IMG/VR virus record: IMGVR_UViG_3300020050_012089
DNA length: 56,673 nt
Direction: 5' to 3' (one strand)
From: a virus
The notes below the pieces were generated by a model. The model did no database searches and had not been told where the DNA came from. It was given only the letters and a program-made list of their open reading frames with translations. A program made the position numbers and the translations under genes. Shown piece by piece: positions 1 to 56,673 of this stretch. How positions within the stretch are numbered: the first letter of the stretch is position 1; each line of letters begins with the position of its first letter.

Positions 1-121
1 GGAGCAACTCCATACTTTGATGACTTTTGTAACCGCTTAGGCCCCATTGGAAGCGACCTATTTAAAGCATGGTGCTGGTCTATCTTTGAACCTGGAAACA
101 ATTGTAGGCAAATGATGTGGA
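1..121. repeat. Terminal direct repeat, copy 1 of 2 (identical to 56553..56673); overlap from a circular or circularly permuted assembly
   Basis: First 121 nt (ggagcaactccatac...caaatgatgtgga) recur exactly as the last 121 nt. The repeat lies inside an open reading frame. Confidence 0.9.
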
Positions 122-927
122 TACAAGGTGCTGGTCAAGATGGAAAGTCTACGGTATTTAATTGCTTATCTGCTTTTATTGGAGACCAACATTGCGCCTC
201 CCTCAGTGAAAGTGAATTTAATAATAGTTTCTTCTTTAATGACATATATGGTCGCATCTTAGCTATATATGGAGACTGCCACACTACAAACATCTTTGAA
301 AATGAAAAGTTGAAAAACATTACAGGTAATGATATGGTAACTATTAACGGTAAGTATGCGCCCACGTTTAAAGCTAATGTGTATTCAAAGGTGCTTATTG
401 GGTCCAACCAATTTCCTCAAGTTGCTTGGCATATGGATTATCAGTCTTCCCGTATTATTGTGCTTCAAATTACAAAGCCTAAAGGCCGCATGGGTGATAG
501 TAGTGTACAAGCTAAAATGATTAAAGAGACTCCAGCTTTTCTTAAAAAGTGCCGCGAAATTTATCCAAAATATTTTCCTACTCACTCAGACTTAGATGTG
601 CCAGAAGAATACCAGAAATTTATGCACGATACTTATATATCAAACGAAATGGCAGTTATACGTGAGTTTTGTGCAGAGCACATTGAGCTAGGCGAAAGTT
701 TTAGTGTACCGCGCTTACAAGTCTCAAGCTTGCTTAAAAATGAATTTAGAAATAAGTCAGTAAGAGTGCCCAAAGATGTAGACGATATGTTTCAAAAGTA
801 TGTAAGACACTTGTCAAAGTATATTCAAGGTCCAGTATTAGTACCAAAAGGTAACGGAGACACAATCGGCTTTAAAGGTTTTAGGCTTAAGGACCCACCA
901 AATGAGTTTACGAAAGGAAAGAAGTAA
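1..927 (+). CDS. SF3 (D5/P4-type) primase-associated helicase/NTPase, 3' part of a gene that starts at 55935 and crosses the assembly junction
   Basis: Frame 1 is open from nt 1 and in phase with the ORF from 55935. Walker A GAGQDGKST, Walker B-like ILAIYGD, SF3 motif C VLIGSNQ. Confidence 0.75.
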   Translation, partial: GATPYFDDFCNRLGPIGSDLFKAWCWSIFEPGNNCRQMMWIQGAGQDGKSTVFNCLSAFIGDQHCASLSESEFNNSFFFNDIYGRILAIYGDCHTTNIFENEKLKNITGNDMVTINGKYAPTFKANVYSKVLIGSNQFPQVAWHMDYQSSRIIVLQITKPKGRMGDSSVQAKMIKETPAFLKKCREIYPKYFPTHSDLDVPEEYQKFMHDTYISNEMAVIREFCAEHIELGESFSVPRLQVSSLLKNEFRNKSVRVPKDVDDMFQKYVRHLSKYIQGPVLVPKGNGDTIGFKGFRLKDPPNEFTKGKK

Positions 928-928
928 T

Positions 929-1261
929 ATGAGAAAAATAAGAAGCGCATCTTATAATGACCCAAAAGAATATACAGAAAAATGCTTAGATGGGACTACA
1001 AAATGGGTAATGGAATTCTCATGTAATACTTACGATTATGCTACAAGAGAAGCTCAAGCTTGTGTGGATTGCATTGAGAGAGAAGGAAATGTGTTTTTAG
1101 AATTTGTAGTATTTGAAACTATAAACTGGACTCAACATAGACGAGCTAAGGCTGATAGAAAAAAGCTTTGTTTTCAAATTATTACTTACTATAGAAAATT
1201 AAAAGAAAATGAAGTAATTCGTCCTTTAAATGTTGTGGCAGCTTTCCCTAAACAATGGTAA
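929..1261 (+). CDS. hypothetical protein (Cys-rich)
   Basis: ORF; ATG 929 follows the upstream stop by 1 nt with purine-rich AAAGGAAAGAAG upstream. The track start at 902 overlaps the helicase gene. Confidence 0.5.
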   Translation: MRKIRSASYNDPKEYTEKCLDGTTKWVMEFSCNTYDYATREAQACVDCIEREGNVFLEFVVFETINWTQHRRAKADRKKLCFQIITYYRKLKENEVIRPLNVVAAFPKQW

Positions 1262-1276
1262 TATAGGAGCTTAAAC

Positions 1277-1684
1277 ATGAGCACAAATAGCAAACCAAAT
1301 TGGGTTAAAGGTACAGTTTTAATGTATGTTCCAAATCCGGGAGTAAATAATATAATATTTGAGGAGTTTAGCGGTAGTTCTAAAGATATATTCTATTGTA
1401 GTGAAGGAGCAGCTCGATTCATTAGTCAGTGGACAGAAGTTTCTGTCACCCCTGCAGCCACTGCATATGGAACTAACCCTTTAAAAGAACTAGTCGAACT
1501 TTACCAGCAACACAAGCATGCAATGCTATATGGAAAGTCTAGCATGAAAATTTCATATGACCACCTTGATAAAGTTTCTGTAAATAAAACTGATGCTCAC
1601 TCATGCAGTAACCACTTACAAAGCTACACAGGCTTTATAGAAAGCTACAAATTCTGCTCTGTGTGTGATAAGAAGTATAGGTAA
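1277..1684 (+). CDS. hypothetical protein
   Basis: 135-aa ORF preceded by an AGGAG SD; C-terminal Cys/His cluster (CSNH...CSVC). Confidence 0.5.
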   Translation: MSTNSKPNWVKGTVLMYVPNPGVNNIIFEEFSGSSKDIFYCSEGAARFISQWTEVSVTPAATAYGTNPLKELVELYQQHKHAMLYGKSSMKISYDHLDKVSVNKTDAHSCSNHLQSYTGFIESYKFCSVCDKKYR

Positions 1685-1739
1685 CTGTTAGCCCAATTAA
1701 ATTTTATGCGATTTAAAAGCCACTATAAAGGATATAAAA

Positions 1740-1943
1740 ATGAACAAGTTTGCATTTTACTTAACTGACACAAATAGTATAATATTAATAAATCCCATAA
1801 ACTATATTGATGATTCAGATGTTATTGGAGATAAAGTCGCTGTTAGGAGATATTCAAAATACGAATACATTTGTAGTTTTAAAGCAATAGACAAATTAGT
1901 AAAAAGTAAAAATAAATATTTTATGTACTTAGGAGAGTTATAG
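1740..1943 (+). CDS. hypothetical protein; possible paralog of 45828..46004
   Basis: 67-aa ORF with AAGGA SD. Shares N-terminal KFAFY and C-terminal YLGEL with the minus-arm ORF. Confidence 0.5.
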   Translation: MNKFAFYLTDTNSIILINPINYIDDSDVIGDKVAVRRYSKYEYICSFKAIDKLVKSKNKYFMYLGEL

Positions 1944-1944
1944 C

Positions 1945-2172
1945 ATGAAAAGAAGTGAAATGATTGGAAATATAGAAGAAGTATTATATAATGCTATTGA
2001 TAGCTATGGGCGCATAAATAAAGATAATATTGATAAAGTTGCAGACCAGCTTTTGATTTATATAGAACGAAAAGGAATGCTGCCCCCAATCTCAGAACAC
2101 ACATCAGAAGAAACCACGCCTTTTGGTTCAACTTATTATGATATACCAGAATGGGAGAATGAAAATGATTAA
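1945..2172 (+). CDS. hypothetical protein; paralog of 50059..50271
   Basis: 75-aa ORF. Shares MKRSEM start, GMLPP core and (D/Y)I(P/N)EWE(N/D)E tail with the 70-aa minus-arm ORF. Confidence 0.55.
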   Translation: MKRSEMIGNIEEVLYNAIDSYGRINKDNIDKVADQLLIYIERKGMLPPISEHTSEETTPFGSTYYDIPEWENEND

Positions 2173-2289
2173 AGGAATTAAGTTTAAATTATTTGTAGCA
2201 TTTCTATTAGGAATGGTAGCTAAGGATTTTCTTGTTAAATTATCTTGGATAGCAATAATGTGTATATTAATGTTGTTAGGAGCTGGAAA

Positions 2290-3123
2290 ATGAATAAACC
2301 TCTTTCCGATTTTCTCAACGTGCTTTTCGAGCAGGACGAGTTGACGTGCTATACCGACAGCCCCACAGGCTACCGTGTATATGCAGAGCCCGTACCCGGC
2401 GATTGCTTCTTCAGCATCAATGCACTGCACCCCAACAAGGACCTTAAGCCTGAGCAGTCGTGGCACCGTTCAAACTTACCACGTAGAGCAGACCATAATG
2501 TAATTAGTTTCCGAAACTTGCTTATAGAGCTAGATAATATGCCCCTACAGGACCAAGTAGAGTATGTTACCTCTAAGGTACCTGTATCCGCTATTACGTA
2601 CAGCGGTGGAAAGTCTATGCACTTCATTATATCTCTAGAAGAGCCAGTAGATAAAGAACAGTATAAGAAACTATTTTTGCGACTTAGCCTTCTGCTACCA
2701 GAATTAGACCGCAGCTGCAAAAATCCCTCACGCCTTTCCCGCCTTCCAACTGCTACCAGACCAGACACTGGAAAAGAACAAACTTTAGTACAGTTGGGTA
2801 CACGTATTGCTTTACAAAGATTAGACAGTATGTTACCTTTATTAAATGAGAAGCAGGAGAGAAAATTGAATTCGAGCAATCAAGAGAGGGATAGGAATTT
2901 AATTTCTGCTGATGCGCATGAAGCAATTCATAAACCTAATGAAGTTATGCAAGACAGAAATTTTGGTCGTAATGGACTATTTTACTTCTTAGGCCAACGT
3001 CTTAAGGAATTAGAACTAAGTGAAGATACTAAGTACACTTTAGTAGATACTGCATACGCAAACTTAACAAGCACAGAAGGCTTTCCAATTGAAGAAGCTT
3101 ACGCCGCAGCAAGGTTAAAATAA
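2290..3123 (+). CDS. putative archaeo-eukaryotic-type (AEP) primase
   Basis: AGGAG SD before ATG 2290. Motif I-like LLIELD, motif II-like SGGKSMHFI, motif III-like LDRSCKNPSRLSRLP. Sits in the replication module with the SF3 helicase. Confidence 0.5.
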   Translation: MNKPLSDFLNVLFEQDELTCYTDSPTGYRVYAEPVPGDCFFSINALHPNKDLKPEQSWHRSNLPRRADHNVISFRNLLIELDNMPLQDQVEYVTSKVPVSAITYSGGKSMHFIISLEEPVDKEQYKKLFLRLSLLLPELDRSCKNPSRLSRLPTATRPDTGKEQTLVQLGTRIALQRLDSMLPLLNEKQERKLNSSNQERDRNLISADAHEAIHKPNEVMQDRNFGRNGLFYFLGQRLKELELSEDTKYTLVDTAYANLTSTEGFPIEEAYAAARLK

Positions 3124-3135
3124 GGGAACCTAAAC

Positions 3136-3285
3136 ATGGACAAAGTTAAAGTTCAATGGCAAACAGCAGAGATGCTAGTGTCTCTAAAAGAAGATAAGGA
3201 AGTAGTACGAATTCTTTCTACCCTGCTTAAGTTTGCCCTACTCGGATATAATTATAAAAAATTAAATCATTACTTAAATTTTTAA
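3136..3285 (+). CDS. small hypothetical protein (49 aa)
   Basis: Short ORF filling the gap between flanking genes; below the track threshold; no family recognised. Confidence 0.3.
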   Translation: MDKVKVQWQTAEMLVSLKEDKEVVRILSTLLKFALLGYNYKKLNHYLNF

Positions 3286-3296
3286 AGGGGAATAAA

Positions 3297-3602
3297 ATGG
3301 AATATATCTCAAAAGCAGAACGTAAAGAGTTAAGCAACCTATCTCAAGAGCTTCTAGGCACAAGAAGTGCGTGGCAGAAAATATTAAAAGAAGGCATCTT
3401 GCAACCGTTTAATGAGCCTGGCACACCTGCTAGAAAAGTACAGTATATGTCCCTACCAGAGATTAAAGCTTACCTGCTAAAACTTAAAGAAGAGTTTGAG
3501 GTCTACAAATTGAAGATGGCAGAAGAAGCTAAGGTTAAGGCTACCGAACTTGCGACTCAGGCTGAAGCTACCGTTACGCAACCACAAACAGAAAGCGTTT
3601 AA
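3297..3602 (+). CDS. hypothetical protein
   Basis: 101-aa ORF with AAAGGGGA SD; charged C-terminal half that looks coiled-coil. Confidence 0.5.
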   Translation: MEYISKAERKELSNLSQELLGTRSAWQKILKEGILQPFNEPGTPARKVQYMSLPEIKAYLLKLKEEFEVYKLKMAEEAKVKATELATQAEATVTQPQTESV

Positions 3603-3604
3603 AG

Positions 3605-4408
3605 ATGAAATTAAATTTAGGTGTAAACAATGTTTCCAATGCAAATTATCATGAAGACGTTGAATTTTTATCTTCATCCGATTACAAACTGCTTTTGAAA
3701 GACCCAGCGGTATTTTATCAAAAAAAGTATGGCAGTACCGAAGCTCAAGCAGAGCAAGAACATTTTAACCTAGGTTCGTATGTGCATAGCCTGCTACTCG
3801 AAGGACACATTACAGACTCAGAGTTTTGTGTATATCCTGGGCTTGTAAAACGTGGCAAAGAGTACGATGTATTTAAACTGCAAAATCCTGACAAAACTAT
3901 ATTGAACAAAGGCCAGCACGAATCTGCTATGCGTATGATGCGAGGTTTTAAAGCAAGGCCGGAAGCTGTGCAGCTCCTAAAAGGCACACTTTCTGAACAC
4001 ACTGTGTGCGTAGACTTTAACGGCATCCCTACTAAAGTTCGTGCCGATGCAATTAATGTAGAAGCAGGATATATTGTAGATGTAAAAACTACAGCATTTG
4101 AAGCAGACAGAGATAACTTTGTCACTACTTGCCAGCAGTGGGACTACCCATTGAGCGCTGCCCTGTACACTACAGTTATGGAACAATTTTACGGAAAACC
4201 ATTTATATTCTACTGGTTAGTTTTAAGTAAGAAAGACGGCACATGTGAGCTTTACAAAATGTCTCAAGATACAAGAGACAAGGGAGACCGCAATATTACT
4301 AAAGCTGCAAAAATATATAAGCAATGCCTTGCAACTGGGCTCTGGACAAGCGCAGAAAAACCTGTTATAGTTTTAAATGAATCTTCATATGAAATCCTTG
4401 AGGTATAA
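3605..4408 (+). CDS. PD-(D/E)XK exonuclease, exodeoxyribonuclease VIII-like (DUF3799-type)
   Basis: N-terminal NYHEDVEFLSSSDYKLL, GSYVHSLLLEG, and a D-x-K core in YIVDVKTT, as in the phage exonuclease VIII-like family. Confidence 0.65.
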   Translation: MKLNLGVNNVSNANYHEDVEFLSSSDYKLLLKDPAVFYQKKYGSTEAQAEQEHFNLGSYVHSLLLEGHITDSEFCVYPGLVKRGKEYDVFKLQNPDKTILNKGQHESAMRMMRGFKARPEAVQLLKGTLSEHTVCVDFNGIPTKVRADAINVEAGYIVDVKTTAFEADRDNFVTTCQQWDYPLSAALYTTVMEQFYGKPFIFYWLVLSKKDGTCELYKMSQDTRDKGDRNITKAAKIYKQCLATGLWTSAEKPVIVLNESSYEILEV

Positions 4409-4410
4409 AC

Positions 4411-4956
4411 ATGATTAAACGTTGCAAAACTTGCTCTAGCACTATAGATTCTGGTATCTCTTGTGATGCTTGCACGCCCCCACCAAGTTATATAAAAGCT
4501 GCTTATAAACCAAATACAAGTAACTCCAACATGGATAAAGTTGTAGAAGCTTTAACTAAAGATTTGGAGCGTATATGCACAAAAACCAGAGATATGACAT
4601 TGCCCATTGATTCTCAAGAGAGAAAAAATTATCCTCTCCTATCTGGGTGCTTAAACTACTTCCCAGCAGCCCTTGCTGGAGTTGCTAATATAAGTAAAAA
4701 GGGTAATGATAAGCATAATCCTGGTCAGGAGCTACATCACGCACGCGGGAAAAGTATGGACCATCCTGACTGTATAGTTAGACATTTAATGGATGTACAA
4801 GATTTATTAGCTCAAGATAATCGCAGCGCCTTAACTCCTAAAGGAATTGGACAACTGCTTGAGGAAGTCTCTAGCCTTGCGTGGCGTGCTTTAGCTTACT
4901 CACAAGAATTACACGAACAATTTGGTGCACCACTAGCACCTGGAGCAAAAAAATGA
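4411..4956 (+). CDS. DUF5664-like protein (dATP/dGTP diphosphohydrolase N-terminal-like) with N-terminal Cys4 cluster
   Basis: CKTC...CDAC, then FPAALAGVANISKKGNDKHNPG...DCIVRHLMD. From memory this resembles the DUF5664 phage family; not verified. Confidence 0.4.
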   Translation: MIKRCKTCSSTIDSGISCDACTPPPSYIKAAYKPNTSNSNMDKVVEALTKDLERICTKTRDMTLPIDSQERKNYPLLSGCLNYFPAALAGVANISKKGNDKHNPGQELHHARGKSMDHPDCIVRHLMDVQDLLAQDNRSALTPKGIGQLLEEVSSLAWRALAYSQELHEQFGAPLAPGAKK

Positions 4957-5150
4957 ACAACAAAAACTTAGATTTAATTTTAAAAGCAGCAGACAAGTTA
5001 GCTAAAGCTGCAGATAGAAGCTTAAAAAACGATGCACTAGACAATAGTCGCATTTTAGTTGCTTTATTTGAGTATAACTTGACTAAGAAGCAAGTAAAAG
5101 ATAGTATGGAACTTGAATTGAAACAATTTAATGAATATTATAAACAATAA
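4953..5150 (+). CDS. hypothetical protein (65 aa)
   Basis: ATG 4953 overlaps the upstream TGA (ATGA coupling). The track start at 4881 lies inside the upstream gene. Confidence 0.45.
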   Translation: MNNKNLDLILKAADKLAKAADRSLKNDALDNSRILVALFEYNLTKKQVKDSMELELKQFNEYYKQ

Positions 5151-5163
5151 AAGGAGAATAAAA

Positions 5164-5541
5164 ATGTCAGAACAAGCACAACGCACATTCGTATCAGTTA
5201 ATGGAAAATCCCTTGACGGAGAAAAAGCAAACATTAAGTTTGTAAGTGCTTCTAGATTAAATAAAGAAGGTATTTCTAATGCTGTAGTAGCAGAAGGAAT
5301 TTATGAATCTTCTCAAGTTGTAGAAGGTACTTATGGACCTAAAACAGAATATAAACTTTCTACTTCAGATGGTACTACAATTATCATTGGAGAAGCTGGT
5401 AACCTAAAATCACAAATGTCTAAAGTAGAAACTGGTTCTTACTTACAAATTACTTATATTGGTAAAGAAGCTATGGCTTCAGGCCCAAGAAAAGGTACTT
5501 TAGCACACAAGTTTCTTGTAGGCGTAGCTACAGACGAATAG
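5164..5541 (+). CDS. hypothetical protein; a single-stranded DNA-binding role is only a guess from position
   Basis: Strong AAGGAG SD 8 nt before ATG 5164; 125 aa; immediately upstream of the DNA polymerase; followed by hairpin TGGCC-N8-GGCCA. Confidence 0.5.
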   Translation: MSEQAQRTFVSVNGKSLDGEKANIKFVSASRLNKEGISNAVVAEGIYESSQVVEGTYGPKTEYKLSTSDGTTIIIGEAGNLKSQMSKVETGSYLQITYIGKEAMASGPRKGTLAHKFLVGVATDE

Positions 5542-5656
5542 TTTTTTATGGCCTATGGAAGGGCCAAATCTTAATCTTAAATATAGCGCAGCATGTACGA
5601 CACAAGAGTTGGGGGGCTTAAAATGTCCCCTTCTCATTTACTCGGGGGAGTTCTAA

Positions 5657-7864
5657 GTGCTAATTAGAGACGCATTAAGCTTACATTTAGTTCAAGACTT
5701 TATCAACAGTAATGATAAGCTATCCTACGACTTAGAAACTACTGGCCTAAACCCACGTCAAAATCTAATCATGGGTATTGCAATTACTAATGCAGATTCA
5801 GGCTACTATATTGTACTTCGAGAGTTTATTAACGGTGAGCTTGTAATCCGAATTTCCGACTCCGACATCTTACCAGTGCTTTCTTCACTACATTCCAAAA
5901 AATTATTCATGTGGAACGCTTCATTTGACTGCAGATTCACTCAATCACAGTTGAACGTTGACCTAACAACTGCTTTGTATGCCGATGGTATGTTAGCTAA
6001 GCATACTGTAATAGAAGACGCATATTCATATGCACTTAAAACTACTGCAGCAGAGTTATATGGCGATGATGCAACTACAGAACAAAAGCTAATGAAAGAG
6101 TCCATTAAGGCTAATGGAGGCTCTCCTACTGAATTCTACAAAGCAGATACAGAGATTCTCGGTAAATACGCTATCCAAGACGGTATTTTAACATATAAAA
6201 TTACAGAACACTACCTAGCACAAATTGAATTAGAAGGGTTAACCAAATTCTTTTTCGACGACGAGGTTATGCCACTATACAAGCACGTTACAATTCCTAT
6301 GGAAGCCAACGGTATTCCATTAGATTTAGAAAAAATGCAAGCAGCGAAGAAAGAAATTCGTAAAGACATTACAAACTTAGAACTTAAGGTTCAGGAGCTA
6401 ATCAAGCCCCACTGCTCCCTATTTGAAAAGTGGTATCTCAATTATCACTTTCCAGTTAAAACTACAGGTCCCTTTATTCAAGCATTAGCAGAGATTATGG
6501 ACTGTAAACTACCTAAACTTGCGACTGGAAAATTTAGTTTCGCTGCAAAACATGTTGCTGCACTTCCAGATACGGACGTGATTAAGCGCTTCTTAGGTGG
6601 CTATAGATTGCAAGACTCTACAGTTTCTGCTGTGTGTCAAAAGTTGCAAGGTTCTGAGCCTATGCTTAATTTAAGCAGCAAGCATCATTTGAAAAAAATC
6701 TTCTTCGACACTTTAAACTTGGAACCAGTAAGTAGAACAGACAAAGGTAACCCACAAGCCGATGAAAAGTTCCTAGAAAGTATTAAAGACCAATTTGATT
6801 TTGTTGCACCACTAATTGAGTTTAACAAATTAAGTAAAATTGAAGGTACGTACATAGACAGGTTTTTAGAAGCACAAGAAAATGGTATGTTTTATCCATC
6901 ATTCTTCCAACACCGCACTACTTCAGGACGCTACGGGTCTGACCTGCAGCAGCTGCCACGTCCTTTAGAACTTGAAGATGAGCCAAGTGCACTAGTAAGA
7001 TACCATAACAATAAGGTGCGCGAGTTTTTTATTGCTGGACTAGGACACAAGTTTTTGGATGCAGATTATAACTCACTTGAGGTTGTAGTATTTGCCGATG
7101 ACGCAGGCGATGAGGCTCTACTAGATGTAATTAAGACTGGTAAAGACTTTTATTCTCAAACGGCAATCGAAGTTCATGGACTACAAGCAGACTACAGCGC
7201 CGATAAAAAAGCATCAAACTTCCTAAAAATATTAAAACCAAAATTACGTCAAGATGCAAAAGCTTATGCTCTAGCAATTAGATACGGTTGTGGTTCATGG
7301 AAATTATCTCATACCTTAAACATAAGCCAAAATGAAGCAGAAGCAATTATAAGAAAGTACTTTACAAACTTCCCAGGCCTTAAAAGAGCTATGGACAATT
7401 ATGAAAAGCAAGCAAAAGTAAATGGATTTGTAGTGTCTAAAGCAGGTCGTAAACGCCACTTAGGACGCGTTAAGGAATTATACGACAAGTATAGTGATGA
7501 CCTAGCCGATAGTCTAGAGTTATGGAAGAAGTATCACGAAGTACCTTCACAGTATGCTAGAATGAAGGAATTAAGACGCGAATATAATAACCTAATCAAC
7601 AATGCTTTAAACTTTCCTATTCAATCTTTTGCTACCTCAATTGTGAATCAAAGTGCAATTAGACTTGCTAAGTATATAAAGGAAAATAAGCTTAATGCAT
7701 ATATTTGTGCTCAAATCCATGACCAATTAGTTGTGCGTTGTGCGGATAAAGATGTGCCTCGCCTACAACCTAAAATGAAAGAGATTATGGAAAATACATT
7801 TACATTGAAAGCACCATTAACAGCTAATCCGGAAATATCAAACAATTTAAGGGAGGGACATTAA
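5657..7864 (+). CDS. family A DNA polymerase with 3'-5' exonuclease domain
   Basis: Exo I DLETTGL, Exo II NASFDCRF, Exo III YAIQDG. Pol motif A DADYNSLEVVV, motif B RQDAKAYALAIRYG, motif C QIHDQLVV. GTG start with GGGGGAG SD. Confidence 0.95.
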   Translation: MLIRDALSLHLVQDFINSNDKLSYDLETTGLNPRQNLIMGIAITNADSGYYIVLREFINGELVIRISDSDILPVLSSLHSKKLFMWNASFDCRFTQSQLNVDLTTALYADGMLAKHTVIEDAYSYALKTTAAELYGDDATTEQKLMKESIKANGGSPTEFYKADTEILGKYAIQDGILTYKITEHYLAQIELEGLTKFFFDDEVMPLYKHVTIPMEANGIPLDLEKMQAAKKEIRKDITNLELKVQELIKPHCSLFEKWYLNYHFPVKTTGPFIQALAEIMDCKLPKLATGKFSFAAKHVAALPDTDVIKRFLGGYRLQDSTVSAVCQKLQGSEPMLNLSSKHHLKKIFFDTLNLEPVSRTDKGNPQADEKFLESIKDQFDFVAPLIEFNKLSKIEGTYIDRFLEAQENGMFYPSFFQHRTTSGRYGSDLQQLPRPLELEDEPSALVRYHNNKVREFFIAGLGHKFLDADYNSLEVVVFADDAGDEALLDVIKTGKDFYSQTAIEVHGLQADYSADKKASNFLKILKPKLRQDAKAYALAIRYGCGSWKLSHTLNISQNEAEAIIRKYFTNFPGLKRAMDNYEKQAKVNGFVVSKAGRKRHLGRVKELYDKYSDDLADSLELWKKYHEVPSQYARMKELRREYNNLINNALNFPIQSFATSIVNQSAIRLAKYIKENKLNAYICAQIHDQLVVRCADKDVPRLQPKMKEIMENTFTLKAPLTANPEISNNLREGH

Positions 7865-7865
7865 C

Positions 7866-8048
7866 ATGAAAGTACTATTAGCACTTATAATTTCAAACAT
7901 TATAAATTTTTTAAGACAATTTTTACCTAAAGAAATTCCAAAGCTTCCACAAAAAGGTGGAGCAACAAAACTAGCAGAAGCAGTTGCACAAAAAAGAAAA
8001 CCTAGAATTAAAAAATATAAAAATAATAATAAAAGAAGTAGAAGGTGA
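7866..8048 (+). CDS. small membrane-anchored basic protein
   Basis: 60-aa ORF; hydrophobic N-terminus and Lys/Arg-rich tail. Confidence 0.4.
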   Translation: MKVLLALIISNIINFLRQFLPKEIPKLPQKGGATKLAEAVAQKRKPRIKKYKNNNKRSRR

Positions 8049-8332
8049 TTCTAAGTTTTGTAATTGGAGTTATAACTGGGGCTGGAGTTGTATCTAGTTC
8101 GGTAAATAGAACTATTGCGGTGGCAGAGGGAAATGCCAATGTAGCACTTTCTAGCTCTATTTTAAATTCAATTACATATGGAGCCTCAATTTACTTTATA
8201 GCAAAAAGTGATTGGATTGGTTATGCAGGGTCTATGTTAGGGTCAACTATAGTATGTGTATACATGGCAAAAAATAAAGATAAAAGTAATCGGGGGATTG
8301 CAAATGGGAATAAAGAAGGAACAACCACATGA
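8045..8332 (+). CDS. small membrane protein
   Basis: GTG start overlapping the upstream stop; two to three predicted hydrophobic helices. Confidence 0.4.
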   Translation: MILSFVIGVITGAGVVSSSVNRTIAVAEGNANVALSSSILNSITYGASIYFIAKSDWIGYAGSMLGSTIVCVYMAKNKDKSNRGIANGNKEGTTT

Positions 8333-8762
8333 TTTTCAAAAAAGTTTAAAAGTAGGTCAAAAAGGTGAAGCTGAGTTTATGGAACTATTTAAAGATAAAC
8401 TAACTCGAGAATCAGGCTACCTAGAAGACTTTACTATAAAACGTACTGGAAAAAAGCTTGAGCTTAAAACTGATTCGTATTATAATAGTGGTAACTTCTT
8501 TATTGAAAAATATAGTTATAATAAAGTACCAGGTGGACCTGACCAAGCTTTAAGTAAAAATGTAGATTATTTTGTATTCTTCTTCCCTGCTACTATGTCT
8601 ATCCATTGCTTTAAAACAGCTACATTAGCAGCATACTTAGAGTTAAATTATGAGAAACCATATTTAATTAATGTAAGGAATAAAAGCCACGTTACACAAG
8701 GGTACTTAGTTAAAAGAGCAGATTTAGAACATTTAGAAATTAATATAAAGGATATTTTATGA
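8304..8762 (+). CDS. putative PD-(D/E)XK family nuclease
   Basis: ATG 8304 with GGGGGA SD. EDF...LELKTD resembles the (P)D...(D/E)xK core of small phage endonucleases. Confidence 0.4.
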   Translation: MGIKKEQPHDFQKSLKVGQKGEAEFMELFKDKLTRESGYLEDFTIKRTGKKLELKTDSYYNSGNFFIEKYSYNKVPGGPDQALSKNVDYFVFFFPATMSIHCFKTATLAAYLELNYEKPYLINVRNKSHVTQGYLVKRADLEHLEINIKDIL

Positions 8763-9115
8763 GCAAAAAAAAGTTACTAAAAGTATTTAGAGAGACAGGC
8801 CGAGCACTTAAAAAAGAAAATATAGAGTTAGCATTGGCAGACTTCCGTGTATTCTATGATTTGGTTATCGCTAAATATATTCCAGACCCAAGTAAGTTAC
8901 CAAGCAAGGAACAAGCTGATAAGGCTAATGTGGCTCTATCTAGATTTGAGAGACGCTTAAACCGCAAATATCCTACTGTAGAATATTGGCCGTTTATGTC
9001 AAGTCAATTGCAATTAAAAAAGAAAATCAAAGAAATTGGATTTCCTATTGCTATTGGTATGGAGCAAAACACAGGTGAGCTTGTGTACATGATTTGCGAC
9101 AAGGTTCAGGAATAG
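8759..9115 (+). CDS. hypothetical protein
   Basis: 118-aa ORF, ATGA-coupled to the upstream gene; last gene of the plus arm. Confidence 0.5.
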   Translation: MSKKKLLKVFRETGRALKKENIELALADFRVFYDLVIAKYIPDPSKLPSKEQADKANVALSRFERRLNRKYPTVEYWPFMSSQLQLKKKIKEIGFPIAIGMEQNTGELVYMICDKVQE

Positions 9116-9529
9116 TTAGCGCTCTAAAATTTCAAATTCTACACTAAAGTAATCTGTGTCCGAAGCAAACTTTTCGGACACTACACGCGTAATGTGCTTG
9201 TCATTGAACAGGTTTAAGTGGCCCTCTCCACAGAAAACGTCCAATATACCTTTTTCAAAGTTCGAGCAGTCATGCGTATGCGCACTAATTTCTCCTGCTT
9301 TATTATAAAAAGATTTGTAGTAAGCTTTAATTGTAACATGGATTTTGTGCAATTTAGGATTAAAGGTATTTTTTAGGTCTGCTAACGCTGCCTCAGCTTC
9401 GTCAAACTCTAGTTTGTGCTTTACTTGCCTTAACCACTCGCTATAAGCAGCAGTTATAAACCTTTTAGTCGTGTACATTGCATTCACACTAATAGTTTTA
9501 AGGCCTTTTATCACAAACTCTTGCTTCAT
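9116..9529 (-). CDS. rusA: RusA-like Holliday junction resolvase
   Basis: SVNAMY near the N-terminus and HDCSNFEKGILDVF...NDKHI match the RusA pattern (PSxNxxY; DxDNxxKxxxD...DD). Confidence 0.6.
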   Translation of the reverse strand: MKQEFVIKGLKTISVNAMYTTKRFITAAYSEWLRQVKHKLEFDEAEAALADLKNTFNPKLHKIHVTIKAYYKSFYNKAGEISAHTHDCSNFEKGILDVFCGEGHLNLFNDKHITRVVSEKFASDTDYFSVEFEILER

Positions 9530-9540
9530 AACTCTCTTTA

Positions 9541-9567
9541 AAAAATTTAAGGGGCATTTAACCCCCT
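9541..9567 (-). terminator. weak hairpin plus T-run downstream of the holin gene
   Basis: Minus strand reads GGGG-TTAAATG-CCCC followed by TTAAATTTTT; short stem, so weak. Confidence 0.25.
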
Positions 9568-9630
9568 AACTAGTTCTAATTTCTAGATAACTAAAGACAT
9601 ACGTCTTACACTAGTAAATATGTTATGAGG

Positions 9631-10065
9631 TTAGTCTAATTGGTCTTTAATAAGCTTTTTACCCTTTTCAGCTATGTCTTCTTTAAGAGTATCATTTTCA
9701 GACCCTAGCTTTGAAATTATAGTTTTAAATATATCCTGTCCTAAAATACTGTTACCATTTTCTAATATAGACTTAAGCTCAACTAATCCAATTACAGATG
9801 CAACAATCTTAGATACAGGCAAAAATTCATCTAACATATATTGCTCAACAAGGAATCCAGATATTACTGCCAATTGGTATATACATACTTTTGCAATGGT
9901 ACGACGCATAACACTGCTTTTTATTTTTTCTTTTCTCTTAATTGCTGCCCATATTCCTGTAAATAAGTCAGCCATAATCAAAAACCCAACTGCACCCATA
10001 AGGGCATGAATTGGTGCTAAAACTGCTACTATTGCTGCTAATAAATGTAACAAAAATTGTTTCAC
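9631..10065 (-). CDS. holin (family 4 / TcdE-LL-H type)
   Basis: Three hydrophobic segments; DLFTGIWAAIKRKE...S and VELKSILEN motifs typical of this holin family; GTG start. Confidence 0.65.
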   Translation of the reverse strand: MKQFLLHLLAAIVAVLAPIHALMGAVGFLIMADLFTGIWAAIKRKEKIKSSVMRRTIAKVCIYQLAVISGFLVEQYMLDEFLPVSKIVASVIGLVELKSILENGNSILGQDIFKTIISKLGSENDTLKEDIAEKGKKLIKDQLD

Positions 10066-10199
10066 TGCACACCTGGAAGTTTAAATACAGTTGTCATTAC
10101 CATCTTATAGGCTTCATGAATTTTTGAGCTTTCTTCAGCAGTCATAGGCTCTTTATTTTGTGCTTTTTTAAGTATTAACTTTGCTTGTTCTAAAGTCAT
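10062..10199 (-). CDS. small hypothetical protein (45 aa)
   Basis: Short ORF ATGA-coupled to the HNH gene stop and GTGA-coupled to the holin start; below the track threshold. Confidence 0.3.
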
Positions 10200-10786
10200 A
10201 TATTTCCTTTTAGTTTTTCAAAATTAGGTACAGGATATTTAGTATGGTGTCTATTTCCTTTTTTTACATTACAAATAGAGCATAGGGGCTGAATATTAGA
10301 AATATCATCGCTACCACCCTTTGATATAGGAATAATATGGTCAGCAGTAAGTATAATTTCTGGCTCTTCCTTAAGGCAAGAGGGGCAAGTATTTAAATAA
10401 GTTTGTTTTAAAAAACACCACTGCTCTAAAGTATGAGAGCCTCCTCCAGATTTTTTTTGAGCTTTTCTACGTCTATTTAAATGAAGTTTATTCTCATAAC
10501 CACCTTTCCATCTTGGGTGATTTTTTCCTGTCATTTCAGGTCTTTTTTTATCTAGCCATGGGCCTGGTTTACCTTTTTTCGCTTCAGATAATTTTCTTTT
10601 GTGCTCCTCAGAAAACTTCATTCCCTTAGTAGGGCCGGGTTTACCTTTCTTAGAATTACTTATTTTTAATTTTGTTTCCTTACTCATAGAAGTACCCTTA
10701 TTGCAAGAAATCCTCCCTTTAAGAGATTCAGAAAGTTTCCTTCTATGCTCCAGTGAAAATACTCTTTTTTTCATAAATTTACCCAA
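10196..10786 (-). CDS. HNH homing endonuclease with NUMOD3-type repeats
   Basis: Repeated [11 protein letters not shown] / [12 protein letters not shown] motifs and the HNH core [30 protein letters not shown]. Confidence 0.85.
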
Positions 10787-12459
10787 CTAGTTCCATTATA
10801 ATAACTAAGTTGATTAAGGCTTGTGTCAAAAACCTGCATTCCAGCTATTGGAGTAATAGAATTTTTTTGAGCAGTAGTAAGTCGAGCATTAAGCATAGCT
10901 TTCGTACTTCCAATTTCAAAAGCAACATCGCTATTAGAAACTTTCTTAGTACTTGAACCTATGTTTAAGCTACCAGCTATATAGTTTTGTGCGTTAACAG
11001 GCTCAATATGAAGACCATAAATATCTGTACCAGCATCCCCAAATGGTAAATCAAATTGGAAAGCTCTTAACTCATTTATAGTAGTAATGCCGTTTGGAAT
11101 AACTACAGTTCTACATAAATTTACTACGTCAATAGTTCCACCCGTGCTGTCACCAGCTAAGTTTATGGCATATACAGCAGCGTTCATAAAATCTAAGCTA
11201 GAATTAGTTTCAGTACGCACCACACAAGGAAGAGCAAGAGCGGCAAAACCTAAGCCCAGGGCTCCAGATGTAGTAACAGAATCTTCTTGCAATTCAATTA
11301 GCATAGCCGTATTAACACCAATAGCGTCCGCATTAATAGTGCTAACCCCATTTAAAGCAATCATTTGAGTTACTAGGCCGTGCATGTTTTGAGGATTTCC
11401 ACCACCATCTACAGGATTACTAGCATAAAAAGCTTGTAATTGACCAATTGAAAGGCCACCAGTAAAGCTTAGGCCCCCGTTAATGTATACGTCTCCAGTA
11501 ACATCTAAAGCTTTTACGTTTGTGCCATTAGCATTATCCATATAAATGTTAATGCCTGTAATATTTGTACCGCTAGTAATAGTAGGATTAATAACTATAC
11601 CTTGAAAGCTTCCAGTATCAAATGAATCAATAGTAGGAAAAACCCCTATTCCAGTATATCCAGAATTACCATCAAAAGTTGTAATATTTGGACCATTTTG
11701 AAAACCAACATAATTATTATTGTTATTAATTTGACCAATTGTTGGAGAAGCAATAAAACTATTATAAGAATTCATTGAACCAGAAACGGTAGCAAAATCA
11801 TAAAAAGCATTTACAGTATTTAAAGAAGCACCGGAGTCAGCATTAATTTGAAATCCGTAACCCTGTACAGTTCCAGTAAACGTAACATTACTGTCTATAT
11901 TTGCAAATCCATATGAATAAGACAAACCACCTACAGAAATAGGGTCCGTACCATTGCCAATTGATGCATAGTTATTAGCAAATACTAGGTCCCCAACATT
12001 TGAAGTACCTTGATGATTTATAAAGTTATTGTGTATTTGAACTGCTTGACCGCTAGTGCCAATAGTAAAAGCTGAGTTTAAAGTGTCTAAGTTTACAGTG
12101 TTTTGATTAAGTTGGTAAGTTAGATTTGGAGAGTTTTGCTGAGGTTCGACATTAACACTTAAATTATTTACTGAAAATCCACCAGACTCGTTATCAGGCA
12201 GTACAGTCAAGTTTTGATTAAGACCACCAGTGTCTACATTAATATCACCTAGATAATCTTGTTTTTCTATATCAAGTTCTTCGATTGCTCCTTGCACATC
12301 TGTGGCAATTATGTCTCCAGCAGGAGTAAAACTAACTAAGGCAGCACTGTAATCCCCAGCTTGAGACGCCACAGAACCAGTACGACCATTAAAAGAAGAT
12401 ACACCTGCACCCGGACCAGAACCACCTGTAGGTGGAATTCTAACGTATTGAGAAGCCAT
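10771..12459 (-). CDS. tail fibre / receptor-binding protein (562 aa)
   Basis: N-terminal FNGRTGSV...GDYSA and [11 protein letters not shown] fibre motifs; Gly/Asn/Thr-rich beta-type body. Confidence 0.7.
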
Positions 12460-12461
12460 AA

Positions 12462-12839
12462 TTACACTCCTTTTGTGTTAAATCTCGCAGAAGTTAGCAC
12501 AGGAGTTGTACCTGCACCAGTAGCTGTGTACACGACTCTAAACCAATTGTATCCAGCGTTTGTAACATCATACATAATATTTCCAGCAGCACTAACAGTG
12601 AGTGTTGTGTCTGCCACATCTGTCCAGTTTACAATATCCACTGAACGAGTAGCTTCTGTGTTAGCTGTAGGATTTCCTTCGTCGCAAGAACCTTGCAATT
12701 TAAAATTTCCTGCAGGAGTACCAGTGAAAACTAACTGTACTGCATAGTTTACAACGTGTTGTATACCTATGGCTTGCGAAGTTCTGCTTGCAGATAAATC
12801 GTTAGAGCTAAATGTAATGTTATCGTTTCCTATCTTCAT
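12462..12839 (-). CDS. small virion-associated protein, paralog of 17635..18015
   Basis: 125 aa. Shares IGIQ..V(Q/W)LV(F/W)(T/S)GTP(A/S)G and the C-terminal pattern with the 126-aa ORF. Each precedes a fibre gene. Confidence 0.5.
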   Translation of the reverse strand: MKIGNDNITFSSNDLSASRTSQAIGIQHVVNYAVQLVFTGTPAGNFKLQGSCDEGNPTANTEATRSVDIVNWTDVADTTLTVSAAGNIMYDVTNAGYNWFRVVYTATGAGTTPVLTSARFNTKGV

Positions 12840-12851
12840 TTTTCTTTTCCT

Positions 12852-13439
12852 TTATATAATTTCTAAACTTAAACCCAAATATTTAAATCTATATCCTTTG
12901 GTAGACCTTCTGTTTTCCTGGCCTAATCCCCTAGCTATAGTATTAACATGGCACCTATTTACATTAAGCTTTATAGCAGCTTGTCTGGCCGATTCAAATA
13001 TTTCTCCAGTAGTTGTACACAGTACTATTTTTGAACGAGGGTTTTTTATACCAAATTGACCCAATCTAGGGTGAGGCTTAGTTTTAAACCTCTCTTTCTG
13101 TGCGTTACTCATGTTTAGTAACGCCTGCTCACTCAGTTGCCCCGAACCTTGGTGACTATATTTTAAATTATAACCATTGGGAACCATCGTACCTTCTATA
13201 GCTATGTAATATACTTCCAAACTATCCAATATTTTAAAGCAACTAATATTATCTACCAATATTTCTATCTTAAAATTATCTTTCCCATACTTCAATATAG
13301 CTTGTGTAAGTATACTTTTAGATTTACTGGGCTTACAATGACCCTTCCATCTTTCTTTTAAACTAGTTCTAGTCTGACCCACATAACACTTACCATTAAT
13401 TAAGTTAGTAACTTTATATATAATCATGGATAGAACCAT
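12852..13439 (-). CDS. GIY-YIG homing endonuclease
   Basis: IYKVTNLINGKCYVGQT (GIY...YVG), R and E of the catalytic core, NGYN, and a C-terminal HTH-like segment. Confidence 0.85.
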   Translation of the reverse strand: MVLSMIIYKVTNLINGKCYVGQTRTSLKERWKGHCKPSKSKSILTQAILKYGKDNFKIEILVDNISCFKILDSLEVYYIAIEGTMVPNGYNLKYSHQGSGQLSEQALLNMSNAQKERFKTKPHPRLGQFGIKNPRSKIVLCTTTGEIFESARQAAIKLNVNRCHVNTIARGLGQENRRSTKGYRFKYLGLSLEII

Positions 13440-13810
13440 CTGTTTCCACTTCTAGGAGGCGTAATTTGGATGTGGCACCAATTTGTAGTTGCGCTTTCGT
13501 GCTCGCACCAAATTCCCACTTGTTCCATTAACTTCACATTAGCCTTAAGGAAGTTTATTAAATCATGTTCAGGGTCTGCAATGTCTGCAGCATGCCCTGT
13601 TAAATGTTTACTCTTTGTAGCGTTACTTTTCCCAGCTTTAATAAGTTCCGCTTGTTGGCTTTCGGACCTTAGCCCACTTGTAACTATCATTGGCTTTCCA
13701 TAAGCTGCTCTAACAATATTCAATCTTCTACACAGCTCGTGTAAATTTGCTTCAATCATAGGAGTAGTAGGATACTTGCGCTTATTCAACTCTTCTAATT
13801 TAATGCTCAA
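13424..13810 (-). CDS. peptidase M15 family endolysin (zinc peptidoglycan peptidase)
   Basis: SGLRSESQQ...SKHLTGHAADI and a C-terminal WCH match the H..G.A.D zinc-peptidase signature. Confidence 0.75.
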   Translation of the reverse strand: MSIKLEELNKRKYPTTPMIEANLHELCRRLNIVRAAYGKPMIVTSGLRSESQQAELIKAGKSNATKSKHLTGHAADIADPEHDLINFLKANVKLMEQVGIWCEHESATTNWCHIQITPPRSGNRWFYP

Positions 13811-13812
13811 GT

Positions 13813-15750
13813 TTAAAACCCACCTTCTAATTTATTGTCTTCAATTGTGTAATGACTTTGAGCTACAGTTCCGTTTCCTTGTAGAGTACAGTTTGTTACT
13901 GAGCTAGTACTAGCAACAATTGTCGTAGCTGTAGCTGTAAATGTGTTTGAAAAACTATAAACTTGGTAAGCTCCGTTAGCCGCTAAATAAGAAGACATGC
14001 TTGCAACATCTGTAGAACCATTAGTTAATTTAACCACCATGTTTGTTGATGCGTTTGTGGCTGTAAATACAAAGTAACCTGATACTTTATATTTGTTACC
14101 AATAACTAAATTAGAAGCGTTTAGCGAAGTTATAGATGCGTTGTTTGCAGTAATGTTACCAGATAAGTACTTTGTAGTGCTCCTGTTAATAGTTAAGAAT
14201 GCGCTTGGGTCGTTGATTTTAAACATAGACCACATATTAAGAATATCACTTGAAGATAAAGTAGCTCCGACAGAGGCGCTCACCGAAACAGTATCGTCAA
14301 CTTTTAGATTTTGTAAAAGTGCTGTAACTTGCTTGCTATCTGTACTTGAGTTAGAAACACCATATCTAACTGATGTTCCGTTAACTAATACTGCCGCTGA
14401 ACCAGCCGCCGCACTCGTTTGTCTATAAGTCCATGATACAAAGTAATCACCAGGAATTTTAACTGTATAGACACCTGTTGTAGCATTAAAAGCTCCAACA
14501 GAATCTTTTAATGGAGTTGACCATGTTGGGATTGTAGTGTCGGAAGTAAATGCTGAACCCCCGTTTTTAGATACTACAAAAGATACGGGAATATTCATCG
14601 CACTCACACCAGGAGTAGCGTATCCAGATGTCCAGCCTTGGATTGGAACTGTTACGTCTATAAATATTGTTTGACCAGAAGCTATAATAGCATTTCCCAA
14701 AGCCTTAGCTAAAGGAGTTCCCACATCTGGACCAAATGTATTTGGAGTTCCAAATGTCAAATAATTTAAAGCTGATTCTCTTATTACTATACCACCAACA
14801 TTGGCATTTGAAATATTTCTTGCCCAAATTCCAGCAATATCTACAGTAGAAGATGATGTAGCGGACAATAATCCAGTGGGCATAGAAACCCTAGCTTCTG
14901 TAGCCGTAGAAGTACCGGAAACAAAGTTTCCTCTAATTTGTATACTAGGACCCGTTTTTCTGTATTTCATGTCCGATGTTGAAACGGTTCCAAATCCTGT
15001 AAATGTAGGAGTATAAGCTACCCAATCACTATCAGCTTGAATGAACGCTTCGTCCACAGGACTAACTTCAAAATTATCTACTTGTACTGTGTACGCTAAT
15101 GCGTTTGTACTTCTAATGTGCAGTATAAGCCTGTAATCTGTATTAGCACTTGCCTGAAATTGTCCAATAAACTGTCCAGAACCATCCAGTGTGTTTGGAA
15201 AAACTGGAATTAATTGTGTTAGTGTAGTATCAAGCAAGAAAACTTGTACATCTGAAGGAGTTACACCATCAACGCTACCGTTTACGAAGTTTGCAGAAGC
15301 AGCGTAATTAAATTTTACTTTTAATGGTCTATTTTTATATGCATTATCAATGCTAAAGTCACAGCTTATTCCTTCACCTTGCTCATTTGAAGCAGGTTTT
15401 GATAATAGACCGTCGGCTGTACCATTTAAAGGTGCCGTTGTATTTCTAGCAAAGGTAATTGTTGGACTGCCCCCAGAACCATCTACAGGACTAGTGCCAG
15501 CAGCATTAGAATAAGCAACCCAAGACCCAATACTACCTTCAAAAGTAGAACTATCGTCTAAAATATAATTGAGAGCCGAACCAGAGCCGCTACCTACAGG
15601 TGTCCAAGCTGAGTTTTTATAAACCCAAAGCCCTTCAGGGCGCACCGTACCATCTGCATACTGAACTTCACCTTCAACGGGATTTACAGGGTCTGCTGAA
15701 CGTGGGACATACTTTAAAGTGTTAACTGATGGTCTTTTACCGATATACAT
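13813..15750 (-). CDS. tail fibre / tail spike protein (645 aa)
   Basis: Long Ser/Thr/Gly/Asn-rich beta-type ORF in the fibre block; N-terminal adaptor-like segment. Confidence 0.6.
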   Translation of the reverse strand: MYIGKRPSVNTLKYVPRSADPVNPVEGEVQYADGTVRPEGLWVYKNSAWTPVGSGSGSALNYILDDSSTFEGSIGSWVAYSNAAGTSPVDGSGGSPTITFARNTTAPLNGTADGLLSKPASNEQGEGISCDFSIDNAYKNRPLKVKFNYAASANFVNGSVDGVTPSDVQVFLLDTTLTQLIPVFPNTLDGSGQFIGQFQASANTDYRLILHIRSTNALAYTVQVDNFEVSPVDEAFIQADSDWVAYTPTFTGFGTVSTSDMKYRKTGPSIQIRGNFVSGTSTATEARVSMPTGLLSATSSSTVDIAGIWARNISNANVGGIVIRESALNYLTFGTPNTFGPDVGTPLAKALGNAIIASGQTIFIDVTVPIQGWTSGYATPGVSAMNIPVSFVVSKNGGSAFTSDTTIPTWSTPLKDSVGAFNATTGVYTVKIPGDYFVSWTYRQTSAAAGSAAVLVNGTSVRYGVSNSSTDSKQVTALLQNLKVDDTVSVSASVGATLSSSDILNMWSMFKINDPSAFLTINRSTTKYLSGNITANNASITSLNASNLVIGNKYKVSGYFVFTATNASTNMVVKLTNGSTDVASMSSYLAANGAYQVYSFSNTFTATATTIVASTSSVTNCTLQGNGTVAQSHYTIEDNKLEGGF

Positions 15751-15774
15751 AAATTTGTGCTCCTAAAGCGCATG

Positions 15775-15815
15775 TAGGGCTTAACCCTATGTTTATATGA
15801 GAGTTAAATTGTTAT
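15775..15815 (-). promoter_or_regulatory. conserved late-gene motif ATAACAATTTAACTCTCATATAAAC followed by a 5-bp stem-loop
   Basis: Near-identical to 18037..18080; intergenic, upstream of the 645-aa fibre gene; stem TAGGG-TTAAG-CCCTA. Confidence 0.45.
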
Positions 15816-15833
15816 AGGGATTGAGCCCTTAGC

Positions 15834-16982
15834 TTAGATTAAAAACCAATTTGTGCCATTGCTTATTAATTGCACCGACCCATAATCACTTGTTAGTATA
15901 TAACTAGCTTGACCATCTATAAGGTCCGCTCCTGCTGGGTCCAGCGTAATACTATTAGTACTTGCAGCACCTCCAGCATCTTTAACTATAAATTGAGCAC
16001 CAAGACTAGGAGCAGGAAGTGTAATTACAATCGCGCCCCCAGAACTGTCTACTAAATATGTAAAATTTGAAGCTGCGGTAAAATTTGTATTCTGAGAGCT
16101 AAGAACGTTAGCACCAGTTTTAGAATCTAATTGAGTTTGAATGCTGCTTGTAACACCTGATACGTATGAAAGTTCAGTAGCAGTAACAGCACTTGCAACT
16201 GGAAGCCCATTTGAATCTGATTCTAAGGCTCTGCTTGCTGTAATAGCTGCTAAATCAGAAAGAGCGCCTCCTGGACTAGCGTTATAAGCTAAACGATTTG
16301 CAGTACCAGCGGCAAGCTTTGAACGAGCAATTGCCGCCGCAGCAGCTACATCAGCATCAACAATACTGTTTGCCAAATTAAGTTTTGAATATGCAATTGC
16401 TGCAGCACTGTTTATATCTGCGTTTACTAATGAATCAGCAACAATATCAGGTGTAAGAGTGTCTGCACCATCATTATAAGTTAAACTAACTTTAGCACTG
16501 CTAGTAGCCATTGCTCCAGCGGCATCCCTAGCACGTTCGTCAGTAAAATATAAGTTAGAACCTTCTGAAATATCGTCAGTATCTAATACCACTGCACCAG
16601 TTTGACCATTAACGCTCTCAACTTGGTCTGAGTGGTCCCATTTTTCCCAAATAGTGCCATTATTAACAACGTTATCACCAATTTCAAAAGCTATAGCCCC
16701 TGCTCCAAAATTTACCGAACCAGCAGCATTAACTCTATATAAAAACCCTTCAACACCTGTATCTGAGTTGGATAATGTCGGAGTATTTGTAGCAGCATTC
16801 CAAGTACCTTTGTATGTCAAAGGAGTAGGTAGAGCATTAATAATACCATCTAGCTCATCGATTGCCGCTTGTGTATTTACAGCAGTAAGACCTGAAGTAG
16901 TGTTGTCGTATTTTATTTCCGCTGCTTTATTTAAACTTAAGTCTAAGTTACCTGTAATAGGATTTACTAAAAACTTAGCCAT
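15834..16982 (-). CDS. tail fibre protein (382 aa)
   Basis: AAIDELDG and VNGQTGAVVLDTDDI fibre motifs. C-terminal domain shared with 27692..28351. Confidence 0.7.
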   Translation of the reverse strand: MAKFLVNPITGNLDLSLNKAAEIKYDNTTSGLTAVNTQAAIDELDGIINALPTPLTYKGTWNAATNTPTLSNSDTGVEGFLYRVNAAGSVNFGAGAIAFEIGDNVVNNGTIWEKWDHSDQVESVNGQTGAVVLDTDDISEGSNLYFTDERARDAAGAMATSSAKVSLTYNDGADTLTPDIVADSLVNADINSAAAIAYSKLNLANSIVDADVAAAAAIARSKLAAGTANRLAYNASPGGALSDLAAITASRALESDSNGLPVASAVTATELSYVSGVTSSIQTQLDSKTGANVLSSQNTNFTAASNFTYLVDSSGGAIVITLPAPSLGAQFIVKDAGGAASTNSITLDPAGADLIDGQASYILTSDYGSVQLISNGTNWFLI

Positions 16983-16983
16983 A

Positions 16984-17601
16984 TTAACTTACCTCAGCAG
17001 ACTCAAAGTCTCCATCTATATCATAAACTATGTCCAATGTCTGAACTGTTACAGCAGCTAAACTTGAAACGATACGAGTAGGACCATCAGCAGTTTTAAT
17101 TGTAACTTCTAACTTGTCATATGGTAATGTGAAAAAGCTCGCAGCTAATTTATTATTGATAGCAGAAATACTAGAATTTATTGCACTGGTGTCTGCATCA
17201 ATAGAAGTTAAAAGTGCAGTTTGAGCTTGCTGCTCAGCTAAAGTAGATGCACCAGTAGGAAGTGCAGAACTTGCAACCACAACTGCACCAGTGTCTACAG
17301 CAACAACTTTTGTATTTAGTGCATCTAATGTAGTTTCAGTTGCAAAATCAGTTGCAATAAGTGTATCTAATTTTGTATTAGTGCTCTGTGCTTCTACAAT
17401 TTGTGCGTCTTGTTTTGCTTCTGTAGCTAAATCAACTTGCACACCAGCAGAGTCTAAAACCGTAACAGGTAATGGAATAGAATTACTAGGGACTGTAGTA
17501 TCTTGAGTTACAGTCTCGTTATTGCCGTCCAATACAAATTGTATGGGCCCACTTGAACTAGGATTAATCGGGTATACGAAGTTACTGATGGGACACCTCA
17601 C
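16984..17601 (-). CDS. tail-associated structural protein (205 aa)
   Basis: Repeated ATE(A/T)..D / TL..L heptad-like motifs common in fibre shafts; sits in the fibre block. Confidence 0.5.
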   Translation of the reverse strand: MRCPISNFVYPINPSSSGPIQFVLDGNNETVTQDTTVPSNSIPLPVTVLDSAGVQVDLATEAKQDAQIVEAQSTNTKLDTLIATDFATETTLDALNTKVVAVDTGAVVVASSALPTGASTLAEQQAQTALLTSIDADTSAINSSISAINNKLAASFFTLPYDKLEVTIKTADGPTRIVSSLAAVTVQTLDIVYDIDGDFESAEVS

Positions 17602-17634
17602 TGTAAGTATTTGATTTTGATACGTTTTTTTTCA

Positions 17635-18015
17635 TTAAGCACCCACAGTTTTCATAACTAAAGTAGCTACCATAGTCCCATTCCCAGAAGCGGAATCATA
17701 GGATAATCGCATATATGCAAAAGGCACTAAATTGATATTAATTAAATGACTACCAGAATTACCAGTAATTAGTATATTTCTACCAAAGTCTAAAGCCTCC
17801 CAAGTACCTGGATTGATACCTTCAACATAATCATTAGATACTTCAATAAACACTTCTCCAGATGGAGTCGTGCCAGACCAAACTAGTTGAATACCAATAT
17901 TGTCAGAGTTTTTAACGCCCGTTATTTCAGTTGTACAATTGCCAGAAATATCTAAAGATGGTAGGCCTGTAGAGGCATCTTCCATGGCATGAATATGTGT
18001 AAGTTTACGAGACAT
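17635..18015 (-). CDS. small virion-associated protein, paralog of 12462..12839
   Basis: 126 aa; see the paralog; first gene after the late motif at 18037..18080. Confidence 0.5.
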   Translation of the reverse strand: MSRKLTHIHAMEDASTGLPSLDISGNCTTEITGVKNSDNIGIQLVWSGTTPSGEVFIEVSNDYVEGINPGTWEALDFGRNILITGNSGSHLININLVPFAYMRLSYDSASGNGTMVATLVMKTVGA

Positions 18016-18036
18016 TAAAACCCCCTTATAAGGAAA

Positions 18037-18080
18037 AGCGGCTTATAACCGCTAGTTATATAAGAGAGTTAAATTGTTAT
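18037..18080 (-). promoter_or_regulatory. conserved late-gene motif ATAACAATTTAACTCTCTTATATAAC followed by a 5-bp stem-loop
   Basis: Shares a 17-mer with 15791..15815; intergenic; stem AGCGG-TTATAAG-CCGCT, then an AAGGGGG SD. Confidence 0.45.
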
Positions 18081-18206
18081 GTATATTTATAAGTGGTCTT
18101 AATTAACGTTTATGCATACTTATAAGTATACTATAATAGACTTAAATTCTGTTTAAAATGTAGCAAACCAGGCAATAAACACAAAATGCAGTTAAAGGAA
18201 ATTCCA

Positions 18207-20519
18207 TTATTCTCGCTCCAGGTTTGCTTGAGTGTCAGTTTGTGACCTCTCAGCTATGTTTAACTTAGATACTCCAGATTGTGTGCTGTTTACTGCTCCA
18301 GAAGCTGCAGACTGCTGCTGTTCTTGTGGTGCAAAATTAGATTGCAGTGCTAATACGTTTGCAGGCACTAAAGAAACGTCCGTTTCAAGGTCCATAAGAA
18401 TGCCCAACTGTATTTTCTTATCATATGGCATGCTAGGTTCGTTCCTTAACTCATCCATAATAGACGTCCTCATGCGTACGTACAAGCTTGGATAAACTTT
18501 TTCAAGGGCTTCAACGTGTTCACGTGTTAGGGTCCCTGCTTCCAGTTCTTCTAATGCGCTCAATGGATTTTCCACAATTTGCACATAACGGTCAAATTTA
18601 GCTAATTCCATACTTGACGGTCTAAATTCTTTTTGCATAAATTTTGGGCCCAATAACTCATTAGTGTCCTTAGGTAACTTCTCAGCTAGGAAATTCAACG
18701 CTTGCACACTTTGGTTTTTCATGTATGCTGCAGTTTCAGGAGCTGCACGAGATACGGAAAATAAACTTTTCGCTAAATTAGTTTCAAACTTTTCAGGGTC
18801 TGTTTGTAAGTCTTTTACTTTAGCACGAATGTTTGTGAATGCCTCTTGCTTGTTTTTAGGTTTTTGCCCATCTTTGTATGACAACGGGCTACTTACTAAA
18901 GCATTTACGGACAATGGTACTGCAGCTCGTTTTGCCTTACTCATGAAATTTTTAGTAGCTTGAGATAATTTTGTTTCTACTAATTTATTTGCTTTCTCGA
19001 TACCTGAGAGTATAACTACTTTACGTTTTAAATCAGACTCAAGTAGTTTTCTAGCACCAGGAACTAGTATCCCAACATTACCCAACATTCCACCAAAAAT
19101 ACCACCCAAAGCGTAGTCTTTAAAGTCTAATAAACTTTTATCGTTTAATGCCTTTTTATCAATTGCCTTAGAAATTGTTTCTGCATAATGGTAGGTTTTG
19201 TTTACTTTCTCTAACCTAGCACCCAACTCAGGATTAACAGATTTTACAAAAGCATTAAGCTCATTACGAATTAAAGAGCGAGCTTCAAACGCAGCTTTTT
19301 CGCCCTTAGATGGGTCACGAGCTTTATAATAACTTTGTCCCAGTTCGTCCATTTGTTTGCGAAGAGTTCTTAGTTCCTTTGCAGTTAAATTTCCAGGCTG
19401 TTCAGATATTTTTTTTAAATCATTTACAATATTTCTAGCAGGACGGATAGCAGAACGGAAAGATTCTAGACCCTCGTAAGGCTTTATAAATTGTTGCTCT
19501 AAATTATCTGCAATTTTTGCAATAGAATTTTTTGGAACACTAGCACTGCCCATAGAGTCATAGATAGAGTCCAATTCTTTTCCAGCAGCAATTTTTATAG
19601 CAGTGTTCTTAGATGCTAAAGTTTCAGCGCTGTCCATAACTTTCATTTGTAATGTATCTTTAAGGTACTCCGGCACACCTTCAAAAAATTTAGGGTTTTT
19701 AGCACTGATTTTCTCTACCTGTGCTTTTGTAAAACCTAAAAGTGCAGCACTATCCTGAACAGGGTCTGAAATTTTTTCGAAAATCTTACCAGTGCTTTTA
19801 GCAATACCTGCATTAATTTTTGAACTAGCTGCACCTGCCATTGGAATAGCAGAACCTAAAGTGCCCCCGATAAGAGCGCCTGAACCTGTGTATGCTAATA
19901 AGTTTTCCGCGTTGAAATCTGCAGTACCAAGCGCATCTTCACGAACTAGTTGTCCAGCACCATACATAGCACCTTCTACAGCGCCCTCAGTACCTTTTGC
20001 TAAACTTTTCTTTACTATCTCTTTTGCAAGTTTTTTATTTGCTGTAGTTTTAAGTACAGTTTCTAGTGCTTTTTCGGCGGCCTTACCAGCAGCAACACTA
20101 GCTGCCTCAGCACCCAGAACGGCCTTACCTGCTCCTTGCACACCTTTGGCAATTAACGATGTACCACCGGAAGCTAAGACAGGCCCGACAACGCCTAAAG
20201 CTTGCCCAGTACCAGATGCAATATTATTAATCTCAGCGCGTTTTTGAAGCTCCTCTTTAGGAACCCCTAAAACCTTATTTTGAAACTGAGAACTAAGTCC
20301 AAATGTAAGAGAGTCAGCAGCACCTTCTAAAAAAGCACGTTCGCCCTGGTCTCCATATTTTTCCTCGTCTTCTCTTGCTTGGTACAACTGCTCTAGGTCA
20401 GTGTCCCCAAGCACAGGTTCGGACGTTCTGACTACAGGCTTATTTAAGTCTTTAGACCCTTGTGCATCAATAGCATCAAGTTTCTGCTCTAGTTCAGAAT
20501 CAAAAATTTTACCGCTCAT
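18207..20519 (-). CDS. large internal-virion / ejection-type protein (770 aa)
   Basis: Gly/Ala-rich hydrophobic segments and long helical regions; placed between the 984-aa tail protein and the fibres as in T7-like podoviruses. Inference only. Confidence 0.45.
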   Translation of the reverse strand: MSGKIFDSELEQKLDAIDAQGSKDLNKPVVRTSEPVLGDTDLEQLYQAREDEEKYGDQGERAFLEGAADSLTFGLSSQFQNKVLGVPKEELQKRAEINNIASGTGQALGVVGPVLASGGTSLIAKGVQGAGKAVLGAEAASVAAGKAAEKALETVLKTTANKKLAKEIVKKSLAKGTEGAVEGAMYGAGQLVREDALGTADFNAENLLAYTGSGALIGGTLGSAIPMAGAASSKINAGIAKSTGKIFEKISDPVQDSAALLGFTKAQVEKISAKNPKFFEGVPEYLKDTLQMKVMDSAETLASKNTAIKIAAGKELDSIYDSMGSASVPKNSIAKIADNLEQQFIKPYEGLESFRSAIRPARNIVNDLKKISEQPGNLTAKELRTLRKQMDELGQSYYKARDPSKGEKAAFEARSLIRNELNAFVKSVNPELGARLEKVNKTYHYAETISKAIDKKALNDKSLLDFKDYALGGIFGGMLGNVGILVPGARKLLESDLKRKVVILSGIEKANKLVETKLSQATKNFMSKAKRAAVPLSVNALVSSPLSYKDGQKPKNKQEAFTNIRAKVKDLQTDPEKFETNLAKSLFSVSRAAPETAAYMKNQSVQALNFLAEKLPKDTNELLGPKFMQKEFRPSSMELAKFDRYVQIVENPLSALEELEAGTLTREHVEALEKVYPSLYVRMRTSIMDELRNEPSMPYDKKIQLGILMDLETDVSLVPANVLALQSNFAPQEQQQSAASGAVNSTQSGVSKLNIAERSQTDTQANLERE

Positions 20520-20528
20520 TGGCCGTCC

Positions 20529-22157
20529 TTAAAATAAGTCATCTTCGTTATCCCAACGGTTCGCTTTTATCAAATCTGACATAGCTTGCGCTGAAGAAAT
20601 AGACTTACCTTTGTTTCTACTGTATTCCATTATCTGCTTAATCTTAACATCATTTTTGCTTTCTGGCAACTGAATACCAGCAGCTTTCATTTTTATTCTA
20701 GTACCATATTTCAGTTTTTCCATAAGTGTAGTTAAAGCCGTATCAGAACTGTCTTTTAATGAAAATATAGCAGTTGGATTTGCAATAATTTTCTTAGCAG
20801 CTTCCTGCTCTGCGTCTGTTAGTACCCCAGGACCAAATAATTCTAAACGTAAGCCACCGATTAATGACCTTTGAAGTGTTTCAGCTTCTTTTCTAGCACC
20901 AGTTAAGTCTAAAGAACCAGATAAAAATTGCTTATTAATTTCTTTAAGTCTACCTAAGTCTCTTAAAGCACTAGAGTTAGCTGGTATTACTTCCATCATT
21001 AGTTTTTTAGAAGCTTCAGGGTTAACCGACGGTCTAAGTTTACCGTCTTTAAATCCACCCACGAATGCACCTTGCATTTTAGGGTCCATAGAAAATACTT
21101 CTTGAGCATCAAAACCATCGCCTGATGCAGCTCTAAGTGCAAATTGCAATTTTATAGCAGTTTCATTAGACTTTTCGTTAACCTCAGAGTACAACTTTGC
21201 AATTTGAGCTTTCTTGTGCTCTGAATCAGTTTGAGCGTTCATTTTTTCTAGTTCAAATTTTGCCAAATCAAGTTGACGCTTTTCCCTAGCTAACTTTTGC
21301 TCTAAATTAAGTTTTCTATTTTCCTTAATTTCTTGCTGCTTAGCTTCAATCATTTTCATAGCAGGGTTTTCTTTACCTAATGAACCTAAGCCTACGGCCA
21401 TAGCAATTCTAAGTCTATCACCCCACGTGTCTCCATATGGGTTTTTAGCTTGTTCAGCTTTAAGTGCAGCATCCTCTGCATCTTCCAGAGCTTGCATTCT
21501 GCCCTTAATTTCATTTTCTTTTTCCATTGCTGCATTAATTTGTCTGTCTTGCTCTTTTACTACAGCAACTTGCTGAGCAGCAGCTTTACGAATTGGCGCA
21601 GCTTCTTGCTCAACTTCTTCGACAGAAGGTAATTGTGACTGTACTAAATCCTCATCAGTAGCAGGCATTTTTTCTCTAGGTATTCCATATTGCTCAGCAG
21701 TAGGCACTGGCATAGTTTGAAGCCCTTGTGCAGCAGCTCTTTGATTGTGATTATTAATTTTTTCTAAATCTTGAGCGTATTTTGCTTTTTTTCTATTTAT
21801 TTCAGAGTCAATTGCAGCCTGTTTTTCCATTTCTTGCTCTTCAACAATAGATGAAAGGCGTGCAGCTTCGTCAACGTCTCCAGTTTGAGCAGCTAAATTA
21901 GCACGTTCCCTTGTGCCTTCTGGTGTAAACGGTTGCAAGTAAGCAGGGTTTGCAAGGTCAGGTAGCGCAATTTGAGGTTGTTCTTGCTCACGCATTACAG
22001 ACATGTTATTGTCTGCCTGCTGAATAAGGGCCGCAGCATCTTGGGGTTGCACCATTTGAGATTGCACTCTTTGGTACGTTTCAGGTTTAATTAATCCTTG
22101 CTGAGCAAGCGCATCAAAAGACTGAGCATTTATACTTTTTAAAATATCGTTTGCCAT
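20529..22157 (-). CDS. internal-virion-like coiled-coil protein (542 aa)
   Basis: Gln/Glu/Lys/Ala-rich, helical-looking; position within the virion block. Confidence 0.45.
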   Translation of the reverse strand: MANDILKSINAQSFDALAQQGLIKPETYQRVQSQMVQPQDAAALIQQADNNMSVMREQEQPQIALPDLANPAYLQPFTPEGTRERANLAAQTGDVDEAARLSSIVEEQEMEKQAAIDSEINRKKAKYAQDLEKINNHNQRAAAQGLQTMPVPTAEQYGIPREKMPATDEDLVQSQLPSVEEVEQEAAPIRKAAAQQVAVVKEQDRQINAAMEKENEIKGRMQALEDAEDAALKAEQAKNPYGDTWGDRLRIAMAVGLGSLGKENPAMKMIEAKQQEIKENRKLNLEQKLAREKRQLDLAKFELEKMNAQTDSEHKKAQIAKLYSEVNEKSNETAIKLQFALRAASGDGFDAQEVFSMDPKMQGAFVGGFKDGKLRPSVNPEASKKLMMEVIPANSSALRDLGRLKEINKQFLSGSLDLTGARKEAETLQRSLIGGLRLELFGPGVLTDAEQEAAKKIIANPTAIFSLKDSSDTALTTLMEKLKYGTRIKMKAAGIQLPESKNDVKIKQIMEYSRNKGKSISSAQAMSDLIKANRWDNEDDLF

Positions 22158-22162
22158 AATTA

Positions 22163-22564
22163 TTATCCTATTAGTCTACCAGAAGTGTACATAGACATTT
22201 GTTTTAAAAATTCTTTGTTGTCATCGTCTTTTAGTGCTTTTTGCCCTAATTCTCCGATGTTTTTTAATTGTAACTGACCAGTAGGGGCCACTGCAACACC
22301 TGACAAATTATCTGAAACCATACTAGACCCAGCACCGTTCATAGCTCCAGCCATTTTTCCGGCCATAGCAGAACCAAGTGCATTCATGCCAGCGTTGTCT
22401 TTTTGTTTAATCTCAATTGGACCTGCTAAAGGCTGAGATGCAATTTGTCGTACTTTCTGCTTTTGAGCTTCAGCAAATTGAGCCATTTTTTCAAAAGTTT
22501 CTGGTTTTACAGCAGAGCCTATAGCATCTTTATTAGCTAATAATTTTTTTACCCAGTCGTCCAT
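22163..22564 (-). CDS. virion-block hypothetical protein (133 aa)
   Basis: ORF with a Gly/Ala/Met-rich middle; tightly packed in the virion block. Confidence 0.45.
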   Translation of the reverse strand: MDDWVKKLLANKDAIGSAVKPETFEKMAQFAEAQKQKVRQIASQPLAGPIEIKQKDNAGMNALGSAMAGKMAGAMNGAGSSMVSDNLSGVAVAPTGQLQLKNIGELGQKALKDDDNKEFLKQMSMYTSGRLIG

Positions 22565-23409
22565 TAATTTCCTCTTCTCATTTCAAATAACAATTTATTG
22601 TCTATCGCTGCTTTTTCTACAGCAGGTTCTATAGCTTCAACTGCTTGCGCTGTAGGTGTCCTATTATCTAATGCAATTTGCTTCATAGTTGCAGCGTCAG
22701 CAGCACTTGTATTATCTGCAGAACCCAATATACCTGAATTTTCCATTCTTCTAGGAGGTTTACCAGGTTCAATTATAACCATATTTTGCTTAGGAGCATC
22801 TTTAGCAATATTTTTTACACTACCTATTTTTTCTTCTGGAGCTTTTACTGTAACTTTACCATAGTTTGGTTTTTCAGGCACACGTTCTAGCATACCGTGC
22901 TTTGTACCTTGAAACTTTTCAGGCATAATTTGAGCAACATTTGATGGAGTTTGTGCGTCCATAGACATATCAAGTCTTTTAGCTACATCATCACTTAAAT
23001 TTATTTTACCTTCTGCTACAGCTTTTTTAAGTTGCATTAGTTTTTCTAAAGTTGCAGGTGGTAAATGTTTAGCGGTAGTCTCAGCTACCATACCCAGGCC
23101 CTTACCTATTTTTCCCACTGGAACTAAATTTGTAGGGTCTGCAAAAACCTCTAATCCTGCAACACCTAATGCTTTAGCAATGTTTACAGCAGTGCTGTCT
23201 GGAAGGCCCGAAGCTTCAGCTAATTTTTCAACAATAGCTTGCGCACTAGCTTCACTACTTTCTTTATTACCCTTAGCTTTTAAAATCTCAGCTAACTTAT
23301 TCATAGTATACCGCTGTGGGGCAGAAACTAATTTAGAAGCTTTTGAAAGCATTCCATCTTCTTTTTTAGCAATATTAATAATTTCAGAAGCTTTATCTAA
23401 TTTAGACAT
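22564..23409 (-). CDS. virion-block hypothetical protein (281 aa)
   Basis: ORF coupled to both flanking genes (1-nt overlaps). Confidence 0.45.
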   Translation of the reverse strand: MSKLDKASEIINIAKKEDGMLSKASKLVSAPQRYTMNKLAEILKAKGNKESSEASAQAIVEKLAEASGLPDSTAVNIAKALGVAGLEVFADPTNLVPVGKIGKGLGMVAETTAKHLPPATLEKLMQLKKAVAEGKINLSDDVAKRLDMSMDAQTPSNVAQIMPEKFQGTKHGMLERVPEKPNYGKVTVKAPEEKIGSVKNIAKDAPKQNMVIIEPGKPPRRMENSGILGSADNTSAADAATMKQIALDNRTPTAQAVEAIEPAVEKAAIDNKLLFEMRRGN

Positions 23410-24365
23410 TACGCTTTCTTCTTACCTTTTTCTAAAGAGTTAAGTCGCTCGTTCAATCTAGCCTGCGCAGACATTACAGCACTAAACGCACTTTGCATGT
23501 CGATGGCTTTACCAGCACCAGTTTCTTTTACTAAAGATTTCCCGATTTCCGATTTTTCTAAATCCTGCGCCATTACCCCTGCTTTTTTACCTGAAGAAGT
23601 ATTTGGTGTGCCTTCCTTGTATTCAAAACTATAACTTTTCATAGCATCGAGAAACTTATCAATTTTTTTGCTATCGGGTTTTACATCTTTTTTTACATTT
23701 TTATCTGACATTAGTAATGCAGAACCAGCAGAACCAGCCATACCCATAAGAGCCTGACCCCTAGAAGCTCTGTTAGCAGAACTTTGCATAGCTGCTTGTT
23801 GTCCAGCATTAAATTGAGCTGTTTCAGCTTGTTGCATTTCTCTTTTTGCAGCAGTATCAGCAGTGAAGGCAGCGTTAGCTAAATTCAATGCACCTTCATC
23901 TTCATTCTGACGCAAACCAATAAGGTCCTGCTGAGCCTGTCTTTGTTCTAGTATTTTAGCACTAGCAGAGTCTTGAGCAACTTGTCTATTTCCCATTGTC
24001 ATTGCTGTAGCTAAGTTACGACCTTGAGCAGCCCCTGAAGCACCGCGCCCTGAGCTTTGTGCAGCCATAAGTTGCGCCAAATTTCTATCTTGTGTTGCTT
24101 TTAATTGTGCTTGTGCTAAACTTGGACCTTTTCCAGAAGCAGTGGCAGCTAAATTTTGAGCTATATTTGCAGAATTGAAAGCTTGCCCAGTAGATGCTTG
24201 TCTAGCAGTTTGAGCGGCGAGCATAGGATTTATAGTGCTCTGAAGTCTTTTAGCTTCCTCGTCTATCATAAAAGGGGCTTTATTAATATTAGCTGCAGTG
24301 GCCCCAGCATTTCCGCCCACAACTCCTTTTACTAAGCCAGTAACTTTTTTTACAGCTTTACTCAT
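23409..24365 (-). CDS. Ala/Gln-rich virion protein with C-terminal peptidase S74 intramolecular-chaperone domain
   Basis: C-terminal SDKNVKKDV...FLDAMKSYSFEYK...GVMAQDLEK...LNERLNSLE matches the S74 auto-cleaving chaperone pattern. Confidence 0.65.
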   Translation of the reverse strand: MSKAVKKVTGLVKGVVGGNAGATAANINKAPFMIDEEAKRLQSTINPMLAAQTARQASTGQAFNSANIAQNLAATASGKGPSLAQAQLKATQDRNLAQLMAAQSSGRGASGAAQGRNLATAMTMGNRQVAQDSASAKILEQRQAQQDLIGLRQNEDEGALNLANAAFTADTAAKREMQQAETAQFNAGQQAAMQSSANRASRGQALMGMAGSAGSALLMSDKNVKKDVKPDSKKIDKFLDAMKSYSFEYKEGTPNTSSGKKAGVMAQDLEKSEIGKSLVKETGAGKAIDMQSAFSAVMSAQARLNERLNSLEKGKKKA

Positions 24366-24368
24366 TTT

Positions 24369-24698
24369 TTATATTTCCTTTTTGTACCAAATTAGGTCTT
24401 GCGTGGCCGAATGTATTTTAAACCCGTAACCTAACAAAACTAAGTTTCTATAATGTGAATTTTGTAAAGAAGGGACAACGGAGCCATATAAGCACTTATA
24501 TCCTTCTTTTTTAGCTTTATCTGCAACTAAGTCAGCGTAGTAAGATGCAGTTTTTTCTTTTCGGTGCTCAGGTAGCACATAAATATCTTCAATGTATATC
24601 CCGTCTTCCATAATTCCGTATGTAATGAACCCTTTATCGTCCTCATACATTTCAAAATTCTTCAATTCTTTTATATACATCGCGTATTTTGACTGCAT
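24369..24698 (-). CDS. small GNAT-like acetyltransferase
   Basis: IEDIYVLPEHRKEKTASYYADLV...KKEGYK resembles the GNAT acetyl-CoA binding core. Confidence 0.45.
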   Translation of the reverse strand: MQSKYAMYIKELKNFEMYEDDKGFITYGIMEDGIYIEDIYVLPEHRKEKTASYYADLVADKAKKEGYKCLYGSVVPSLQNSHYRNLVLLGYGFKIHSATQDLIWYKKEI

Positions 24699-24724
24699 AT
24701 AATAGTAGAATTGTTATACGGGCC

Positions 24725-27679
24725 TTATTTAGCCCCATACTTATTAGTAGCTGGAAGATTAAACTCAGTGTCCTTGATTCCAACTCTAAATGTAATAGAG
24801 CTTAGGCTCAACCCCTCGCCTACTTCGTCTTGAGCATCCTCAATAACTAACTTTATAGCCTGGCATTTCTGTCTTGCTAAATCTATTCGCATTTGATACA
24901 GGTTTTGGTCTATATTACCACCATATGGCAACGTTGTGGGAGCACCATAAGGGCTATATCCACCATAAGGAGTACTGTCTATAAAGTCAGCAACATCTAC
25001 TACTACTTCGTCAGTGAATGCCTCTACGAAATTATAGGCAACCTTAACACGTAATTTGTGCTGAGATTTGTATGTACCAAGTAGCAATGCATGGTAAATT
25101 CTTTGAAAACCCTGTACGTCAGTTAAGTATAACCAGCCTGTCTCAATACGAAATTTAATAGGGCTTGAATTATCAGCAAATGAAGTTCTATTTTCTTTAT
25201 AAAGCTCGCCATCTTTTCTTAGGTAATAATAATCATTTTCAATTACTACAGAGGACACCCCAGCATGGTTTTGGAATGTTGCCCAACGGTTCAAATTATA
25301 GTTATACACAAGTGCAATACTATCATTAGTTATAAACCTAATTTGGTTTAATTCTCCCACAACTTGAGCACTAGTAACAGTTAGATTATTGTACAGTTCT
25401 ACTTTATCACCTAGGTAATTGAAAGCTAGTCCCTTAGTTAATAACCAAATACCTTTTCTGCTTTTAAACATAAGGCCTAATGGAGTCAGCACAACTGAAT
25501 TTACGTCGAGGCACCCAATATCGGAAGCAAGAATCTCTGGCTTTGTGAAATCGTTATCCTGCAACGCATTTGTAGGGCCGTCGCCTGAAATGTACAATGT
25601 AGCGTCAACTTGGAAAGCAACAAACTTTTCGTCCATAGATGCAATTTGAGAAATTTCACCACCGATAGGGTCAAAATTTACAGGTATAAGGTCTGTGAAC
25701 TCTACAGGTTTTCCCTCTTCTACTTGCTTTGAAAAATACACTGTATTTGCTTGCTCACCAACAACTGCCAAACGGTTTTTGAAAACTGTAATAAGGTTCG
25801 AAGCAGGCGCAGGAATATTTTCAATTACACCCCCAGTAGTGTATAGAAGCTCTTTACTAATTAAAGCAGCATCTGACAACGTATCTTCTATTGTAATAGT
25901 ATCAACTGTAGTGTCATTGAACACCGGACTTAAATTGCTTGTAACTTTATAAAAATTTGTACCAGCGTCTTCTGTTCTATATAAATCAATAACAACATTT
26001 TGTTTTTCAGTTATACGGAGTGTTGGAACTACTATTTCTTGAGTCTGTGTAGGTGTGCCTCCTGTTAAAAGCACTTCTAATGCAACTTGAGTAGGAGCAC
26101 TTTGATAATCTTTACCGTTGTTGTCCACCCAGCGATATACAGCTACGTACGCATAATCACCGTCGGATATAGCTCCACCTGTAGTAGCAGTAGCACCAGC
26201 TTCTATATCTTCAGGAAATACGTGAAAACCGTGCTCCACAACTACATTACCGTCGTACATTTTAAGCACTCCAGAACAAATATGTAAAGTGTCTGCTAAA
26301 AATGCATTTTGATATATTGTAGTAGGATTAAAATTAATGGTAGTGCTGTTTACCCCAAGTAAAGAATAAAAAGAATCGTTATTACTTATCACCCTGCTTT
26401 TTATTGCATTTGGAATAATAAAATTATTTGTATCTATAGCAGAAACCTTAGGAAGTACTCCAGAAGCAATAACACCAGATGCGTTCTGATTATTAAATTT
26501 TGTAACTATTTTGCCGTTTAAATCTATTATAAAGTATGTAGGTTGTAAGGCAGAGTCGTGCACAACTGGTAGAAATGTCTCGCTGTTCCATGTAAAAGGT
26601 TTTGCAGAAATACCAACGCTTCTAATAAGGTTAGAGGTGCCCGACACTACTCCAGCAACTGTTAAATTTGCTTTACCAATATAGTGATTGTATGTTTCTG
26701 CTGCACTAACTTCCCAAAATATAGTGTAAGAAGACATAGTTGGGCTTTGAGCTATTCCAATATTTACAACATCTGCTACTGCAGCTACTTGAGTAGGAAC
26801 TAAAATAGAACCAGCAAACGTGGAAGCATATATTGTGCAAGTTATGTCCGTGCCGTTTGACCATGCCACTACTACTCTAGATTGCTCATCTAAAGTAATG
26901 TTTAATGCGTCAGAAGCTACTTCTCCTGCAAACACAATAGTACTAGAAACGTTATCATCTGCGTCAATTTTAAATATAGAAGCTTCAGCAGCATTGTAAG
27001 CAACAAAAACAGCACTAGCGCTGCCAGCAGCGTCAATTAAAGGGTCTGTAGCACTCAAATCAGACTTCGCTGTAGTAGCTGCACTTAGTACGTTTGGAGC
27101 TGCTAATTCTAATTTTTTGAATTTTAAGTCTGTACCTTCTCCATATACAAAATATATAGAATTTGAAATATTAGATACTATAGGTCTAAAACCTGAAGCA
27201 GAAAGTAAAGCATCGGAAACAACAAAATTTTTATTTTGAATGTCAAGAATACTGTATTTAAGTCCACCAGAACTGTCTTCCCAAGCATATATTTCAAAGT
27301 TATTTACAAGAAGTCCAGACAAATTTGTTTGACTGTTTGCATTTTTAATAATAGTTTTTGATGTAATTTTTGAAGGATACAGTGTACCTTTGTTTGTGAA
27401 TTTTTGTAAACTCGGAGAATAAGCAAGTAGTGCACTGTTTGTAAGCAGCACTAACTCTTTCTTGTATTTAGTTGTTATTTTTGCATCGGAAATAGATGTA
27501 CCGTCAAGTAGTTGCAGCCCAACACTATCGTATCCATTTCTCTTTTTTAAAAGCTTTAACGTTTCATATACAACGTTTTCTGCCTTTCTCATGAATCCAG
27601 GCTCTTCTTGCTTAGGGTCTATTTTTGTGTTTAGGCCTTGGTCAATCGGAAGCGCAACAATACTTTTAGCTAAAGCCAT
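24725..27679 (-). CDS. large tail structural protein (984 aa), nozzle / tail tubular B-like by position
   Basis: Largest ORF; beta-rich; lies between small tail proteins and the internal-virion-like block. Confidence 0.5.
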   Translation of the reverse strand: MALAKSIVALPIDQGLNTKIDPKQEEPGFMRKAENVVYETLKLLKKRNGYDSVGLQLLDGTSISDAKITTKYKKELVLLTNSALLAYSPSLQKFTNKGTLYPSKITSKTIIKNANSQTNLSGLLVNNFEIYAWEDSSGGLKYSILDIQNKNFVVSDALLSASGFRPIVSNISNSIYFVYGEGTDLKFKKLELAAPNVLSAATTAKSDLSATDPLIDAAGSASAVFVAYNAAEASIFKIDADDNVSSTIVFAGEVASDALNITLDEQSRVVVAWSNGTDITCTIYASTFAGSILVPTQVAAVADVVNIGIAQSPTMSSYTIFWEVSAAETYNHYIGKANLTVAGVVSGTSNLIRSVGISAKPFTWNSETFLPVVHDSALQPTYFIIDLNGKIVTKFNNQNASGVIASGVLPKVSAIDTNNFIIPNAIKSRVISNNDSFYSLLGVNSTTINFNPTTIYQNAFLADTLHICSGVLKMYDGNVVVEHGFHVFPEDIEAGATATTGGAISDGDYAYVAVYRWVDNNGKDYQSAPTQVALEVLLTGGTPTQTQEIVVPTLRITEKQNVVIDLYRTEDAGTNFYKVTSNLSPVFNDTTVDTITIEDTLSDAALISKELLYTTGGVIENIPAPASNLITVFKNRLAVVGEQANTVYFSKQVEEGKPVEFTDLIPVNFDPIGGEISQIASMDEKFVAFQVDATLYISGDGPTNALQDNDFTKPEILASDIGCLDVNSVVLTPLGLMFKSRKGIWLLTKGLAFNYLGDKVELYNNLTVTSAQVVGELNQIRFITNDSIALVYNYNLNRWATFQNHAGVSSVVIENDYYYLRKDGELYKENRTSFADNSSPIKFRIETGWLYLTDVQGFQRIYHALLLGTYKSQHKLRVKVAYNFVEAFTDEVVVDVADFIDSTPYGGYSPYGAPTTLPYGGNIDQNLYQMRIDLARQKCQAIKLVIEDAQDEVGEGLSLSSITFRVGIKDTEFNLPATNKYGAK

Positions 27680-27691
27680 AAAACTCCTAAA

Positions 27692-28351
27692 TTATAGAAC
27701 AAACCATGAAGCAACACCGTCAGAAATAACATAAGCAGCTTCTTTAGGAGAACTTATAATGTAGTTCACCTCACTGTCTATAGTGTCTGAACCAGAAGGC
27801 GTAATTGTAATGTTGTTTGAATCTGCTGAACCTGTTTTATCTTTAATAACATATAGTCGCCCAGCAACTACCGAAGAGGCTAGTGGCAACGTAACTTCTC
27901 TAGCCGCTGTAGTGTCTGTAGAAATAAATACGAACGTATCTGCTGGAGCAATAGACAAGTCACTTGTAATAGTTGTAAAGCCAAAACTTTGAGCAGAAGC
28001 AGGAGTAGAAACTAAAGAGCCACCGCTAGTTAATTGAATTGCAATACCAGCAGAGTTTGTATAGTAAAGGTCCCCAGAAACTGCATAAACAGACTGAGAG
28101 TTCAGCACTCCAGACTGTGTAGCACTAAGATTTTGCAACTTCAATGTCTTTACATTTATAGCAGAAAAGTTATTAAAAGTAAGGTCAGCGTTAATGTTTA
28201 AACCTGCTGTTTTTACCTTCACACCTTTTCCTGAGCTATGGTCGTGCTCGTCAATAGCATCAAATGCATTATTAACTTCCTGAGCCCATTCAGGCGATAA
28301 AGTAACAAGCACTTCTGGCAAATCTAAATTCATAAAAGGTGTAATAGCCAT
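27692..28351 (-). CDS. tail protein (219 aa) sharing a C-terminal domain with the 382-aa fibre
   Basis: N-terminal FMNLDLPE...W..EVNNAFDAIDEHDHSSGKG. C-terminal TLP...YVIKD..G.A..N.IT..P.G.D.ID...ISDG..WFVL. Confidence 0.55.
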   Translation of the reverse strand: MAITPFMNLDLPEVLVTLSPEWAQEVNNAFDAIDEHDHSSGKGVKVKTAGLNINADLTFNNFSAINVKTLKLQNLSATQSGVLNSQSVYAVSGDLYYTNSAGIAIQLTSGGSLVSTPASAQSFGFTTITSDLSIAPADTFVFISTDTTAAREVTLPLASSVVAGRLYVIKDKTGSADSNNITITPSGSDTIDSEVNYIISSPKEAAYVISDGVASWFVL

Positions 28352-28358
28352 AAAATTC

Positions 28359-28667
28359 CTAAAAGCACCAAATGTCTACAACAACATCAGCACTGCAATT
28401 TAAAATTAAAGTTAAGTTCTTTAGCTTATTGGAATCTTGTGAATCCCAGATTATACTATTCGCTCTTTTACGTACTATAATGTAACCTTGAAGGTCTCTT
28501 CCTAATTTGTGAGAAACTTCGTTAGCACCAGTAGTTAGTGCAATATTTTTTAGTAAATTTCCATTTAATATTGCTTTATTTCCAATTTCTTCAAACACCG
28601 AACTAACATTTTCTTGGAACTTTGACACCGTTTCGTCTTCAATTCCAATTTTCTTGAAAGCCTTCAT
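28359..28667 (-). CDS. virion-block hypothetical protein (102 aa)
   Basis: ORF with a 1-nt overlap with the upstream gene. Confidence 0.45.
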   Translation of the reverse strand: MKAFKKIGIEDETVSKFQENVSSVFEEIGNKAILNGNLLKNIALTTGANEVSHKLGRDLQGYIIVRKRANSIIWDSQDSNKLKNLTLILNCSADVVVDIWCF

Positions 28668-29344
28668 TATTTAATCCACCAGTAGTCATTTTCAACACTA
28701 ACGTCTGAAACTGTACTAGGTTTTGAAGCGTCTCTATTCGCTGCTTTATCTTGTATTCTTTTTCTTAAATCTGCCTTTTGTGCCATGAGCACGCTTACGT
28801 CAGATTCTTCTTTTTGCATGCATTTGATTGCTGCATCAGTAATAACATACTCTGAGTATGCATTAAGGTCATCGAGAGTGTCACTATCTGCAACTAGTTT
28901 TGTAGCAACGGGTCTATACCAAATTTGCACATTAGTACTGCCATCTGGAATTGGGCTAAACATAATTTTGTTGCCTAGTAATCTGTAACGAATAGATGGC
29001 AACCCCAACACACTCCACGTCCCAACATTTTGAAACCTGTTTCGTTCGTTAAAGTTGAACTTATCTACTGTGCTCCACTCATTGCCGTTTAAATTTACAT
29101 CAACACCTTTTAGGTCGTAAAAGTCTGCTGGCAACGCATACTGAGTTTGATTAGCAACGGTAGAAAATTGGTAAGGGTCTGCAACGCCATACTCAGAACC
29201 ATACGCTTCTAAAAGCAGGTCCCAAAGTTCAGCAATTGAATTATTAATATAAGTAGTAAGTTCTGGGTCAGTAATAAAAGCAGACTTTTCTTGGTCGGCT
29301 CTTTGTCTAACCTGAGTTCTTAGTTCTAAAAGTGTAATAGACAT
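28667..29344 (-). CDS. putative head-tail adaptor / connector-associated protein (225 aa)
   Basis: N-terminal LLELRTQVRQRAD...ITDPELTTYINNSIAELWDLL resembles phage adaptor proteins; called mainly on position. Confidence 0.4.
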   Translation of the reverse strand: MSITLLELRTQVRQRADQEKSAFITDPELTTYINNSIAELWDLLLEAYGSEYGVADPYQFSTVANQTQYALPADFYDLKGVDVNLNGNEWSTVDKFNFNERNRFQNVGTWSVLGLPSIRYRLLGNKIMFSPIPDGSTNVQIWYRPVATKLVADSDTLDDLNAYSEYVITDAAIKCMQKEESDVSVLMAQKADLRKRIQDKAANRDASKPSTVSDVSVENDYWWIK

Positions 29345-29407
29345 TTTAACCTTTGGAGAAATGTGAGGGCGCTGCTCTATTGGTTAGTCGCAGCACCCAC
29401 ACAAAAT

Positions 29408-29659
29408 TTAATCTTCGATTTCACTTTCTTCGTATTCGTCCATGCACATAGAAACAAATGACTGCAAAGCATCTTTCATGCCTCTCAAATCTTTTTTCTC
29501 TAGAGACATGACAAACTCGTCCATAGCTACATCTTTAGCATCTGGGTCTGCAATTTCCGCTCCGTCTTGTTTTGGTGCTTCAACTGTTTTCTCAGGTTGC
29601 TTTTTCAACTTAGATATAATCATGGTTGCAATGTTTTTCTTATCGTCTCTCATAAACAT
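29408..29659 (-). CDS. small acidic hypothetical protein (83 aa)
   Basis: ORF in the head module; acidic C-terminus. Confidence 0.45.
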   Translation of the reverse strand: MFMRDDKKNIATMIISKLKKQPEKTVEAPKQDGAEIADPDAKDVAMDEFVMSLEKKDLRGMKDALQSFVSMCMDEYEESEIED

Positions 29660-29669
29660 GGTGTTATCC

Positions 29670-30071
29670 TTATCTGCTTAAAGTGCTACGTCTTAGGCAA
29701 ATTTTCACAAGCAAACGAGTACCTGAAGCAGCGTTAACAGCAGCTAAAGCTTCGTCGTACAATTGGATTTTAAAAGTTTTATCAGCTTTGAAATCTGTTT
29801 GAAGTGAAGCAGGAGCTTCCAAAATTTCTACAGTAGCAATTCCAGATGCAGAAGCAGCGAGTACAGGCATAACTTCAACAAACAAAACTTTGTTATATTT
29901 ATCAGAAACAGCAATTGAATACTGACCAGCAGTAGATTCTTTCACAACTGAAGCAATACCAAGACCGCTTGAACTTGAAACAGCGCCTGAAGCACCGATG
30001 TTAATTTCTGCGAACAACTGTACAATATCAGCTTCGCAACTATAGTTTCTATTTTTATACATTCTAGACAT
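29670..30071 (-). CDS. head-module protein (133 aa), possible capsid decoration/cement protein
   Basis: Beta-rich small ORF next after the capsid gene (separated by the HNH insertion). Position-based guess. Confidence 0.35.
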   Translation of the reverse strand: MSRMYKNRNYSCEADIVQLFAEINIGASGAVSSSSGLGIASVVKESTAGQYSIAVSDKYNKVLFVEVMPVLAASASGIATVEILEAPASLQTDFKADKTFKIQLYDEALAAVNAASGTRLLVKICLRRSTLSR

Positions 30072-30121
30072 AAAGTCCCCTTTTTCGGTCTCATAAACCG
30101 CGTTAAGGGGCTTATAAGAGC

Positions 30122-30742
30122 TTAGGTATCGTTATTGACACCTTTTTTATTTTTTAATTGATGTTCGCTTAGCCGCTGAATCTTTTCCATAAAGTCTTCA
30201 ACATTCATATTACTCTTAGCTACATTACAGAAAGTACAGCAAGTAACTAAATTCTTTTTTGCATACCCTTTATTAGGGTCTAACCTATCAAGCCCATTAT
30301 ATTGAATCCACCCAGCATCATATCTTTCCTGTTTTACAGGATAAGCGTCTCTGGTAAAATTCACTCTTCTCTCTGGACTTATTCCACAATAAAAGCAATT
30401 TTGAAAAATCATTTTCTTAAAAAGCTCTAAATTAACTTTAAAAGAGAATCCTCTTTTCTTCGCTCCTACTTTATATTTAGTATATAACCTACTAATAGTA
30501 TGATTGACTGGGTCTCTAGTAGCTTTACTTTTTCCAATATTACCTATTGTACTTTTTAATATTCCACATTCAATGCAACTTGTGGATTTACCACTCATTA
30601 AATTATAGGCTCTTACTATCGAAGTTTTACCGCATTCACATTTACATTTAAAAAAGATAATCTTATTTTCGTCCGTATGAGAATGTTCTTCAACAATCCA
30701 TCTTCCTATCTTTTTACCTAATAGCTTAAAATACTTACTCAT
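30122..30742 (-). CDS. HNH-type homing endonuclease (free-standing)
   Basis: N-terminal Cys clusters (CKCECG, CIECG) and GLDRLDPNKGYAKKNLVTCCTFCNVAKSN, typical of phage HNH endonucleases. Inserted after the capsid gene. Confidence 0.7.
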   Translation of the reverse strand: MSKYFKLLGKKIGRWIVEEHSHTDENKIIFFKCKCECGKTSIVRAYNLMSGKSTSCIECGILKSTIGNIGKSKATRDPVNHTISRLYTKYKVGAKKRGFSFKVNLELFKKMIFQNCFYCGISPERRVNFTRDAYPVKQERYDAGWIQYNGLDRLDPNKGYAKKNLVTCCTFCNVAKSNMNVEDFMEKIQRLSEHQLKNKKGVNNDT

Positions 30743-30762
30743 AATTTGCCTCCCTATAATTC

Positions 30763-30791
30763 ATTATATTATAGAGAGGACTTTTTTTCAA
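30763..30791 (-). promoter_or_regulatory. near-consensus sigma-70-type promoter TTGAAA-N17-TATAAT upstream of the HNH gene
   Basis: Minus strand reads TTGAAA, 17 nt, TATAAT, then AGGGAGG SD and ATG at 30742. Confidence 0.5.
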
Positions 30792-30840
30792 GGATTATTA
30801 CACATAATAATTACTACACGAAAAATCGCGTAAGTTATTG

Positions 30841-32052
30841 TTATGCTAAAGCAATACGGCAATTATACCCTGGGGCGACGCACCCAATCTGGGCATAATA
30901 ATGGATTCTCAATTGAACACCATCAGCAGCACTTTGTCTTAACAACTTTGTACCATCAGTATCAAATACAGTTGGGCATGGGCCTAAGCTGTAAAGTTTC
31001 CAAGTATCAAGTTGTAGAAGGTAAGCGATGTCGTTAGGGCAGTTTTGGTCTGGCATTACTTTTACAGGGCCTTTTGGTCCGTGAACCATTACACCTTTAA
31101 AGCTTACAAATGCGTCACCAGTTTTCACTGCTTCGTCAATGTAATTTACTTTAGAACCTAAGCTGTCTACTAGCTCATTCCATCTGTTGTAGTTTAAGAA
31201 CAAGTGAGTTGGTCTTCCACCTTCTCTTGCAACTCTGTTAATTGCACCAGAAATAGCTTGTTCGATTGGTTGCGCAGAGCCATCATAACGAATTCCACCA
31301 AGTCTTGTTGCATCTGCAGTTCTAACAACTGAGAAGAAAGGAGTTGCTGAAACAGTTGCAGGCAACCAAGCAGCTAAACCTTTAATTTTTGCATCATAGT
31401 CACCTTGTTGGATGATATAATCGTTAGCAGCAATACCAGTACCACCGTCGATTGCTGTAGCAGCATCAATAGTAAGAACACCAGTGTCTCTGTTAACACC
31501 TGTTACAGTAACTGTACCAGATTTTACAGCACCACCACCATCAGCAGTAGAGAAAGTAAGTTCCATTCCAAGTTCAAAGTTTGTAACGTCTTCAACTTGC
31601 TTCAAAGTGACTGAAGTACCAGTTGTAGAGCTTAAGCTTTGTCCAATAGAACCAGAACCGCTTCTGTACATAGCGATTGCAAGTGAACGTTTAATTGAGT
31701 TGATTGCTCCGTCCATTTCAGTTGTGAATGCAGATGCAAATGCAGCAGCATTACCTTCTGAAGCTTTTAGAGTTTCGTTATCAATTGAAGCAATAGAGTG
31801 GTCTTTTGCTCTTGTTAATACGAAATCTTCAACTCTTGAGCTAGTGTCTTGAGCAATAGCAGTTGAGAAAGTAGCAGAACGGTTTTGCGGGTTACCATAA
31901 ATTAAAGCGATTGGTAAGTTTTTACCGTTAAAGCTTTCCATTTTTGGCATAAGCGCGAGTAGTGGGTTATCTTGATATACAAGGTTTTTAACTCTGTTCT
32001 CAGAGTAGTTTACCTTTAAAAACGATTCAAACGACGTCATATCTAATGACAT
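30841..32052 (-). CDS. major capsid protein
   Basis: 403-aa ORF immediately downstream of the scaffold-like gene in a TerL-portal-scaffold-capsid order; strong AGGAGAC SD. Confidence 0.7.
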   Translation of the reverse strand: MSLDMTSFESFLKVNYSENRVKNLVYQDNPLLALMPKMESFNGKNLPIALIYGNPQNRSATFSTAIAQDTSSRVEDFVLTRAKDHSIASIDNETLKASEGNAAAFASAFTTEMDGAINSIKRSLAIAMYRSGSGSIGQSLSSTTGTSVTLKQVEDVTNFELGMELTFSTADGGGAVKSGTVTVTGVNRDTGVLTIDAATAIDGGTGIAANDYIIQQGDYDAKIKGLAAWLPATVSATPFFSVVRTADATRLGGIRYDGSAQPIEQAISGAINRVAREGGRPTHLFLNYNRWNELVDSLGSKVNYIDEAVKTGDAFVSFKGVMVHGPKGPVKVMPDQNCPNDIAYLLQLDTWKLYSLGPCPTVFDTDGTKLLRQSAADGVQLRIHYYAQIGCVAPGYNCRIALA

Positions 32053-32128
32053 AAAAGTCTCCTAAGTAATGTGGATTGTAACTCTCCATCATTGTAAAGT
32101 TTAATAATAATAATTGTTTAGGCTGGTA

Positions 32129-33058
32129 TTACTCTTTGTTCCAGCGTAAAAGCTTTAAGCTTTCTGCTAGTAACTCATCTCGCGTTTGATAGCGACTTTC
32201 TTCACCTGGAACCGCTTGCGATTGCGTATTGCTCAAGGTAATAGACGCTTGTTTATCGTTCTTTTGCTCTAATTTAGCCGGGCTTGCACCAACTAGCTTT
32301 TGAATTTTGCTTAACCCTACGTACTTTTTCGCTTCACTGAGTAAATGCTCTTCGACTTGTGCCGCAGCTTCCTCAATTTTTAAAAACTCACCAAGGCCTG
32401 TTTCTGGGTCCTTAGTGTTTTCCCAATGCTCAGTTATGACTTCGTAAACCAGTTCCTGTGCATCATTTGTATTTATAAGTTCAAACTCTTCTTTTCCGTG
32501 TAAACTATTTTTAATTGTATCTTTAAACTGCTGAATTTGTGCTTCAGCTTGTTTTGTTTCTTGCTCTTCTCGTTGCTTTTTTTCCGATTCTTCTTTTTCT
32601 TGCAACTTTCTTTCTAGAGCAGCGATTTTAGATTCCACACTACTTTGCAACTCTTCTTGCTGCATTTTTGCTTGCATGCTTTCTGGGAGTTTCCCGTCAT
32701 TTAATGCAATGTTAATAATAGTGTCTAGGTCAAATCCTTGTTCTTTTAGGGTTCCGAATAAATCTTGCTTAAGTCTTTTTTCAAACGGAAGCTTTGGTGC
32801 TTCTTCAACTTTAGGGTTTAATCTTTCTTGCTCCATAGCCTGAATTTTAGCTTCACGTTCTGCAATTGCTTTTTCTCTAGCAGCTATTGCCTTGTCTCTT
32901 CTATTTAGTGCAGCAAACTTTGAGGCAAACTTATCATCTTGCGGTGCAAGTTTTTCTTCTACTTTTGGTGCTTCAGGTGCTTTTGCAACCTGCTCACCTG
33001 CTACTACTGTTTGCTCAACTACTGCTTCAGCGCCTGTAGCGCCTTGTGAATTTTCCAT
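32129..33058 (-). CDS. scaffolding protein
   Basis: 309 aa, very Glu/Lys/Gln/Ala-rich and helical-looking, between the portal and capsid genes. Confidence 0.6.
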   Translation of the reverse strand: MENSQGATGAEAVVEQTVVAGEQVAKAPEAPKVEEKLAPQDDKFASKFAALNRRDKAIAAREKAIAEREAKIQAMEQERLNPKVEEAPKLPFEKRLKQDLFGTLKEQGFDLDTIINIALNDGKLPESMQAKMQQEELQSSVESKIAALERKLQEKEESEKKQREEQETKQAEAQIQQFKDTIKNSLHGKEEFELINTNDAQELVYEVITEHWENTKDPETGLGEFLKIEEAAAQVEEHLLSEAKKYVGLSKIQKLVGASPAKLEQKNDKQASITLSNTQSQAVPGEESRYQTRDELLAESLKLLRWNKE

Positions 33059-33084
33059 TATGTCCCCTTATTACTTAATGCGTT

Positions 33085-33109
33085 AAAAACGCGCCTATTC
33101 TATATAGGC
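33085..33109 (-). terminator. hairpin plus T-run after the portal gene
   Basis: Minus strand: GCCTAT-ATAGA-ATAGGC, then GCG, then TTTTT. The stem is only 6 bp. Confidence 0.35.
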
Positions 33110-33137
33110 TCTGTGTCGTATTTGTATAGTGAATTTG

Positions 33138-35060
33138 TTATGCAATAGGCATAGTTACGTCTGTAGGTATTTGACTGTCTACCAGTGCCTCTGGTTGTGC
33201 AAATTGACCAGGAGCAGGCAATTCAGAACCTGGAGGTGGCATAGAAGCGGCGTTTGCAGCATTCTGAGCTTCCATTTCTGCTTGCATTTGCTGCTTTTGC
33301 ACTTCCATAGTTGCACGTTCCATGATTGCTTTAGCGTCCTCTATCCAACGTCTAAATAGTTCTAATCGCTCTTCAGGAGCACCTTTCGACCTAAACAGAA
33401 GATACGCTTGTTGCATTTTTACAATACCGTACTCAAGGTTTTGGTATGGTTCTGGAGTGTTATAGTCCCCGTCATCTATCATTTTTTCTATTGCACGTTC
33501 AATGTCTTCAATACCAGCGTTATTGTAGTTGTAGAAACCTTGTAAGTCAGGGAAATCTAGAAGTTTCATTGCATCTTCCTTAGACACAAACCCTGCTTGA
33601 ATTAATTCTTGCACATCTTGCAAACGAGAAGCCGGGCTAGAAGATAAAGCGCTGGTAGGAAACATAGACATAACATATTGGTCTTCATCTAGTTCCACAT
33701 CTTTCCATTTGATGGTCTGCAAAAAGCTCTTACCTTTTACTTTTAATTTGTAGCCGTCAGAAGCATTTTCAGATTCAGATGTTTTAATTTCTTCATCAAT
33801 TTCTTTAGCTAAATCAATCATGATTCTAGTAGCATCCAAAAACACTTTTTCATAGCGTTGTGCTACAGACATAAAGCGTTCTGTTTCTAGGTCGTTGTAT
33901 TCTCTTAGTGCTTTTCCTGAGTTTAATCCAGCAGGTTTAGCAGAAGTAGCAGACAACTGAGAAATACCAGCAATTTCATAAGCACGTTGGTAAAGTCTAT
34001 CTAAATGTGAGAAAAGTTCTGGTGGAATACTTCCTAAAGCACTAGGAATAGGAGGTTGACCAGCGTACTTAATAATGCCGCCAATTTTATTGTCAATGTG
34101 CGAGTCTACAATTTTAGAACTTGCTTCAATAAATATTTTTGGAATACTTACTAAGTGCATACTTACTTGAATTGTTTTTAGAATTTTATTAATTTCAAGT
34201 TGTAGGCCCTGAAGCTGTTCACTTAGTCCTTGTCCAAAGAACCCTAATGGCCTTACTCCCCAACGGAAAAACACAAACGGGAAATAGTCTTTTTCATATG
34301 TTTCTTGGAACAAAGTTTCATTTTCAATGCTAATCGCGTGCTTACCGTCTTTTGCTTTTGGGCCAGACTTTAAGTGCCATGATTCTGTTACTAGTAGTAG
34401 GTTGTTGCTATTTTCGGATGCACTGAAATAAGTAGCCTTATTACTAGAAGCAACCATGATTGCAGACTTCTTATTTGGAAACATTTGAATCAGTATGTCT
34501 CTGTGAATAAACTTCTTTTGGTGCATTTGACGTGGGTCACCATAGAAAGACTCTTTATCATCAACTACAATTTCGTCAATAAACACACGCTCAACTTTAA
34601 TTTCACTATTTTCTTTGAAAATCTTTAAGCACCCAGTACCAAAGATAGCAGAGTCCTGGAAAGCGATAACGGCCTTAGCATAAAAATCTGTAGCCTGGAA
34701 TTGTCCTTCAGCAAATTGTGTTAATTTCTTTGCTCTAGTCTGCTGGCTCCAATCGCCGCCCTCAGTTAAGAAAGTAGGTTTAGGCTTGTTTTTGCCTATC
34801 TTAGACACCACAGTATCAATCATTGATTGCACAATATTAAGAGTTATGCGATTCTGAGTAGAAACTGAGTTTTCATTTTTAAGGTATTGGTATGAACGTA
34901 AGTTGTACAAGTCAAAGTTACCGTACATTTTCATAAATTTGAAGTTTTCCGCTTGCCTGTAGCTTTGGTCTGTATCCAAATGCTTAATATAAGCAAAAAC
35001 AGACTCGTGAATTTTACTAGCAGATTGTGCCCACCAACGGTAAGGTATAGATTCAGACAT
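33138..35060 (-). CDS. portal protein
   Basis: 640-aa ORF downstream of TerL and upstream of scaffold/capsid. Called on size and synteny. Confidence 0.65.
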   Translation of the reverse strand: MSESIPYRWWAQSASKIHESVFAYIKHLDTDQSYRQAENFKFMKMYGNFDLYNLRSYQYLKNENSVSTQNRITLNIVQSMIDTVVSKIGKNKPKPTFLTEGGDWSQQTRAKKLTQFAEGQFQATDFYAKAVIAFQDSAIFGTGCLKIFKENSEIKVERVFIDEIVVDDKESFYGDPRQMHQKKFIHRDILIQMFPNKKSAIMVASSNKATYFSASENSNNLLLVTESWHLKSGPKAKDGKHAISIENETLFQETYEKDYFPFVFFRWGVRPLGFFGQGLSEQLQGLQLEINKILKTIQVSMHLVSIPKIFIEASSKIVDSHIDNKIGGIIKYAGQPPIPSALGSIPPELFSHLDRLYQRAYEIAGISQLSATSAKPAGLNSGKALREYNDLETERFMSVAQRYEKVFLDATRIMIDLAKEIDEEIKTSESENASDGYKLKVKGKSFLQTIKWKDVELDEDQYVMSMFPTSALSSSPASRLQDVQELIQAGFVSKEDAMKLLDFPDLQGFYNYNNAGIEDIERAIEKMIDDGDYNTPEPYQNLEYGIVKMQQAYLLFRSKGAPEERLELFRRWIEDAKAIMERATMEVQKQQMQAEMEAQNAANAASMPPPGSELPAPGQFAQPEALVDSQIPTDVTMPIA

Positions 35061-35068
35061 TTATATTC

Positions 35069-35299
35069 CTACGGTCTTGCTGACCACATTAGAAGCTCTT
35101 CGTCGTCTTGCGATTCAGAGGTTGTAGTTTGAGATTCACTGTTAGGTTGTGTTTGGCTTTGTGTAATACTAGAGTAGGCTTCAGGTAGTAGAGCAACGTT
35201 ACTCATTTCTGCTTCAACGTCCCCAACTTTAATTCTTGCTATTTTTTCGCTTTTTGCCCATAAAATAAAGGCTTTTAGCTCTTCAACTGTTTTAAACAC
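35069..35299 (-). CDS. hypothetical protein (76 aa)
   Basis: GTG-start ORF between TerL and portal; acidic Ser/Thr/Gln-rich C-terminus. Confidence 0.4.
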   Translation of the reverse strand: MFKTVEELKAFILWAKSEKIARIKVGDVEAEMSNVALLPEAYSSITQSQTQPNSESQTTTSESQDDEELLMWSARP

Positions 35300-35342
35300 C
35301 TGTAACTCCTGTAGAATAAAGTAAATTTGTTATGTTTAGGGC

Positions 35343-36791
35343 TTAATAGTCATCTGAGGTAATGAAATCTATGTCTGAAGGGTCTGCTTCGTTGCTATGG
35401 TCCCTATTTGCATCTTCCATTTTTTTGCATAGCATTTCTTCGATATGGTCTGACCAGTTATCGTCATTTAGCCCTGGTTTTTCTGCTTTTGTCTCCGCTA
35501 AGAAGTGGCGGCACTCTCTCCAGGCATAAAGCACAGCATCGTTAATGTCGGAGTGGTAAGCGTCTGAAATCTTTAGTTTCTGCTGAGACACTGTCTTCTG
35601 GCTTCTATCCCACTGCACAAGGTAGCAGTCTTCTTCGAACCTTGACCCTGGCTTTGCTTTAAATTTTTCAGTTCTGAGGTCATCGTTTAAAAGCTCGATA
35701 AACTCTAATTTTCTTGCCTTGTCTGCTGCCTCAACATACAGCGTATGCCTCTGAGTAATTTCCTCTTGAATTTTTTTACCTAGGGCTCCAGCGTCCATAA
35801 CCATTTTTATAGGTTTATACTTATCTTGTAGTTTCTTAATTTGATTTACAAGGGATGTTATATCTTGACGGTCTTTTATAAGTTCCTCTACAAGATACAC
35901 ATTTTTAGTTAAATAGCTGTAACCTAGAACTGCAATGGCATCAGAGTCATTGTATCCTATATCTATACCAAAAATATACTCTAGTTTCTCGTTAGGGTTT
36001 GGCAATCCTACATTCTTATCTTTTGCAAACTTAAATACTAAAGCATCAGGGTCATAAACCCAGCGACCAAACGTTTCTCTAATGTAGCCTGGGTCCTCTT
36101 CACTGATACCTTTTACTGCACGTTCTTCTGCTAGTGTTGCCTCTAAGTCTCCCATGTGTGGGTTATCGAAGGCCGTCCAGTGATGCTGTTCCCATAGTTC
36201 AGAATGCACGTATTCGTAAAAAGCACCAGAAGGAATAGGGCCTGGAGTGCCTGTAATGCGAAGGTCCCCTCTCAAGTCTCTAAGTGCAGGCATAATAATG
36301 TCATTTACAAGATACTTTAGATACGGTCTAAAGCTCTGACCTTCATCTATAACGCATTTACGAACCTTTAAACCCCTATATAATTCACATTGAGTTTCGT
36401 CTTTTGCTCCACCAAGTCTAATGATACTGCCTGTTTTTATAAACTTCATTTCCATGCGCGTGTCATCGGTCTTAACTTGTATGTTGTGCTCTTCTACAAT
36501 GCGTTTTAATTCAGGCCATAAAATTTGTCTAGCTGAGCGAGACGTAACCGTAATGTACAAACAAAGTACATTCATTTCTTTTTCACAGCATTCTATGAAT
36601 TCTGCTGCTATACTAGTTGTTTTACCTGCTCTACGAGATGTGCAAGCAGTTTTAAACCTAGATTTAGATTCTATATACTTTAGTTGAGCAGGAAAGCAAA
36701 AAGAATTAAGAGAAAAGGACTTTGCAGTACCTGTTCGGCGCTGCAATTCCATGAATAGCTTTTCTTCTATAGTCTTTTTGTTTTTAGCCAT
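35343..36791 (-). CDS. terL: terminase large subunit
   Basis: Walker A RRAGKTT, Walker B CVIDEGQ, C-terminal nuclease-like acidic motifs (GIDIGYNDSDA). Confidence 0.85.
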   Translation of the reverse strand: MAKNKKTIEEKLFMELQRRTGTAKSFSLNSFCFPAQLKYIESKSRFKTACTSRRAGKTTSIAAEFIECCEKEMNVLCLYITVTSRSARQILWPELKRIVEEHNIQVKTDDTRMEMKFIKTGSIIRLGGAKDETQCELYRGLKVRKCVIDEGQSFRPYLKYLVNDIIMPALRDLRGDLRITGTPGPIPSGAFYEYVHSELWEQHHWTAFDNPHMGDLEATLAEERAVKGISEEDPGYIRETFGRWVYDPDALVFKFAKDKNVGLPNPNEKLEYIFGIDIGYNDSDAIAVLGYSYLTKNVYLVEELIKDRQDITSLVNQIKKLQDKYKPIKMVMDAGALGKKIQEEITQRHTLYVEAADKARKLEFIELLNDDLRTEKFKAKPGSRFEEDCYLVQWDRSQKTVSQQKLKISDAYHSDINDAVLYAWRECRHFLAETKAEKPGLNDDNWSDHIEEMLCKKMEDANRDHSNEADPSDIDFITSDDY

Positions 36792-37090
36792 TATTTACTA
36801 GCAGATGCTTTCGCTGCTTTTGGAGCTTCAGAAGCTTTCGATTCTGCCTTAGGTGCATCTTCATTATCCAACTTTAAGTAAGCAATGTTTGTATACGGCA
36901 CAATAACTGTATCAAATTTTTGCACACCTTGAGCAGCGTTGTAAGGATGAATAATTTCTACCCCGATACCATCTACAAGTCTCATTTTATAACCTGCACG
37001 TCTTGGGTCATAAATATTTACATAATCCATTACCCCGATACTGCCTGAAAACCTTACTACTTGGTAAGTTTTAATTTCTTTTACTTTCAT
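36791..37090 (-). CDS. hypothetical protein (99 aa); a small terminase role cannot be supported
   Basis: ORF directly upstream of TerL (TAATG overlap); Lys/Ala/Ser-rich tail. Confidence 0.4.
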   Translation of the reverse strand: MKVKEIKTYQVVRFSGSIGVMDYVNIYDPRRAGYKMRLVDGIGVEIIHPYNAAQGVQKFDTVIVPYTNIAYLKLDNEDAPKAESKASEAPKAAKASASK

Positions 37091-37092
37091 AA

Positions 37093-37836
37093 TTACTCCT
37101 TTGTTTCAATTATTCTTAATGCGTTTGTAAATAATGGACATTTGCTATACTCAGCATCTAAGCTGAAAAACATTAGATTTATAGTTGAAATTTCTGTGCT
37201 TTTAATTAACTCATCAGTGCACTTAATAGAGATGATGCGGTCAGCAGCTTTTTGAGTAATTGTATTGGGTCCATAAATCCACAACTCATCTCTAGATTTT
37301 TCTTTATAATCCTTAAGCTCCATTCCCATTCTGTCAGCATTCTTTTGTTCCATGTCTGTAATGATAGACTTCCAAAATGCTAATTGTGATTCCACCTCAC
37401 CATCATTAAACTGACCTTCAAAACCACCAGCAGCTCTATGAAACATGAGTACACCGTTTTCTAAAATTAAACGCTCTCCAGGTAAGTGCTCTACAATTGC
37501 AGAGCCCATAGATGCAGCAAAGATTGTAATTGTATGTAAATTTTTAATTGATTTTGCAAATTGAATAAAGCTTAGGCCGTCCTGCACATTTCCACCCGGA
37601 GTATCAAGTACTAGGTAAATTGGATAATCTTTTTTACCTCTAAGAGTGTCTAGTCTAGCTAACTCAAGCATAGCTGCAGTAGTAGAAACAGAATCCACTA
37701 CACCTCTAAAATTAACTACATTTTCTTCTTTAAGTAGTACAGTACCGTCTTGATTTTTTGTAGAACTTCCGACTACGCTAACCGAAGAACTGAGTAACGC
37801 ACAAAATAGCATAAAGCATATTAATAATTTATTCAT
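37093..37836 (-). CDS. ClpP/S14-like serine protease with N-terminal signal peptide
   Basis: Signal-like MNKLLICFMLFCALLSSSVSVVG; LDTPGG, catalytic-Ser context AASMGS, His context LMFH. Confidence 0.6.
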   Translation of the reverse strand: MNKLLICFMLFCALLSSSVSVVGSSTKNQDGTVLLKEENVVNFRGVVDSVSTTAAMLELARLDTLRGKKDYPIYLVLDTPGGNVQDGLSFIQFAKSIKNLHTITIFAASMGSAIVEHLPGERLILENGVLMFHRAAGGFEGQFNDGEVESQLAFWKSIITDMEQKNADRMGMELKDYKEKSRDELWIYGPNTITQKAADRIISIKCTDELIKSTEISTINLMFFSLDAEYSKCPLFTNALRIIETKE

Positions 37837-38029
37837 TTTTTCCCTCTATTAGTTTCTGATTCTGCTCAAATAAAACTTTGTTTGCGTTCTGGTTATCAAT
37901 TGCAATAATCATTTGCTGGATAAGCATGTTTATCAACTGATTTTTAGAATAAGTTTTAAAGGTTTTTCTTAAAATTTGAATATTGTCTTCAATATCCATA
38001 TCTACTTGTTGTTGGTTGTCTGTTTTCAT
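37829..38029 (-). CDS. hypothetical protein (66 aa)
   Basis: ORF between the two ClpP-like genes. Confidence 0.4.
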   Translation of the reverse strand: MKTDNQQQVDMDIEDNIQILRKTFKTYSKNQLINMLIQQMIIAIDNQNANKVLFEQNQKLIEGKNE

Positions 38030-38037
38030 GGTGCTCC

Positions 38038-38538
38038 TTATATAATTTCATCTATAACGTTTAATTCTAGGCATTGTGCAGCACTTAAATACAATTCGTT
38101 TTTGCTGGCAGCTTTTCTCCAAAATTCTGAGTTTTTGTTGCTGAACTCTGCCATGTGCTTGTTCCAAAATTGCTCTTCTCTTCGCGCTTGCCTAATTTCT
38201 AATTCAAGTTCTGTTAATGTACCTTCAATTTCCAAAGAAGATTCATGATGCATAACCCAAGCGTACTTACTCATTTTTCGCTTTTTACCACACGCAAGCA
38301 CTAGTAAAGCAGAACTACCAACGGTTCCAAAACCTTCAGTAGTAATGTGTGCAGGACTCGCTACAATGCGGCCGACAATAGCTAGTCCATCAGACATATT
38401 TCCACCGTCGCTATTAATGCGAATAGTGATATTATCATGACTACTGCTTTCCATTTCCGATAACTCTCTATCTACCATTGCAAAAGTTTCTTCGGAAATG
38501 TCTCCGTTTATAAGCACCACTCTAGGACTTTGGCTCAT
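38038..38538 (-). CDS. ClpP/S14-like protease, candidate prohead maturation protease
   Basis: INSDGGNMSDG, Ser context GTVGSSA, His context VMHHES. ATG 38538 with AAGGA SD (track start 38568). Confidence 0.6.
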   Translation of the reverse strand: MSQSPRVVLINGDISEETFAMVDRELSEMESSSHDNITIRINSDGGNMSDGLAIVGRIVASPAHITTEGFGTVGSSALLVLACGKKRKMSKYAWVMHHESSLEIEGTLTELELEIRQARREEQFWNKHMAEFSNKNSEFWRKAASKNELYLSAAQCLELNVIDEII

Positions 38539-39010
38539 TTTTATCCTTTTCTTGCTCTCTGTAAACATCTGAAAATGCTAAGTAAGGGTTGTAAATCATG
38601 TTATATTTTTGCACTACTTTGATGCAATTTTTAGTAAAATGAGTATAAAACGAAGCTTTTGACGTATCTATTTTTGCTGCATCAAGTAGTACTTTTCCAA
38701 TGCCCAGAAACCTAAACGTGTGTTTTACATATACAAAATGCACTACTTGTACACCAGTCACTTCTTCAGTTACTGCATACCCGATAATGTCTCCAGGGTT
38801 ATTAGCATCACAAGCAACAAGAACGCTGCATGTTTTAAGTAACTTTTCTAGCACCTTATGATGGGAATTAAAGTAAATATTTTTAGCAATGTTCTTAGAA
38901 AACACAGAGTCTCTAAAACTCTTTAACCAAGAATTGAAAATAAAATTTACATCTTCTTCAGTGGCTGGGCGTATTCTCACTGCCGGAGCTTGTTGGGTCT
39001 TCGTCGTCAT
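38522..39010 (-). CDS. GNAT family acetyltransferase
   Basis: IRPATEEDVNFI..., VHFVYVKHTFRFLGIGKVLLDAA (acetyl-CoA binding Q/RxxGxG/A-like). Confidence 0.55.
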   Translation of the reverse strand: MTTKTQQAPAVRIRPATEEDVNFIFNSWLKSFRDSVFSKNIAKNIYFNSHHKVLEKLLKTCSVLVACDANNPGDIIGYAVTEEVTGVQVVHFVYVKHTFRFLGIGKVLLDAAKIDTSKASFYTHFTKNCIKVVQKYNMIYNPYLAFSDVYREQEKDKNEPKS

Positions 39011-39257
39011 TTTCTTCTTCTCCTAGAAATTCTTTTTCATCTATAAGTTCCTGACTTGTGTCCCAGGAAGTTTGTATTTTAACTTTCAGTATAATGCTTG
39101 TAGAGTCTGTAGGTGTGCCATACTCTTCGTGTTCTGCTTGCAAATCGTGCAGCGATAAACTAATTTCGTGAGCAGATTCTTCACCTTGCAAAACTGCTTT
39201 TGAAATCATAAAGTGAAGCACACTATGAGCCTTAGCTCCCATGTTATTTTTGCTCAT
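38958..39257 (-). CDS. acidic hypothetical protein (99 aa)
   Basis: ORF with a strongly acidic C-terminal tail (EEENDDED). Confidence 0.4.
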   Translation of the reverse strand: MSKNNMGAKAHSVLHFMISKAVLQGEESAHEISLSLHDLQAEHEEYGTPTDSTSIILKVKIQTSWDTSQELIDEKEFLGEEENDDEDPTSSGSENTPSH

Positions 39258-39423
39258 TTTTATCTTCTCTTGGCAGGTAATTTAGAGCATCGTTAAGAGA
39301 ATTAATTTTTTCCCTACAAGTTTGAATAGCCTCGTCAAGTTTTTCTCTAGAGTAAATCAAACGCCCATACTCACATAGCAGCTTATCTGCTTGGTCTTTT
39401 ACCGCTTTTTGCATATTTTTCAT
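39244..39423 (-). CDS. small hypothetical protein (59 aa)
   Basis: ATGA-coupled to the upstream gene; below the track threshold; helical-looking. Confidence 0.3.
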   Translation of the reverse strand: MKNMQKAVKDQADKLLCEYGRLIYSREKLDEAIQTCREKINSLNDALNYLPREDKNEQK

Positions 39424-39746
39424 GTTCCAGTGCCTCCGCTTGTAAGTTTTTTCACAAGTTCAATAAGTTCTGCGTCAGATTTATTTGCTAAATTAAGAGA
39501 TTCAAGCGCTTCACGCTCTTCTTTTTGAGTTTTTACTAAAGTTTCGATGTAGCCTTGCACTACTCGAGCTTCTTGTAATGTTAAAAATTGATTTTTGTTG
39601 ACTTTAGAGCTGTATCTTGCAATTTCAAGTGCTATAATATTTTTAGCATCTCGTAGTATGGTTTCTGTGGATACATCGAAAGTAACTGTGAGCGGTTTAG
39701 CTCTTTGAGAATCTGGAATTATTACTTTTGGACGTTTTTCTGACAT
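39420..39746 (-). CDS. hypothetical protein (108 aa), first gene after late-motif copy
   Basis: ORF preceded by the ATAAC...TATATA motif at 39759..39786. Confidence 0.45.
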   Translation of the reverse strand: MSEKRPKVIIPDSQRAKPLTVTFDVSTETILRDAKNIIALEIARYSSKVNKNQFLTLQEARVVQGYIETLVKTQKEEREALESLNLANKSDAELIELVKKLTSGGTGT

Positions 39747-39758
39747 ACCATACCTTTT

Positions 39759-39786
39759 GCAATATATAGTATAGTAAAAGCGTTAT
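39759..39786 (-). promoter_or_regulatory. late-gene motif variant ATAACGCTTTTACTATACTATATATTGC
   Basis: Aligns with the 18055..18080 and 15791..15815 motifs (ATAAC-NN-TTT-N-ACT-...-TATATA). Lies at the head of the packaging/structural gene string. Confidence 0.35.
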
Positions 39787-39793
39787 GTGTATA

Positions 39794-39976
39794 TTATTTA
39801 GACAGATATAGGTACAGTATTAAATACTTTTCAAACTTCCACATCTGGCCCCTGAACAAAATAATACCAGTTTCTTCATACGCATTATACGTCAGCTCTA
39901 GTTTGGCACACAAATGTCGTATTTCTTCTGATTGCTTCTCACAACTTGCATTTTTAAACTGCACTAGACTAAGCAT
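39794..39976 (-). CDS. hypothetical protein (60 aa)
   Basis: ORF overlapping the stop of the upstream small membrane ORF. Confidence 0.35.
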   Translation of the reverse strand: MLSLVQFKNASCEKQSEEIRHLCAKLELTYNAYEETGIILFRGQMWKFEKYLILYLYLSK

Positions 39977-40139
39977 TAGGGTCCCCTATGTTCGTAATTC
40001 CATAACCAAGGCGGCGCATGATGAAAGGAATAGTAGCGATGACCGCTAGACCCCAAATAGGAGACTGGAGCCCCTCTTTAAAAATAATTCCAATAATTAT
40101 AGCCAATAAATAAGCGGTTATTAAATTTTTGATGTTCAT
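39969..40139 (-). CDS. small membrane protein (56 aa)
   Basis: ATGA-coupled to the upstream gene; two hydrophobic segments; below the track threshold. Confidence 0.3.
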   Translation of the reverse strand: MNIKNLITAYLLAIIIGIIFKEGLQSPIWGLAVIATIPFIMRRLGYGITNIGDPNA

Positions 40140-40375
40140 ATATTGCGCATCGCTTTTAGTAAAGGATTATCATTATAAATTAAGGACTTCATAATTGCTG
40201 GGGGATAATAAAGTTCAAGCATAAACTTAAATTTTTTAGGTCCATCTATGTTATTTTTAGCAATAAAATACCGAATATCAAGATTTTCAATATTCTTAGT
40301 GTATTTTAATCTATATTTTTTAAAATGATTAATTCGCCTAGATTTAAAGGCATTATAAGTATTAATTAATGACAT
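40136..40375 (-). CDS. hypothetical protein (79 aa)
   Basis: ORF with GGGGGGA SD downstream of the sigma-70-like promoter at 40481..40509. Confidence 0.4.
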   Translation of the reverse strand: MSLINTYNAFKSRRINHFKKYRLKYTKNIENLDIRYFIAKNNIDGPKKFKFMLELYYPPAIMKSLIYNDNPLLKAMRNI

Positions 40376-40480
40376 TAGACTCCCCCCGACTATTTACTAA
40401 AGTAAACTTGTTAGGGCCCTTGTCCCTCTCTTTTTTTCTTTGTATTTCTGTTTGCACGTATTTCTCCTTGTTAAGTAGTA

Positions 40481-40509
40481 GTTATACAGAGGTTGTAAAC
40501 TTAAGTCAA
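40481..40509 (-). promoter_or_regulatory. sigma-70-type promoter TTGACT-N17-TATAAC
   Basis: Minus strand reads TTGACT, 17 nt, TATAAC in an intergenic gap upstream of 40375. Confidence 0.45.
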
Positions 40510-40596
40510 GTTTATTTTTCTGAAAGAATTTGCAGAAGTAATTCCATTCCAAGATGCCCTATACCAACCCATATTGCGAATACTAACATGTCCATA

Positions 40597-40803
40597 CTAC
40601 GCTTCTCCTGCAATTTCAAATCTTTGTATAGCATTAAATGAGTAAGTATGGGGCTCTACTCTTGCTTCTAAAGATTGCACGGTAAAGAAGTCGAAGAAGT
40701 TTTTGTCACTTAACGGCTCTACCTCAATAACTTTAAACAACTCTTCTGTATGTTTGTTAACCAAGATGGTACCAACTTTAATTCCTACTTTAGATTTTTT
40801 CAC
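40597..40803 (-). CDS. hypothetical protein (68 aa)
   Basis: ORF directly abutting the stop of the protease gene. Confidence 0.45.
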   Translation of the reverse strand: MKKSKVGIKVGTILVNKHTEELFKVIEVEPLSDKNFFDFFTVQSLEARVEPHTYSFNAIQRFEIAGEA

Positions 40804-41544
40804 TTATAATCCCCCTTTAGCTCTAGTTTTAAAAGTTTGTAAATTTGATGCTACTCTTGTAACTATACGCGGTGCAGCAAAACTTGAACCTTGTCTGTAC
40901 AACTTTTCTCCATTAGGTCCTGTTTTATACATCTTAACTGCCCATCCCGACTCTATATAATCTACAATTTTACCAGTATTAGACATTGTCCCATGGTATC
41001 CTACAACAATAGCCCTTTTATCGTAGCAGGCAGGGTACAGGTTGCACTTGGCATCTAAACTGCGTCCATTATTACCTGCTGCAATAACAAGAATCACACC
41101 TGCATCTAAAGCACGCTTTATAGCTAACTTCTCTGATGTAACATAATAATCAGTGCTTATACTTAAGTTAATTATGTCTGCTTTTAATGTTATAGCAGTG
41201 TTTATAGCTCGAGCTACAGAATCATTTGAAGAACCTAATTTTTTATCAAAGATTTTAAATGGAATTACACAGTACTTAGCTACTTTTGGCATGTAATGGT
41301 CTATAACATTAGCTACTTCAGTGCCATGACCGTCAAAATCTGTAGCGTCCTCTTCAGGCACTGTAGTATAAGACATGCCGTAGTCGCATATTGGAGCATT
41401 TGTTTGTGCCTTATTCACACCCGTATCAATAATTGCAATTCGGATGGGCCCTTCAGCTCTGGCAGGGCTACAACCGTACATAGCTACAATCCAAAATGTA
41501 AGTATGAAGCAGTATAATGCAAAGTTTTTGTAATTTAATTTCAT
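40804..41544 (-). CDS. secreted subtilisin-like (S8) serine protease
   Basis: Signal peptide ending ARA|E. Catalytic Asp IAIIDTGV, His HGTEVANVI, oxyanion AAGNNG, Ser GSSFAAPRI. Confidence 0.85.
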   Translation of the reverse strand: MKLNYKNFALYCFILTFWIVAMYGCSPARAEGPIRIAIIDTGVNKAQTNAPICDYGMSYTTVPEEDATDFDGHGTEVANVIDHYMPKVAKYCVIPFKIFDKKLGSSNDSVARAINTAITLKADIINLSISTDYYVTSEKLAIKRALDAGVILVIAAGNNGRSLDAKCNLYPACYDKRAIVVGYHGTMSNTGKIVDYIESGWAVKMYKTGPNGEKLYRQGSSFAAPRIVTRVASNLQTFKTRAKGGL

Positions 41545-41591
41545 GTTTAGGCACCCCCATGCCTTTGTAGGCTACAATTGCCTACCTATAC

Positions 41592-41618
41592 TTATCGGAT
41601 TTAGGCCCTAATACTTTA
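41592..41618 (-). promoter_or_regulatory. sigma-28 (FliA)-type promoter: TAAAGTAT-N11-TCCGATAA
   Basis: Matches TAAAGTTT-N11-GCCGATAA. It lies 48 nt upstream of the protease ATG and is followed by the stem-loop GTAGGC-N7-GCCTAC at 41567..41585. Confidence 0.55.
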
Positions 41619-41912
41619 ATTTTTATTGTAACCTATAGATAAGTTTATAAAACCATTTTTATCGTGGCCTCTATATGTATCTAATTGAGATTGAAGTTGG
41701 TCAATCTTAGCTTGCATAAGTTTAACCACAAGCTGATGCCCATTTCTAACTTTAAACTTTTTAAATAGTGCAGTTTTATGAAACTTTACAGTGCAAACGG
41801 CGATGCACAAAATATCAGAAATTTCTTTATTGCCTTTTCCTTCTAATATTAGTGCAATAATTCTCTGCTTACTTCTTTGCTCAAAGGCTTGAACTGGCTT
41901 TGTCTTACTCAT
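41616..41912 (-). CDS. stand-alone GerE/LuxR-type HTH regulator (98 aa)
   Basis: LILEGKGNKEISDILCIAVCTVKFHKTALFKKFKVRN matches the LuxR C-terminal HTH; no receiver or ligand domain. Confidence 0.7.
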   Translation of the reverse strand: MSKTKPVQAFEQRSKQRIIALILEGKGNKEISDILCIAVCTVKFHKTALFKKFKVRNGHQLVVKLMQAKIDQLQSQLDTYRGHDKNGFINLSIGYNKN

Positions 41913-41950
41913 TTTAAAGTCCCCCCGAACTTTTGCCCCACTTAAGGAGC

Positions 41951-41975
41951 TTAAAATTGGCCTATCCTTAGGCCC
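41951..41975 (-). promoter_or_regulatory. shared intergenic element GGGCCTAAGGATAGGCCAATTTTAA (hairpin GGCCT-N6-AGGCC)
   Basis: Near-identical copy at 43019..43043. Both lie between a stop codon and the next gene and are followed by TTCGGGGGG SD regions. Confidence 0.35.
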
Positions 41976-41982
41976 TTAAAAC

Positions 41983-42993
41983 TTATGCTTCGATTCTCTT
42001 CTTAGCTATTTCTGTATACTCTTCATTCAACTCTATACCAATAAAATTGTAACCTAGATTCTTTGCTGCTACTCCAGTGCTTCCGCTTCCCATAAATGGG
42101 TCTAAAGTAGTGCCTCCGGCTGGAGTTACAAGGCGTATGAGGTACTCCATTAGCTTGATTGGTTTAACGGTTGGATGCACATTGCCCTCACCACGTTCAC
42201 GCTTACTTGCTTTTGCTACATAGAAGAAACGAGATGCCCCGCCAGAGTCCCCTGCTCTATTAGCTGTTTCAAACTCACACCCAGATTTAAAATTTACTGT
42301 TTCAGTGTGTTTTCGCTTGTATGGCTTTAGGTCTCCGCTTTTTAAAACCCCACTCTGCTCATTAAGCATTTCAGCTGCAACTTCATCCAAAATTATATTT
42401 GCTGGCCAGCGACCTTCTACTGTCTTACCCTCGGCATCCTGATTGAATCCGCTTCCTGAATGCTCTGGCCTTCCCATTGATTTGCTGATTACTGTACTCG
42501 CAGGCGGGTTAAATCTTTTCTCAGTCCCAATCCTACTCTCATCAATATTGATTGCACCTGTTCCATACTTAAGAACATTTGCAGCTAATGTTAAACCTTT
42601 CTCTAAAGGCTTTCTTGCAACGCATATAGGTTCATTTGCTGGTTTTAAAGCTGAGCCCCAGCCTTTATTTTCATCTTTAAGGTTCATACTTTTTGGAAAG
42701 CCTGAACCGTACAACCACTGAATCTGGTCACGAATCTCAAAACCAGCGTCTTCAATATTAACAACTAAGCGGTGGTATGTGCGAGTGCCGCCGAAACAAA
42801 GAAGGTGGCCTCCAGGCTTCAACACTCTTAGTGCTTGTCTCCAAATGTCCACGCTAGGTACTTCATAATCCCATTTCTTGCCCATAAATGATAGGCCATA
42901 TGGAGCATCAGTTACAATACTGTCTACACTATTAGCTTCTAGGTTAGCTAAAACTAAAAGACTATCACCTGTTAATAAATTTATTGTACTCAT
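41983..42993 (-). CDS. DNA methyltransferase (N6-adenine/N4-cytosine, beta class), orphan
   Basis: Motif IV DSIVTDAPYG near the N-terminus and motif I LDPFMGSGSTGVAA near the C-terminus. No adjacent restriction gene recognised. Confidence 0.9.
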   Translation of the reverse strand: MSTINLLTGDSLLVLANLEANSVDSIVTDAPYGLSFMGKKWDYEVPSVDIWRQALRVLKPGGHLLCFGGTRTYHRLVVNIEDAGFEIRDQIQWLYGSGFPKSMNLKDENKGWGSALKPANEPICVARKPLEKGLTLAANVLKYGTGAINIDESRIGTEKRFNPPASTVISKSMGRPEHSGSGFNQDAEGKTVEGRWPANIILDEVAAEMLNEQSGVLKSGDLKPYKRKHTETVNFKSGCEFETANRAGDSGGASRFFYVAKASKRERGEGNVHPTVKPIKLMEYLIRLVTPAGGTTLDPFMGSGSTGVAAKNLGYNFIGIELNEEYTEIAKKRIEA

Positions 42994-43018
42994 ACTTCCC
43001 CCCGAAAGTTTATTATTT

Positions 43019-43043
43019 ATAAAATTGGCCCATCCTTAGGCCC
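43019..43043 (-). promoter_or_regulatory. shared intergenic element GGGCCTAAGGATGGGCCAATTTTAT
   Basis: Second copy of the 41951..41975 element, upstream of the methyltransferase gene. Confidence 0.35.
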
Positions 43044-43051
43044 AAAACATA

Positions 43052-43477
43052 CTAATTAATTGTACCATCACTGTTTAGTGTAAAGTGACAAGCTTGTGAG
43101 TCTGTAGTTACATACGACCCAGGACTAAGCACTGCTAGGAACTGCAAATTGCCTGAAGCAAAGTGTGCAATCACCTGACCGTTTGCTAAGCGAAGTAGCA
43201 CCTCATCAAATTGTCCTGGAGCATCGCCACACGGGTCCAAAATTTCTGTTACAGTAAATGCAGTTGGTGGAGCATTTTGACCGTCTGCACCATTAGTCCC
43301 ATTAAGTATTAAAGTACTTGTCCCATCTTGACACGTAATTACAGCGCCGTTAGAAGCTTGAGCAACTGAGCATGAGCTGCCGTCTTTACCATCACTGCCA
43401 TTAAACCCTCTATCGCCCTTCTTAGCGCAAGCGCTTAATGCAAGAATGGATAAACTTAGTAACAATAAATTTTTCAT
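43052..43477 (-). CDS. lipoprotein with short collagen-like Gly-X-Y repeats
   Basis: Signal peptide plus lipobox LSAC; GDRGFNGSDGKDGSS and GTNGADGQN triplets. Confidence 0.7.
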   Translation of the reverse strand: MKNLLLLSLSILALSACAKKGDRGFNGSDGKDGSSCSVAQASNGAVITCQDGTSTLILNGTNGADGQNAPPTAFTVTEILDPCGDAPGQFDEVLLRLANGQVIAHFASGNLQFLAVLSPGSYVTTDSQACHFTLNSDGTIN

Positions 43478-43521
43478 ATTTCTATCCTTTGTTTTTTGTG
43501 CCTTAATCGGCTACATTAATC

Positions 43522-43548
43522 TTATCGGGCTTATTCCCAGAAACTTTA
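43522..43548 (-). promoter_or_regulatory. sigma-28 (FliA)-type promoter: TAAAGTTT-N11-CCCGATAA
   Basis: Exact -35 octamer, 7/8 match in the -10 octamer, 45 nt upstream of the lipoprotein ATG. Confidence 0.6.
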
Positions 43549-43556
43549 ACCTTATT

Positions 43557-43883
43557 TTAAAAATCATATCTATAATTAAGTGTAACTATATTAGGCTCAT
43601 CGTCCTTAAACTTCCATTCTATGGTTGCATTTTTAGTTACCGGAACTCTAAACTTTTTAGCACCTAAACTTCCGTACGCCAAAACTGCAAATAAAGCGGC
43701 TTCCGGTTCATTTCGGTACATATACTTACCAACCTGCTTTGCATCCCTCTTTACCTGCACATTATGAGATAGGTAGGCTTTTGTAAGCTGGTTACATTCC
43801 ACGTCATATAAGCAAAATGTCAATACAAGCATTTCTAACATAGGCCCCTGGTATAGAATACAAAAACATAGCACTAAATACAA
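43557..43883 (-). CDS. hypothetical protein ending in an outer-membrane beta-signal-like motif
   Basis: C-terminus VTLNYRYDF (alternating hydrophobics, terminal Phe). Start codon uncertain (TTG at 43883 or internal ATG). Confidence 0.4.
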   Translation of the reverse strand: MYLVLCFCILYQGPMLEMLVLTFCLYDVECNQLTKAYLSHNVQVKRDAKQVGKYMYRNEPEAALFAVLAYGSLGAKKFRVPVTKNATIEWKFKDDEPNIVTLNYRYDF

Positions 43884-43903
43884 GAAAATTCGGACACATG
43901 TAC

Positions 43904-44530
43904 CTATTTGACACGCTTAAGTTGAACAGAAAAGCCGACCCCATGCCTCTGATAATCTGGCACTTTATATATACTTGATGGGTATAATTTATGCGAAGCC
44001 CAGAAGCGATACATAGTTTGTCCTACTTTAAATTCGTACCTAAAGCTCCAATATGGGCCCATAGTGCAGAAATACCAGAAAGGCACCTTACCATCCTTAG
44101 TTCCATCATTTCCATCTTCCAGTGCTGCTAAAGTTTCATACGGAATGTTATCTTTATCAGTTCCAAAGCTGGCCTTAAACTTTACTTTTTTAGGGTCCAC
44201 GATTGGTGCAAAGAGGGGTACAAATCTTAAATTATTTGCAGGATTTCTATAGTACCAATACAATTGTCTAAACCATAAAGGGTGATTAGGAAACTCTGCT
44301 GAAGCACTTAAACCATCCTCTTCATTACCAAAAATCCAAAATAATTTCCATGTCCAGGCGCTTATTTTCTTAGGGTTGCCTTGACCGTCTTTAAAATATT
44401 TAGAATCTCTAATATGATAAGCTTTAAAAGAAATAGCTATAGGCACCAGCACAAATCCTAAAAAAGACAACACAGTCTTCACTATTAGCGTTGTAATTGA
44501 TAGAGGTAAAAATAATAATATATTAAACAT
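43904..44530 (-). CDS. membrane protein (208 aa)
   Basis: N-terminal hydrophobic helices; Trp/Tyr-rich body (WYYRNPANNLRF); no family confidently recognised. Confidence 0.5.
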   Translation of the reverse strand: MFNILLFLPLSITTLIVKTVLSFLGFVLVPIAISFKAYHIRDSKYFKDGQGNPKKISAWTWKLFWIFGNEEDGLSASAEFPNHPLWFRQLYWYYRNPANNLRFVPLFAPIVDPKKVKFKASFGTDKDNIPYETLAALEDGNDGTKDGKVPFWYFCTMGPYWSFRYEFKVGQTMYRFWASHKLYPSSIYKVPDYQRHGVGFSVQLKRVK

Positions 44531-44654
44531 ATTTCCAAGCCTTTCTTTTTATAATTTTATATAAAGTTGTTCTAACAATGCCAAATCTTTTACATAAAGA
44601 CATGGTGCCCTCTTTTCCAAATAACTTACGTATTTCTTGGGTCAATTTCATCAT
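44523..44654 (-). CDS. small HTH-like protein (43 aa)
   Basis: MSLCKRFGIVRTTLYKIIKRKAW resembles a short Hin/sigma-r4-like HTH. Below the track threshold; overlaps the next start by 8 nt. Confidence 0.3.
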   Translation of the reverse strand: MMKLTQEIRKLFGKEGTMSLCKRFGIVRTTLYKIIKRKAWKYV

Positions 44655-44729
44655 GACCTAACATCGGACTTTTACATATTTCACACATAACTCTTCCAGC
44701 GCTTTGTAACCTGTTTGAATAATTGAATC

Positions 44730-45014
44730 TCATCCTACTTCTCCCTCGCCTCTAAATTTTTGCTTCAATTTTCCAACGTGAAAGCTAAAAGCAAGTGAGG
44801 CCATAAACTCTACTGATTCTGGCTTTAATGGCTTAACTAATTTCTCTACCGCTTTGAAATCGCAAGGAGGGTCAAGCTCTGAGCGTTCAAGCTTAGATAA
44901 GTTTCCGAAATCCATTTTCAAAAGCTCTCCACATTTTCTAAGCGTCAGTTCTTTTTCGATTCTAAAATGTTTAAGCCATCCTCCGAAAGAATAGTCTCTT
45001 GTAATGTCGCTCAC
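44730..45014 (-). CDS. XRE-family HTH protein
   Basis: LKHFRIEKELTLRKCGELLKMDFGNLSKLERSE fits the HTH_3 pattern. Confidence 0.55.
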   Translation of the reverse strand: MSDITRDYSFGGWLKHFRIEKELTLRKCGELLKMDFGNLSKLERSELDPPCDFKAVEKLVKPLKPESVEFMASLAFSFHVGKLKQKFRGEGEVG

Positions 45015-45283
45015 ACCTTCTCCTGTTCCAGCGCTGCGAGTGCAAGTTTGATTTCAAAATATGAATGAGAGTCAATTCTTACGCATCCTTTTATTTCACG
45101 AACGCTTGTATTTTTTAATGCCTCCACAAGCTTTGCGTATTTTTCTTGTAAGTCGAGCAGGGCTTGTATTTCTATGGTGTGGATTCCTATAAATAATCTT
45201 GTTTCGCCATGTGAAGCAACAAAATCTCTACCTCTCTTTTCTCCTTGAGAAATCCAAAATTCTTTATACTTCTGCTCGCTCAT
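45011..45283 (-). CDS. hypothetical protein (90 aa)
   Basis: ORF with a 4-nt overlap with the XRE gene. Confidence 0.45.
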   Translation of the reverse strand: MSEQKYKEFWISQGEKRGRDFVASHGETRLFIGIHTIEIQALLDLQEKYAKLVEALKNTSVREIKGCVRIDSHSYFEIKLALAALEQEKV

Positions 45284-45380
45284 CTCTTGTCCCTCTTATA
45301 TTGTTTGTATGCATAATAAAAACCAGGTGATTCAATAACTAGTGCAACAACAATGAGAATGCACCAAACCTTAAGCTCGC

Positions 45381-45551
45381 TCATGGATTAGGCTCCTGTT
45401 TAAGTTTCATAAATTTACCGCAATACTGGCATTTGTTATGTGGATTATGTCCATGAGTAGGACAGTCATCGTCTGGCTCTAGTGCCGAAATTGAGCAATA
45501 GCATCCTGACGGAAGTTCACATTTATCATTTGGATGTACTTTCTTTTTCAC
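45381..45551 (-). CDS. small Cys/His-rich protein (56 aa)
   Basis: GTGA-coupled start; CxxxxxCxC...C.TH.H...CQYC. Below the track threshold. A further 34-aa membrane ORF (45280..45384) is ATGA-coupled on both sides. Confidence 0.3.
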   Translation of the reverse strand: MKKKVHPNDKCELPSGCYCSISALEPDDDCPTHGHNPHNKCQYCGKFMKLKQEPNP

Positions 45552-45781
45552 TTAACCACTCCACTCACAAGCGTCTCTACTTGCTCTATGGCTTGTCTGG
45601 CTCTAGTTCCGGCAGGATATTCAACAACAAAACATGGTACTACATCTGGTCCACCAGCATTTTCTCTGTCGCCGTAGTAAATATAAGAATGATGATTTTT
45701 TCTATCGCATCTTTGCCGTAGAGCGCGCCATGTATTATAAAGAGGGTGAGATTTAACTTTATTTGTTTTTTGTGTACTCAT
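45548..45781 (-). CDS. hypothetical protein with an N-terminal motif seen in phage HNH/AP2-type endonucleases, no catalytic part
   Basis: HPLYNTWRALRQRCDRKNHHSYIYYG resembles the common phage Y..W..M..RC......Y..YG motif, but the rest diverges. Confidence 0.4.
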   Translation of the reverse strand: MSTQKTNKVKSHPLYNTWRALRQRCDRKNHHSYIYYGDRENAGGPDVVPCFVVEYPAGTRARQAIEQVETLVSGVVK

Positions 45782-45827
45782 CCAATACCTCCATTGTTAT
45801 CTTGCTTGGGCGGGGTTAGGTTTGGGT

Positions 45828-46004
45828 TCATAATTCTCCTAAATAAACTAATTCGTATTTTGATATGTGGTGTTCATCGCCAAATTTTAAATACTCTTTA
45901 TGCAGGTCATAGTGGTCCCACTCAAAGCCAACAAAGCATTCATCAACAACTGTTTGAAAAACAATTATGTCAATACTCGGAATGTAGAATGCAAATTGTC
46001 TCAC
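45828..46004 (-). CDS. hypothetical protein (58 aa); possible paralog of 1740..1943
   Basis: GTG 46004 overlaps the upstream TGA (GTGA). The track start at 46070 lies inside the upstream gene. QFAFY...SKYE..YLGEL. Confidence 0.4.
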   Translation of the reverse strand: MRQFAFYIPSIDIIVFQTVVDECFVGFEWDHYDLHKEYLKFGDEHHISKYELVYLGEL

Positions 46005-46312
46005 TTCTCTCTCCCAATTTTCCAAGCTTCGTACGCCTCGATAGCGTGTCTTGCCACTAAACAATCGCATCCGTGTAAATTATCATTCTTAAAGCCCTCT
46101 TCATGAGAACCATAGTGAGAGTTGCATGCTCTACAATACTTTGGGTAATATTTTAACGCCGAAACCAAAGCCTGCGCCTGTTCTTCTAGCTCGGTGAGTT
46201 TGGATGATTCAACAACTTCAATACCTTTAAACTTTCTCGTTTCATTTTCTTTCGCTACATAATCTAGGCCAAGAGTGTCGTTGAATTTTTCATCGTTAAT
46301 ATGGTATTTCAT
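46001..46312 (-). CDS. hypothetical protein (103 aa)
   Basis: ORF in the coupled small-gene string; Cys/His cluster CRACNSHYGSH...HGCDC. Confidence 0.5.
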   Translation of the reverse strand: MKYHINDEKFNDTLGLDYVAKENETRKFKGIEVVESSKLTELEEQAQALVSALKYYPKYCRACNSHYGSHEEGFKNDNLHGCDCLVARHAIEAYEAWKIGREK

Positions 46313-46614
46313 TCTGCCTCCTTCTTTTTAGGCTCAAAGTTTGAGATTGCGTCTATAATTCTCTGGGCTTCTTTTGGCATCATGGAAAAGTTGTTCTTTG
46401 TGTATTGAAGTATGATTAACACCTCAGCTACCGACGGAATTTTAGCGACATCACTTGGGCTTAGTAGGTGGAGGTTTTGTTTAAATAATGTAGTTAGCTT
46501 TTCTGCAGCATTGTTGTAATCCATACTTCCACAGCATCCACAGTTTATGTCCTCATCTACTAACATTTCATGAATCTTCTGCTCTAAAGTTTTGTTACTC
46601 ATGATTCGTCCCAT
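46309..46614 (-). CDS. hypothetical protein (101 aa)
   Basis: ORF with a 4-nt overlap downstream; contains CGCCG. Confidence 0.5.
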   Translation of the reverse strand: MGRIMSNKTLEQKIHEMLVDEDINCGCCGSMDYNNAAEKLTTLFKQNLHLLSPSDVAKIPSVAEVLIILQYTKNNFSMMPKEAQRIIDAISNFEPKKKEAE

Positions 46615-46865
46615 CCAGATTCAATTCTTTTAATAAGTTTTTCATTTTCAATATCTATTTTTGCTTTCTCTAAAGCTGAGTCTCTCGTCTTTGGTGGTTC
46701 TCTTAATTGCCAATTAACTGGCCCCCAAAGTAAGCGACCACTATCTTGTTCTTTTTTTAACTCTTTAGGACTAAACCACATTCCTTGATAATTAGAGTAA
46801 AACCATAATTTTTCTTTGTTGGCTTTTTCAAATAACGGCTCTAGTAATTTCTTAACTTCACTCAT
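46599..46865 (-). CDS. hypothetical protein (88 aa)
   Basis: ORF in the coupled string. Confidence 0.5.
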   Translation of the reverse strand: MSEVKKLLEPLFEKANKEKLWFYSNYQGMWFSPKELKKEQDSGRLLWGPVNWQLREPPKTRDSALEKAKIDIENEKLIKRIESGWDES

Positions 46866-47044
46866 GATTGGGTCTCCTTCTTTTCCAAAGGTTGGGGTTT
46901 AAGATTTAATTTCTCTTTGATTCTTAGCTCTAAAAACTCTTCGTAAATTAAAGTCACCATTTGATAGTCAGTAATTGTATTTTCGTATCGGAACAGCAAC
47001 CTTAGTAATTTTAATGGACTCATGATTGGGTTTTCATCTCGCAT
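46862..47044 (-). CDS. hypothetical protein (60 aa)
   Basis: ORF in the coupled string. Confidence 0.4.
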   Translation of the reverse strand: MRDENPIMSPLKLLRLLFRYENTITDYQMVTLIYEEFLELRIKEKLNLKPQPLEKKETQS

Positions 47045-47711
47045 AAGCTTCTCCGTTAATCATACTTACTTGTTCTAAAGCATCAGGCCATAGTTTCAAT
47101 AACTCTAGCTCTTCTTTTTCCATGTGGTGATAGCCTAAGTTCCGCATATCTCTTGGTCTAATTTCCATTCCAATACTTTTTAAGAATGCTAAAATTGGAT
47201 GAATATACTTAGGATGAATTGCTCCGTTTCCTTTTCCTTTAATTTGCACAATCTCATTACTTCTTTTTTGCACCTCAAAAGTAGCGTGAGGCATATTATT
47301 TTTATCTCTGTAAGAATAGATATGAACATTTTCACTTGGAACATAACCGCCAACACAATGAGACATTAGAAAGCCTTCGCGTTTGCAGGCTTTAGGATTT
47401 ATAAGTTTTACAATCTTTGTACCGTCCATAAAATCATGAATAGTTTCAGTGTCACAATCATCGTCCTCTAAATTCTTGCCTTTTTTCTGATTAGCCTTAG
47501 ACCACTCAGCGGCTTTTCTTTTTGCATCAACAAAACTCATTTTGAGAAATCGTTTTGGTGCAGATTTAGAATTAAAATAATCAACAATGTGTTCTAGCTC
47601 TGAATCAGTAGCTTTCTTTAATTTAATTGCCTTAGCTCCAGTAGTGGTAAGCCAAGATATAGTTTCTTGATTAGAATTTAGTAAAACTGCATAACTTAAT
47701 ATTTCGCTCAT
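47034..47711 (-). CDS. PcfJ-like protein
   Basis: REGFLMSHCVGGY...HATFEV...IVQIKGKGN matches the PcfJ-like pattern. ATG 47711 has a GAGGTG SD and an ATGA overlap with the repeat-protein stop. Confidence 0.55.
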   Translation of the reverse strand: MSEILSYAVLLNSNQETISWLTTTGAKAIKLKKATDSELEHIVDYFNSKSAPKRFLKMSFVDAKRKAAEWSKANQKKGKNLEDDDCDTETIHDFMDGTKIVKLINPKACKREGFLMSHCVGGYVPSENVHIYSYRDKNNMPHATFEVQKRSNEIVQIKGKGNGAIHPKYIHPILAFLKSIGMEIRPRDMRNLGYHHMEKEELELLKLWPDALEQVSMINGEAYAR

Positions 47712-48040
47712 GACTTCACCTCTGCGCCTGCATGAGTCCAAGTAGCAGGATTTTTATTGACGTCGCCGTAGCCGTAGCCGTAGCCGTAGCCGTAGCCGTT
47801 GCCGTAGCCGTAGCCGTTGCCGTAGCCGTAGCCGTTGCCGTCGCCGTCGCCGTCGCCGTCGCCGTAGCCGTAGCCGTTGCCGTAGCCGTAGCCGTCGCCG
47901 TAGCCGTTGCCGTAGCCGTAGCCGTTGCCGTCGCCGTTGCCGTAGCCGTAGCCGTTGCCGTCGCCGTCGCCGTCGCCGTCGCGAGGAATGCTTTTCAGCC
48001 TCCCTATAAAGATTAGCTTTTCCACGGCTCTTTTCTCCAT
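47708..48040 (-). CDS. Gly-(Tyr/Asp/Asn) dipeptide-repeat protein (110 aa)
   Basis: 72 of 110 residues are 36 consecutive X-Gly dipeptides (18 Tyr, 10 Asp, 8 Asn). Its stop is ATGA-coupled to the next gene. Start codon uncertain. Confidence 0.5.
   Translation of the reverse strand: MEKRAVEKLIFIGRLKSIPRDGDGDGDGNGYGYGNGDGNGYGYGNGYGDGYGYGNGYGYGDGDGDGDGNGYGYGNGYGYGNGYGYGYGYGYGDVNKNPATWTHAGAEVKS
47765..47980 (-). repeat. 36 tandem hexanucleotide units (plus strand GCCGTN; minus strand NACGGC)
   Basis: Only one position of the hexamer varies (A/C/T on the plus strand, never G). Locally GC-rich in an AT-rich genome. Confidence 0.95.
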
Positions 48041-48309
48041 GCTTTAAGTGCTTCGGGCGTCATTTCCAAAACCGCAGTAACTCCTTTAATAGTAGCCTTT
48101 GGAGCCGCAGGACTAATTCTACAATCTTTCGTTGGGCCGTGTGCCGCAAGACCTACAACGCCTCTAACATCTGCCGACCAATAAACAGCCATGCGAATTT
48201 CTTCTGCTTCCATTGTTTCAAGGGCCGCATCTTTGGGGTTTATGAATGCCATAAATACTCCACGCTTATCTTTATCCGTAGTGATAACTACAGGAATTTT
48301 ATCTTTCAT
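48013..48309 (-). CDS. hypothetical protein (98 aa)
   Basis: ORF with AAAGGAG SD; RGVF...VYWSADVRGVVGLAAHGP looks like a conserved phage family that I cannot name with confidence. Confidence 0.5.
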   Translation of the reverse strand: MKDKIPVVITTDKDKRGVFMAFINPKDAALETMEAEEIRMAVYWSADVRGVVGLAAHGPTKDCRISPAAPKATIKGVTAVLEMTPEALKAWRKEPWKS

Positions 48310-48525
48310 TTACTTTTCTCCTTTAATTATTTTCATCTCTATACTTCTAAAATCTCTAGTTTTTCTAAGTTTAAATCTCTAACTACTTGCAATTACTAAA
48401 ATCAAGCTTCTGAGCAGGGCTTTGACCTTGTAATCTATCTATCGAAGCACCCAATGGGTTCTTATCAAAAACAAGGGACCTTTGCTTACACCGCTGCTCA
48501 AAAACTTGAAACGGTTAATCTATTT

Positions 48526-48603
48526 ATATATAAATGGGGCTACATAGTGAAAAAGGCGTCCCTATACCATCACTGGCTCTCAGTATGAGCCCCCATTTAT
48601 ATA
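48526..48603 (-). repeat. imperfect 15-bp inverted repeat enclosing 48 nt (candidate RNA stem-loop)
   Basis: ATATATAAATGGGGC ... GCCCCCATTTATATA (one bulged C) in an ORF-free stretch. Confidence 0.6.
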
Positions 48604-48760
48604 CTACTTTATATTTATACTTATGTAAAGTTTTTTTGCTTAAACTGTACCATTTTGAGATTACCCCAGGCTACTGGATACAGCAGGCTGAATGCGAGCA
48701 CTAGTCGGACGGGAGTTCGGAATCTAGGTCACCCATTTTGTGCCCAATATATGCTGCATA

Positions 48761-48922
48761 TCACTGGCCACCTCTTCCAGGCTTTTTAGCTAAACGAAAA
48801 GCGAGGTCTAGCTGCTGCCTTAATCGGGTCTCTAATTCTCTTTTCTTGATTGCTTGAATTTCAGGCGAAGCCTGTGGCAGGACAAGGCCCAAAGGTTTTT
48901 TAATTGAAAAGAAGTTCCACAT
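48761..48922 (-). CDS. small hypothetical protein (53 aa)
   Basis: First ORF after the sigma-28-type promoter at 48959..48985; GTGAGG SD; below the track threshold. Confidence 0.3.
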   Translation of the reverse strand: MWNFFSIKKPLGLVLPQASPEIQAIKKRELETRLRQQLDLAFRLAKKPGRGGQ

Positions 48923-48958
48923 AAGTTACCTCACTTATAAACATATCTTACATTAAAC

Positions 48959-48985
48959 TTATCGGATAGGCAAGCAGGAACTTTA
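48959..48985 (-). promoter_or_regulatory. sigma-28 (FliA)-type promoter: TAAAGTTC-N11-TCCGATAA
   Basis: Bipartite match with exact N11 spacing, 37 nt upstream of ATG 48922. Confidence 0.55.
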
Positions 48986-49066
48986 GAGTTATTTGCATTT
49001 AAGGCCACTTTTTTTGCGACTTAGGCCCATGCTCGGTTAAGTAGAGGTCACGAAGCCGTCTCACGA

Positions 49067-49270
49067 TTAATCCCCCCAGTCTTTTTGTGTGTCTAAGTAG
49101 CCGTCCATAAAGCTTTGAAAAGAGTCTAAGGCTAAGCTTGGGTTACTATTGCCTGGCTCAGCCACTCCACAAGGACAAGTCCATTTGCCTGTACGGAAAC
49201 CTTTCTCGTTTACTGTATATTGCATTTCCATGTTACTGTTGCAACTACCGCATTGTAAGCTTGGGCCCAT
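49067..49270 (-). CDS. small Cys-rich protein (67 aa)
   Basis: CGSC...CPC pattern. ATG 49270 preferred over the track's GTG 49282. Confidence 0.45.
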   Translation of the reverse strand: MGPSLQCGSCNSNMEMQYTVNEKGFRTGKWTCPCGVAEPGNSNPSLALDSFQSFMDGYLDTQKDWGD

Positions 49271-49271
49271 G

Positions 49272-49391
49272 TTAAAGCCCACACCCTACAGAGTGCAATA
49301 AACTGTACAACCCTAAGCACATTAAAAGCACAACAATAATATACAGAGTTACGCCGGGAGTTGTTTCTCCAGCTTGAGTTAATCTTTCCAT
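49272..49391 (-). CDS. small membrane peptide (39 aa)
   Basis: Hydrophobic core LYIIVVLLMCLGLYSLL; its start overlaps the upstream gene end; below the track threshold. Confidence 0.25.
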   Translation of the reverse strand: MERLTQAGETTPGVTLYIIVVLLMCLGLYSLLHSVGCGL

Positions 49392-49624
49392 GTTACTGCT
49401 CCCCCTAATTGCTCCACTAGGTATGCTACTGCACTCCTACCTTCTTCTAAGCTTATATAATCTTCATTGAAACTAATTTGATTGCCCATGATTGAAATAG
49501 TACGTAGGTCTTTAAAAGCACAAAAGATAGGATACGGAGTCTCTACCTCAGTACCTATATCTTGAATTGCTTTATACTTTTCAAATGCTGTTAGTGGTTT
49601 CTTATTCTTCTTAGAACTGGACAT
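49379..49624 (-). CDS. hypothetical protein (81 aa)
   Basis: ATG 49624 is preceded by a GGAGGAG SD; the track start at 49636 supplies that SD. Confidence 0.45.
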   Translation of the reverse strand: MSSSKKNKKPLTAFEKYKAIQDIGTEVETPYPIFCAFKDLRTISIMGNQISFNEDYISLEEGRSAVAYLVEQLGGAVTWKD

Positions 49625-50018
49625 AAACTCCTCCATAAACTTCCTTCTCTGTATTCACTGAGGCACTTACACCTACCTGCATCTTAAATAGGTTAAGTAG
49701 GGGTGGGCTGTCTAAGCCTAAGCTGTAAACCTCACCTGCGCTAAACTGCTTACTTAAACTTAATCGCGTCCCTAATCTTCTGTTCTCTTGTATTTTAGTG
49801 CTTTCCGAACTAATGGTGCTTTTGTCTTTCTCTATAGTCTGCTCTTTAGTAGTGCCGTCAGCATAAACTATACGAGTTATAATTTTAACAGTGTCCTTAC
49901 TCTCTTTATACTTCACTACTTCTTTCACAGTCTCTGGCTTGCTATAAAACCCTGCTCCGAAGCTTAGGCCTAGCAGAAGGATGCCGCCTATAATCTTTTG
50001 CTTAGTTTCTTTTTGCAT
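49611..50018 (-). CDS. envelope protein with N-terminal membrane anchor/signal and beta-signal-like C-terminus
   Basis: N-terminal IIGGILLLGLSFGAGF; C-terminal VYGGVYVQF (terminal Phe, alternating hydrophobics). Confidence 0.45.
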   Translation of the reverse strand: MQKETKQKIIGGILLLGLSFGAGFYSKPETVKEVVKYKESKDTVKIITRIVYADGTTKEQTIEKDKSTISSESTKIQENRRLGTRLSLSKQFSAGEVYSLGLDSPPLLNLFKMQVGVSASVNTEKEVYGGVYVQF

Positions 50019-50058
50019 GTTTAATATCCCTCACCCTCTACATAAGTAGTTTTATTAT

Positions 50059-50271
50059 TCATACTTCGTCCTCCCACTCATTGATATCATAGCCGTATTC
50101 TCCTGTGCCTCTCATATAAGTATTTTCAGACACTCTTCTAGTTGGAGGTAGCATGCCATTAGTTTCTAAGGCTAGGAGTAGGTTGCTACTAAGTTCTTTA
50201 AGTGTTATAGTGTCACTTAATTGTATCCTAAGCTCTCTTTCTAATATGGATAGCATCTCACTACGTTTCAT
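50059..50271 (-). CDS. hypothetical protein; paralog of 1945..2172
   Basis: See 1945..2172. Confidence 0.5.
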   Translation of the reverse strand: MKRSEMLSILERELRIQLSDTITLKELSSNLLLALETNGMLPPTRRVSENTYMRGTGEYGYDINEWEDEV

Positions 50272-50273
50272 GC

Positions 50274-50447
50274 TTAAGCTCCTTCACTCTTGTCTGCACA
50301 TTGCTTCATAGGTTCCTGTTCTACACAAGGTTCAATCTTTATAAGGTTCAGTGTACAGGCAGATGCTAAGGCCATAATCAATAACAGTGTAAGTATCACT
50401 AGCAGTGGCCTCAACATATCCCTAAATATTTCTTTAAGTAGTCTCAT
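50274..50447 (-). CDS. small putative lipoprotein (57 aa)
   Basis: ATGA-coupled start; signal-like LLVILTLLLIMALASAC with a non-canonical lipobox; below the track threshold. Confidence 0.35.
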   Translation of the reverse strand: MRLLKEIFRDMLRPLLVILTLLLIMALASACTLNLIKIEPCVEQEPMKQCADKSEGA

Positions 50448-51079
50448 GCCTCACCCCCGACTGCATCCTCAGCAGCATTTAGCAGCTCCTGATATTCTAA
50501 CCCTTCTGGGCTTTCTTTATTCCACTTTTTAGCTTCTTTTATAAACTTATTCACTACTGCGAAAACTACTATAGTACTGAAGCTTTTACTTTCGCTGTAT
50601 GTCTTATTCCACAGCTTTATAATTTGTCTGTAACTTTTACCTTCAACGTATCTTTGGCAAATATAGCGATTCCTAATATCTGCTGCTTCTCCGTTATCTA
50701 TATCTAGTATGCCGTAGCTTTGATTGTGTGTCAAGAAATTAGAAAGTAAATTATAGAAATGTAGCGTTTGACTAGACTGTAGTCTATACTGCTTCTTAAC
50801 ATAAGCTTCATTCTCACCGCCCTTGAACATGCCTATGTCTACTGCTCCTGTAGTTTTGCATGTATACTCAAGGTCATTGAATCCCTCGTCTTTAAGCTTT
50901 CCGTACCATTCATTTTGTAGTTTTGTAAATTCTTTTGTTTTTCTGTCTACAAGTTGGTTTTTACTTTGCCACGATTTAAGTTCCTTGTGCCCTTTTCTGC
51001 CGCCCATGATGTTTACCTTTGATGTACGTTGTGTCTCATATTGAGACTTATGTTTAACTTTTTCTTTACTTAAGCTCAC
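50444..51079 (-). CDS. first gene of the minus arm; protein with a sigma region-4-like HTH
   Basis: RYICQRYVEGKSYRQIIKLW resembles sigma r4/GerE-type HTH, but no sigma region 2. Start ambiguous (GTG 51079 or ATG 51007). Confidence 0.45.
   Translation of the reverse strand: MSLSKEKVKHKSQYETQRTSKVNIMGGRKGHKELKSWQSKNQLVDRKTKEFTKLQNEWYGKLKDEGFNDLEYTCKTTGAVDIGMFKGGENEAYVKKQYRLQSSQTLHFYNLLSNFLTHNQSYGILDIDNGEAADIRNRYICQRYVEGKSYRQIIKLWNKTYSESKSFSTIVVFAVVNKFIKEAKKWNKESPEGLEYQELLNAAEDAVGGEA
51027..51047. promoter_or_regulatory. operator-like site CGTTGTGTCTCATATTGAGAC containing perfect palindrome GTCTCA-N3-TGAGAC
   Basis: A second, near-identical copy lies 290 bp away at 51317..51337. Confidence 0.5.
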
Positions 51080-51160
51080 TCTTAAGGTATTCTGAAGTGT
51101 GGCTTATAAATACAAGTGTACCACTACGGCACACCAGCAGCACCTATTATGTTACATAAA

Positions 51161-51204
51161 CTGTACTTAAGTAGCATATTAAGTTTACCGCTGTACTTAG
51201 GTAG
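51161..51204. repeat. direct repeat CTGTACTTA(A/G)GTAG x2, 30-nt period
   Basis: Copies at 51161..51174 and 51191..51204 in the divergent control region. Confidence 0.6.
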
Positions 51205-51219
51205 AGTACCTTAATCCGG

Positions 51220-51306
51220 TCCCTATCTTTGTTGCTTTCCTTTTTCCTCACCCATTACTATGTGTGTCTCCCTATCTTCGTTGCTTTCCGATTGTCCGAT
51301 TACTAT
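51220..51306. repeat. two tandem ~49-nt units sharing TCCCTATCTT(T/C)GTTGCTTTCC and ATTACTAT
   Basis: 21-mers at 51220..51240 and 51269..51289 differ at one base; each is followed by ATTACTAT. Confidence 0.7.
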
Positions 51307-51316
51307 CGCACAAGTC

Positions 51317-51337
51317 CGTTGTGTCTCAATATGAGAT
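51317..51337. promoter_or_regulatory. operator-like site CGTTGTGTCTCAATATGAGAT (second copy)
   Basis: Identical to 51027..51047 apart from the central three bases (ATA versus TAT) and the final base. Confidence 0.5.
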
Positions 51338-51373
51338 TATGGGACACATAAGAATTTATTATAAAGTAACTGC

Positions 51374-51401
51374 TAAAGTTTCCTAAGCAGTATTCCGAAT
51401 A
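51374..51401 (+). promoter_or_regulatory. sigma-28 (FliA)-type promoter variant: TAAAGTTT-N12-TCCGAATA
   Basis: Exact -35 octamer; the -10 has the TA inverted (CCGAATAG versus CCGATAAG) and spacing is one nt longer. Followed by the same GTATATATA as copies C and D. No ORF downstream for ~550 nt. Confidence 0.45.
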
Positions 51402-51949
51402 GTATATATACATAAAAAGAACCACTGCGGGGAGGGGGAGGTGTGTTTATGGTGTTGCGTAAATGTTGCGGTTGTTACTTATGGGGTGCAGCTTAGGAAA
51501 CATAAGCGGTATACTTCTTGATAGATGCAATTTTGGGTCCAATGGAGTACTTGAGAGGTGAGTGAGAAGCTGCCATAGCACGCTTAGGCATCCTCTGGTA
51601 AGAAAGAAAGCACTAAATTCAAGAGAAATTCGGATATAGGATTTGGGTCCCTTTAAGGCTACCTAGGCAATACCTTTGCGGCCATAGGGGGCATGGTTCT
51701 TATTAGGTAGCTGATGGGGTGTTCTCTAGGGAAATCAAGGGGTTAGACGGGTGTGTGGATTGATTTGGGGCAGTGAATGTACTTTTTTGGTACAAATTAT
51801 GTAGCGGAATGGGACGATGGGTTATATTGGCTTTTAAGTGCTATATATTAGCTATCATAACCAATAGGAGTTAGTGAAATTGTTATGCTGAGGCTATTTG
51901 GTAATTGCTGTTTGGCATGAAAAATATATTGTTTATTTTAAAATATTAC
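51402..51949 (+). ncRNA. candidate non-coding transcript or replication-origin region (ORF-free, G-rich, many local stems)
   Basis: No ORF of 60 aa or more in any frame between 51080 and 51978. Flanked by two co-oriented sigma-28-type promoters. Stems include GCTACCTA...TAGGTAGC (51658/51704) and CTTATG...CATAAG. Confidence 0.3.
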
Positions 51950-51976
51950 TAAAGTATACTTAAAAAAGGTCGATAA
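51950..51976 (+). promoter_or_regulatory. sigma-28 (FliA)-type promoter: TAAAGTAT-N11-GTCGATAA
   Basis: 25 nt upstream of ATG 52001, with an AAGGAG SD in between. Confidence 0.55.
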
Positions 51977-52000
51977 GTTTATATAACTAAGGAGCACAAA

Positions 52001-52192
52001 ATGAAATTAACATCTGCAAACTTAATGAAATGGTTAGATAAGAATGATGTAAAAGAAATTTCCTTATTTGATTTGGTAACTAAACTTAAAAGAACTGAGA
52101 ATGTTTCAAAAGAAGACGTTTGTCTATGGGTTAATGAAATGGTTGCACAAAAGAAATGGAACAAGGTTTGTGCTTGGTACAATCTAAAATAA
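52001..52192 (+). CDS. hypothetical early protein (63 aa)
   Basis: First ORF of the plus arm; strong SD. Confidence 0.5.
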   Translation: MKLTSANLMKWLDKNDVKEISLFDLVTKLKRTENVSKEDVCLWVNEMVAQKKWNKVCAWYNLK

Positions 52193-52195
52193 TGC

Positions 52196-52222
52196 TAAAG
52201 TTTCTTGAACAAATGTCGATAA
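52196..52222 (+). promoter_or_regulatory. sigma-28 (FliA)-type promoter: TAAAGTTT-N11-GTCGATAA
   Basis: 23 nt upstream of ATG 52245, with a GTGAGG SD in between. Confidence 0.6.
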
Positions 52223-52244
52223 GTTATATGTAAGTGAGGTAATT

Positions 52245-52499
52245 ATGAGAACTAAAGAATTAAAAGTTAACGGAACTAAAGTGGAAGCAATCTTAATGGC
52301 TGGTGGACCTGGATTTAAAATATACAGCGCTAATTCTCATTTAGTTCTAGTGTTAGGTCGCAAGGTAAATATTATTGATGAAGATTCAATTGATTTCAAA
52401 ACTGTAATGCATTATATTACTTTAAAATATCAATCTGAGTCAGATAGAGAAGATATAAAATCTGCATTTAAAACTTTATTAACTAAATTAGGAGAATAA
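52245..52499 (+). CDS. hypothetical early protein (84 aa)
   Basis: ORF downstream of the promoter at 52196..52222. Confidence 0.5.
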   Translation: MRTKELKVNGTKVEAILMAGGPGFKIYSANSHLVLVLGRKVNIIDEDSIDFKTVMHYITLKYQSESDREDIKSAFKTLLTKLGE

Positions 52500-52501
52500 T
52501 T

Positions 52502-52786
52502 ATGAGCACAACATTAAAAGAATTAAGAGCAAGTTATGGGTGTTATTGTGATACAAACATCAAATGTGAACGATGTTCTAAACTACCAGTTGCACCAATA
52601 CTAGACTATAACCAGATTGAAGACATAGAAGTTGATGGTATAGACTTTAGTGATGCCAATGACTTCTGTGATGCATATATTTGTAGTGCAACATACAAAG
52701 GCAGAGACATGACAGACGAAGAGCTTGATGTATTAAATGAAGACGGCTCATTTGTATACGAATGTATTATTAATAAGATTTACTAG
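52502..52786 (+). CDS. hypothetical early protein (94 aa), acidic and Cys-containing
   Basis: ORF with AGGAGAA SD. Confidence 0.5.
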   Translation: MSTTLKELRASYGCYCDTNIKCERCSKLPVAPILDYNQIEDIEVDGIDFSDANDFCDAYICSATYKGRDMTDEELDVLNEDGSFVYECIINKIY

Positions 52787-52796
52787 GAGAGTTATT

Positions 52797-53168
52797 ATGA
52801 GCTTAAAGCAAGATTATAAATTTAAAGTTAAGTGGGAATCTGGTGAGAATGTTTGCATTAATGTTGATGGAAAATCACATTTTATTTATAAAGCAGGCAT
52901 TAGAGATGAAACTAATCAAGTAGTATCTTGGTACTATCATGATTTATTTAAAAAGATTAAGTTTGTATATTGTGATACTGCTACTAAACAATTTTGGTTG
53001 CCTAGAAATAAGCTGTACAGCAAATTAAAACTAAAACGATTCTATAAGAACAGTAAGATAGACAACAAAGCATTTTTCTTTAAAAGCTACTTTTTATCTT
53101 TAATTGGTATCGAAGTGCCTCAAGATGGTATGAGTGGGCTTTTACCACCTGGAGAGTCTTTGTTCTAA
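52797..53168 (+). CDS. hypothetical early protein (123 aa)
   Basis: ATG 52797 with AGGAG SD; the track start at 52737 overlaps the upstream gene. Confidence 0.45.
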   Translation: MSLKQDYKFKVKWESGENVCINVDGKSHFIYKAGIRDETNQVVSWYYHDLFKKIKFVYCDTATKQFWLPRNKLYSKLKLKRFYKNSKIDNKAFFFKSYFLSLIGIEVPQDGMSGLLPPGESLF

Positions 53169-53192
53169 AGTTTAGGGACTTAAACCCGATAA
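53166..53192 (+). promoter_or_regulatory. sigma-28 (FliA)-type promoter: TAAAGTTT-N11-CCCGATAA
   Basis: The TAA of the -35 element is the stop codon of the upstream gene. It is 28 nt upstream of ATG 53220 and closely similar (4 mismatches over about 40 nt) to the copy at 54477..54503. Confidence 0.6.
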
Positions 53193-53219
53193 GTATATAT
53201 AAGTTACATAGGGGGATTT

Positions 53220-53684
53220 ATGAAACTTACATTAAAAGAACTATGGCCTGTAATATTAATCTATGCTGCATTAGCTATCATTAGCATGGAGGCAAGTGCA
53301 GAAAGTATAGAGTACAAGGACCTTCAGGTTATATTGGAAGTATCAAAAGAGTTTAAGCTTCAACCTGATAAATTATTACGTATAGCTTATGTAGAATCAC
53401 GCTTCAATCATAATGCAATTAGACAAAATAAGAATGGTACTATTGATGTGGGTATGATGCAAATTAACTCAGTGCATTGGACTACTACGTGTAAAGCGTT
53501 TGACATTTTAAAACTTAAAGGTAATGTGCAGTGTGCTGCGAAATTGTTGTCTATGCATAAGTTAAAAGCTTCTACAGATATGTACTGGATAGGTAGATAC
53601 TCTTCTAAGACTCCCAGTATTAAATTTAAGTACTATCAAAAACTACAAGCTGTACCTCCTATAAAAGTGGTATACAATGATTAA
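53220..53684 (+). CDS. secreted lytic transglycosylase (SLT domain)
   Basis: Signal peptide (AALAIISMEASA|E); catalytic-Glu context AYVESRFNHNAI and GMMQINS. Confidence 0.75.
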   Translation: MKLTLKELWPVILIYAALAIISMEASAESIEYKDLQVILEVSKEFKLQPDKLLRIAYVESRFNHNAIRQNKNGTIDVGMMQINSVHWTTTCKAFDILKLKGNVQCAAKLLSMHKLKASTDMYWIGRYSSKTPSIKFKYYQKLQAVPPIKVVYND

Positions 53685-54159
53685 AGTTAAATTAAAACAT
53701 GGAGTAGCTCTATTCGATGACTGTGATAAGAAGTTATTGGATACTTGGAAGATATTTTCTTGGGCTGATAATACAAATAAAACTATAAAACCTTATGTAA
53801 AAACTTGGGTATATATAGGAAACAAAAAAAATAAGGTAATGTATTTCCATAGAATACTAATAAATGCCAAGAATGGAGAAATGGTTGACCACATCAATGG
53901 AAATGGGTTAGACAATAGAAGAAACAATTTGAGAATAGTTAATGCATCTCAGAATGGTATGAATAAAAAATCTAAACTGGGAGTTAGTGGATTTACTGGA
54001 GTAACATTTTGTAAGTGTACTAATCGCTGGAGGGCTTGGATTGAAGCCTATGGATACAAATTATGTATGGGTAGATATAAAACAAAAGAAGAGGCTGCTG
54101 AAGCTAGACATTTTGCTGAAGCGTTTCTTCATGGAGAATACAGTTATGGGCAAAAATAA
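53677..54159 (+). CDS. HNH homing endonuclease with AP2 DNA-binding domain
   Basis: HNH_3-type DHINGNGLDNRRNNLRIVNASQN, followed by AP2-like SGFTGVTF...RWRAWIEAYGYKLCMGRYKTKEEAA. Confidence 0.85.
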   Translation: MIKVKLKHGVALFDDCDKKLLDTWKIFSWADNTNKTIKPYVKTWVYIGNKKNKVMYFHRILINAKNGEMVDHINGNGLDNRRNNLRIVNASQNGMNKKSKLGVSGFTGVTFCKCTNRWRAWIEAYGYKLCMGRYKTKEEAAEARHFAEAFLHGEYSYGQK

Positions 54160-54256
54160 ATACGAAGATATAGCTATAGTGGTTATAATTTTAGCAATTC
54201 TATTTACTATATCAAGATGTACAATAGTCATAGTTAGTGGAGGGAGTAGTTTATGA
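54146..54256 (+). CDS. small membrane peptide (36 aa)
   Basis: GGAGAA SD; hydrophobic IAIVVIILAILFTI; its stop is ATGA-coupled to the next gene. The longer track ORF from 54041 lies inside the HNH gene. Confidence 0.3.
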   Translation: MGKNKYEDIAIVVIILAILFTISRCTIVIVSGGSSL

Positions 54257-54486
54257 ATAGGAATTTAACAGATAGACAATTGCAGTTGCTTGAGATGGCA
54301 CAAAAAGGAATGAAGAATAGAGATATAGCACTAAAACTAGGATTAGCTGAGAAATCTATTAAAACATACTTTGGGCACATATATCAAAGGCTTGGAGTAA
54401 GAAATAAAAAAGAATTACTAAGTATGTATCAATCTGGGACTATGTTAGTACACACTAGAATATTACAAACTAAGATTAAAGTTTAG
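54253..54486 (+). CDS. stand-alone GerE/LuxR-type HTH regulator (77 aa)
   Basis: LTDRQLQLLEMAQKGMKNRDIALKLGLAEKSIKTYFGHIYQRLGVRNKKEL is a canonical LuxR C-terminal HTH. Confidence 0.75.
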   Translation: MNRNLTDRQLQLLEMAQKGMKNRDIALKLGLAEKSIKTYFGHIYQRLGVRNKKELLSMYQSGTMLVHTRILQTKIKV

Positions 54487-54503
54487 GGACCTTAGACCGA
54501 TAA
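54477..54503 (+). promoter_or_regulatory. sigma-28 (FliA)-type promoter: TAAAGTTT-N11-ACCGATAA
   Basis: 31 nt upstream of ATG 54534, with an AGGGGGA SD in between. Confidence 0.6.
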
Positions 54504-54533
54504 GTATATATAAGCTGTAAAACAGGGGGAAAT

Positions 54534-54695
54534 ATGAAATATACAATTATAGATAGAAGCACTGGTCAAAAGTTATTTAGCACGATTGATAGAAACAAAG
54601 CTGTAGTCTTTTTTGCAAGTTTAGAGAAGAATAAAGTTAATGCATCTTTATTTATCTGTAAAGCAGATGGTAAAGTATTGGCTAAGGTAGCTTAA
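54534..54695 (+). CDS. small hypothetical protein (53 aa)
   Basis: First ORF after the promoter at 54477..54503; below the track threshold. Confidence 0.35.
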   Translation: MKYTIIDRSTGQKLFSTIDRNKAVVFFASLEKNKVNASLFICKADGKVLAKVA

Positions 54696-54697
54696 AC

Positions 54698-54835
54698 ATG
54701 ACTATATACGAGGCAATACTTATAGGGCAAGATATGTTGCCTTATGCAATACAGGGTGCTGGGTTAGCTTTAGGTATACTGGTTAGTATATACAGCCTGC
54801 ACCTACTTATAAACGCAATTGTAAAAGGAGACTAA
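54698..54835 (+). CDS. small membrane protein (45 aa)
   Basis: Hydrophobic GAGLALGILVSIYSLHLLI; tightly packed between neighbours; below the track threshold. Confidence 0.3.
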   Translation: MTIYEAILIGQDMLPYAIQGAGLALGILVSIYSLHLLINAIVKGD

Positions 54836-54837
54836 GC

Positions 54838-55116
54838 ATGAACACGGTAGATTTATACCTGCTATTGAAGCTAATGAAGACTGAAGATTTTTTAATAATC
54901 AAAACTAATGCGGTTCAGTACCTAATTAACTCTGGACGCATAGATGAGGATGCTAGTGCGGCAGCTTGGGCTATAGCTGTAACCGATAGGTTAAACTATA
55001 TGCAAAATAAATTAGTTTCGGAAGCTAAGGCAACTGCTGAGGCCGAAGATGTGGCAGAAAAAGCTCAAGTCGAAGGTAGTCTATCTGGTGACAAGTTTGA
55101 CCCTTGGAATGCTTAG
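54838..55116 (+). CDS. hypothetical protein (92 aa)
   Basis: ORF with AAGGAG SD. Confidence 0.5.
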   Translation: MNTVDLYLLLKLMKTEDFLIIKTNAVQYLINSGRIDEDASAAAWAIAVTDRLNYMQNKLVSEAKATAEAEDVAEKAQVEGSLSGDKFDPWNA

Positions 55117-55216
55117 GTCATAAGATTTAGCACAAAGAAAAGAATAATAAAACGGAAGTCGTATAAACAAACGTAGTGCCTTTTAAGAACACTACAATTG
55201 AATTGGGGGATACAGT

Positions 55217-55420
55217 ATGCGCATGGTTACAACAAAGTATATATTGCACGCAGAAAACAAGGTAGAGGTGTATAATTACCATCTGGCTAATAAACTAAAC
55301 AAACTACTTGGTACATATCCTGAATATTTTTTTAAAGTTAGTCCTAAGGAGGAGCCTGTGTTTAAATTTACAGAAGCAGAATCAGCTAAAGTATTGAAAC
55401 TACTAAAGGAGACTGTATGA
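55217..55420 (+). CDS. hypothetical protein (67 aa)
   Basis: ORF with GGGGGA SD. Confidence 0.5.
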   Translation: MRMVTTKYILHAENKVEVYNYHLANKLNKLLGTYPEYFFKVSPKEEPVFKFTEAESAKVLKLLKETV

Positions 55421-55695
55421 AACACTTAAGTTTACCTCATACAAACCTAAGCTTTATAAATGAAAAGGCACGTAACTTCCACCTTATACAAGCCCATTTA
55501 GGGCAAGAAGTATATCAGGTTCATTCTGAGGGCATTGATGGGCTGTTTTATACTGGGGACGCATATGTAACGCTAAAGAACCTTATGTCCCATGAGGAAC
55601 GCCAAACCCATACTGCAACCCCCTTCAGCCCCGAGTTGGTGGCTCTTTTAGGCGGTACAATCCTTACTAGAGAGGATGTTTTGGGTATACTATAA
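55417..55695 (+). CDS. hypothetical protein (92 aa)
   Basis: ATGA-coupled ORF. Confidence 0.5.
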   Translation: MKHLSLPHTNLSFINEKARNFHLIQAHLGQEVYQVHSEGIDGLFYTGDAYVTLKNLMSHEERQTHTATPFSPELVALLGGTILTREDVLGIL

Positions 55696-55934
55696 GGAAA
55701 ACTTATGGGTGGTATAATATTAAGTAGGTGCTACAGCTCAAATGTAATACAGAGCACTTGGAAAGAAAGAGAAAATAAAATACAAAGACTCCTTCTATAT
55801 ATATACCTCCTCCCCTTTAAATTCTGGTACAAATAAGAGATTAATTTTCTTTACTTTCCTGTTTTTCAGTGCTATAACTAATATAAGTGGTAATGAAGCC
55901 ATTTTTAAAAAGTAACAAAAAGGATATAAGTAAA

Positions 55935-56673
55935 ATGCAGTCTAAAAATCTAGTTACCCCCATTTTTTACGCAACTGATTCTAAAAAGTTCTATGACTCC
56001 AAATTAGGGTCCGAAGTCACAGATAGTCAAATTGAAGTACTATTATTATTAAATGGAATTCCAAAAGAAGACATCGACAAGGCTAAATTAGAAATTGCTA
56101 TGGCAGGAAAGCCTTATAATGAGCATAGAGCTAAAAGAACTTTAGACGGAAAAATGAAACTAACTCCTAAACATGACCTAAAATTAAGATTAGACGGTGC
56201 TTACGCAGACTTAACCTTAATTATACCTATACTTTTCTTACATAAAACTGATGGTACTCATTTCGCTTTCAAAAAAATTAGCAAAAATGAAGTGTGTACA
56301 ATTAAGAATGTAGAATCCAGGTCACTAGCTACCGCTATATTGTCAGACGAAGTTATAGAACCCCAATTTAGAATTTATTATGAAGATTCCATAGTTATAC
56401 GCTCAAATATACTCTATAGTGAGTTTCTAGAGCAAATGGTAGAAAGAGCTAAGGTAGATGTAGAAAAGAGAATCTACAAAGACCCTAAAATCATAACATG
56501 GGATGAAAATGAGATTGCTTTTAAGTATTTTAACCCTGATGTGCTTACAGACGGAGCAACTCCATACTTTGATGACTTTTGTAACCGCTTAGGCCCCATT
56601 GGAAGCGACCTATTTAAAGCATGGTGCTGGTCTATCTTTGAACCTGGAAACAATTGTAGGCAAATGATGTGGA
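55935..56673 (+). CDS. SF3 (D5/P4-type) helicase, 5' part; continues at nt 122 (or equivalently nt 1) through the terminal repeat
   Basis: ATG 55935 with AAAGGA SD; open to the window end. Position 56553 is a codon start and equals position 1. Joined protein is about 514 aa. Confidence 0.7.
   Translation, partial: MQSKNLVTPIFYATDSKKFYDSKLGSEVTDSQIEVLLLLNGIPKEDIDKAKLEIAMAGKPYNEHRAKRTLDGKMKLTPKHDLKLRLDGAYADLTLIIPILFLHKTDGTHFAFKKISKNEVCTIKNVESRSLATAILSDEVIEPQFRIYYEDSIVIRSNILYSEFLEQMVERAKVDVEKRIYKDPKIITWDENEIAFKYFNPDVLTDGATPYFDDFCNRLGPIGSDLFKAWCWSIFEPGNNCRQMMW
56553..56673. repeat. Terminal direct repeat, copy 2 of 2
   Basis: Identical to 1..121. Confidence 0.9.

Follow-up and report, generated by a model that had tools for sequence, protein, structure and literature searches.

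A repeated sigma-28-type promoter motif ahead of early, accessory and replication genes in a phage genome with an SU10/phiEco32-like structural module

Which RNA polymerase holoenzyme reads a bipartite motif that occurs eight times in one phage genome, and which genes would it serve? The window analysed here, from an uncultured phage, is the whole 56,673-nt stretch of DNA. The assembly is circular and closed, with 121 bp of terminal overlap and 56,552 bp (~56.5 kb) of unique sequence, and because the genome is complete, nothing is hidden beyond the window ends. The virion module is SU10/phiEco32-like (SU10-type capsid, portal and adaptor), and about half of the early proteins in the window are ORFans without a fold assignment. 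The genome is AT-rich.

TAAAGT-N15-CGATAA has seven exact matches in the window, four on the + strand and three on the - strand. Its expected count is 0.00, as none of 100 dinucleotide-preserving shuffles gave a single exact match, and the expected count with one mismatch allowed is 0.52. An eighth copy at 51374-51401(+), TAAAGTTT-N12-TCCGAATA, has a spacer one base longer; it is marginal alone (expected 0.10), and support for it comes from its orthologue in the related phage L001, which is also N12-spaced and has a perfect CCGATAA. The initial annotation had listed these eight copies and expected fewer in shuffled sequence, and both points hold. In a scan of the window with a weight matrix derived from 16 sites, the seven N11 copies scored 36-54 bits and no other site reached 12 bits.

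The phage consensus, TAAAGTTT-N11-nCCGATAA, is identical to the published E. coli/enterobacterial sigma-28 consensus, TAAAGTTT-n11-GCCGATAA (PMC2859248), at 15 of 16 positions and in spacer length, bearing out the close FliA match claimed initially for both octamers and their spacing. Information content is concentrated in the two octamers, not at sigma-70 hexamer positions. The two half-sites and spacing described at first stand, but conservation extends further and takes in AT-rich sequence upstream, (C)TAAAGTTT, N11, nCCGATAAG and then a TATAT-rich stretch, with a TATA(T/A)AAG-like block 1-6 nt downstream of CCGATAAG.

Every copy is intergenic or lies across a stop codon and is oriented toward the next gene, and 7 of 8 end 23-48 nt ahead of a start codon with a GGAG/GGGG-type ribosome-binding site (Table 1), a placement that the initial annotation had described correctly. 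In three cases (53166, 54477 and 41618) the motif overlaps the stop codon that closes the preceding gene. Spacers are wholly different between copies, and the motif is therefore not a repeated element.

Table 1 Positions of the promoter-type motifs and associated features in the window
Feature	Position	Strand	Motif	Context
Sigma-28-type promoter variant	51374..51401	+	TAAAGTTT-N12-TCCGAATA	Inside divergent control region
Sigma-28-type promoter	51950..51976	+	TAAAGTAT-N11-GTCGATAA	24 nt to ATG 52001, 63-aa gene
Sigma-28-type promoter	52196..52222	+	TAAAGTTT-N11-GTCGATAA	22 nt to ATG 52245
Sigma-28-type promoter	53166..53192	+	TAAAGTTT-N11-CCCGATAA	Across upstream stop codon
Sigma-28-type promoter	54477..54503	+	TAAAGTTT-N11-ACCGATAA	Across stop codon of GerE-type gene
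Sigma-28-type promoter	48959..48985	-	TAAAGTTC-N11-TCCGATAA	36 nt to ATG 48922
Sigma-28-type promoter	43522..43548	-	TAAAGTTT-N11-CCCGATAA	Heads moron-like cassette
Sigma-28-type promoter	41592..41618	-	TAAAGTAT-N11-TCCGATAA	Across stop codon of 98-aa GerE-type gene
Divergent control region	51080..52000	.		Between two transcription arms; 3 direct-repeat pairs and a palindrome, candidate operators
LuxR/GerE-type helix-turn-helix protein, stand-alone, 77 aa	54253..54486	+		Pfam GerE 6e-16, Sigma70_r4_2 1.5e-4
LuxR/GerE-type helix-turn-helix protein, 98 aa	41616..41912	-		Pfam GerE 2e-12; PDB matches LuxR-type domains
p211	50444..51079	-		Conserved first gene of - arm; no sigma-28-type promoter in front
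TAAC-N3-TTTACT motif	40401..40413	-	TAAC-N3-TTTACT	Intergenic
TAAC-N3-TTTACT motif	39773-39785	-	TAAC-N3-TTTACT	Intergenic
TAAC-N3-TTTACT motif	35320-35332	-	TAAC-N3-TTTACT	Intergenic
TAAC-N3-TTTACT motif	9613-9625	-	TAAC-N3-TTTACT	Intergenic

The + arm has five of these promoters within 3.1 kb, and the - arm has three. Good sigma-70-type promoters are few in the window, and none is evident within the divergent control region. The N12 copy is followed by ~540 nt of G-rich non-coding sequence, and the RNA downstream of it has no unusual structure (z = 0.04). Behind 53166(+) lie genes for an SLT transglycosylase, an HNH endonuclease and the GerE-type helix-turn-helix protein, and 54477(+) is the last promoter ahead of small genes, a D5-like primase-helicase, an exonuclease and PolA, an operon of ~11 kb running through to 9115 and including replication genes. 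On the - arm, the moron-like cassette behind 43548 has a 141-aa gene and then a terminator-like hairpin with a T-run at 43042-43027, and the copy at 41618 heads an S8 peptidase gene as the last sigma-28-type promoter before the structural module.

No sigma-28-type promoter was found for the structural and lysis genes in the window. None precedes the start of the - arm either, where p211 and its neighbours lie, and therefore something else is also read early. Assigning the motif to an 'early programme', as was done initially, is too narrow for an operon that holds replication genes and too broad for the p211-led genes.

Related phages, a comparison that the initial annotation had proposed, also conserve the motif. 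It occurs 7 times in L001, whose helicase is 91% identical; N12-spaced copies of L001 at 4604 and 4727, with a perfect CCGATAAG, are orthologous to 51374..51401(+). L004 (helicase 43% identical) has ~5 copies, and it also has a promoter before its SLT gene (4960) with a spacer unrelated to that of the window. L019 (41% G+C; p211 28% identical) has ~5 copies as well. In all three, the motif is kept while spacers and often downstream genes are unrelated.

The motif is not unique to this phage and is common among IMG/VR contigs, at least 120 of which carry an exact copy. About 40 of the 120 retrieved loci, with 28-55% G+C on contigs of 7-137 kb, have 2-4 co-oriented copies. A ribosome-binding site and an ORF follow within 10-130 nt at 64% of 171 sites, compared with 19% at random positions. 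That such diverse phages keep the cellular FliA consensus fixed would be easier to reconcile with one conserved cellular reader than with a multitude of separate phage factors. Literature searches found no published description of a sigma-28-type promoter array in a phage, which fits the first supposition that the feature is undescribed, but it is not rare.

No sigma factor, RNA polymerase or FlgM was detected among the ~80 window proteins by Pfam and/or PHROGs scans, the DxDGD catalytic motif was not found, and a FliA jackhmmer search of 8,398 ORFs (window and all loci) gave no match below 1e-3, in line with the initial annotation, which had seen no phage RNA polymerase or complete sigma factor. 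The 77-aa GerE-type protein was rejected as a sigma factor and is a transcription factor; its best PDB matches are the DNA-binding domains of NarL/FixJ-type response regulators. Neither L001 nor L004 has the GerE-type proteins, and both retain the promoters.

A protein of an uncharacterised family, p211 is a putative all-helical DNA-binding protein with homologues in L001, L004 and L019. Its family has 331 representatives, shows no Pfam domain in 60 members scanned, and is also present in phages of 58-68% G+C without the motif. When its AF2 model (pLDDT 77.5) was compared with the PDB by Foldseek, no sigma was matched (best E-value 0.8), and the fold predicted for p211 does not resemble a sigma factor. 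By eye, its C-terminus RYICQRYVEGKSYRQI resembles ECF region 4. Small ECF-like sigma genes are present in two other motif-bearing contigs, L113 (Sigma70_r2, 27 bits) and, marginally, L083, and searches of the window and the other loci gave no homologue of their products.

Judged from the sequence, the sites are fairly probably true sigma-28 (FliA/SigD-family) promoters that are read by host RNA polymerase with the host's FliA-family sigma and drive early, moron and replication genes. Because related phages share the promoter type, the host motility sigma probably turns infection on. We infer the reading holoenzyme, the transcription start sites, the timing and the motility coupling as follows. 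Once the DNA is inside the cell, the host's core RNA polymerase with its own flagellar-type sigma would bind TAAAGTTT (-35) and nCCGATAA (-10), and transcription would be expected to start ~6-10 nt downstream, within the conserved TATAT-rich block. The + arm promoters would drive small early genes, the SLT transglycosylase and a LuxR-type regulator, with the replication operon up to 9115 transcribed by read-through from them. The - arm promoters would drive moron-like cassettes that contain the 141-aa gene, a DNA methylase, a second LuxR-type regulator and the S8 peptidase. Structural and lysis genes would probably be reached by read-through and/or a second promoter class, maybe under phage regulators. 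If this is true, sigma-28 would have to be present and unbound by the anti-sigma FlgM for productive expression, as in flagellated or motile cells. On the other hand, the conserved G after CCGATAA and the TATAT block go beyond the classical elements, and could reflect a further reader or another one. Reliance on sigma-28, which is usually in short supply and sequestered, would also be unusual in a lytic phage.

Host core RNA polymerase could instead be directed by a phage-encoded specificity factor, either a very divergent or split sigma or a sigma-appropriation pair, that escapes sequence and fold searches, in which case the sites would be middle promoters turned on after an unrecognised early promoter expresses the factor. 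This is unlikely, yet it is the main live rival because the SU10/phiEco32-like group is known for very divergent sigmas of its own; those of the structural relatives phiEco32 and 7-11 are ~15% identical to each other and easy to miss, and one lacks region 4 (PMC8948821). The many ORFans, the ECF-like genes of L113 and L083, and the two LuxR/GerE proteins, which have the same fold as sigma region 4, would also accommodate such a factor, as would p211, which is conserved in the clade, opens the - arm with no sigma-28-type promoter before it and has the ECF-region-4-like C-terminus. However, the ~80 proteins lack a sigma domain, p211 matches no sigma in structure or in Pfam and its family occurs where the motif does not, the GerE proteins resemble response-regulator domains and are absent from promoter-bearing relatives, and the L113 and L083 proteins are without homologues here. 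Moreover, known phage sigmas read idiosyncratic motifs such as tAATGTAtA and GTAAtg-16-aCTA (PMC8948821), not a copied cellular consensus.

It is also conceivable, with quite low probability, that the octamers are binding sites of an activator or repressor from phage or host (e.g., LuxR/GerE or p211) over weak sigma-70 promoters, with the TATAT-rich block just downstream serving as the sigma-70 -10 element in a T4 MotA-box logic. The TATA(T/A)AAG-like block at 1-6 nt fits this, as do helix-turn-helix regulator genes adjoining two sites and TTGAC(A/T) in the spacer at a -10-compatible distance at some sites in relatives and other contigs, for example in L019 (952, 10581), L047 and L136. Against it, TTGAC is in the spacer of only 13 of 142 IMG/VR sites and the sigma-70 positions carry almost no information, relatives keep the motif but not the GerE genes, and the coincidence of both octamers and the 11-nt spacing with sigma-28 is left unexplained. 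LuxR-type dimers bind inverted repeats, whereas the motif is asymmetric. The notion that the sites are dispersed-repeat copies or chance matches without promoter function draws on AT-richness only, and is effectively refuted by the shuffles and the weight-matrix scan, the differing spacers, the strict placement and orientation, and the conservation in relatives.

T4 middle promoters, which combine a MotA box with a sigma-70 -10 element (canonical TATAAT) and need MotA and sigma appropriation by AsiA, are likewise bipartite with an upstream element other than the sigma-70 -35 hexamer. Their -10 element differs from CCGATAA here, and no MotA- or AsiA-like protein was found in the window.

Enterobacterial class 3 flagellar promoters (sigma-28/FliA; PMC2859248) share with the phage sites both octamers, the 11-nt spacer, the invariant CGA core in the -10 and a location directly upstream of genes. 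The phage sites differ in occurring eight times per 56 kb in a lytic-type genome, where the genes behind them are early, accessory and replication genes and not those for flagella or chemotaxis. In addition, the first base of their -10 octamer is not fixed as G, their conservation also covers a C preceding TAAAG, a G following CCGATAA and the TATAT-rich start region, and their sigma-28 dependence is predicted.

Phages phiEco32 and 7-11 have a related virion module, repeat short, conserved promoter motifs through the genome and use host core RNA polymerase. However, they encode their own sigma and use sigma-70 promoters for early genes, whereas no sigma gene was detected here, and their motifs are unrelated to any cellular consensus while the window motif equals one. 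A FliA-dependent promoter is known in prophage-associated flagellin and csrA-tldR loci (PMC13418256), placing a sigma-28-dependent promoter on phage-associated DNA as predicted here. Those are single promoters of flagellin accessory loci in temperate elements, in contrast to an array heading early and replication genes.

In Bdellovibrio bacteriovorus, FliA-like attack-phase promoters (TTAAG-N16-CCGATA) account for 92 of 140 attack-phase start sites (PMC3627812), so a sigma-28-type promoter runs a whole programme well beyond flagellar genes. Their sequence is nearly identical to the phage motif, some copies of which read TTAAG, although the attack-phase set is a cellular regulon and the phage set is not. 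The initial annotation had raised a Bdellovibrio-like host. This idea is weakly supported by a single contig of 3.7 kb, assigned to a Bacteriovoracaceae MAG by binning, and by a matching G+C. The motif was not found in the cultured Bdellovibrio phage phi1422.

Late genes seem to use signals other than sigma-28-type promoters. TAAC-N3-TTTACT, a candidate for a second (late) promoter class, was observed 4 times against 0.39 expected, a significance that is inflated because the pattern was derived after looking at the same sequences.

TAAAGT-N15-CGATAA occurs as seven exact copies in the window, versus no match in any of 100 dinucleotide-preserving shuffles, and the expectation is 0.52 when one mismatch is allowed. 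Under a weight matrix derived from 16 sites, the seven copies that have an 11-nt spacer score 36–54 bits, and everything else on both strands stays below 12 bits. The initial annotation had placed these seven copies and had proposed both the matrix scan and the shuffle control. A chance origin of the copies is excluded, and they are not a dispersed repeat, because their spacers share no sequence.

All eight window copies contain the −35 element TAAAGT, and those of relatives are alike. The −35 octamer is TAAAGTTT in five, TAAAGTAT in two, and TAAAGTTC in one. The −10 element is CGATAA in seven copies and CCGAATA in one; it is preceded by CC in five copies and by TC in two. The CGA core, invariant in the σ28 class, is thus present, whereas the G with which the consensus octamer opens is not kept. 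The octamers are 11 nt apart in seven copies and 12 nt in one, while relatives have 11 nt at 19 sites and 12 nt at 7. The site at 51374, which has both the 12-nt spacer and CCGAATA, is marginal when taken alone; in the control region of the close relative L001, however, two tandem copies are likewise spaced by 12 nt and match CCGATAAG perfectly. The conserved block is larger than first described, running from an AT-rich stretch through a usual C, TAAAGTTT, 11 variable bases, and nCCGATAAG to a TATAT-rich stretch. Its placement is as the initial annotation had it: the coordinates put every copy in an intergenic position or across the stop codon that ends the gene before it, all eight are co-oriented with the next gene, and seven end 23–48 nt ahead of a ribosome-binding site and start codon.

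The σ28 consensus is conserved across species. In its E. coli form, TAAAGTTT-n11-GCCGATAA (PMC2859248), it agrees with the phage consensus in the −35 octamer, the spacer length, and seven of eight −10 positions, so that the proposed match in both half-sites and spacing stands. The spacing rule of the class (11 nt between octamers and 15 nt from TAAA to GCCGATAA) holds for seven of the eight window copies. Promoters of Bdellovibrio attack-phase genes, TTAAG-N16-CCGATA, are of the same type (PMC3627812). Hexamers of the σ70 type (TTGACA-N17-TATAAT) are conserved at no fixed position in these sites, where their information content is near zero. Matches resembling σ70 promoters are not in excess in the region (54 versus 56.9 expected in shuffles), and a stricter scan found no convincing one in the control region. 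LuxR/GerE-type operators would be dyad-symmetric, but the two octamers are not mutual reverse complements.

Conservation in related phages, another check proposed initially, was found in the following relatives. L001 from IMG/VR, whose helicase is 91% identical to that of the window, has seven copies, and two JGI loci of the same species as the window (L002 and L003) have the same sites. About five copies are present in L004–L011 (helicase 43% identical), one of them ahead of the SLT gene, like a copy of the window, but with an unrelated spacer, and also in L019 (55.9 kb, 41% G+C, p211 28% identical). The octamers and their spacing are kept in phages that differ in spacer sequence, in flanks, and in many cases in cargo genes, and are therefore under selection. 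Fixed octamers amid changing surroundings would be expected if a single specific holoenzyme reads the promoters.

Exact matches to TAAAGTTT-N12-CCGATAAG were found in at least 120 IMG/VR loci (L034–L153, for example L036, L052, L067, L091, L093, L095, L115, and L136), although by our rough estimate a few tens of single matches could be chance in such a collection. About 40 of the 120 listed loci contain two to four co-oriented copies of TAAAG-N15/16-CCGATA within 15 kb or less, against an expectation of about 0.02 further copies per locus. At 64% of 171 listed sites versus 19% of random positions, a ribosome-binding site is present and an ORF of 50 codons or more begins 10–130 nt downstream, with a median distance of 36 nt. 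In L095, a copy lies 20 nt before an rIIA gene. Among 142 unique sites, information is concentrated in C-TAAAGTTT and CCGATAAG, which is partly an effect of site selection. The listed contigs range from 28 to 55% G+C and from 7 to 137 kb; many have PolA, helicase, portal, capsid, ClpP, S8 peptidase, or SLT in common with the window, and others look different. The motif is therefore common rather than restricted to one phage, and its frequency suggests that σ28-type sites are an overlooked general class of phage promoters.

The window is a closed circular assembly, because the same 121 bp opens and closes it, and has 56,552 unique bp at about 37% G+C. Two divergent gene arms flank a 0.9-kb non-coding control region. 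Capsid, portal, and adaptor proteins of relatives match Pfam SU10_MCP, SU10_portal, and SU10_adaptor, and therefore the virion is distantly of the SU10/phiEco32 podovirus type. No close cultured relative emerged from megablast of 20 kb, and terminase, PolA, and portal gave remote matches only. Neither tRNA genes nor Rfam families were found in the window. The label ‘early programme’ given initially fits the five ‘+’ promoters, which fall within 3.1 kb where their arm begins, but is too narrow in that the replication genes follow on from the last of them. Likewise, ‘early and moron’ fits the three ‘−’ promoters, which head moron-like cassettes, but not p211 (the product of the first ‘−’ arm gene) and its neighbours; no σ28-type promoter precedes these genes, and none occurs in the whole structural and lysis block.

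Positions of features in the window and in compared viral loci
Feature	Position	Strand	Remarks
Motif copies, 11-nt spacer	51950-51976, 52196-52222, 53166-53192, 54477-54503	+	
Motif copies, 11-nt spacer	41592-41618, 43522-43548, 48959-48985	-	
Motif copy, 12-nt spacer	51374-51401	+	
Control region	51080-52000		
‘+’ arm	52001 across window junction to 9115	+	gene calls, domain searches
‘+’ arm cargo		+	small ORFans, SLT transglycosylase, HNH endonuclease, 77-aa LuxR/GerE-type helix-turn-helix protein (54253-54486)
‘+’ arm replication genes		+	D5-like primase-helicase (spans junction), primase-like protein, PD-(D/E)XK exonuclease, family-A DNA polymerase
‘−’ arm	51079 down to 9116	-	gene calls, domain searches
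‘−’ arm, first part		-	p211 (50444-51079), many small ORFans, PcfJ-like protein, DNA methylase, 98-aa LuxR/GerE-type protein (41616-41912), S8 peptidase, two ClpP-like proteins
‘−’ arm, then		-	terminase, portal, capsid, tail, endolysin, holin genes
TAAC-N3-TTTACT	9613-9625, 35320-35332, 39773-39785, 40401-40413	-	pattern count, post hoc
ACAATTTAACTCTC	15799-15812, 18064-18077	-	pattern count
Hairpin with T-run in ‘−’ cassette	43042-43027	-	after 141-aa gene
Near-identical hairpin	~41959-41974	-	after methylase gene
Long non-coding stretch	51405-51945	+	
Long non-coding stretch	48310-48760	-	
Direct repeat pairs	51024-51046/51314-51336, 51220-51240/51269-51289, 51161-51174/51191-51204		in or edging control region
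CGTAGC tandem repeat	47761-47979		36.5 copies, inside ORF 47708-48040 (-)
ClpP-like protease genes	38038-38568, 37093-37836	-	adjacent, upstream of terminase
Homing-endonuclease-type gene	53677-54159	+	HNH
Homing-endonuclease-type gene	10196-10786	-	HNH+NUMOD3
Homing-endonuclease-type gene	12852-13439	-	GIY-YIG
p211 homologues	L001 3823-4308, L004 4101-4616, L019 10001-10549		
ECF-like sigma genes	L113 5566-6129, L083 1-570	+	small
HExxH family members	L036 8950-9495, L045 11227-11667, L046 2654-3433, L076 10750-11253, L118 7497-7949, L138 1618-2052, L148 329-892		

The motif sites are probably σ28-class promoters read by host core polymerase with a host FliA-family σ. We favour this reading because the consensus match is exact and persists across phages of very different composition, and because the genome is complete with no detectable phage σ and few σ70 promoters. 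Promoter function throughout is what we infer: host core polymerase carrying a FliA-family σ would transcribe from the σ28-class phage promoters, with initiation by that holoenzyme only and with starts predicted 6–10 nt after the −10 element. Pfam and/or PHROGs scans covered about 80 window proteins (all non-structural ORFs of at least 95 aa, most smaller ones, and mid-sized late-cluster ORFs) and detected no σ70-family domain (Sigma70_r2, r3, or r4), RNA polymerase, or FlgM, the anti-σ of σ28, in agreement with the earlier view that the phage lacks an RNA polymerase and a complete σ. The single σ-related match was a sub-threshold Sigma70_r4_2 inside the 77-aa GerE-type protein. A jackhmmer search with an approximate E. 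coli FliA query, run on the window and all compared loci (8,398 stop-to-stop ORFs), gave no FliA homologue below 1e-3. A hidden RNA polymerase was not found among the large ORFans (984, 770, 645, and 542 aa), which have neither PHROG matches nor the DxDGD catalytic motif, and four further ORFans had no match in a PDB sequence search.

The main rival, that the promoters are read by a phage-encoded σ or adaptor too divergent for recognition, we regard as unlikely. Divergence of this kind does occur, as σ factors of the phiEco32/7-11 group are only about 15% identical to each other and one lacks region 4 (PMC8948821); the virion module of that group is distantly related to that of the window, but a σ is encoded there and none was detected here. 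Moreover, two motif contigs carry small ECF-like σ genes, L113 with a Sigma70_r2 match of 27 bits and L083 with a marginal match, although neither protein has a homologue in the window or any other locus. The families that motif-bearing contigs have in common (PolA, helicase, portal, ClpP, S8 peptidase, SLT, and the HExxH moron) include none that is σ-like. Known phage σ factors also recognise motifs of their own, tAATGTAtA and GTAAtg-16-aCTA, and not a copy of a cellular consensus (PMC8948821), and TAAAGTTT-N11-nCCGATAAG is unlike either of them. Ranking after the phage σ, and rather improbable, is a factor-binding site overlapping weak σ70 promoters, for which the downstream TATAT block would serve as −10. 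Spacers containing TTGAC(A/T) do occur, but TTGAC is present in just 13 of 142.

Within the window, the best candidate for a phage-encoded reader was p211, of which L001, L004, and L019 have homologues and whose C-terminus resembles ECF region 4 by eye. A profile search gathered 331 representatives at 50% identity, an uncharacterised family widespread in phages, with the conserved motifs KEFxKLQxxWYxKL and NFLTHN and with genes that always adjoin the divergent control region. Pfam, PHROGs, and PDB sequence searches with p211 were negative, and none of 60 family members has a Pfam domain. The AF2 model (pLDDT 77.5) is all-helical, and Foldseek against PDB returned no σ, only insignificant winged-helix or helix-turn-helix matches. 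Because the predicted fold is not σ-like, no Pfam domain is present, and the family also occurs in 58–68% G+C phages without the motif, p211 was rejected as the specificity factor. The GerE-type proteins were likewise rejected as region 4 of a split σ; their best matches are NarL/FixJ-type DNA-binding domains, and L001 and L004 keep the promoters without having GerE genes.

A second, late promoter class is plausible, possibly governed by phage helix-turn-helix proteins. TAAC-N3-TTTACT has four intergenic copies versus 0.39 expected, the pattern being derived from these same sequences, and ACAATTTAACTCTC has two intergenic copies in the late region versus 0.04 expected; both patterns may mark late promoters or, alternatively, regulator sites of this second class. 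TTGACT-N17-TATAAC is found near 40.5 kb. One ‘−’ cassette contains a terminator-like hairpin and T-run, and this hairpin and a near-identical one share the form GGCCTAAGGAT(G/A)GGCC followed by AATTTTA; the pair resemble terminators at the borders of moron cassettes.

Downstream of σ28-type promoters, one long non-coding stretch is found on each strand. The ‘+’ one is G-rich with folding energy not in excess (z = 0.04), the ‘−’ one is moderately structured (z = −1.96), and neither matched a non-coding RNA in Rfam. L001 has in common just a short GTTGCGTAAATGTTGC element, after its equivalent promoters. Direct repeats of the control region could act as operators to which p211 or the LuxR-type proteins bind, or else as origin iterons. 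One copy (51024–51046) lies inside the p211 ORF at its 5′ end, and the palindrome TCTCATATTGAGA is part of one of the pairs.

Textbook phages start from σ70 promoters or bring their own polymerase or σ. In full-text literature searches, no phage with σ28 promoters in front of its early or replication genes was found to have been described, in line with the initial impression that such a phage is undescribed. The nearest precedent is the FliA-dependent promoter in prophage-associated flagellin/TldR loci, where it is a single accessory promoter (PMC13418256). What is new here, we infer, is phage promoters served by host polymerase via the flagellar σ, and such promoter use appears widespread among uncultured phages. 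Tentatively, and with slightly more doubt than confidence, we propose that a large uncultured lytic podovirus-like group, and apparently other phage types in IMG/VR too, swapped σ70 early promoters for those of the host flagellar σ, so that the programme would start only in flagellated, motile cells, in which FlgM is exported and σ28 is free. If so, the promoters would give the phage an inbuilt means of sensing the physiological state of its host, and the outcome of infection would vary with the motility state of the individual host cell; subpopulations that are non-motile, in biofilms, or fliA-off would be refuges, and phage pressure would be coupled to flagellar gene regulation. Should the phages adsorb to flagella, receptor and transcription factor would be tied to one cellular state. 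The promoters could then also be used as motility-gated parts in synthetic biology.

A GTDB scan with the capsid profile found homologues on contigs binned in three MAGs of three phyla: Bacteriovoracaceae (59% identical, on a 3.7-kb contig with 37% G+C like the window), Elusimicrobiota (53%), and Myxococcota (47%). The window has about 1,700 capsid relatives in all. Binning of such short phage contigs is weak host evidence. The initial idea of a Bdellovibrio-like host is compatible with the Bacteriovoracaceae capsid and the similar G+C, but the motif is absent from the cultured Bdellovibrio phage phi1422, and FliA promoters as a general trait of Bdellovibrio phages are thereby rejected. This host is a speculative choice: the attack phase of these predators runs on FliA-type promoters, and attack-phase cells, which would meet free phage, would be the permissive state. 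PolA is closest (39% identical) to that of a Flavobacterium phage; despite this, a Bacteroidota host is disfavoured because the Shine-Dalgarno sites are strong.

Several other features accompany these genes. The tandem hexanucleotide repeat of the ‘−’ arm lies in an ORF for a 110-aa Gly/Tyr/Asn/Asp repeat protein with GYGNGD-like units. The three homing-endonuclease-type genes are dispersed. The paired arrangement of ClpP-like genes is kept in the capsid-family relatives L012 and L013. Seven listed motif contigs carry as cargo members of one family of metalloprotease-like HExxH (HELGHC) proteins, which are small and secreted or lipoprotein-like.

Follow-up and report, generated by a model that had tools for sequence, protein, structure and literature searches.

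On balance, we think that the interval at positions 51402-51949 of this phage genome is the untranslated core of an early control region, containing several promoters and the decayed remains of promoter modules, and that it is not a gene for a folded RNA. The gap in which the interval lies is real, its layout is conserved among relatives, and the explanation is an ordinary one; what remains notable is a cluster of G tracts and a set of sigma-28-type promoters. In the arrangement that we propose, an upstream sigma-28-type promoter (P1) would transcribe rightward through ~550 nt without a detectable terminator, a short conserved leader with a pair of TGTTGC repeats would then be bound by a phage regulator, and the last 150 nt would supply three rightward promoters for the early genes.

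The largest non-coding gap lies where two transcription units diverge

The window (by which we mean the whole stretch of DNA analyzed, 56,673 nt) is a complete phage genome that was assembled as a circle, with its first 121 bases repeated at its end, so that the unit is 56,552 bp long. The phage, which is uncultured, is a podophage with an SU10-like portal, and the genome encodes portal and adaptor proteins of the SU10 type as well as a family A DNA polymerase, a large terminase and a major capsid protein; the gene for a P4-type primase-helicase spans the contig junction. By sequence comparison this phage is very distant from any phage in GenBank–the best match of its terminase among GenBank phages has 23% identity. 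A BLASTN search with positions 51000-52000 against GenBank phages gave no match.

The minus-strand genes extend from 51007 down to ~9100 and the plus-strand genes from 52001 via the junction to ~9100, and the interval 51402-51949 is located where these two transcription units diverge. It lies inside a non-coding gap at 51008-52000 that is the largest in the genome. We set the start of the gap at 51008 because homologs of the flanking minus-strand protein begin at an internal ATG of this protein, giving a length of 187 aa. A scan for tRNA and tmRNA genes found none. The initial annotation of this region had described the interval as free of any ORF that reaches 60 aa, whichever the frame, and an ORF scan shows that this is true. 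Its estimate of about 26 codons for the longest ATG ORFs was slightly low: the longest ORFs in the interval have 44 aa (GTG start, minus strand) and 33 aa (GTG start, plus strand), and there are two of 32 aa that start with ATG.

GC skew follows the strand split of the genes, and the minimum of the cumulative skew falls at the gap region. The sign of the skew switches at ~51330-51370, between P1 and a sigma-70-type promoter of the leftward operon, and therefore the untranslated leaders on both sides are rich in G when read as RNA.

For comparison we used contigs that encode homologs of the two flanking proteins, leaving out five JGI sibling genomes (3.7-57 kb). The same layout is found between the same divergent genes in five other lineages. 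The distance between the two sigma-28-type promoters P1 and P2 is 545 nt in L005, 607 nt in L006, about 570 nt in L173/L174/L175 and about 612 nt in L176/L177; the contigs of L180/L181 end inside the region, L168 covers P1 only, and L004 covers only the far left of the gap. Overall, the P1-to-P2 length is kept in five lineages, at 545-612 nt (about 550-650 nt in round numbers).

Predicted promoters at both ends of the interval

P1 (51374..51402, plus strand) is a sigma-28-type variant, with TAAAGTTT at 51374-51381, a 13-nt gap and CCGAATAG at 51395-51402, and its predicted transcript start is at ~51408-51411. It contains the sigma-28 -35 element TAAAGTTT, but its -10 element in the window (CCGAATAG, at N16) is non-consensus, and the spacing of 16 between TAAAGT and CGA is one base above that of other sigma-28-type sites. 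P1 is conserved in six relatives, four of which (L173, L176, L168 and L180) have the canonical -10 element CCGATAAG, also with a spacing of 16. When aligned, P1 in L005, L006, L173, L176 and L168 shows the invariant pattern AAGT...CGA..AGTAT.TAT. P2 (51950..51977, plus strand) is canonical: its -35 element TAAAGTAT (51950-51957) is followed by 12 nt and by the -10 element TCGATAAG, and it fits the sigma-28-type -10 and spacing in the pattern TAAAGT-N15-CGATA. It lies ahead of the first early gene, which has the Shine-Dalgarno sequence AGGAG and an ATG at 52001. The initial annotation had placed a sigma-28-type promoter on each side of the interval, and both are present, the downstream one in canonical form but the upstream one as a variant in its -10 element and spacer. 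Its view of the interval as non-coding control DNA at a divergence point also stands, with P1, a conserved match to the promoter motif, directed into it. By pattern matching, the genome has a strong excess of the sigma-28-type motif, with 8 sites fitting TAAAGT-N15-CGATA in the window compared to 0.57 expected.

Two sigma-70-type sites near the right end of the interval coincide exactly with blocks of sequence that are conserved among the relatives. Block D (51877..51889, plus strand) is an extended -10 promoter candidate with TG at 51881-51882 and TATGCT at 51884-51889; its sequence AAATTGTTAT is conserved, reading TGTTATAAT in L006 (a perfect extended -10) and TGTTATATT in L005. Block E (51912..51939, plus strand), found in a promoter scan, consists of TTGGCA, 16 nt and TATTTT, and TTTGGCATGAAAAATA, its -35 part, is identical in the window, L005 and L006 and has one base different in L173. 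The first early gene would thus be preceded by a tandem cluster made up of the extended -10 site (51881-51889), TTGGCA-16-TATTTT (51912-51939) and P2, all of them on conserved blocks. For the leftward operon, there is a candidate sigma-70-type promoter at 51302..51329 on the minus strand (TTGAGA, 16 nt, GATAGT, with TG upstream), which overlaps the palindrome GTCTCAATATGAGA (51323-51336).

Each of P1 and the right-end cluster occurs in one copy and only in this clade. A scan of viral contigs for the exact pattern of block E gave no match, and three exact-pattern matches in GTDB genomes were set aside as chance, being without further homology. Scanning metagenome and viral contigs for the 94-aa early protein yielded 160 distant marine phage loci, none of which has the element described here. 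All the promoters of the region are predictions by sequence match, and we presume that they are active. No sigma factor gene was seen in the phage among the Pfam, NCBIfam and PHROGs families listed for it (at most 25 per list). The phage may encode a cryptic sigma factor that is too divergent to detect, a possibility that we consider because the related phiEco32 and 7-11 phages use highly divergent sigma factors of their own. A search of the literature turned up no description of a phage whose transcription runs on FliA-type promoters.

Conservation is limited to the two ends of the interval

The left conserved end consists of P1, a leader of ~70 nt, and the direct repeat TGTTGC-N5-TGTTGC. The right conserved end begins with block C and continues through the 150-nt cluster of block D, block E and P2 to the ribosome-binding site and start codon. 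Within the leader, the conserved motif AACCACTGCGGGGAGGGGGAGGTGTGT (51420..51446, plus strand; family consensus ACCnCnGnGGGG..GTGTrT) was aligned in five lineages and has 82% identity over 44 nt to L173 (E = 1.7e-6). This motif is not a peptide, because the frame differs between L005 and L006. Block C (TGTAGCGGAATGGGAC, 51800..51815, plus strand) is kept as TGTAGCrGAATGrGAC in the window, L005, L006 and L173; it is a candidate protein-binding site upstream of the early promoters, and the ORFs that run across it are not conserved (read by hand).

The TGTTGC direct repeat (51453..51469, plus strand) has a start-to-start distance of 11 bp and is located at ~+45 to +62 of the predicted P1 transcript. 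The pair occurs only once in the genome, counting both strands, and is equally placed in L005, L006 and L173. Upstream of P1 there are two 21-nt direct repeats, TCCCTATCTT(T/C)GTTGCTTTCC, at 51220-51240 and 51269-51289 on the plus strand, each with a GTTGC core; they are 95% identical (E = 2e-5) and match the downstream GTTGC block of L005 and L006. The density of GTTGC is not unique in the genome.

We regard the TGTTGC pair as a candidate operator or activator site, and infer that it is bound by a phage regulator, because its two copies are one helical turn apart, it is unique in the genome, its position is conserved, and it stands before each promoter copy in L180. Candidates for the protein that binds it are the adjacent 187-aa HTH protein, which is distantly similar to LuxR/FixJ, or one of two small GerE-type proteins. 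The gene for the 187-aa protein is at 50444-51007, and its family extends to a protein whose source names it a FixJ-family regulator. Searches with the 187-aa protein against Pfam and against PDB sequences gave no match, and its AlphaFold model was unusable (pLDDT 39).

Between the conserved ends there is a fast-evolving, C-poor and G-rich spacer (51511..51799, plus strand) with low identity between relatives. Across the interior (~330 nt), L005 and L006 are only 40-48% identical, with many indels, compared to ~70% DNA identity in the flanking genes. As judged from these alignments, the interior is constrained in its length and composition (C-poor, with G tracts) and is free in its sequence.

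The interior may descend from duplicated promoter modules

A possible origin for the interior can be seen in L180, which has two complete tandem copies of P1 with a TGTTGC pair before each, followed by three 60-nt units containing degenerate P1 sequences. Positions 51454-51471 of the window are identical at 18 of 18 sites to the 18-mer that leads the first of these degenerate units, and the P1 region of the window (51372-51392) has 90-95% identity to the L180 units. The window also contains an inverted, degenerate copy of the P1 unit at 51480..51510 on the minus strand, in the form TTATGTTT-CCTAAGCTGCAC-CCCATAAG with N12 between elements. This unit forms an inverted repeat with 51369-51388 (85% over 20 nt), and within it the sequence GTTTCCTAAGC at 51491-51501 is an exact inverted 11-mer of the P1 spacer (51378-51388), and is also present in the L180 repeat units. 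Its disabling changes indicate that it is probably an inactive relic. A fragment shared by L005 and L006 (CTTGCAATATCTA...ATGCGAGCC) lines up with the P1b region of L180 when read by hand.

Because L180 has five tandem units, and because the 18-mer, P1 and the inverted relic of the window match them, the interval is best seen as an array of promoter-plus-operator modules, with only the first of them intact in the window. The ~330-nt interior would have descended from duplicated promoter-plus-operator units that have since decayed.

Base composition and a putative G-quadruplex motif

The initial annotation had remarked on a G-rich plus strand with GGGG runs and on an AT-rich end, both of which are real, and the first of which is extreme. 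The plus strand of the interval has 28.5% G and 12.2% C, a GC skew of +0.40 that places it in the top 0.3% of 548-nt windows. It contains 13 runs of three or more Gs, compared to a genome mean of 2.2, and its 7 runs of four or more Gs are the genome maximum. At its right end, the 100-nt window 51911-52010 has 20% GC and is the second AT-richest in the genome. The excess of G over C may be of use to a transcript that is not translated, as it could, for instance, help to avoid Rho loading or favor R-loops.

Positions 51716..51751 on the plus strand (GGGGTGTTCTCTAGGGAAATCAAGGGGTTAGACGGG) form a putative G-quadruplex element, with four runs of three or more Gs on one strand separated by short loops of 9, 7 and 6 nt. 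This is the sole G-quadruplex-type motif (loops ≤ 12) on either strand of the whole 56.6-kb window. The L006 contig (8.9 kb) also has one such motif, at 6564-6598 with loops of 7, 7 and 7, in the equivalent place and on the same strand, and the L176 contig (10.5 kb) has one, GGGCGCGGGAGGGGCGCGAGGGGGG, in the 3' half of the interval and on the same strand. These motifs have a background rate of 0.015 per kb, estimated from ~1.25 Mb of other phage loci. Because the three motifs fail to align with one another, the G tracts, not a particular sequence, appear to be kept. L005 and L173 have no G tracts and no G-quadruplex-type motif. A purely decaying spacer is expected to be deleted fast in a phage; the kept length of the spacer, together with the recurrence of the G-quadruplex-type motif in three lineages, suggests that the interval has a function beyond that of a promoter array. 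Separately, a resemblance by eye between 51750-51768 and the 3' end of a type I-C CRISPR repeat was dropped, the stem-forming half being absent.

The short repeated words and local stems listed in the initial annotation all exist where it placed them, but they are no commoner than in shuffled sequence. The interval has 4 repeated 8-mers (5.5 +/- 3.0 in shuffles), 1 nearby inverted 8-mer (0.67 in shuffles) and 11 inverted 6-mers (7.5 +/- 3.4 in shuffles). A search for tandem repeats found only an AT-rich 11-mer that overlaps the promoters.

Tests for an RNA gene and for small proteins

The proposal in the initial annotation that the interval makes a structured early RNA found no support: there is no Rfam match, no excess folding energy and no internal terminator, and the interior is unconserved. 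Rfam had no family matching in the interval even at E ≤ 10; at the gathering score there was no match in the whole window, and at E ≤ 10 the region 50900-52100 gave only two matches, both at chance level and both outside the interval. The minimum free energy of the interval has a z-score of +0.44 on the plus strand and -0.59 on the minus strand relative to shuffles. For windows of 120 nt, fold z-scores lie between -1.7 and +1.1 on both strands of the window sequence, and such windows are similarly unremarkable in two relatives (lowest z -2.5). A three-sequence RNAalifold consensus had an energy of about -8.1 kcal/mol with covariation terms of -0.3 and -1.2, from sequences that are few and too divergent. 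Covariation tests are almost powerless here because there are only five lineages, none of which is close to the window in the interval. We found no terminator-like site on the plus strand of 51402-51949, and therefore no discrete RNA end. In a search for sponge-type motifs, no k-mer stood out as enriched across lineages.

We also searched for degenerate coding sequence by a six-frame TBLASTN of the gap, which gave matches only where the DNA itself is conserved. Candidate conserved small ORFs were rejected, the reading frame not being kept. L005, L006 and L176 share the start ATGAGTAGC at the predicted start of the P1 transcript, and its ATG is absent in the window and in L173.

Alternative explanations

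The interval could be a transcription-primed origin of replication, a reading that we think unlikely though credible and that could coexist with the promoter-array reading. The P1 transcript, with its G-rich 5' part (GGGGAGGGGGAGG) and its later G tracts, would form an R-loop or G-quadruplex hybrid with the C-rich template, and this hybrid would be a primer or opening device beside the AT-rich DNA at 51900-52000, where the family A polymerase and the P4-type primase-helicase would start. It is consistent with this reading that P1 points into non-coding DNA whose non-template strand is G-rich, that the only G-quadruplex motif of the genome is here, as in L006 and L176, and that the second AT-richest 100-nt window is directly downstream, giving the order of promoter and then AT-rich DNA seen in origins of the T7/ColE1 type. 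However, the AT-rich stretch is already accounted for by three promoters, L005 and L173 have neither the G tracts nor the motif, and the G content past the first G cluster is ~34% or less, which is low for a long R-loop. The cumulative GC skew minimum is also here, but the switch in skew is confounded with the switch in transcription direction. The phage does encode both a family A polymerase and a P4-type primase, and in L007, a distant phage sharing the P2-type promoter, two perfect DnaA boxes occur along with a (TA)n run between the divergent genes, although the flanking gene of L007 is not homologous. In the window itself there are 13 sites that match the DnaA box (TTATCCACA, allowing one mismatch) compared to 15 expected, none of them in 51008-52000, and there is no significant iteron array, only the one TGTTGC pair and the GTTGC cores of the two upstream 21-nt repeats. 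In one specific form–a G-tract cluster downstream of P1 that is a selected R-loop/G-quadruplex device, through which a sigma-28-type transcript primes or opens the replication origin of the phage–we consider this idea doubtful. It is improbable, in our view, that the gap instead contains the termini of the packaged DNA, in the form of a direct terminal repeat or pac region, as the first DNA to enter the cell, with inward promoters that help to pull the genome in, like those of the T7 left end. Such ends would fit with ~1 kb of non-coding DNA carrying several tandem rightward promoters before the first early gene, with a podovirus that has an SU10-like portal and adaptor, and with the conserved interval length as a spacing requirement, and a circular assembly does not fix where the real ends are; but the contigs of relatives break at inconsistent places, and there is no end-marking feature in the sequence.

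We also give little credence to a discrete trans-acting non-coding RNA (a decoy, sponge or sRNA precursor) made from P1. Conservation of P1 and of the initial ~70 nt that it would transcribe is at the level of nucleotides, not of a peptide, and the sense strand is C-poor, as may be expected for an untranslated RNA that escapes Rho. Set against this are the missing Rfam match and terminator, the near-zero fold z-scores of the whole interval and of every 120-nt window, the unconserved interior, the weakness of the consensus structures, and the lack of any repeated motif common to the lineages. That the interval codes for any very small protein is very improbable indeed. It does have several ORFs of 15-33 codons, one of which (win_+_42_95) has an ATG-initiated in-frame part of 15 codons that starts ~7 nt after GGAGG, and the shared ATGAGTAGC start in L005, L006 and L176 at the predicted P1 transcript start could be read in the same way; but neither the window nor L173 has the ATG of ATGAGTAGC, L005 and L006 differ in frame, the ORF that crosses block C stops after 4 codons in L006 (read by hand), and six-frame fragments match only at conserved DNA.

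Significance and comparison with known systems

If the early control region is as we propose, a promoter-rich early control region, and not an RNA gene, is the appropriate annotation for the largest gap in this genome, and the comparison across lineages would show such a region taking shape as a promoter-plus-operator module is duplicated and decays. If the host's flagellar sigma factor reads the sigma-28-type promoters, gene expression of the phage would be tied to host motility. If the G-quadruplex motif acts in replication, it would represent a new type of origin for a tailed phage. If, more specifically, the R-loop/G-quadruplex origin device is true, the mechanism of mitochondrial CSB II and ColE1 would have a counterpart in a bacterial virus, namely in a phage whose whole transcription program uses the consensus of the host flagellar sigma factor.

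The phages phiEco32 and 7-11 encode their own sigma factor, with the motif GTAAtg-16-aCTA in 7-11 (PMC8948821), and they have bipartite phage-specific promoters, with sigma-70-type early promoters at one genome end (PMC8948821). The phage studied here differs from them in its promoter motifs and in having no sigma factor gene among the families listed for it. It resembles them in being a podophage with an SU10-type portal and adaptor, and in its predicted bipartite promoters and sigma-70-type early promoters.

In enteric bacteria, the sigma-28 (FliA) class 3 flagellar promoters have the consensus TAAAGTTT-N11-GCCGATAA. P2 and six more sites of this genome match the two elements at that spacing, and P1 matches the -35 element. 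Unlike FliA promoters, these sites are in a phage genome, where they occur in both transcription units, and P1 has CCGAATAG and a spacer that is one base longer.

Transcription-dependent origins include the primary origin of T7 (promoters 1.1A/1.1B and an AT-rich region), RNA II of ColE1, and mitochondrial CSB II. Like these, the phage has a promoter, a G-rich non-template strand with a G-quadruplex-type motif, an AT-rich stretch and a family A polymerase; unlike them, its G tracts are missing in two relatives and its AT-rich stretch is filled by promoters. Iteron origins are exemplified by lambda ori, P4 ori and plasmid iterons. What the phage shares with these is a P4-type primase and, near an AT-rich region, short direct repeats spaced by one helical turn (TGTTGC, 11 bp), whereas it has only two adjacent copies, plus the GTTGC cores in two upstream repeats. 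Because the repeats in L180 travel with each promoter copy, a transcription-factor site fits better than iterons.

In coliphage T7, the left end has the tandem host promoters A1, A2 and A3 in ~0.9 kb of non-coding DNA ahead of gene 0.3. In contrast to T7, the region studied here lies between two divergent units of a circular assembly, two of its predicted promoters, one upstream and one proximal, are of the sigma-28 consensus type, and the first promoter is separated from the last by about 575 nt that include G-rich filler. By analogy, however, the promoter-rich non-coding left end of T7 would be the closest counterpart of the region, since both have a long non-coding stretch before the first early gene, tandem promoters (predicted in our case) and an untranslated leader.

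Predicted sigma-28-type promoters on both transcription units

Sites that nearly perfectly match the bacterial flagellar sigma-28 consensus (TAAAGTtt-N11-cCCGATAAG) precede genes of both divergent transcription units. By scanning the whole genome for consensus matches we located them at positions 41593, 43523 and 48960 on the minus strand, and at 51950, 52196, 53166 and 54477 on the plus strand. There is no sigma factor gene among the matches listed for the phage genome from Pfam, NCBIfam and PHROGs. The phage would either rely on the host's FliA or carry a cryptic sigma factor of its own.

The minus-strand side of the divergent gap

The mechanical ORF call at 50444-51079 on the minus strand gives a 211-aa product with a GTG start. 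Its true product is probably a 187-aa protein that begins at an ATG at position 51007 (MGGRKG...), with homologues that start in the same way. In a profile search, this protein family was weakly linked to HTH regulators of the FixJ/LuxR type. Two small HTH proteins of the LuxR/GerE type are also encoded in the window, the better match to Pfam GerE having E = 6e-16. We picked them out by eye from the translated ORF set, one at 54253-54483 on the plus strand and the other near 43557-43880 (approximate) on the minus strand.

Several sequence elements lie in the left half of the gap (51008-51370). It contains GTCTCA-N3-TGAGAC palindromes (51033-51047 and 51323-51336), a directly repeated 21-nt sequence with copies at 51220 and 51269, and two occurrences of CTGTACTTArGTAG, together with a predicted leftward sigma-70-type promoter (51329-51302, minus strand) and a terminator-like hairpin (51135-51115, minus strand). 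Comparison by eye of 51008-51138 with the related phage locus L004 showed about 3 differing positions (approximately 98% identity), whereas the adjoining protein is only 91% identical to its L004 counterpart. This half of the gap could be a minus-strand leader, an attenuator or a small RNA.

Other non-coding and repetitive regions

The interval 51402-51949 is not the only long non-coding stretch of the window: another, 451 nt in length, lies on the minus strand (48310-48760). It is downstream of a 53-aa ORF (48761-48922), which itself comes after a promoter of the sigma-28 type (48985-48960). In contrast to the interval 51402-51949, this stretch folds better than its shuffled versions (MFE = -113.7 kcal/mol, z = -2.53; 2 of 100 shuffles were equally stable), and it includes a long stem, AAAUGGGGGCU...AGCCCCAUUU, near 48535-48600. 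An Rfam search with the stretch gave no match. Within a minus-strand ORF at 47708-48037, the hexamer CGTAGC is repeated 36.5 times in tandem (47761-47979), encoding a protein of Gly-Tyr, Gly-Asp and Gly-Asn dipeptide repeats (GDGDGNGYGYGNG...).

Positions 1-121 are identical to 56553-56673, and this exact 121-bp overlap of its ends shows that the contig was assembled as a circle. The gene for the primase-helicase crosses the contig junction, running from about 55893 to 927.

Divergent regions of other phages

In the related locus L180 (ENA ERZ15185984 NODE_22382), two intact tandem copies of P1, the promoter upstream of the interval, are followed by three tandem 60-nt units (approximately 560-740 in reverse-complement coordinates), each containing TGTTGCGG and a degenerate P1-like promoter. 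The divergent intergenic region of a distant phage, L007, is 1454 nt long (4607-6060 in NCBI GCA_040384045.1, JAWVHH010005332.1). Its features include a pair of perfect DnaA boxes at 5032 and 5044, separated by 12 bp, along with a (TA)n run. It also has a sigma-28-type promoter, at 6010-6036, that resembles P2, the promoter downstream of the interval.
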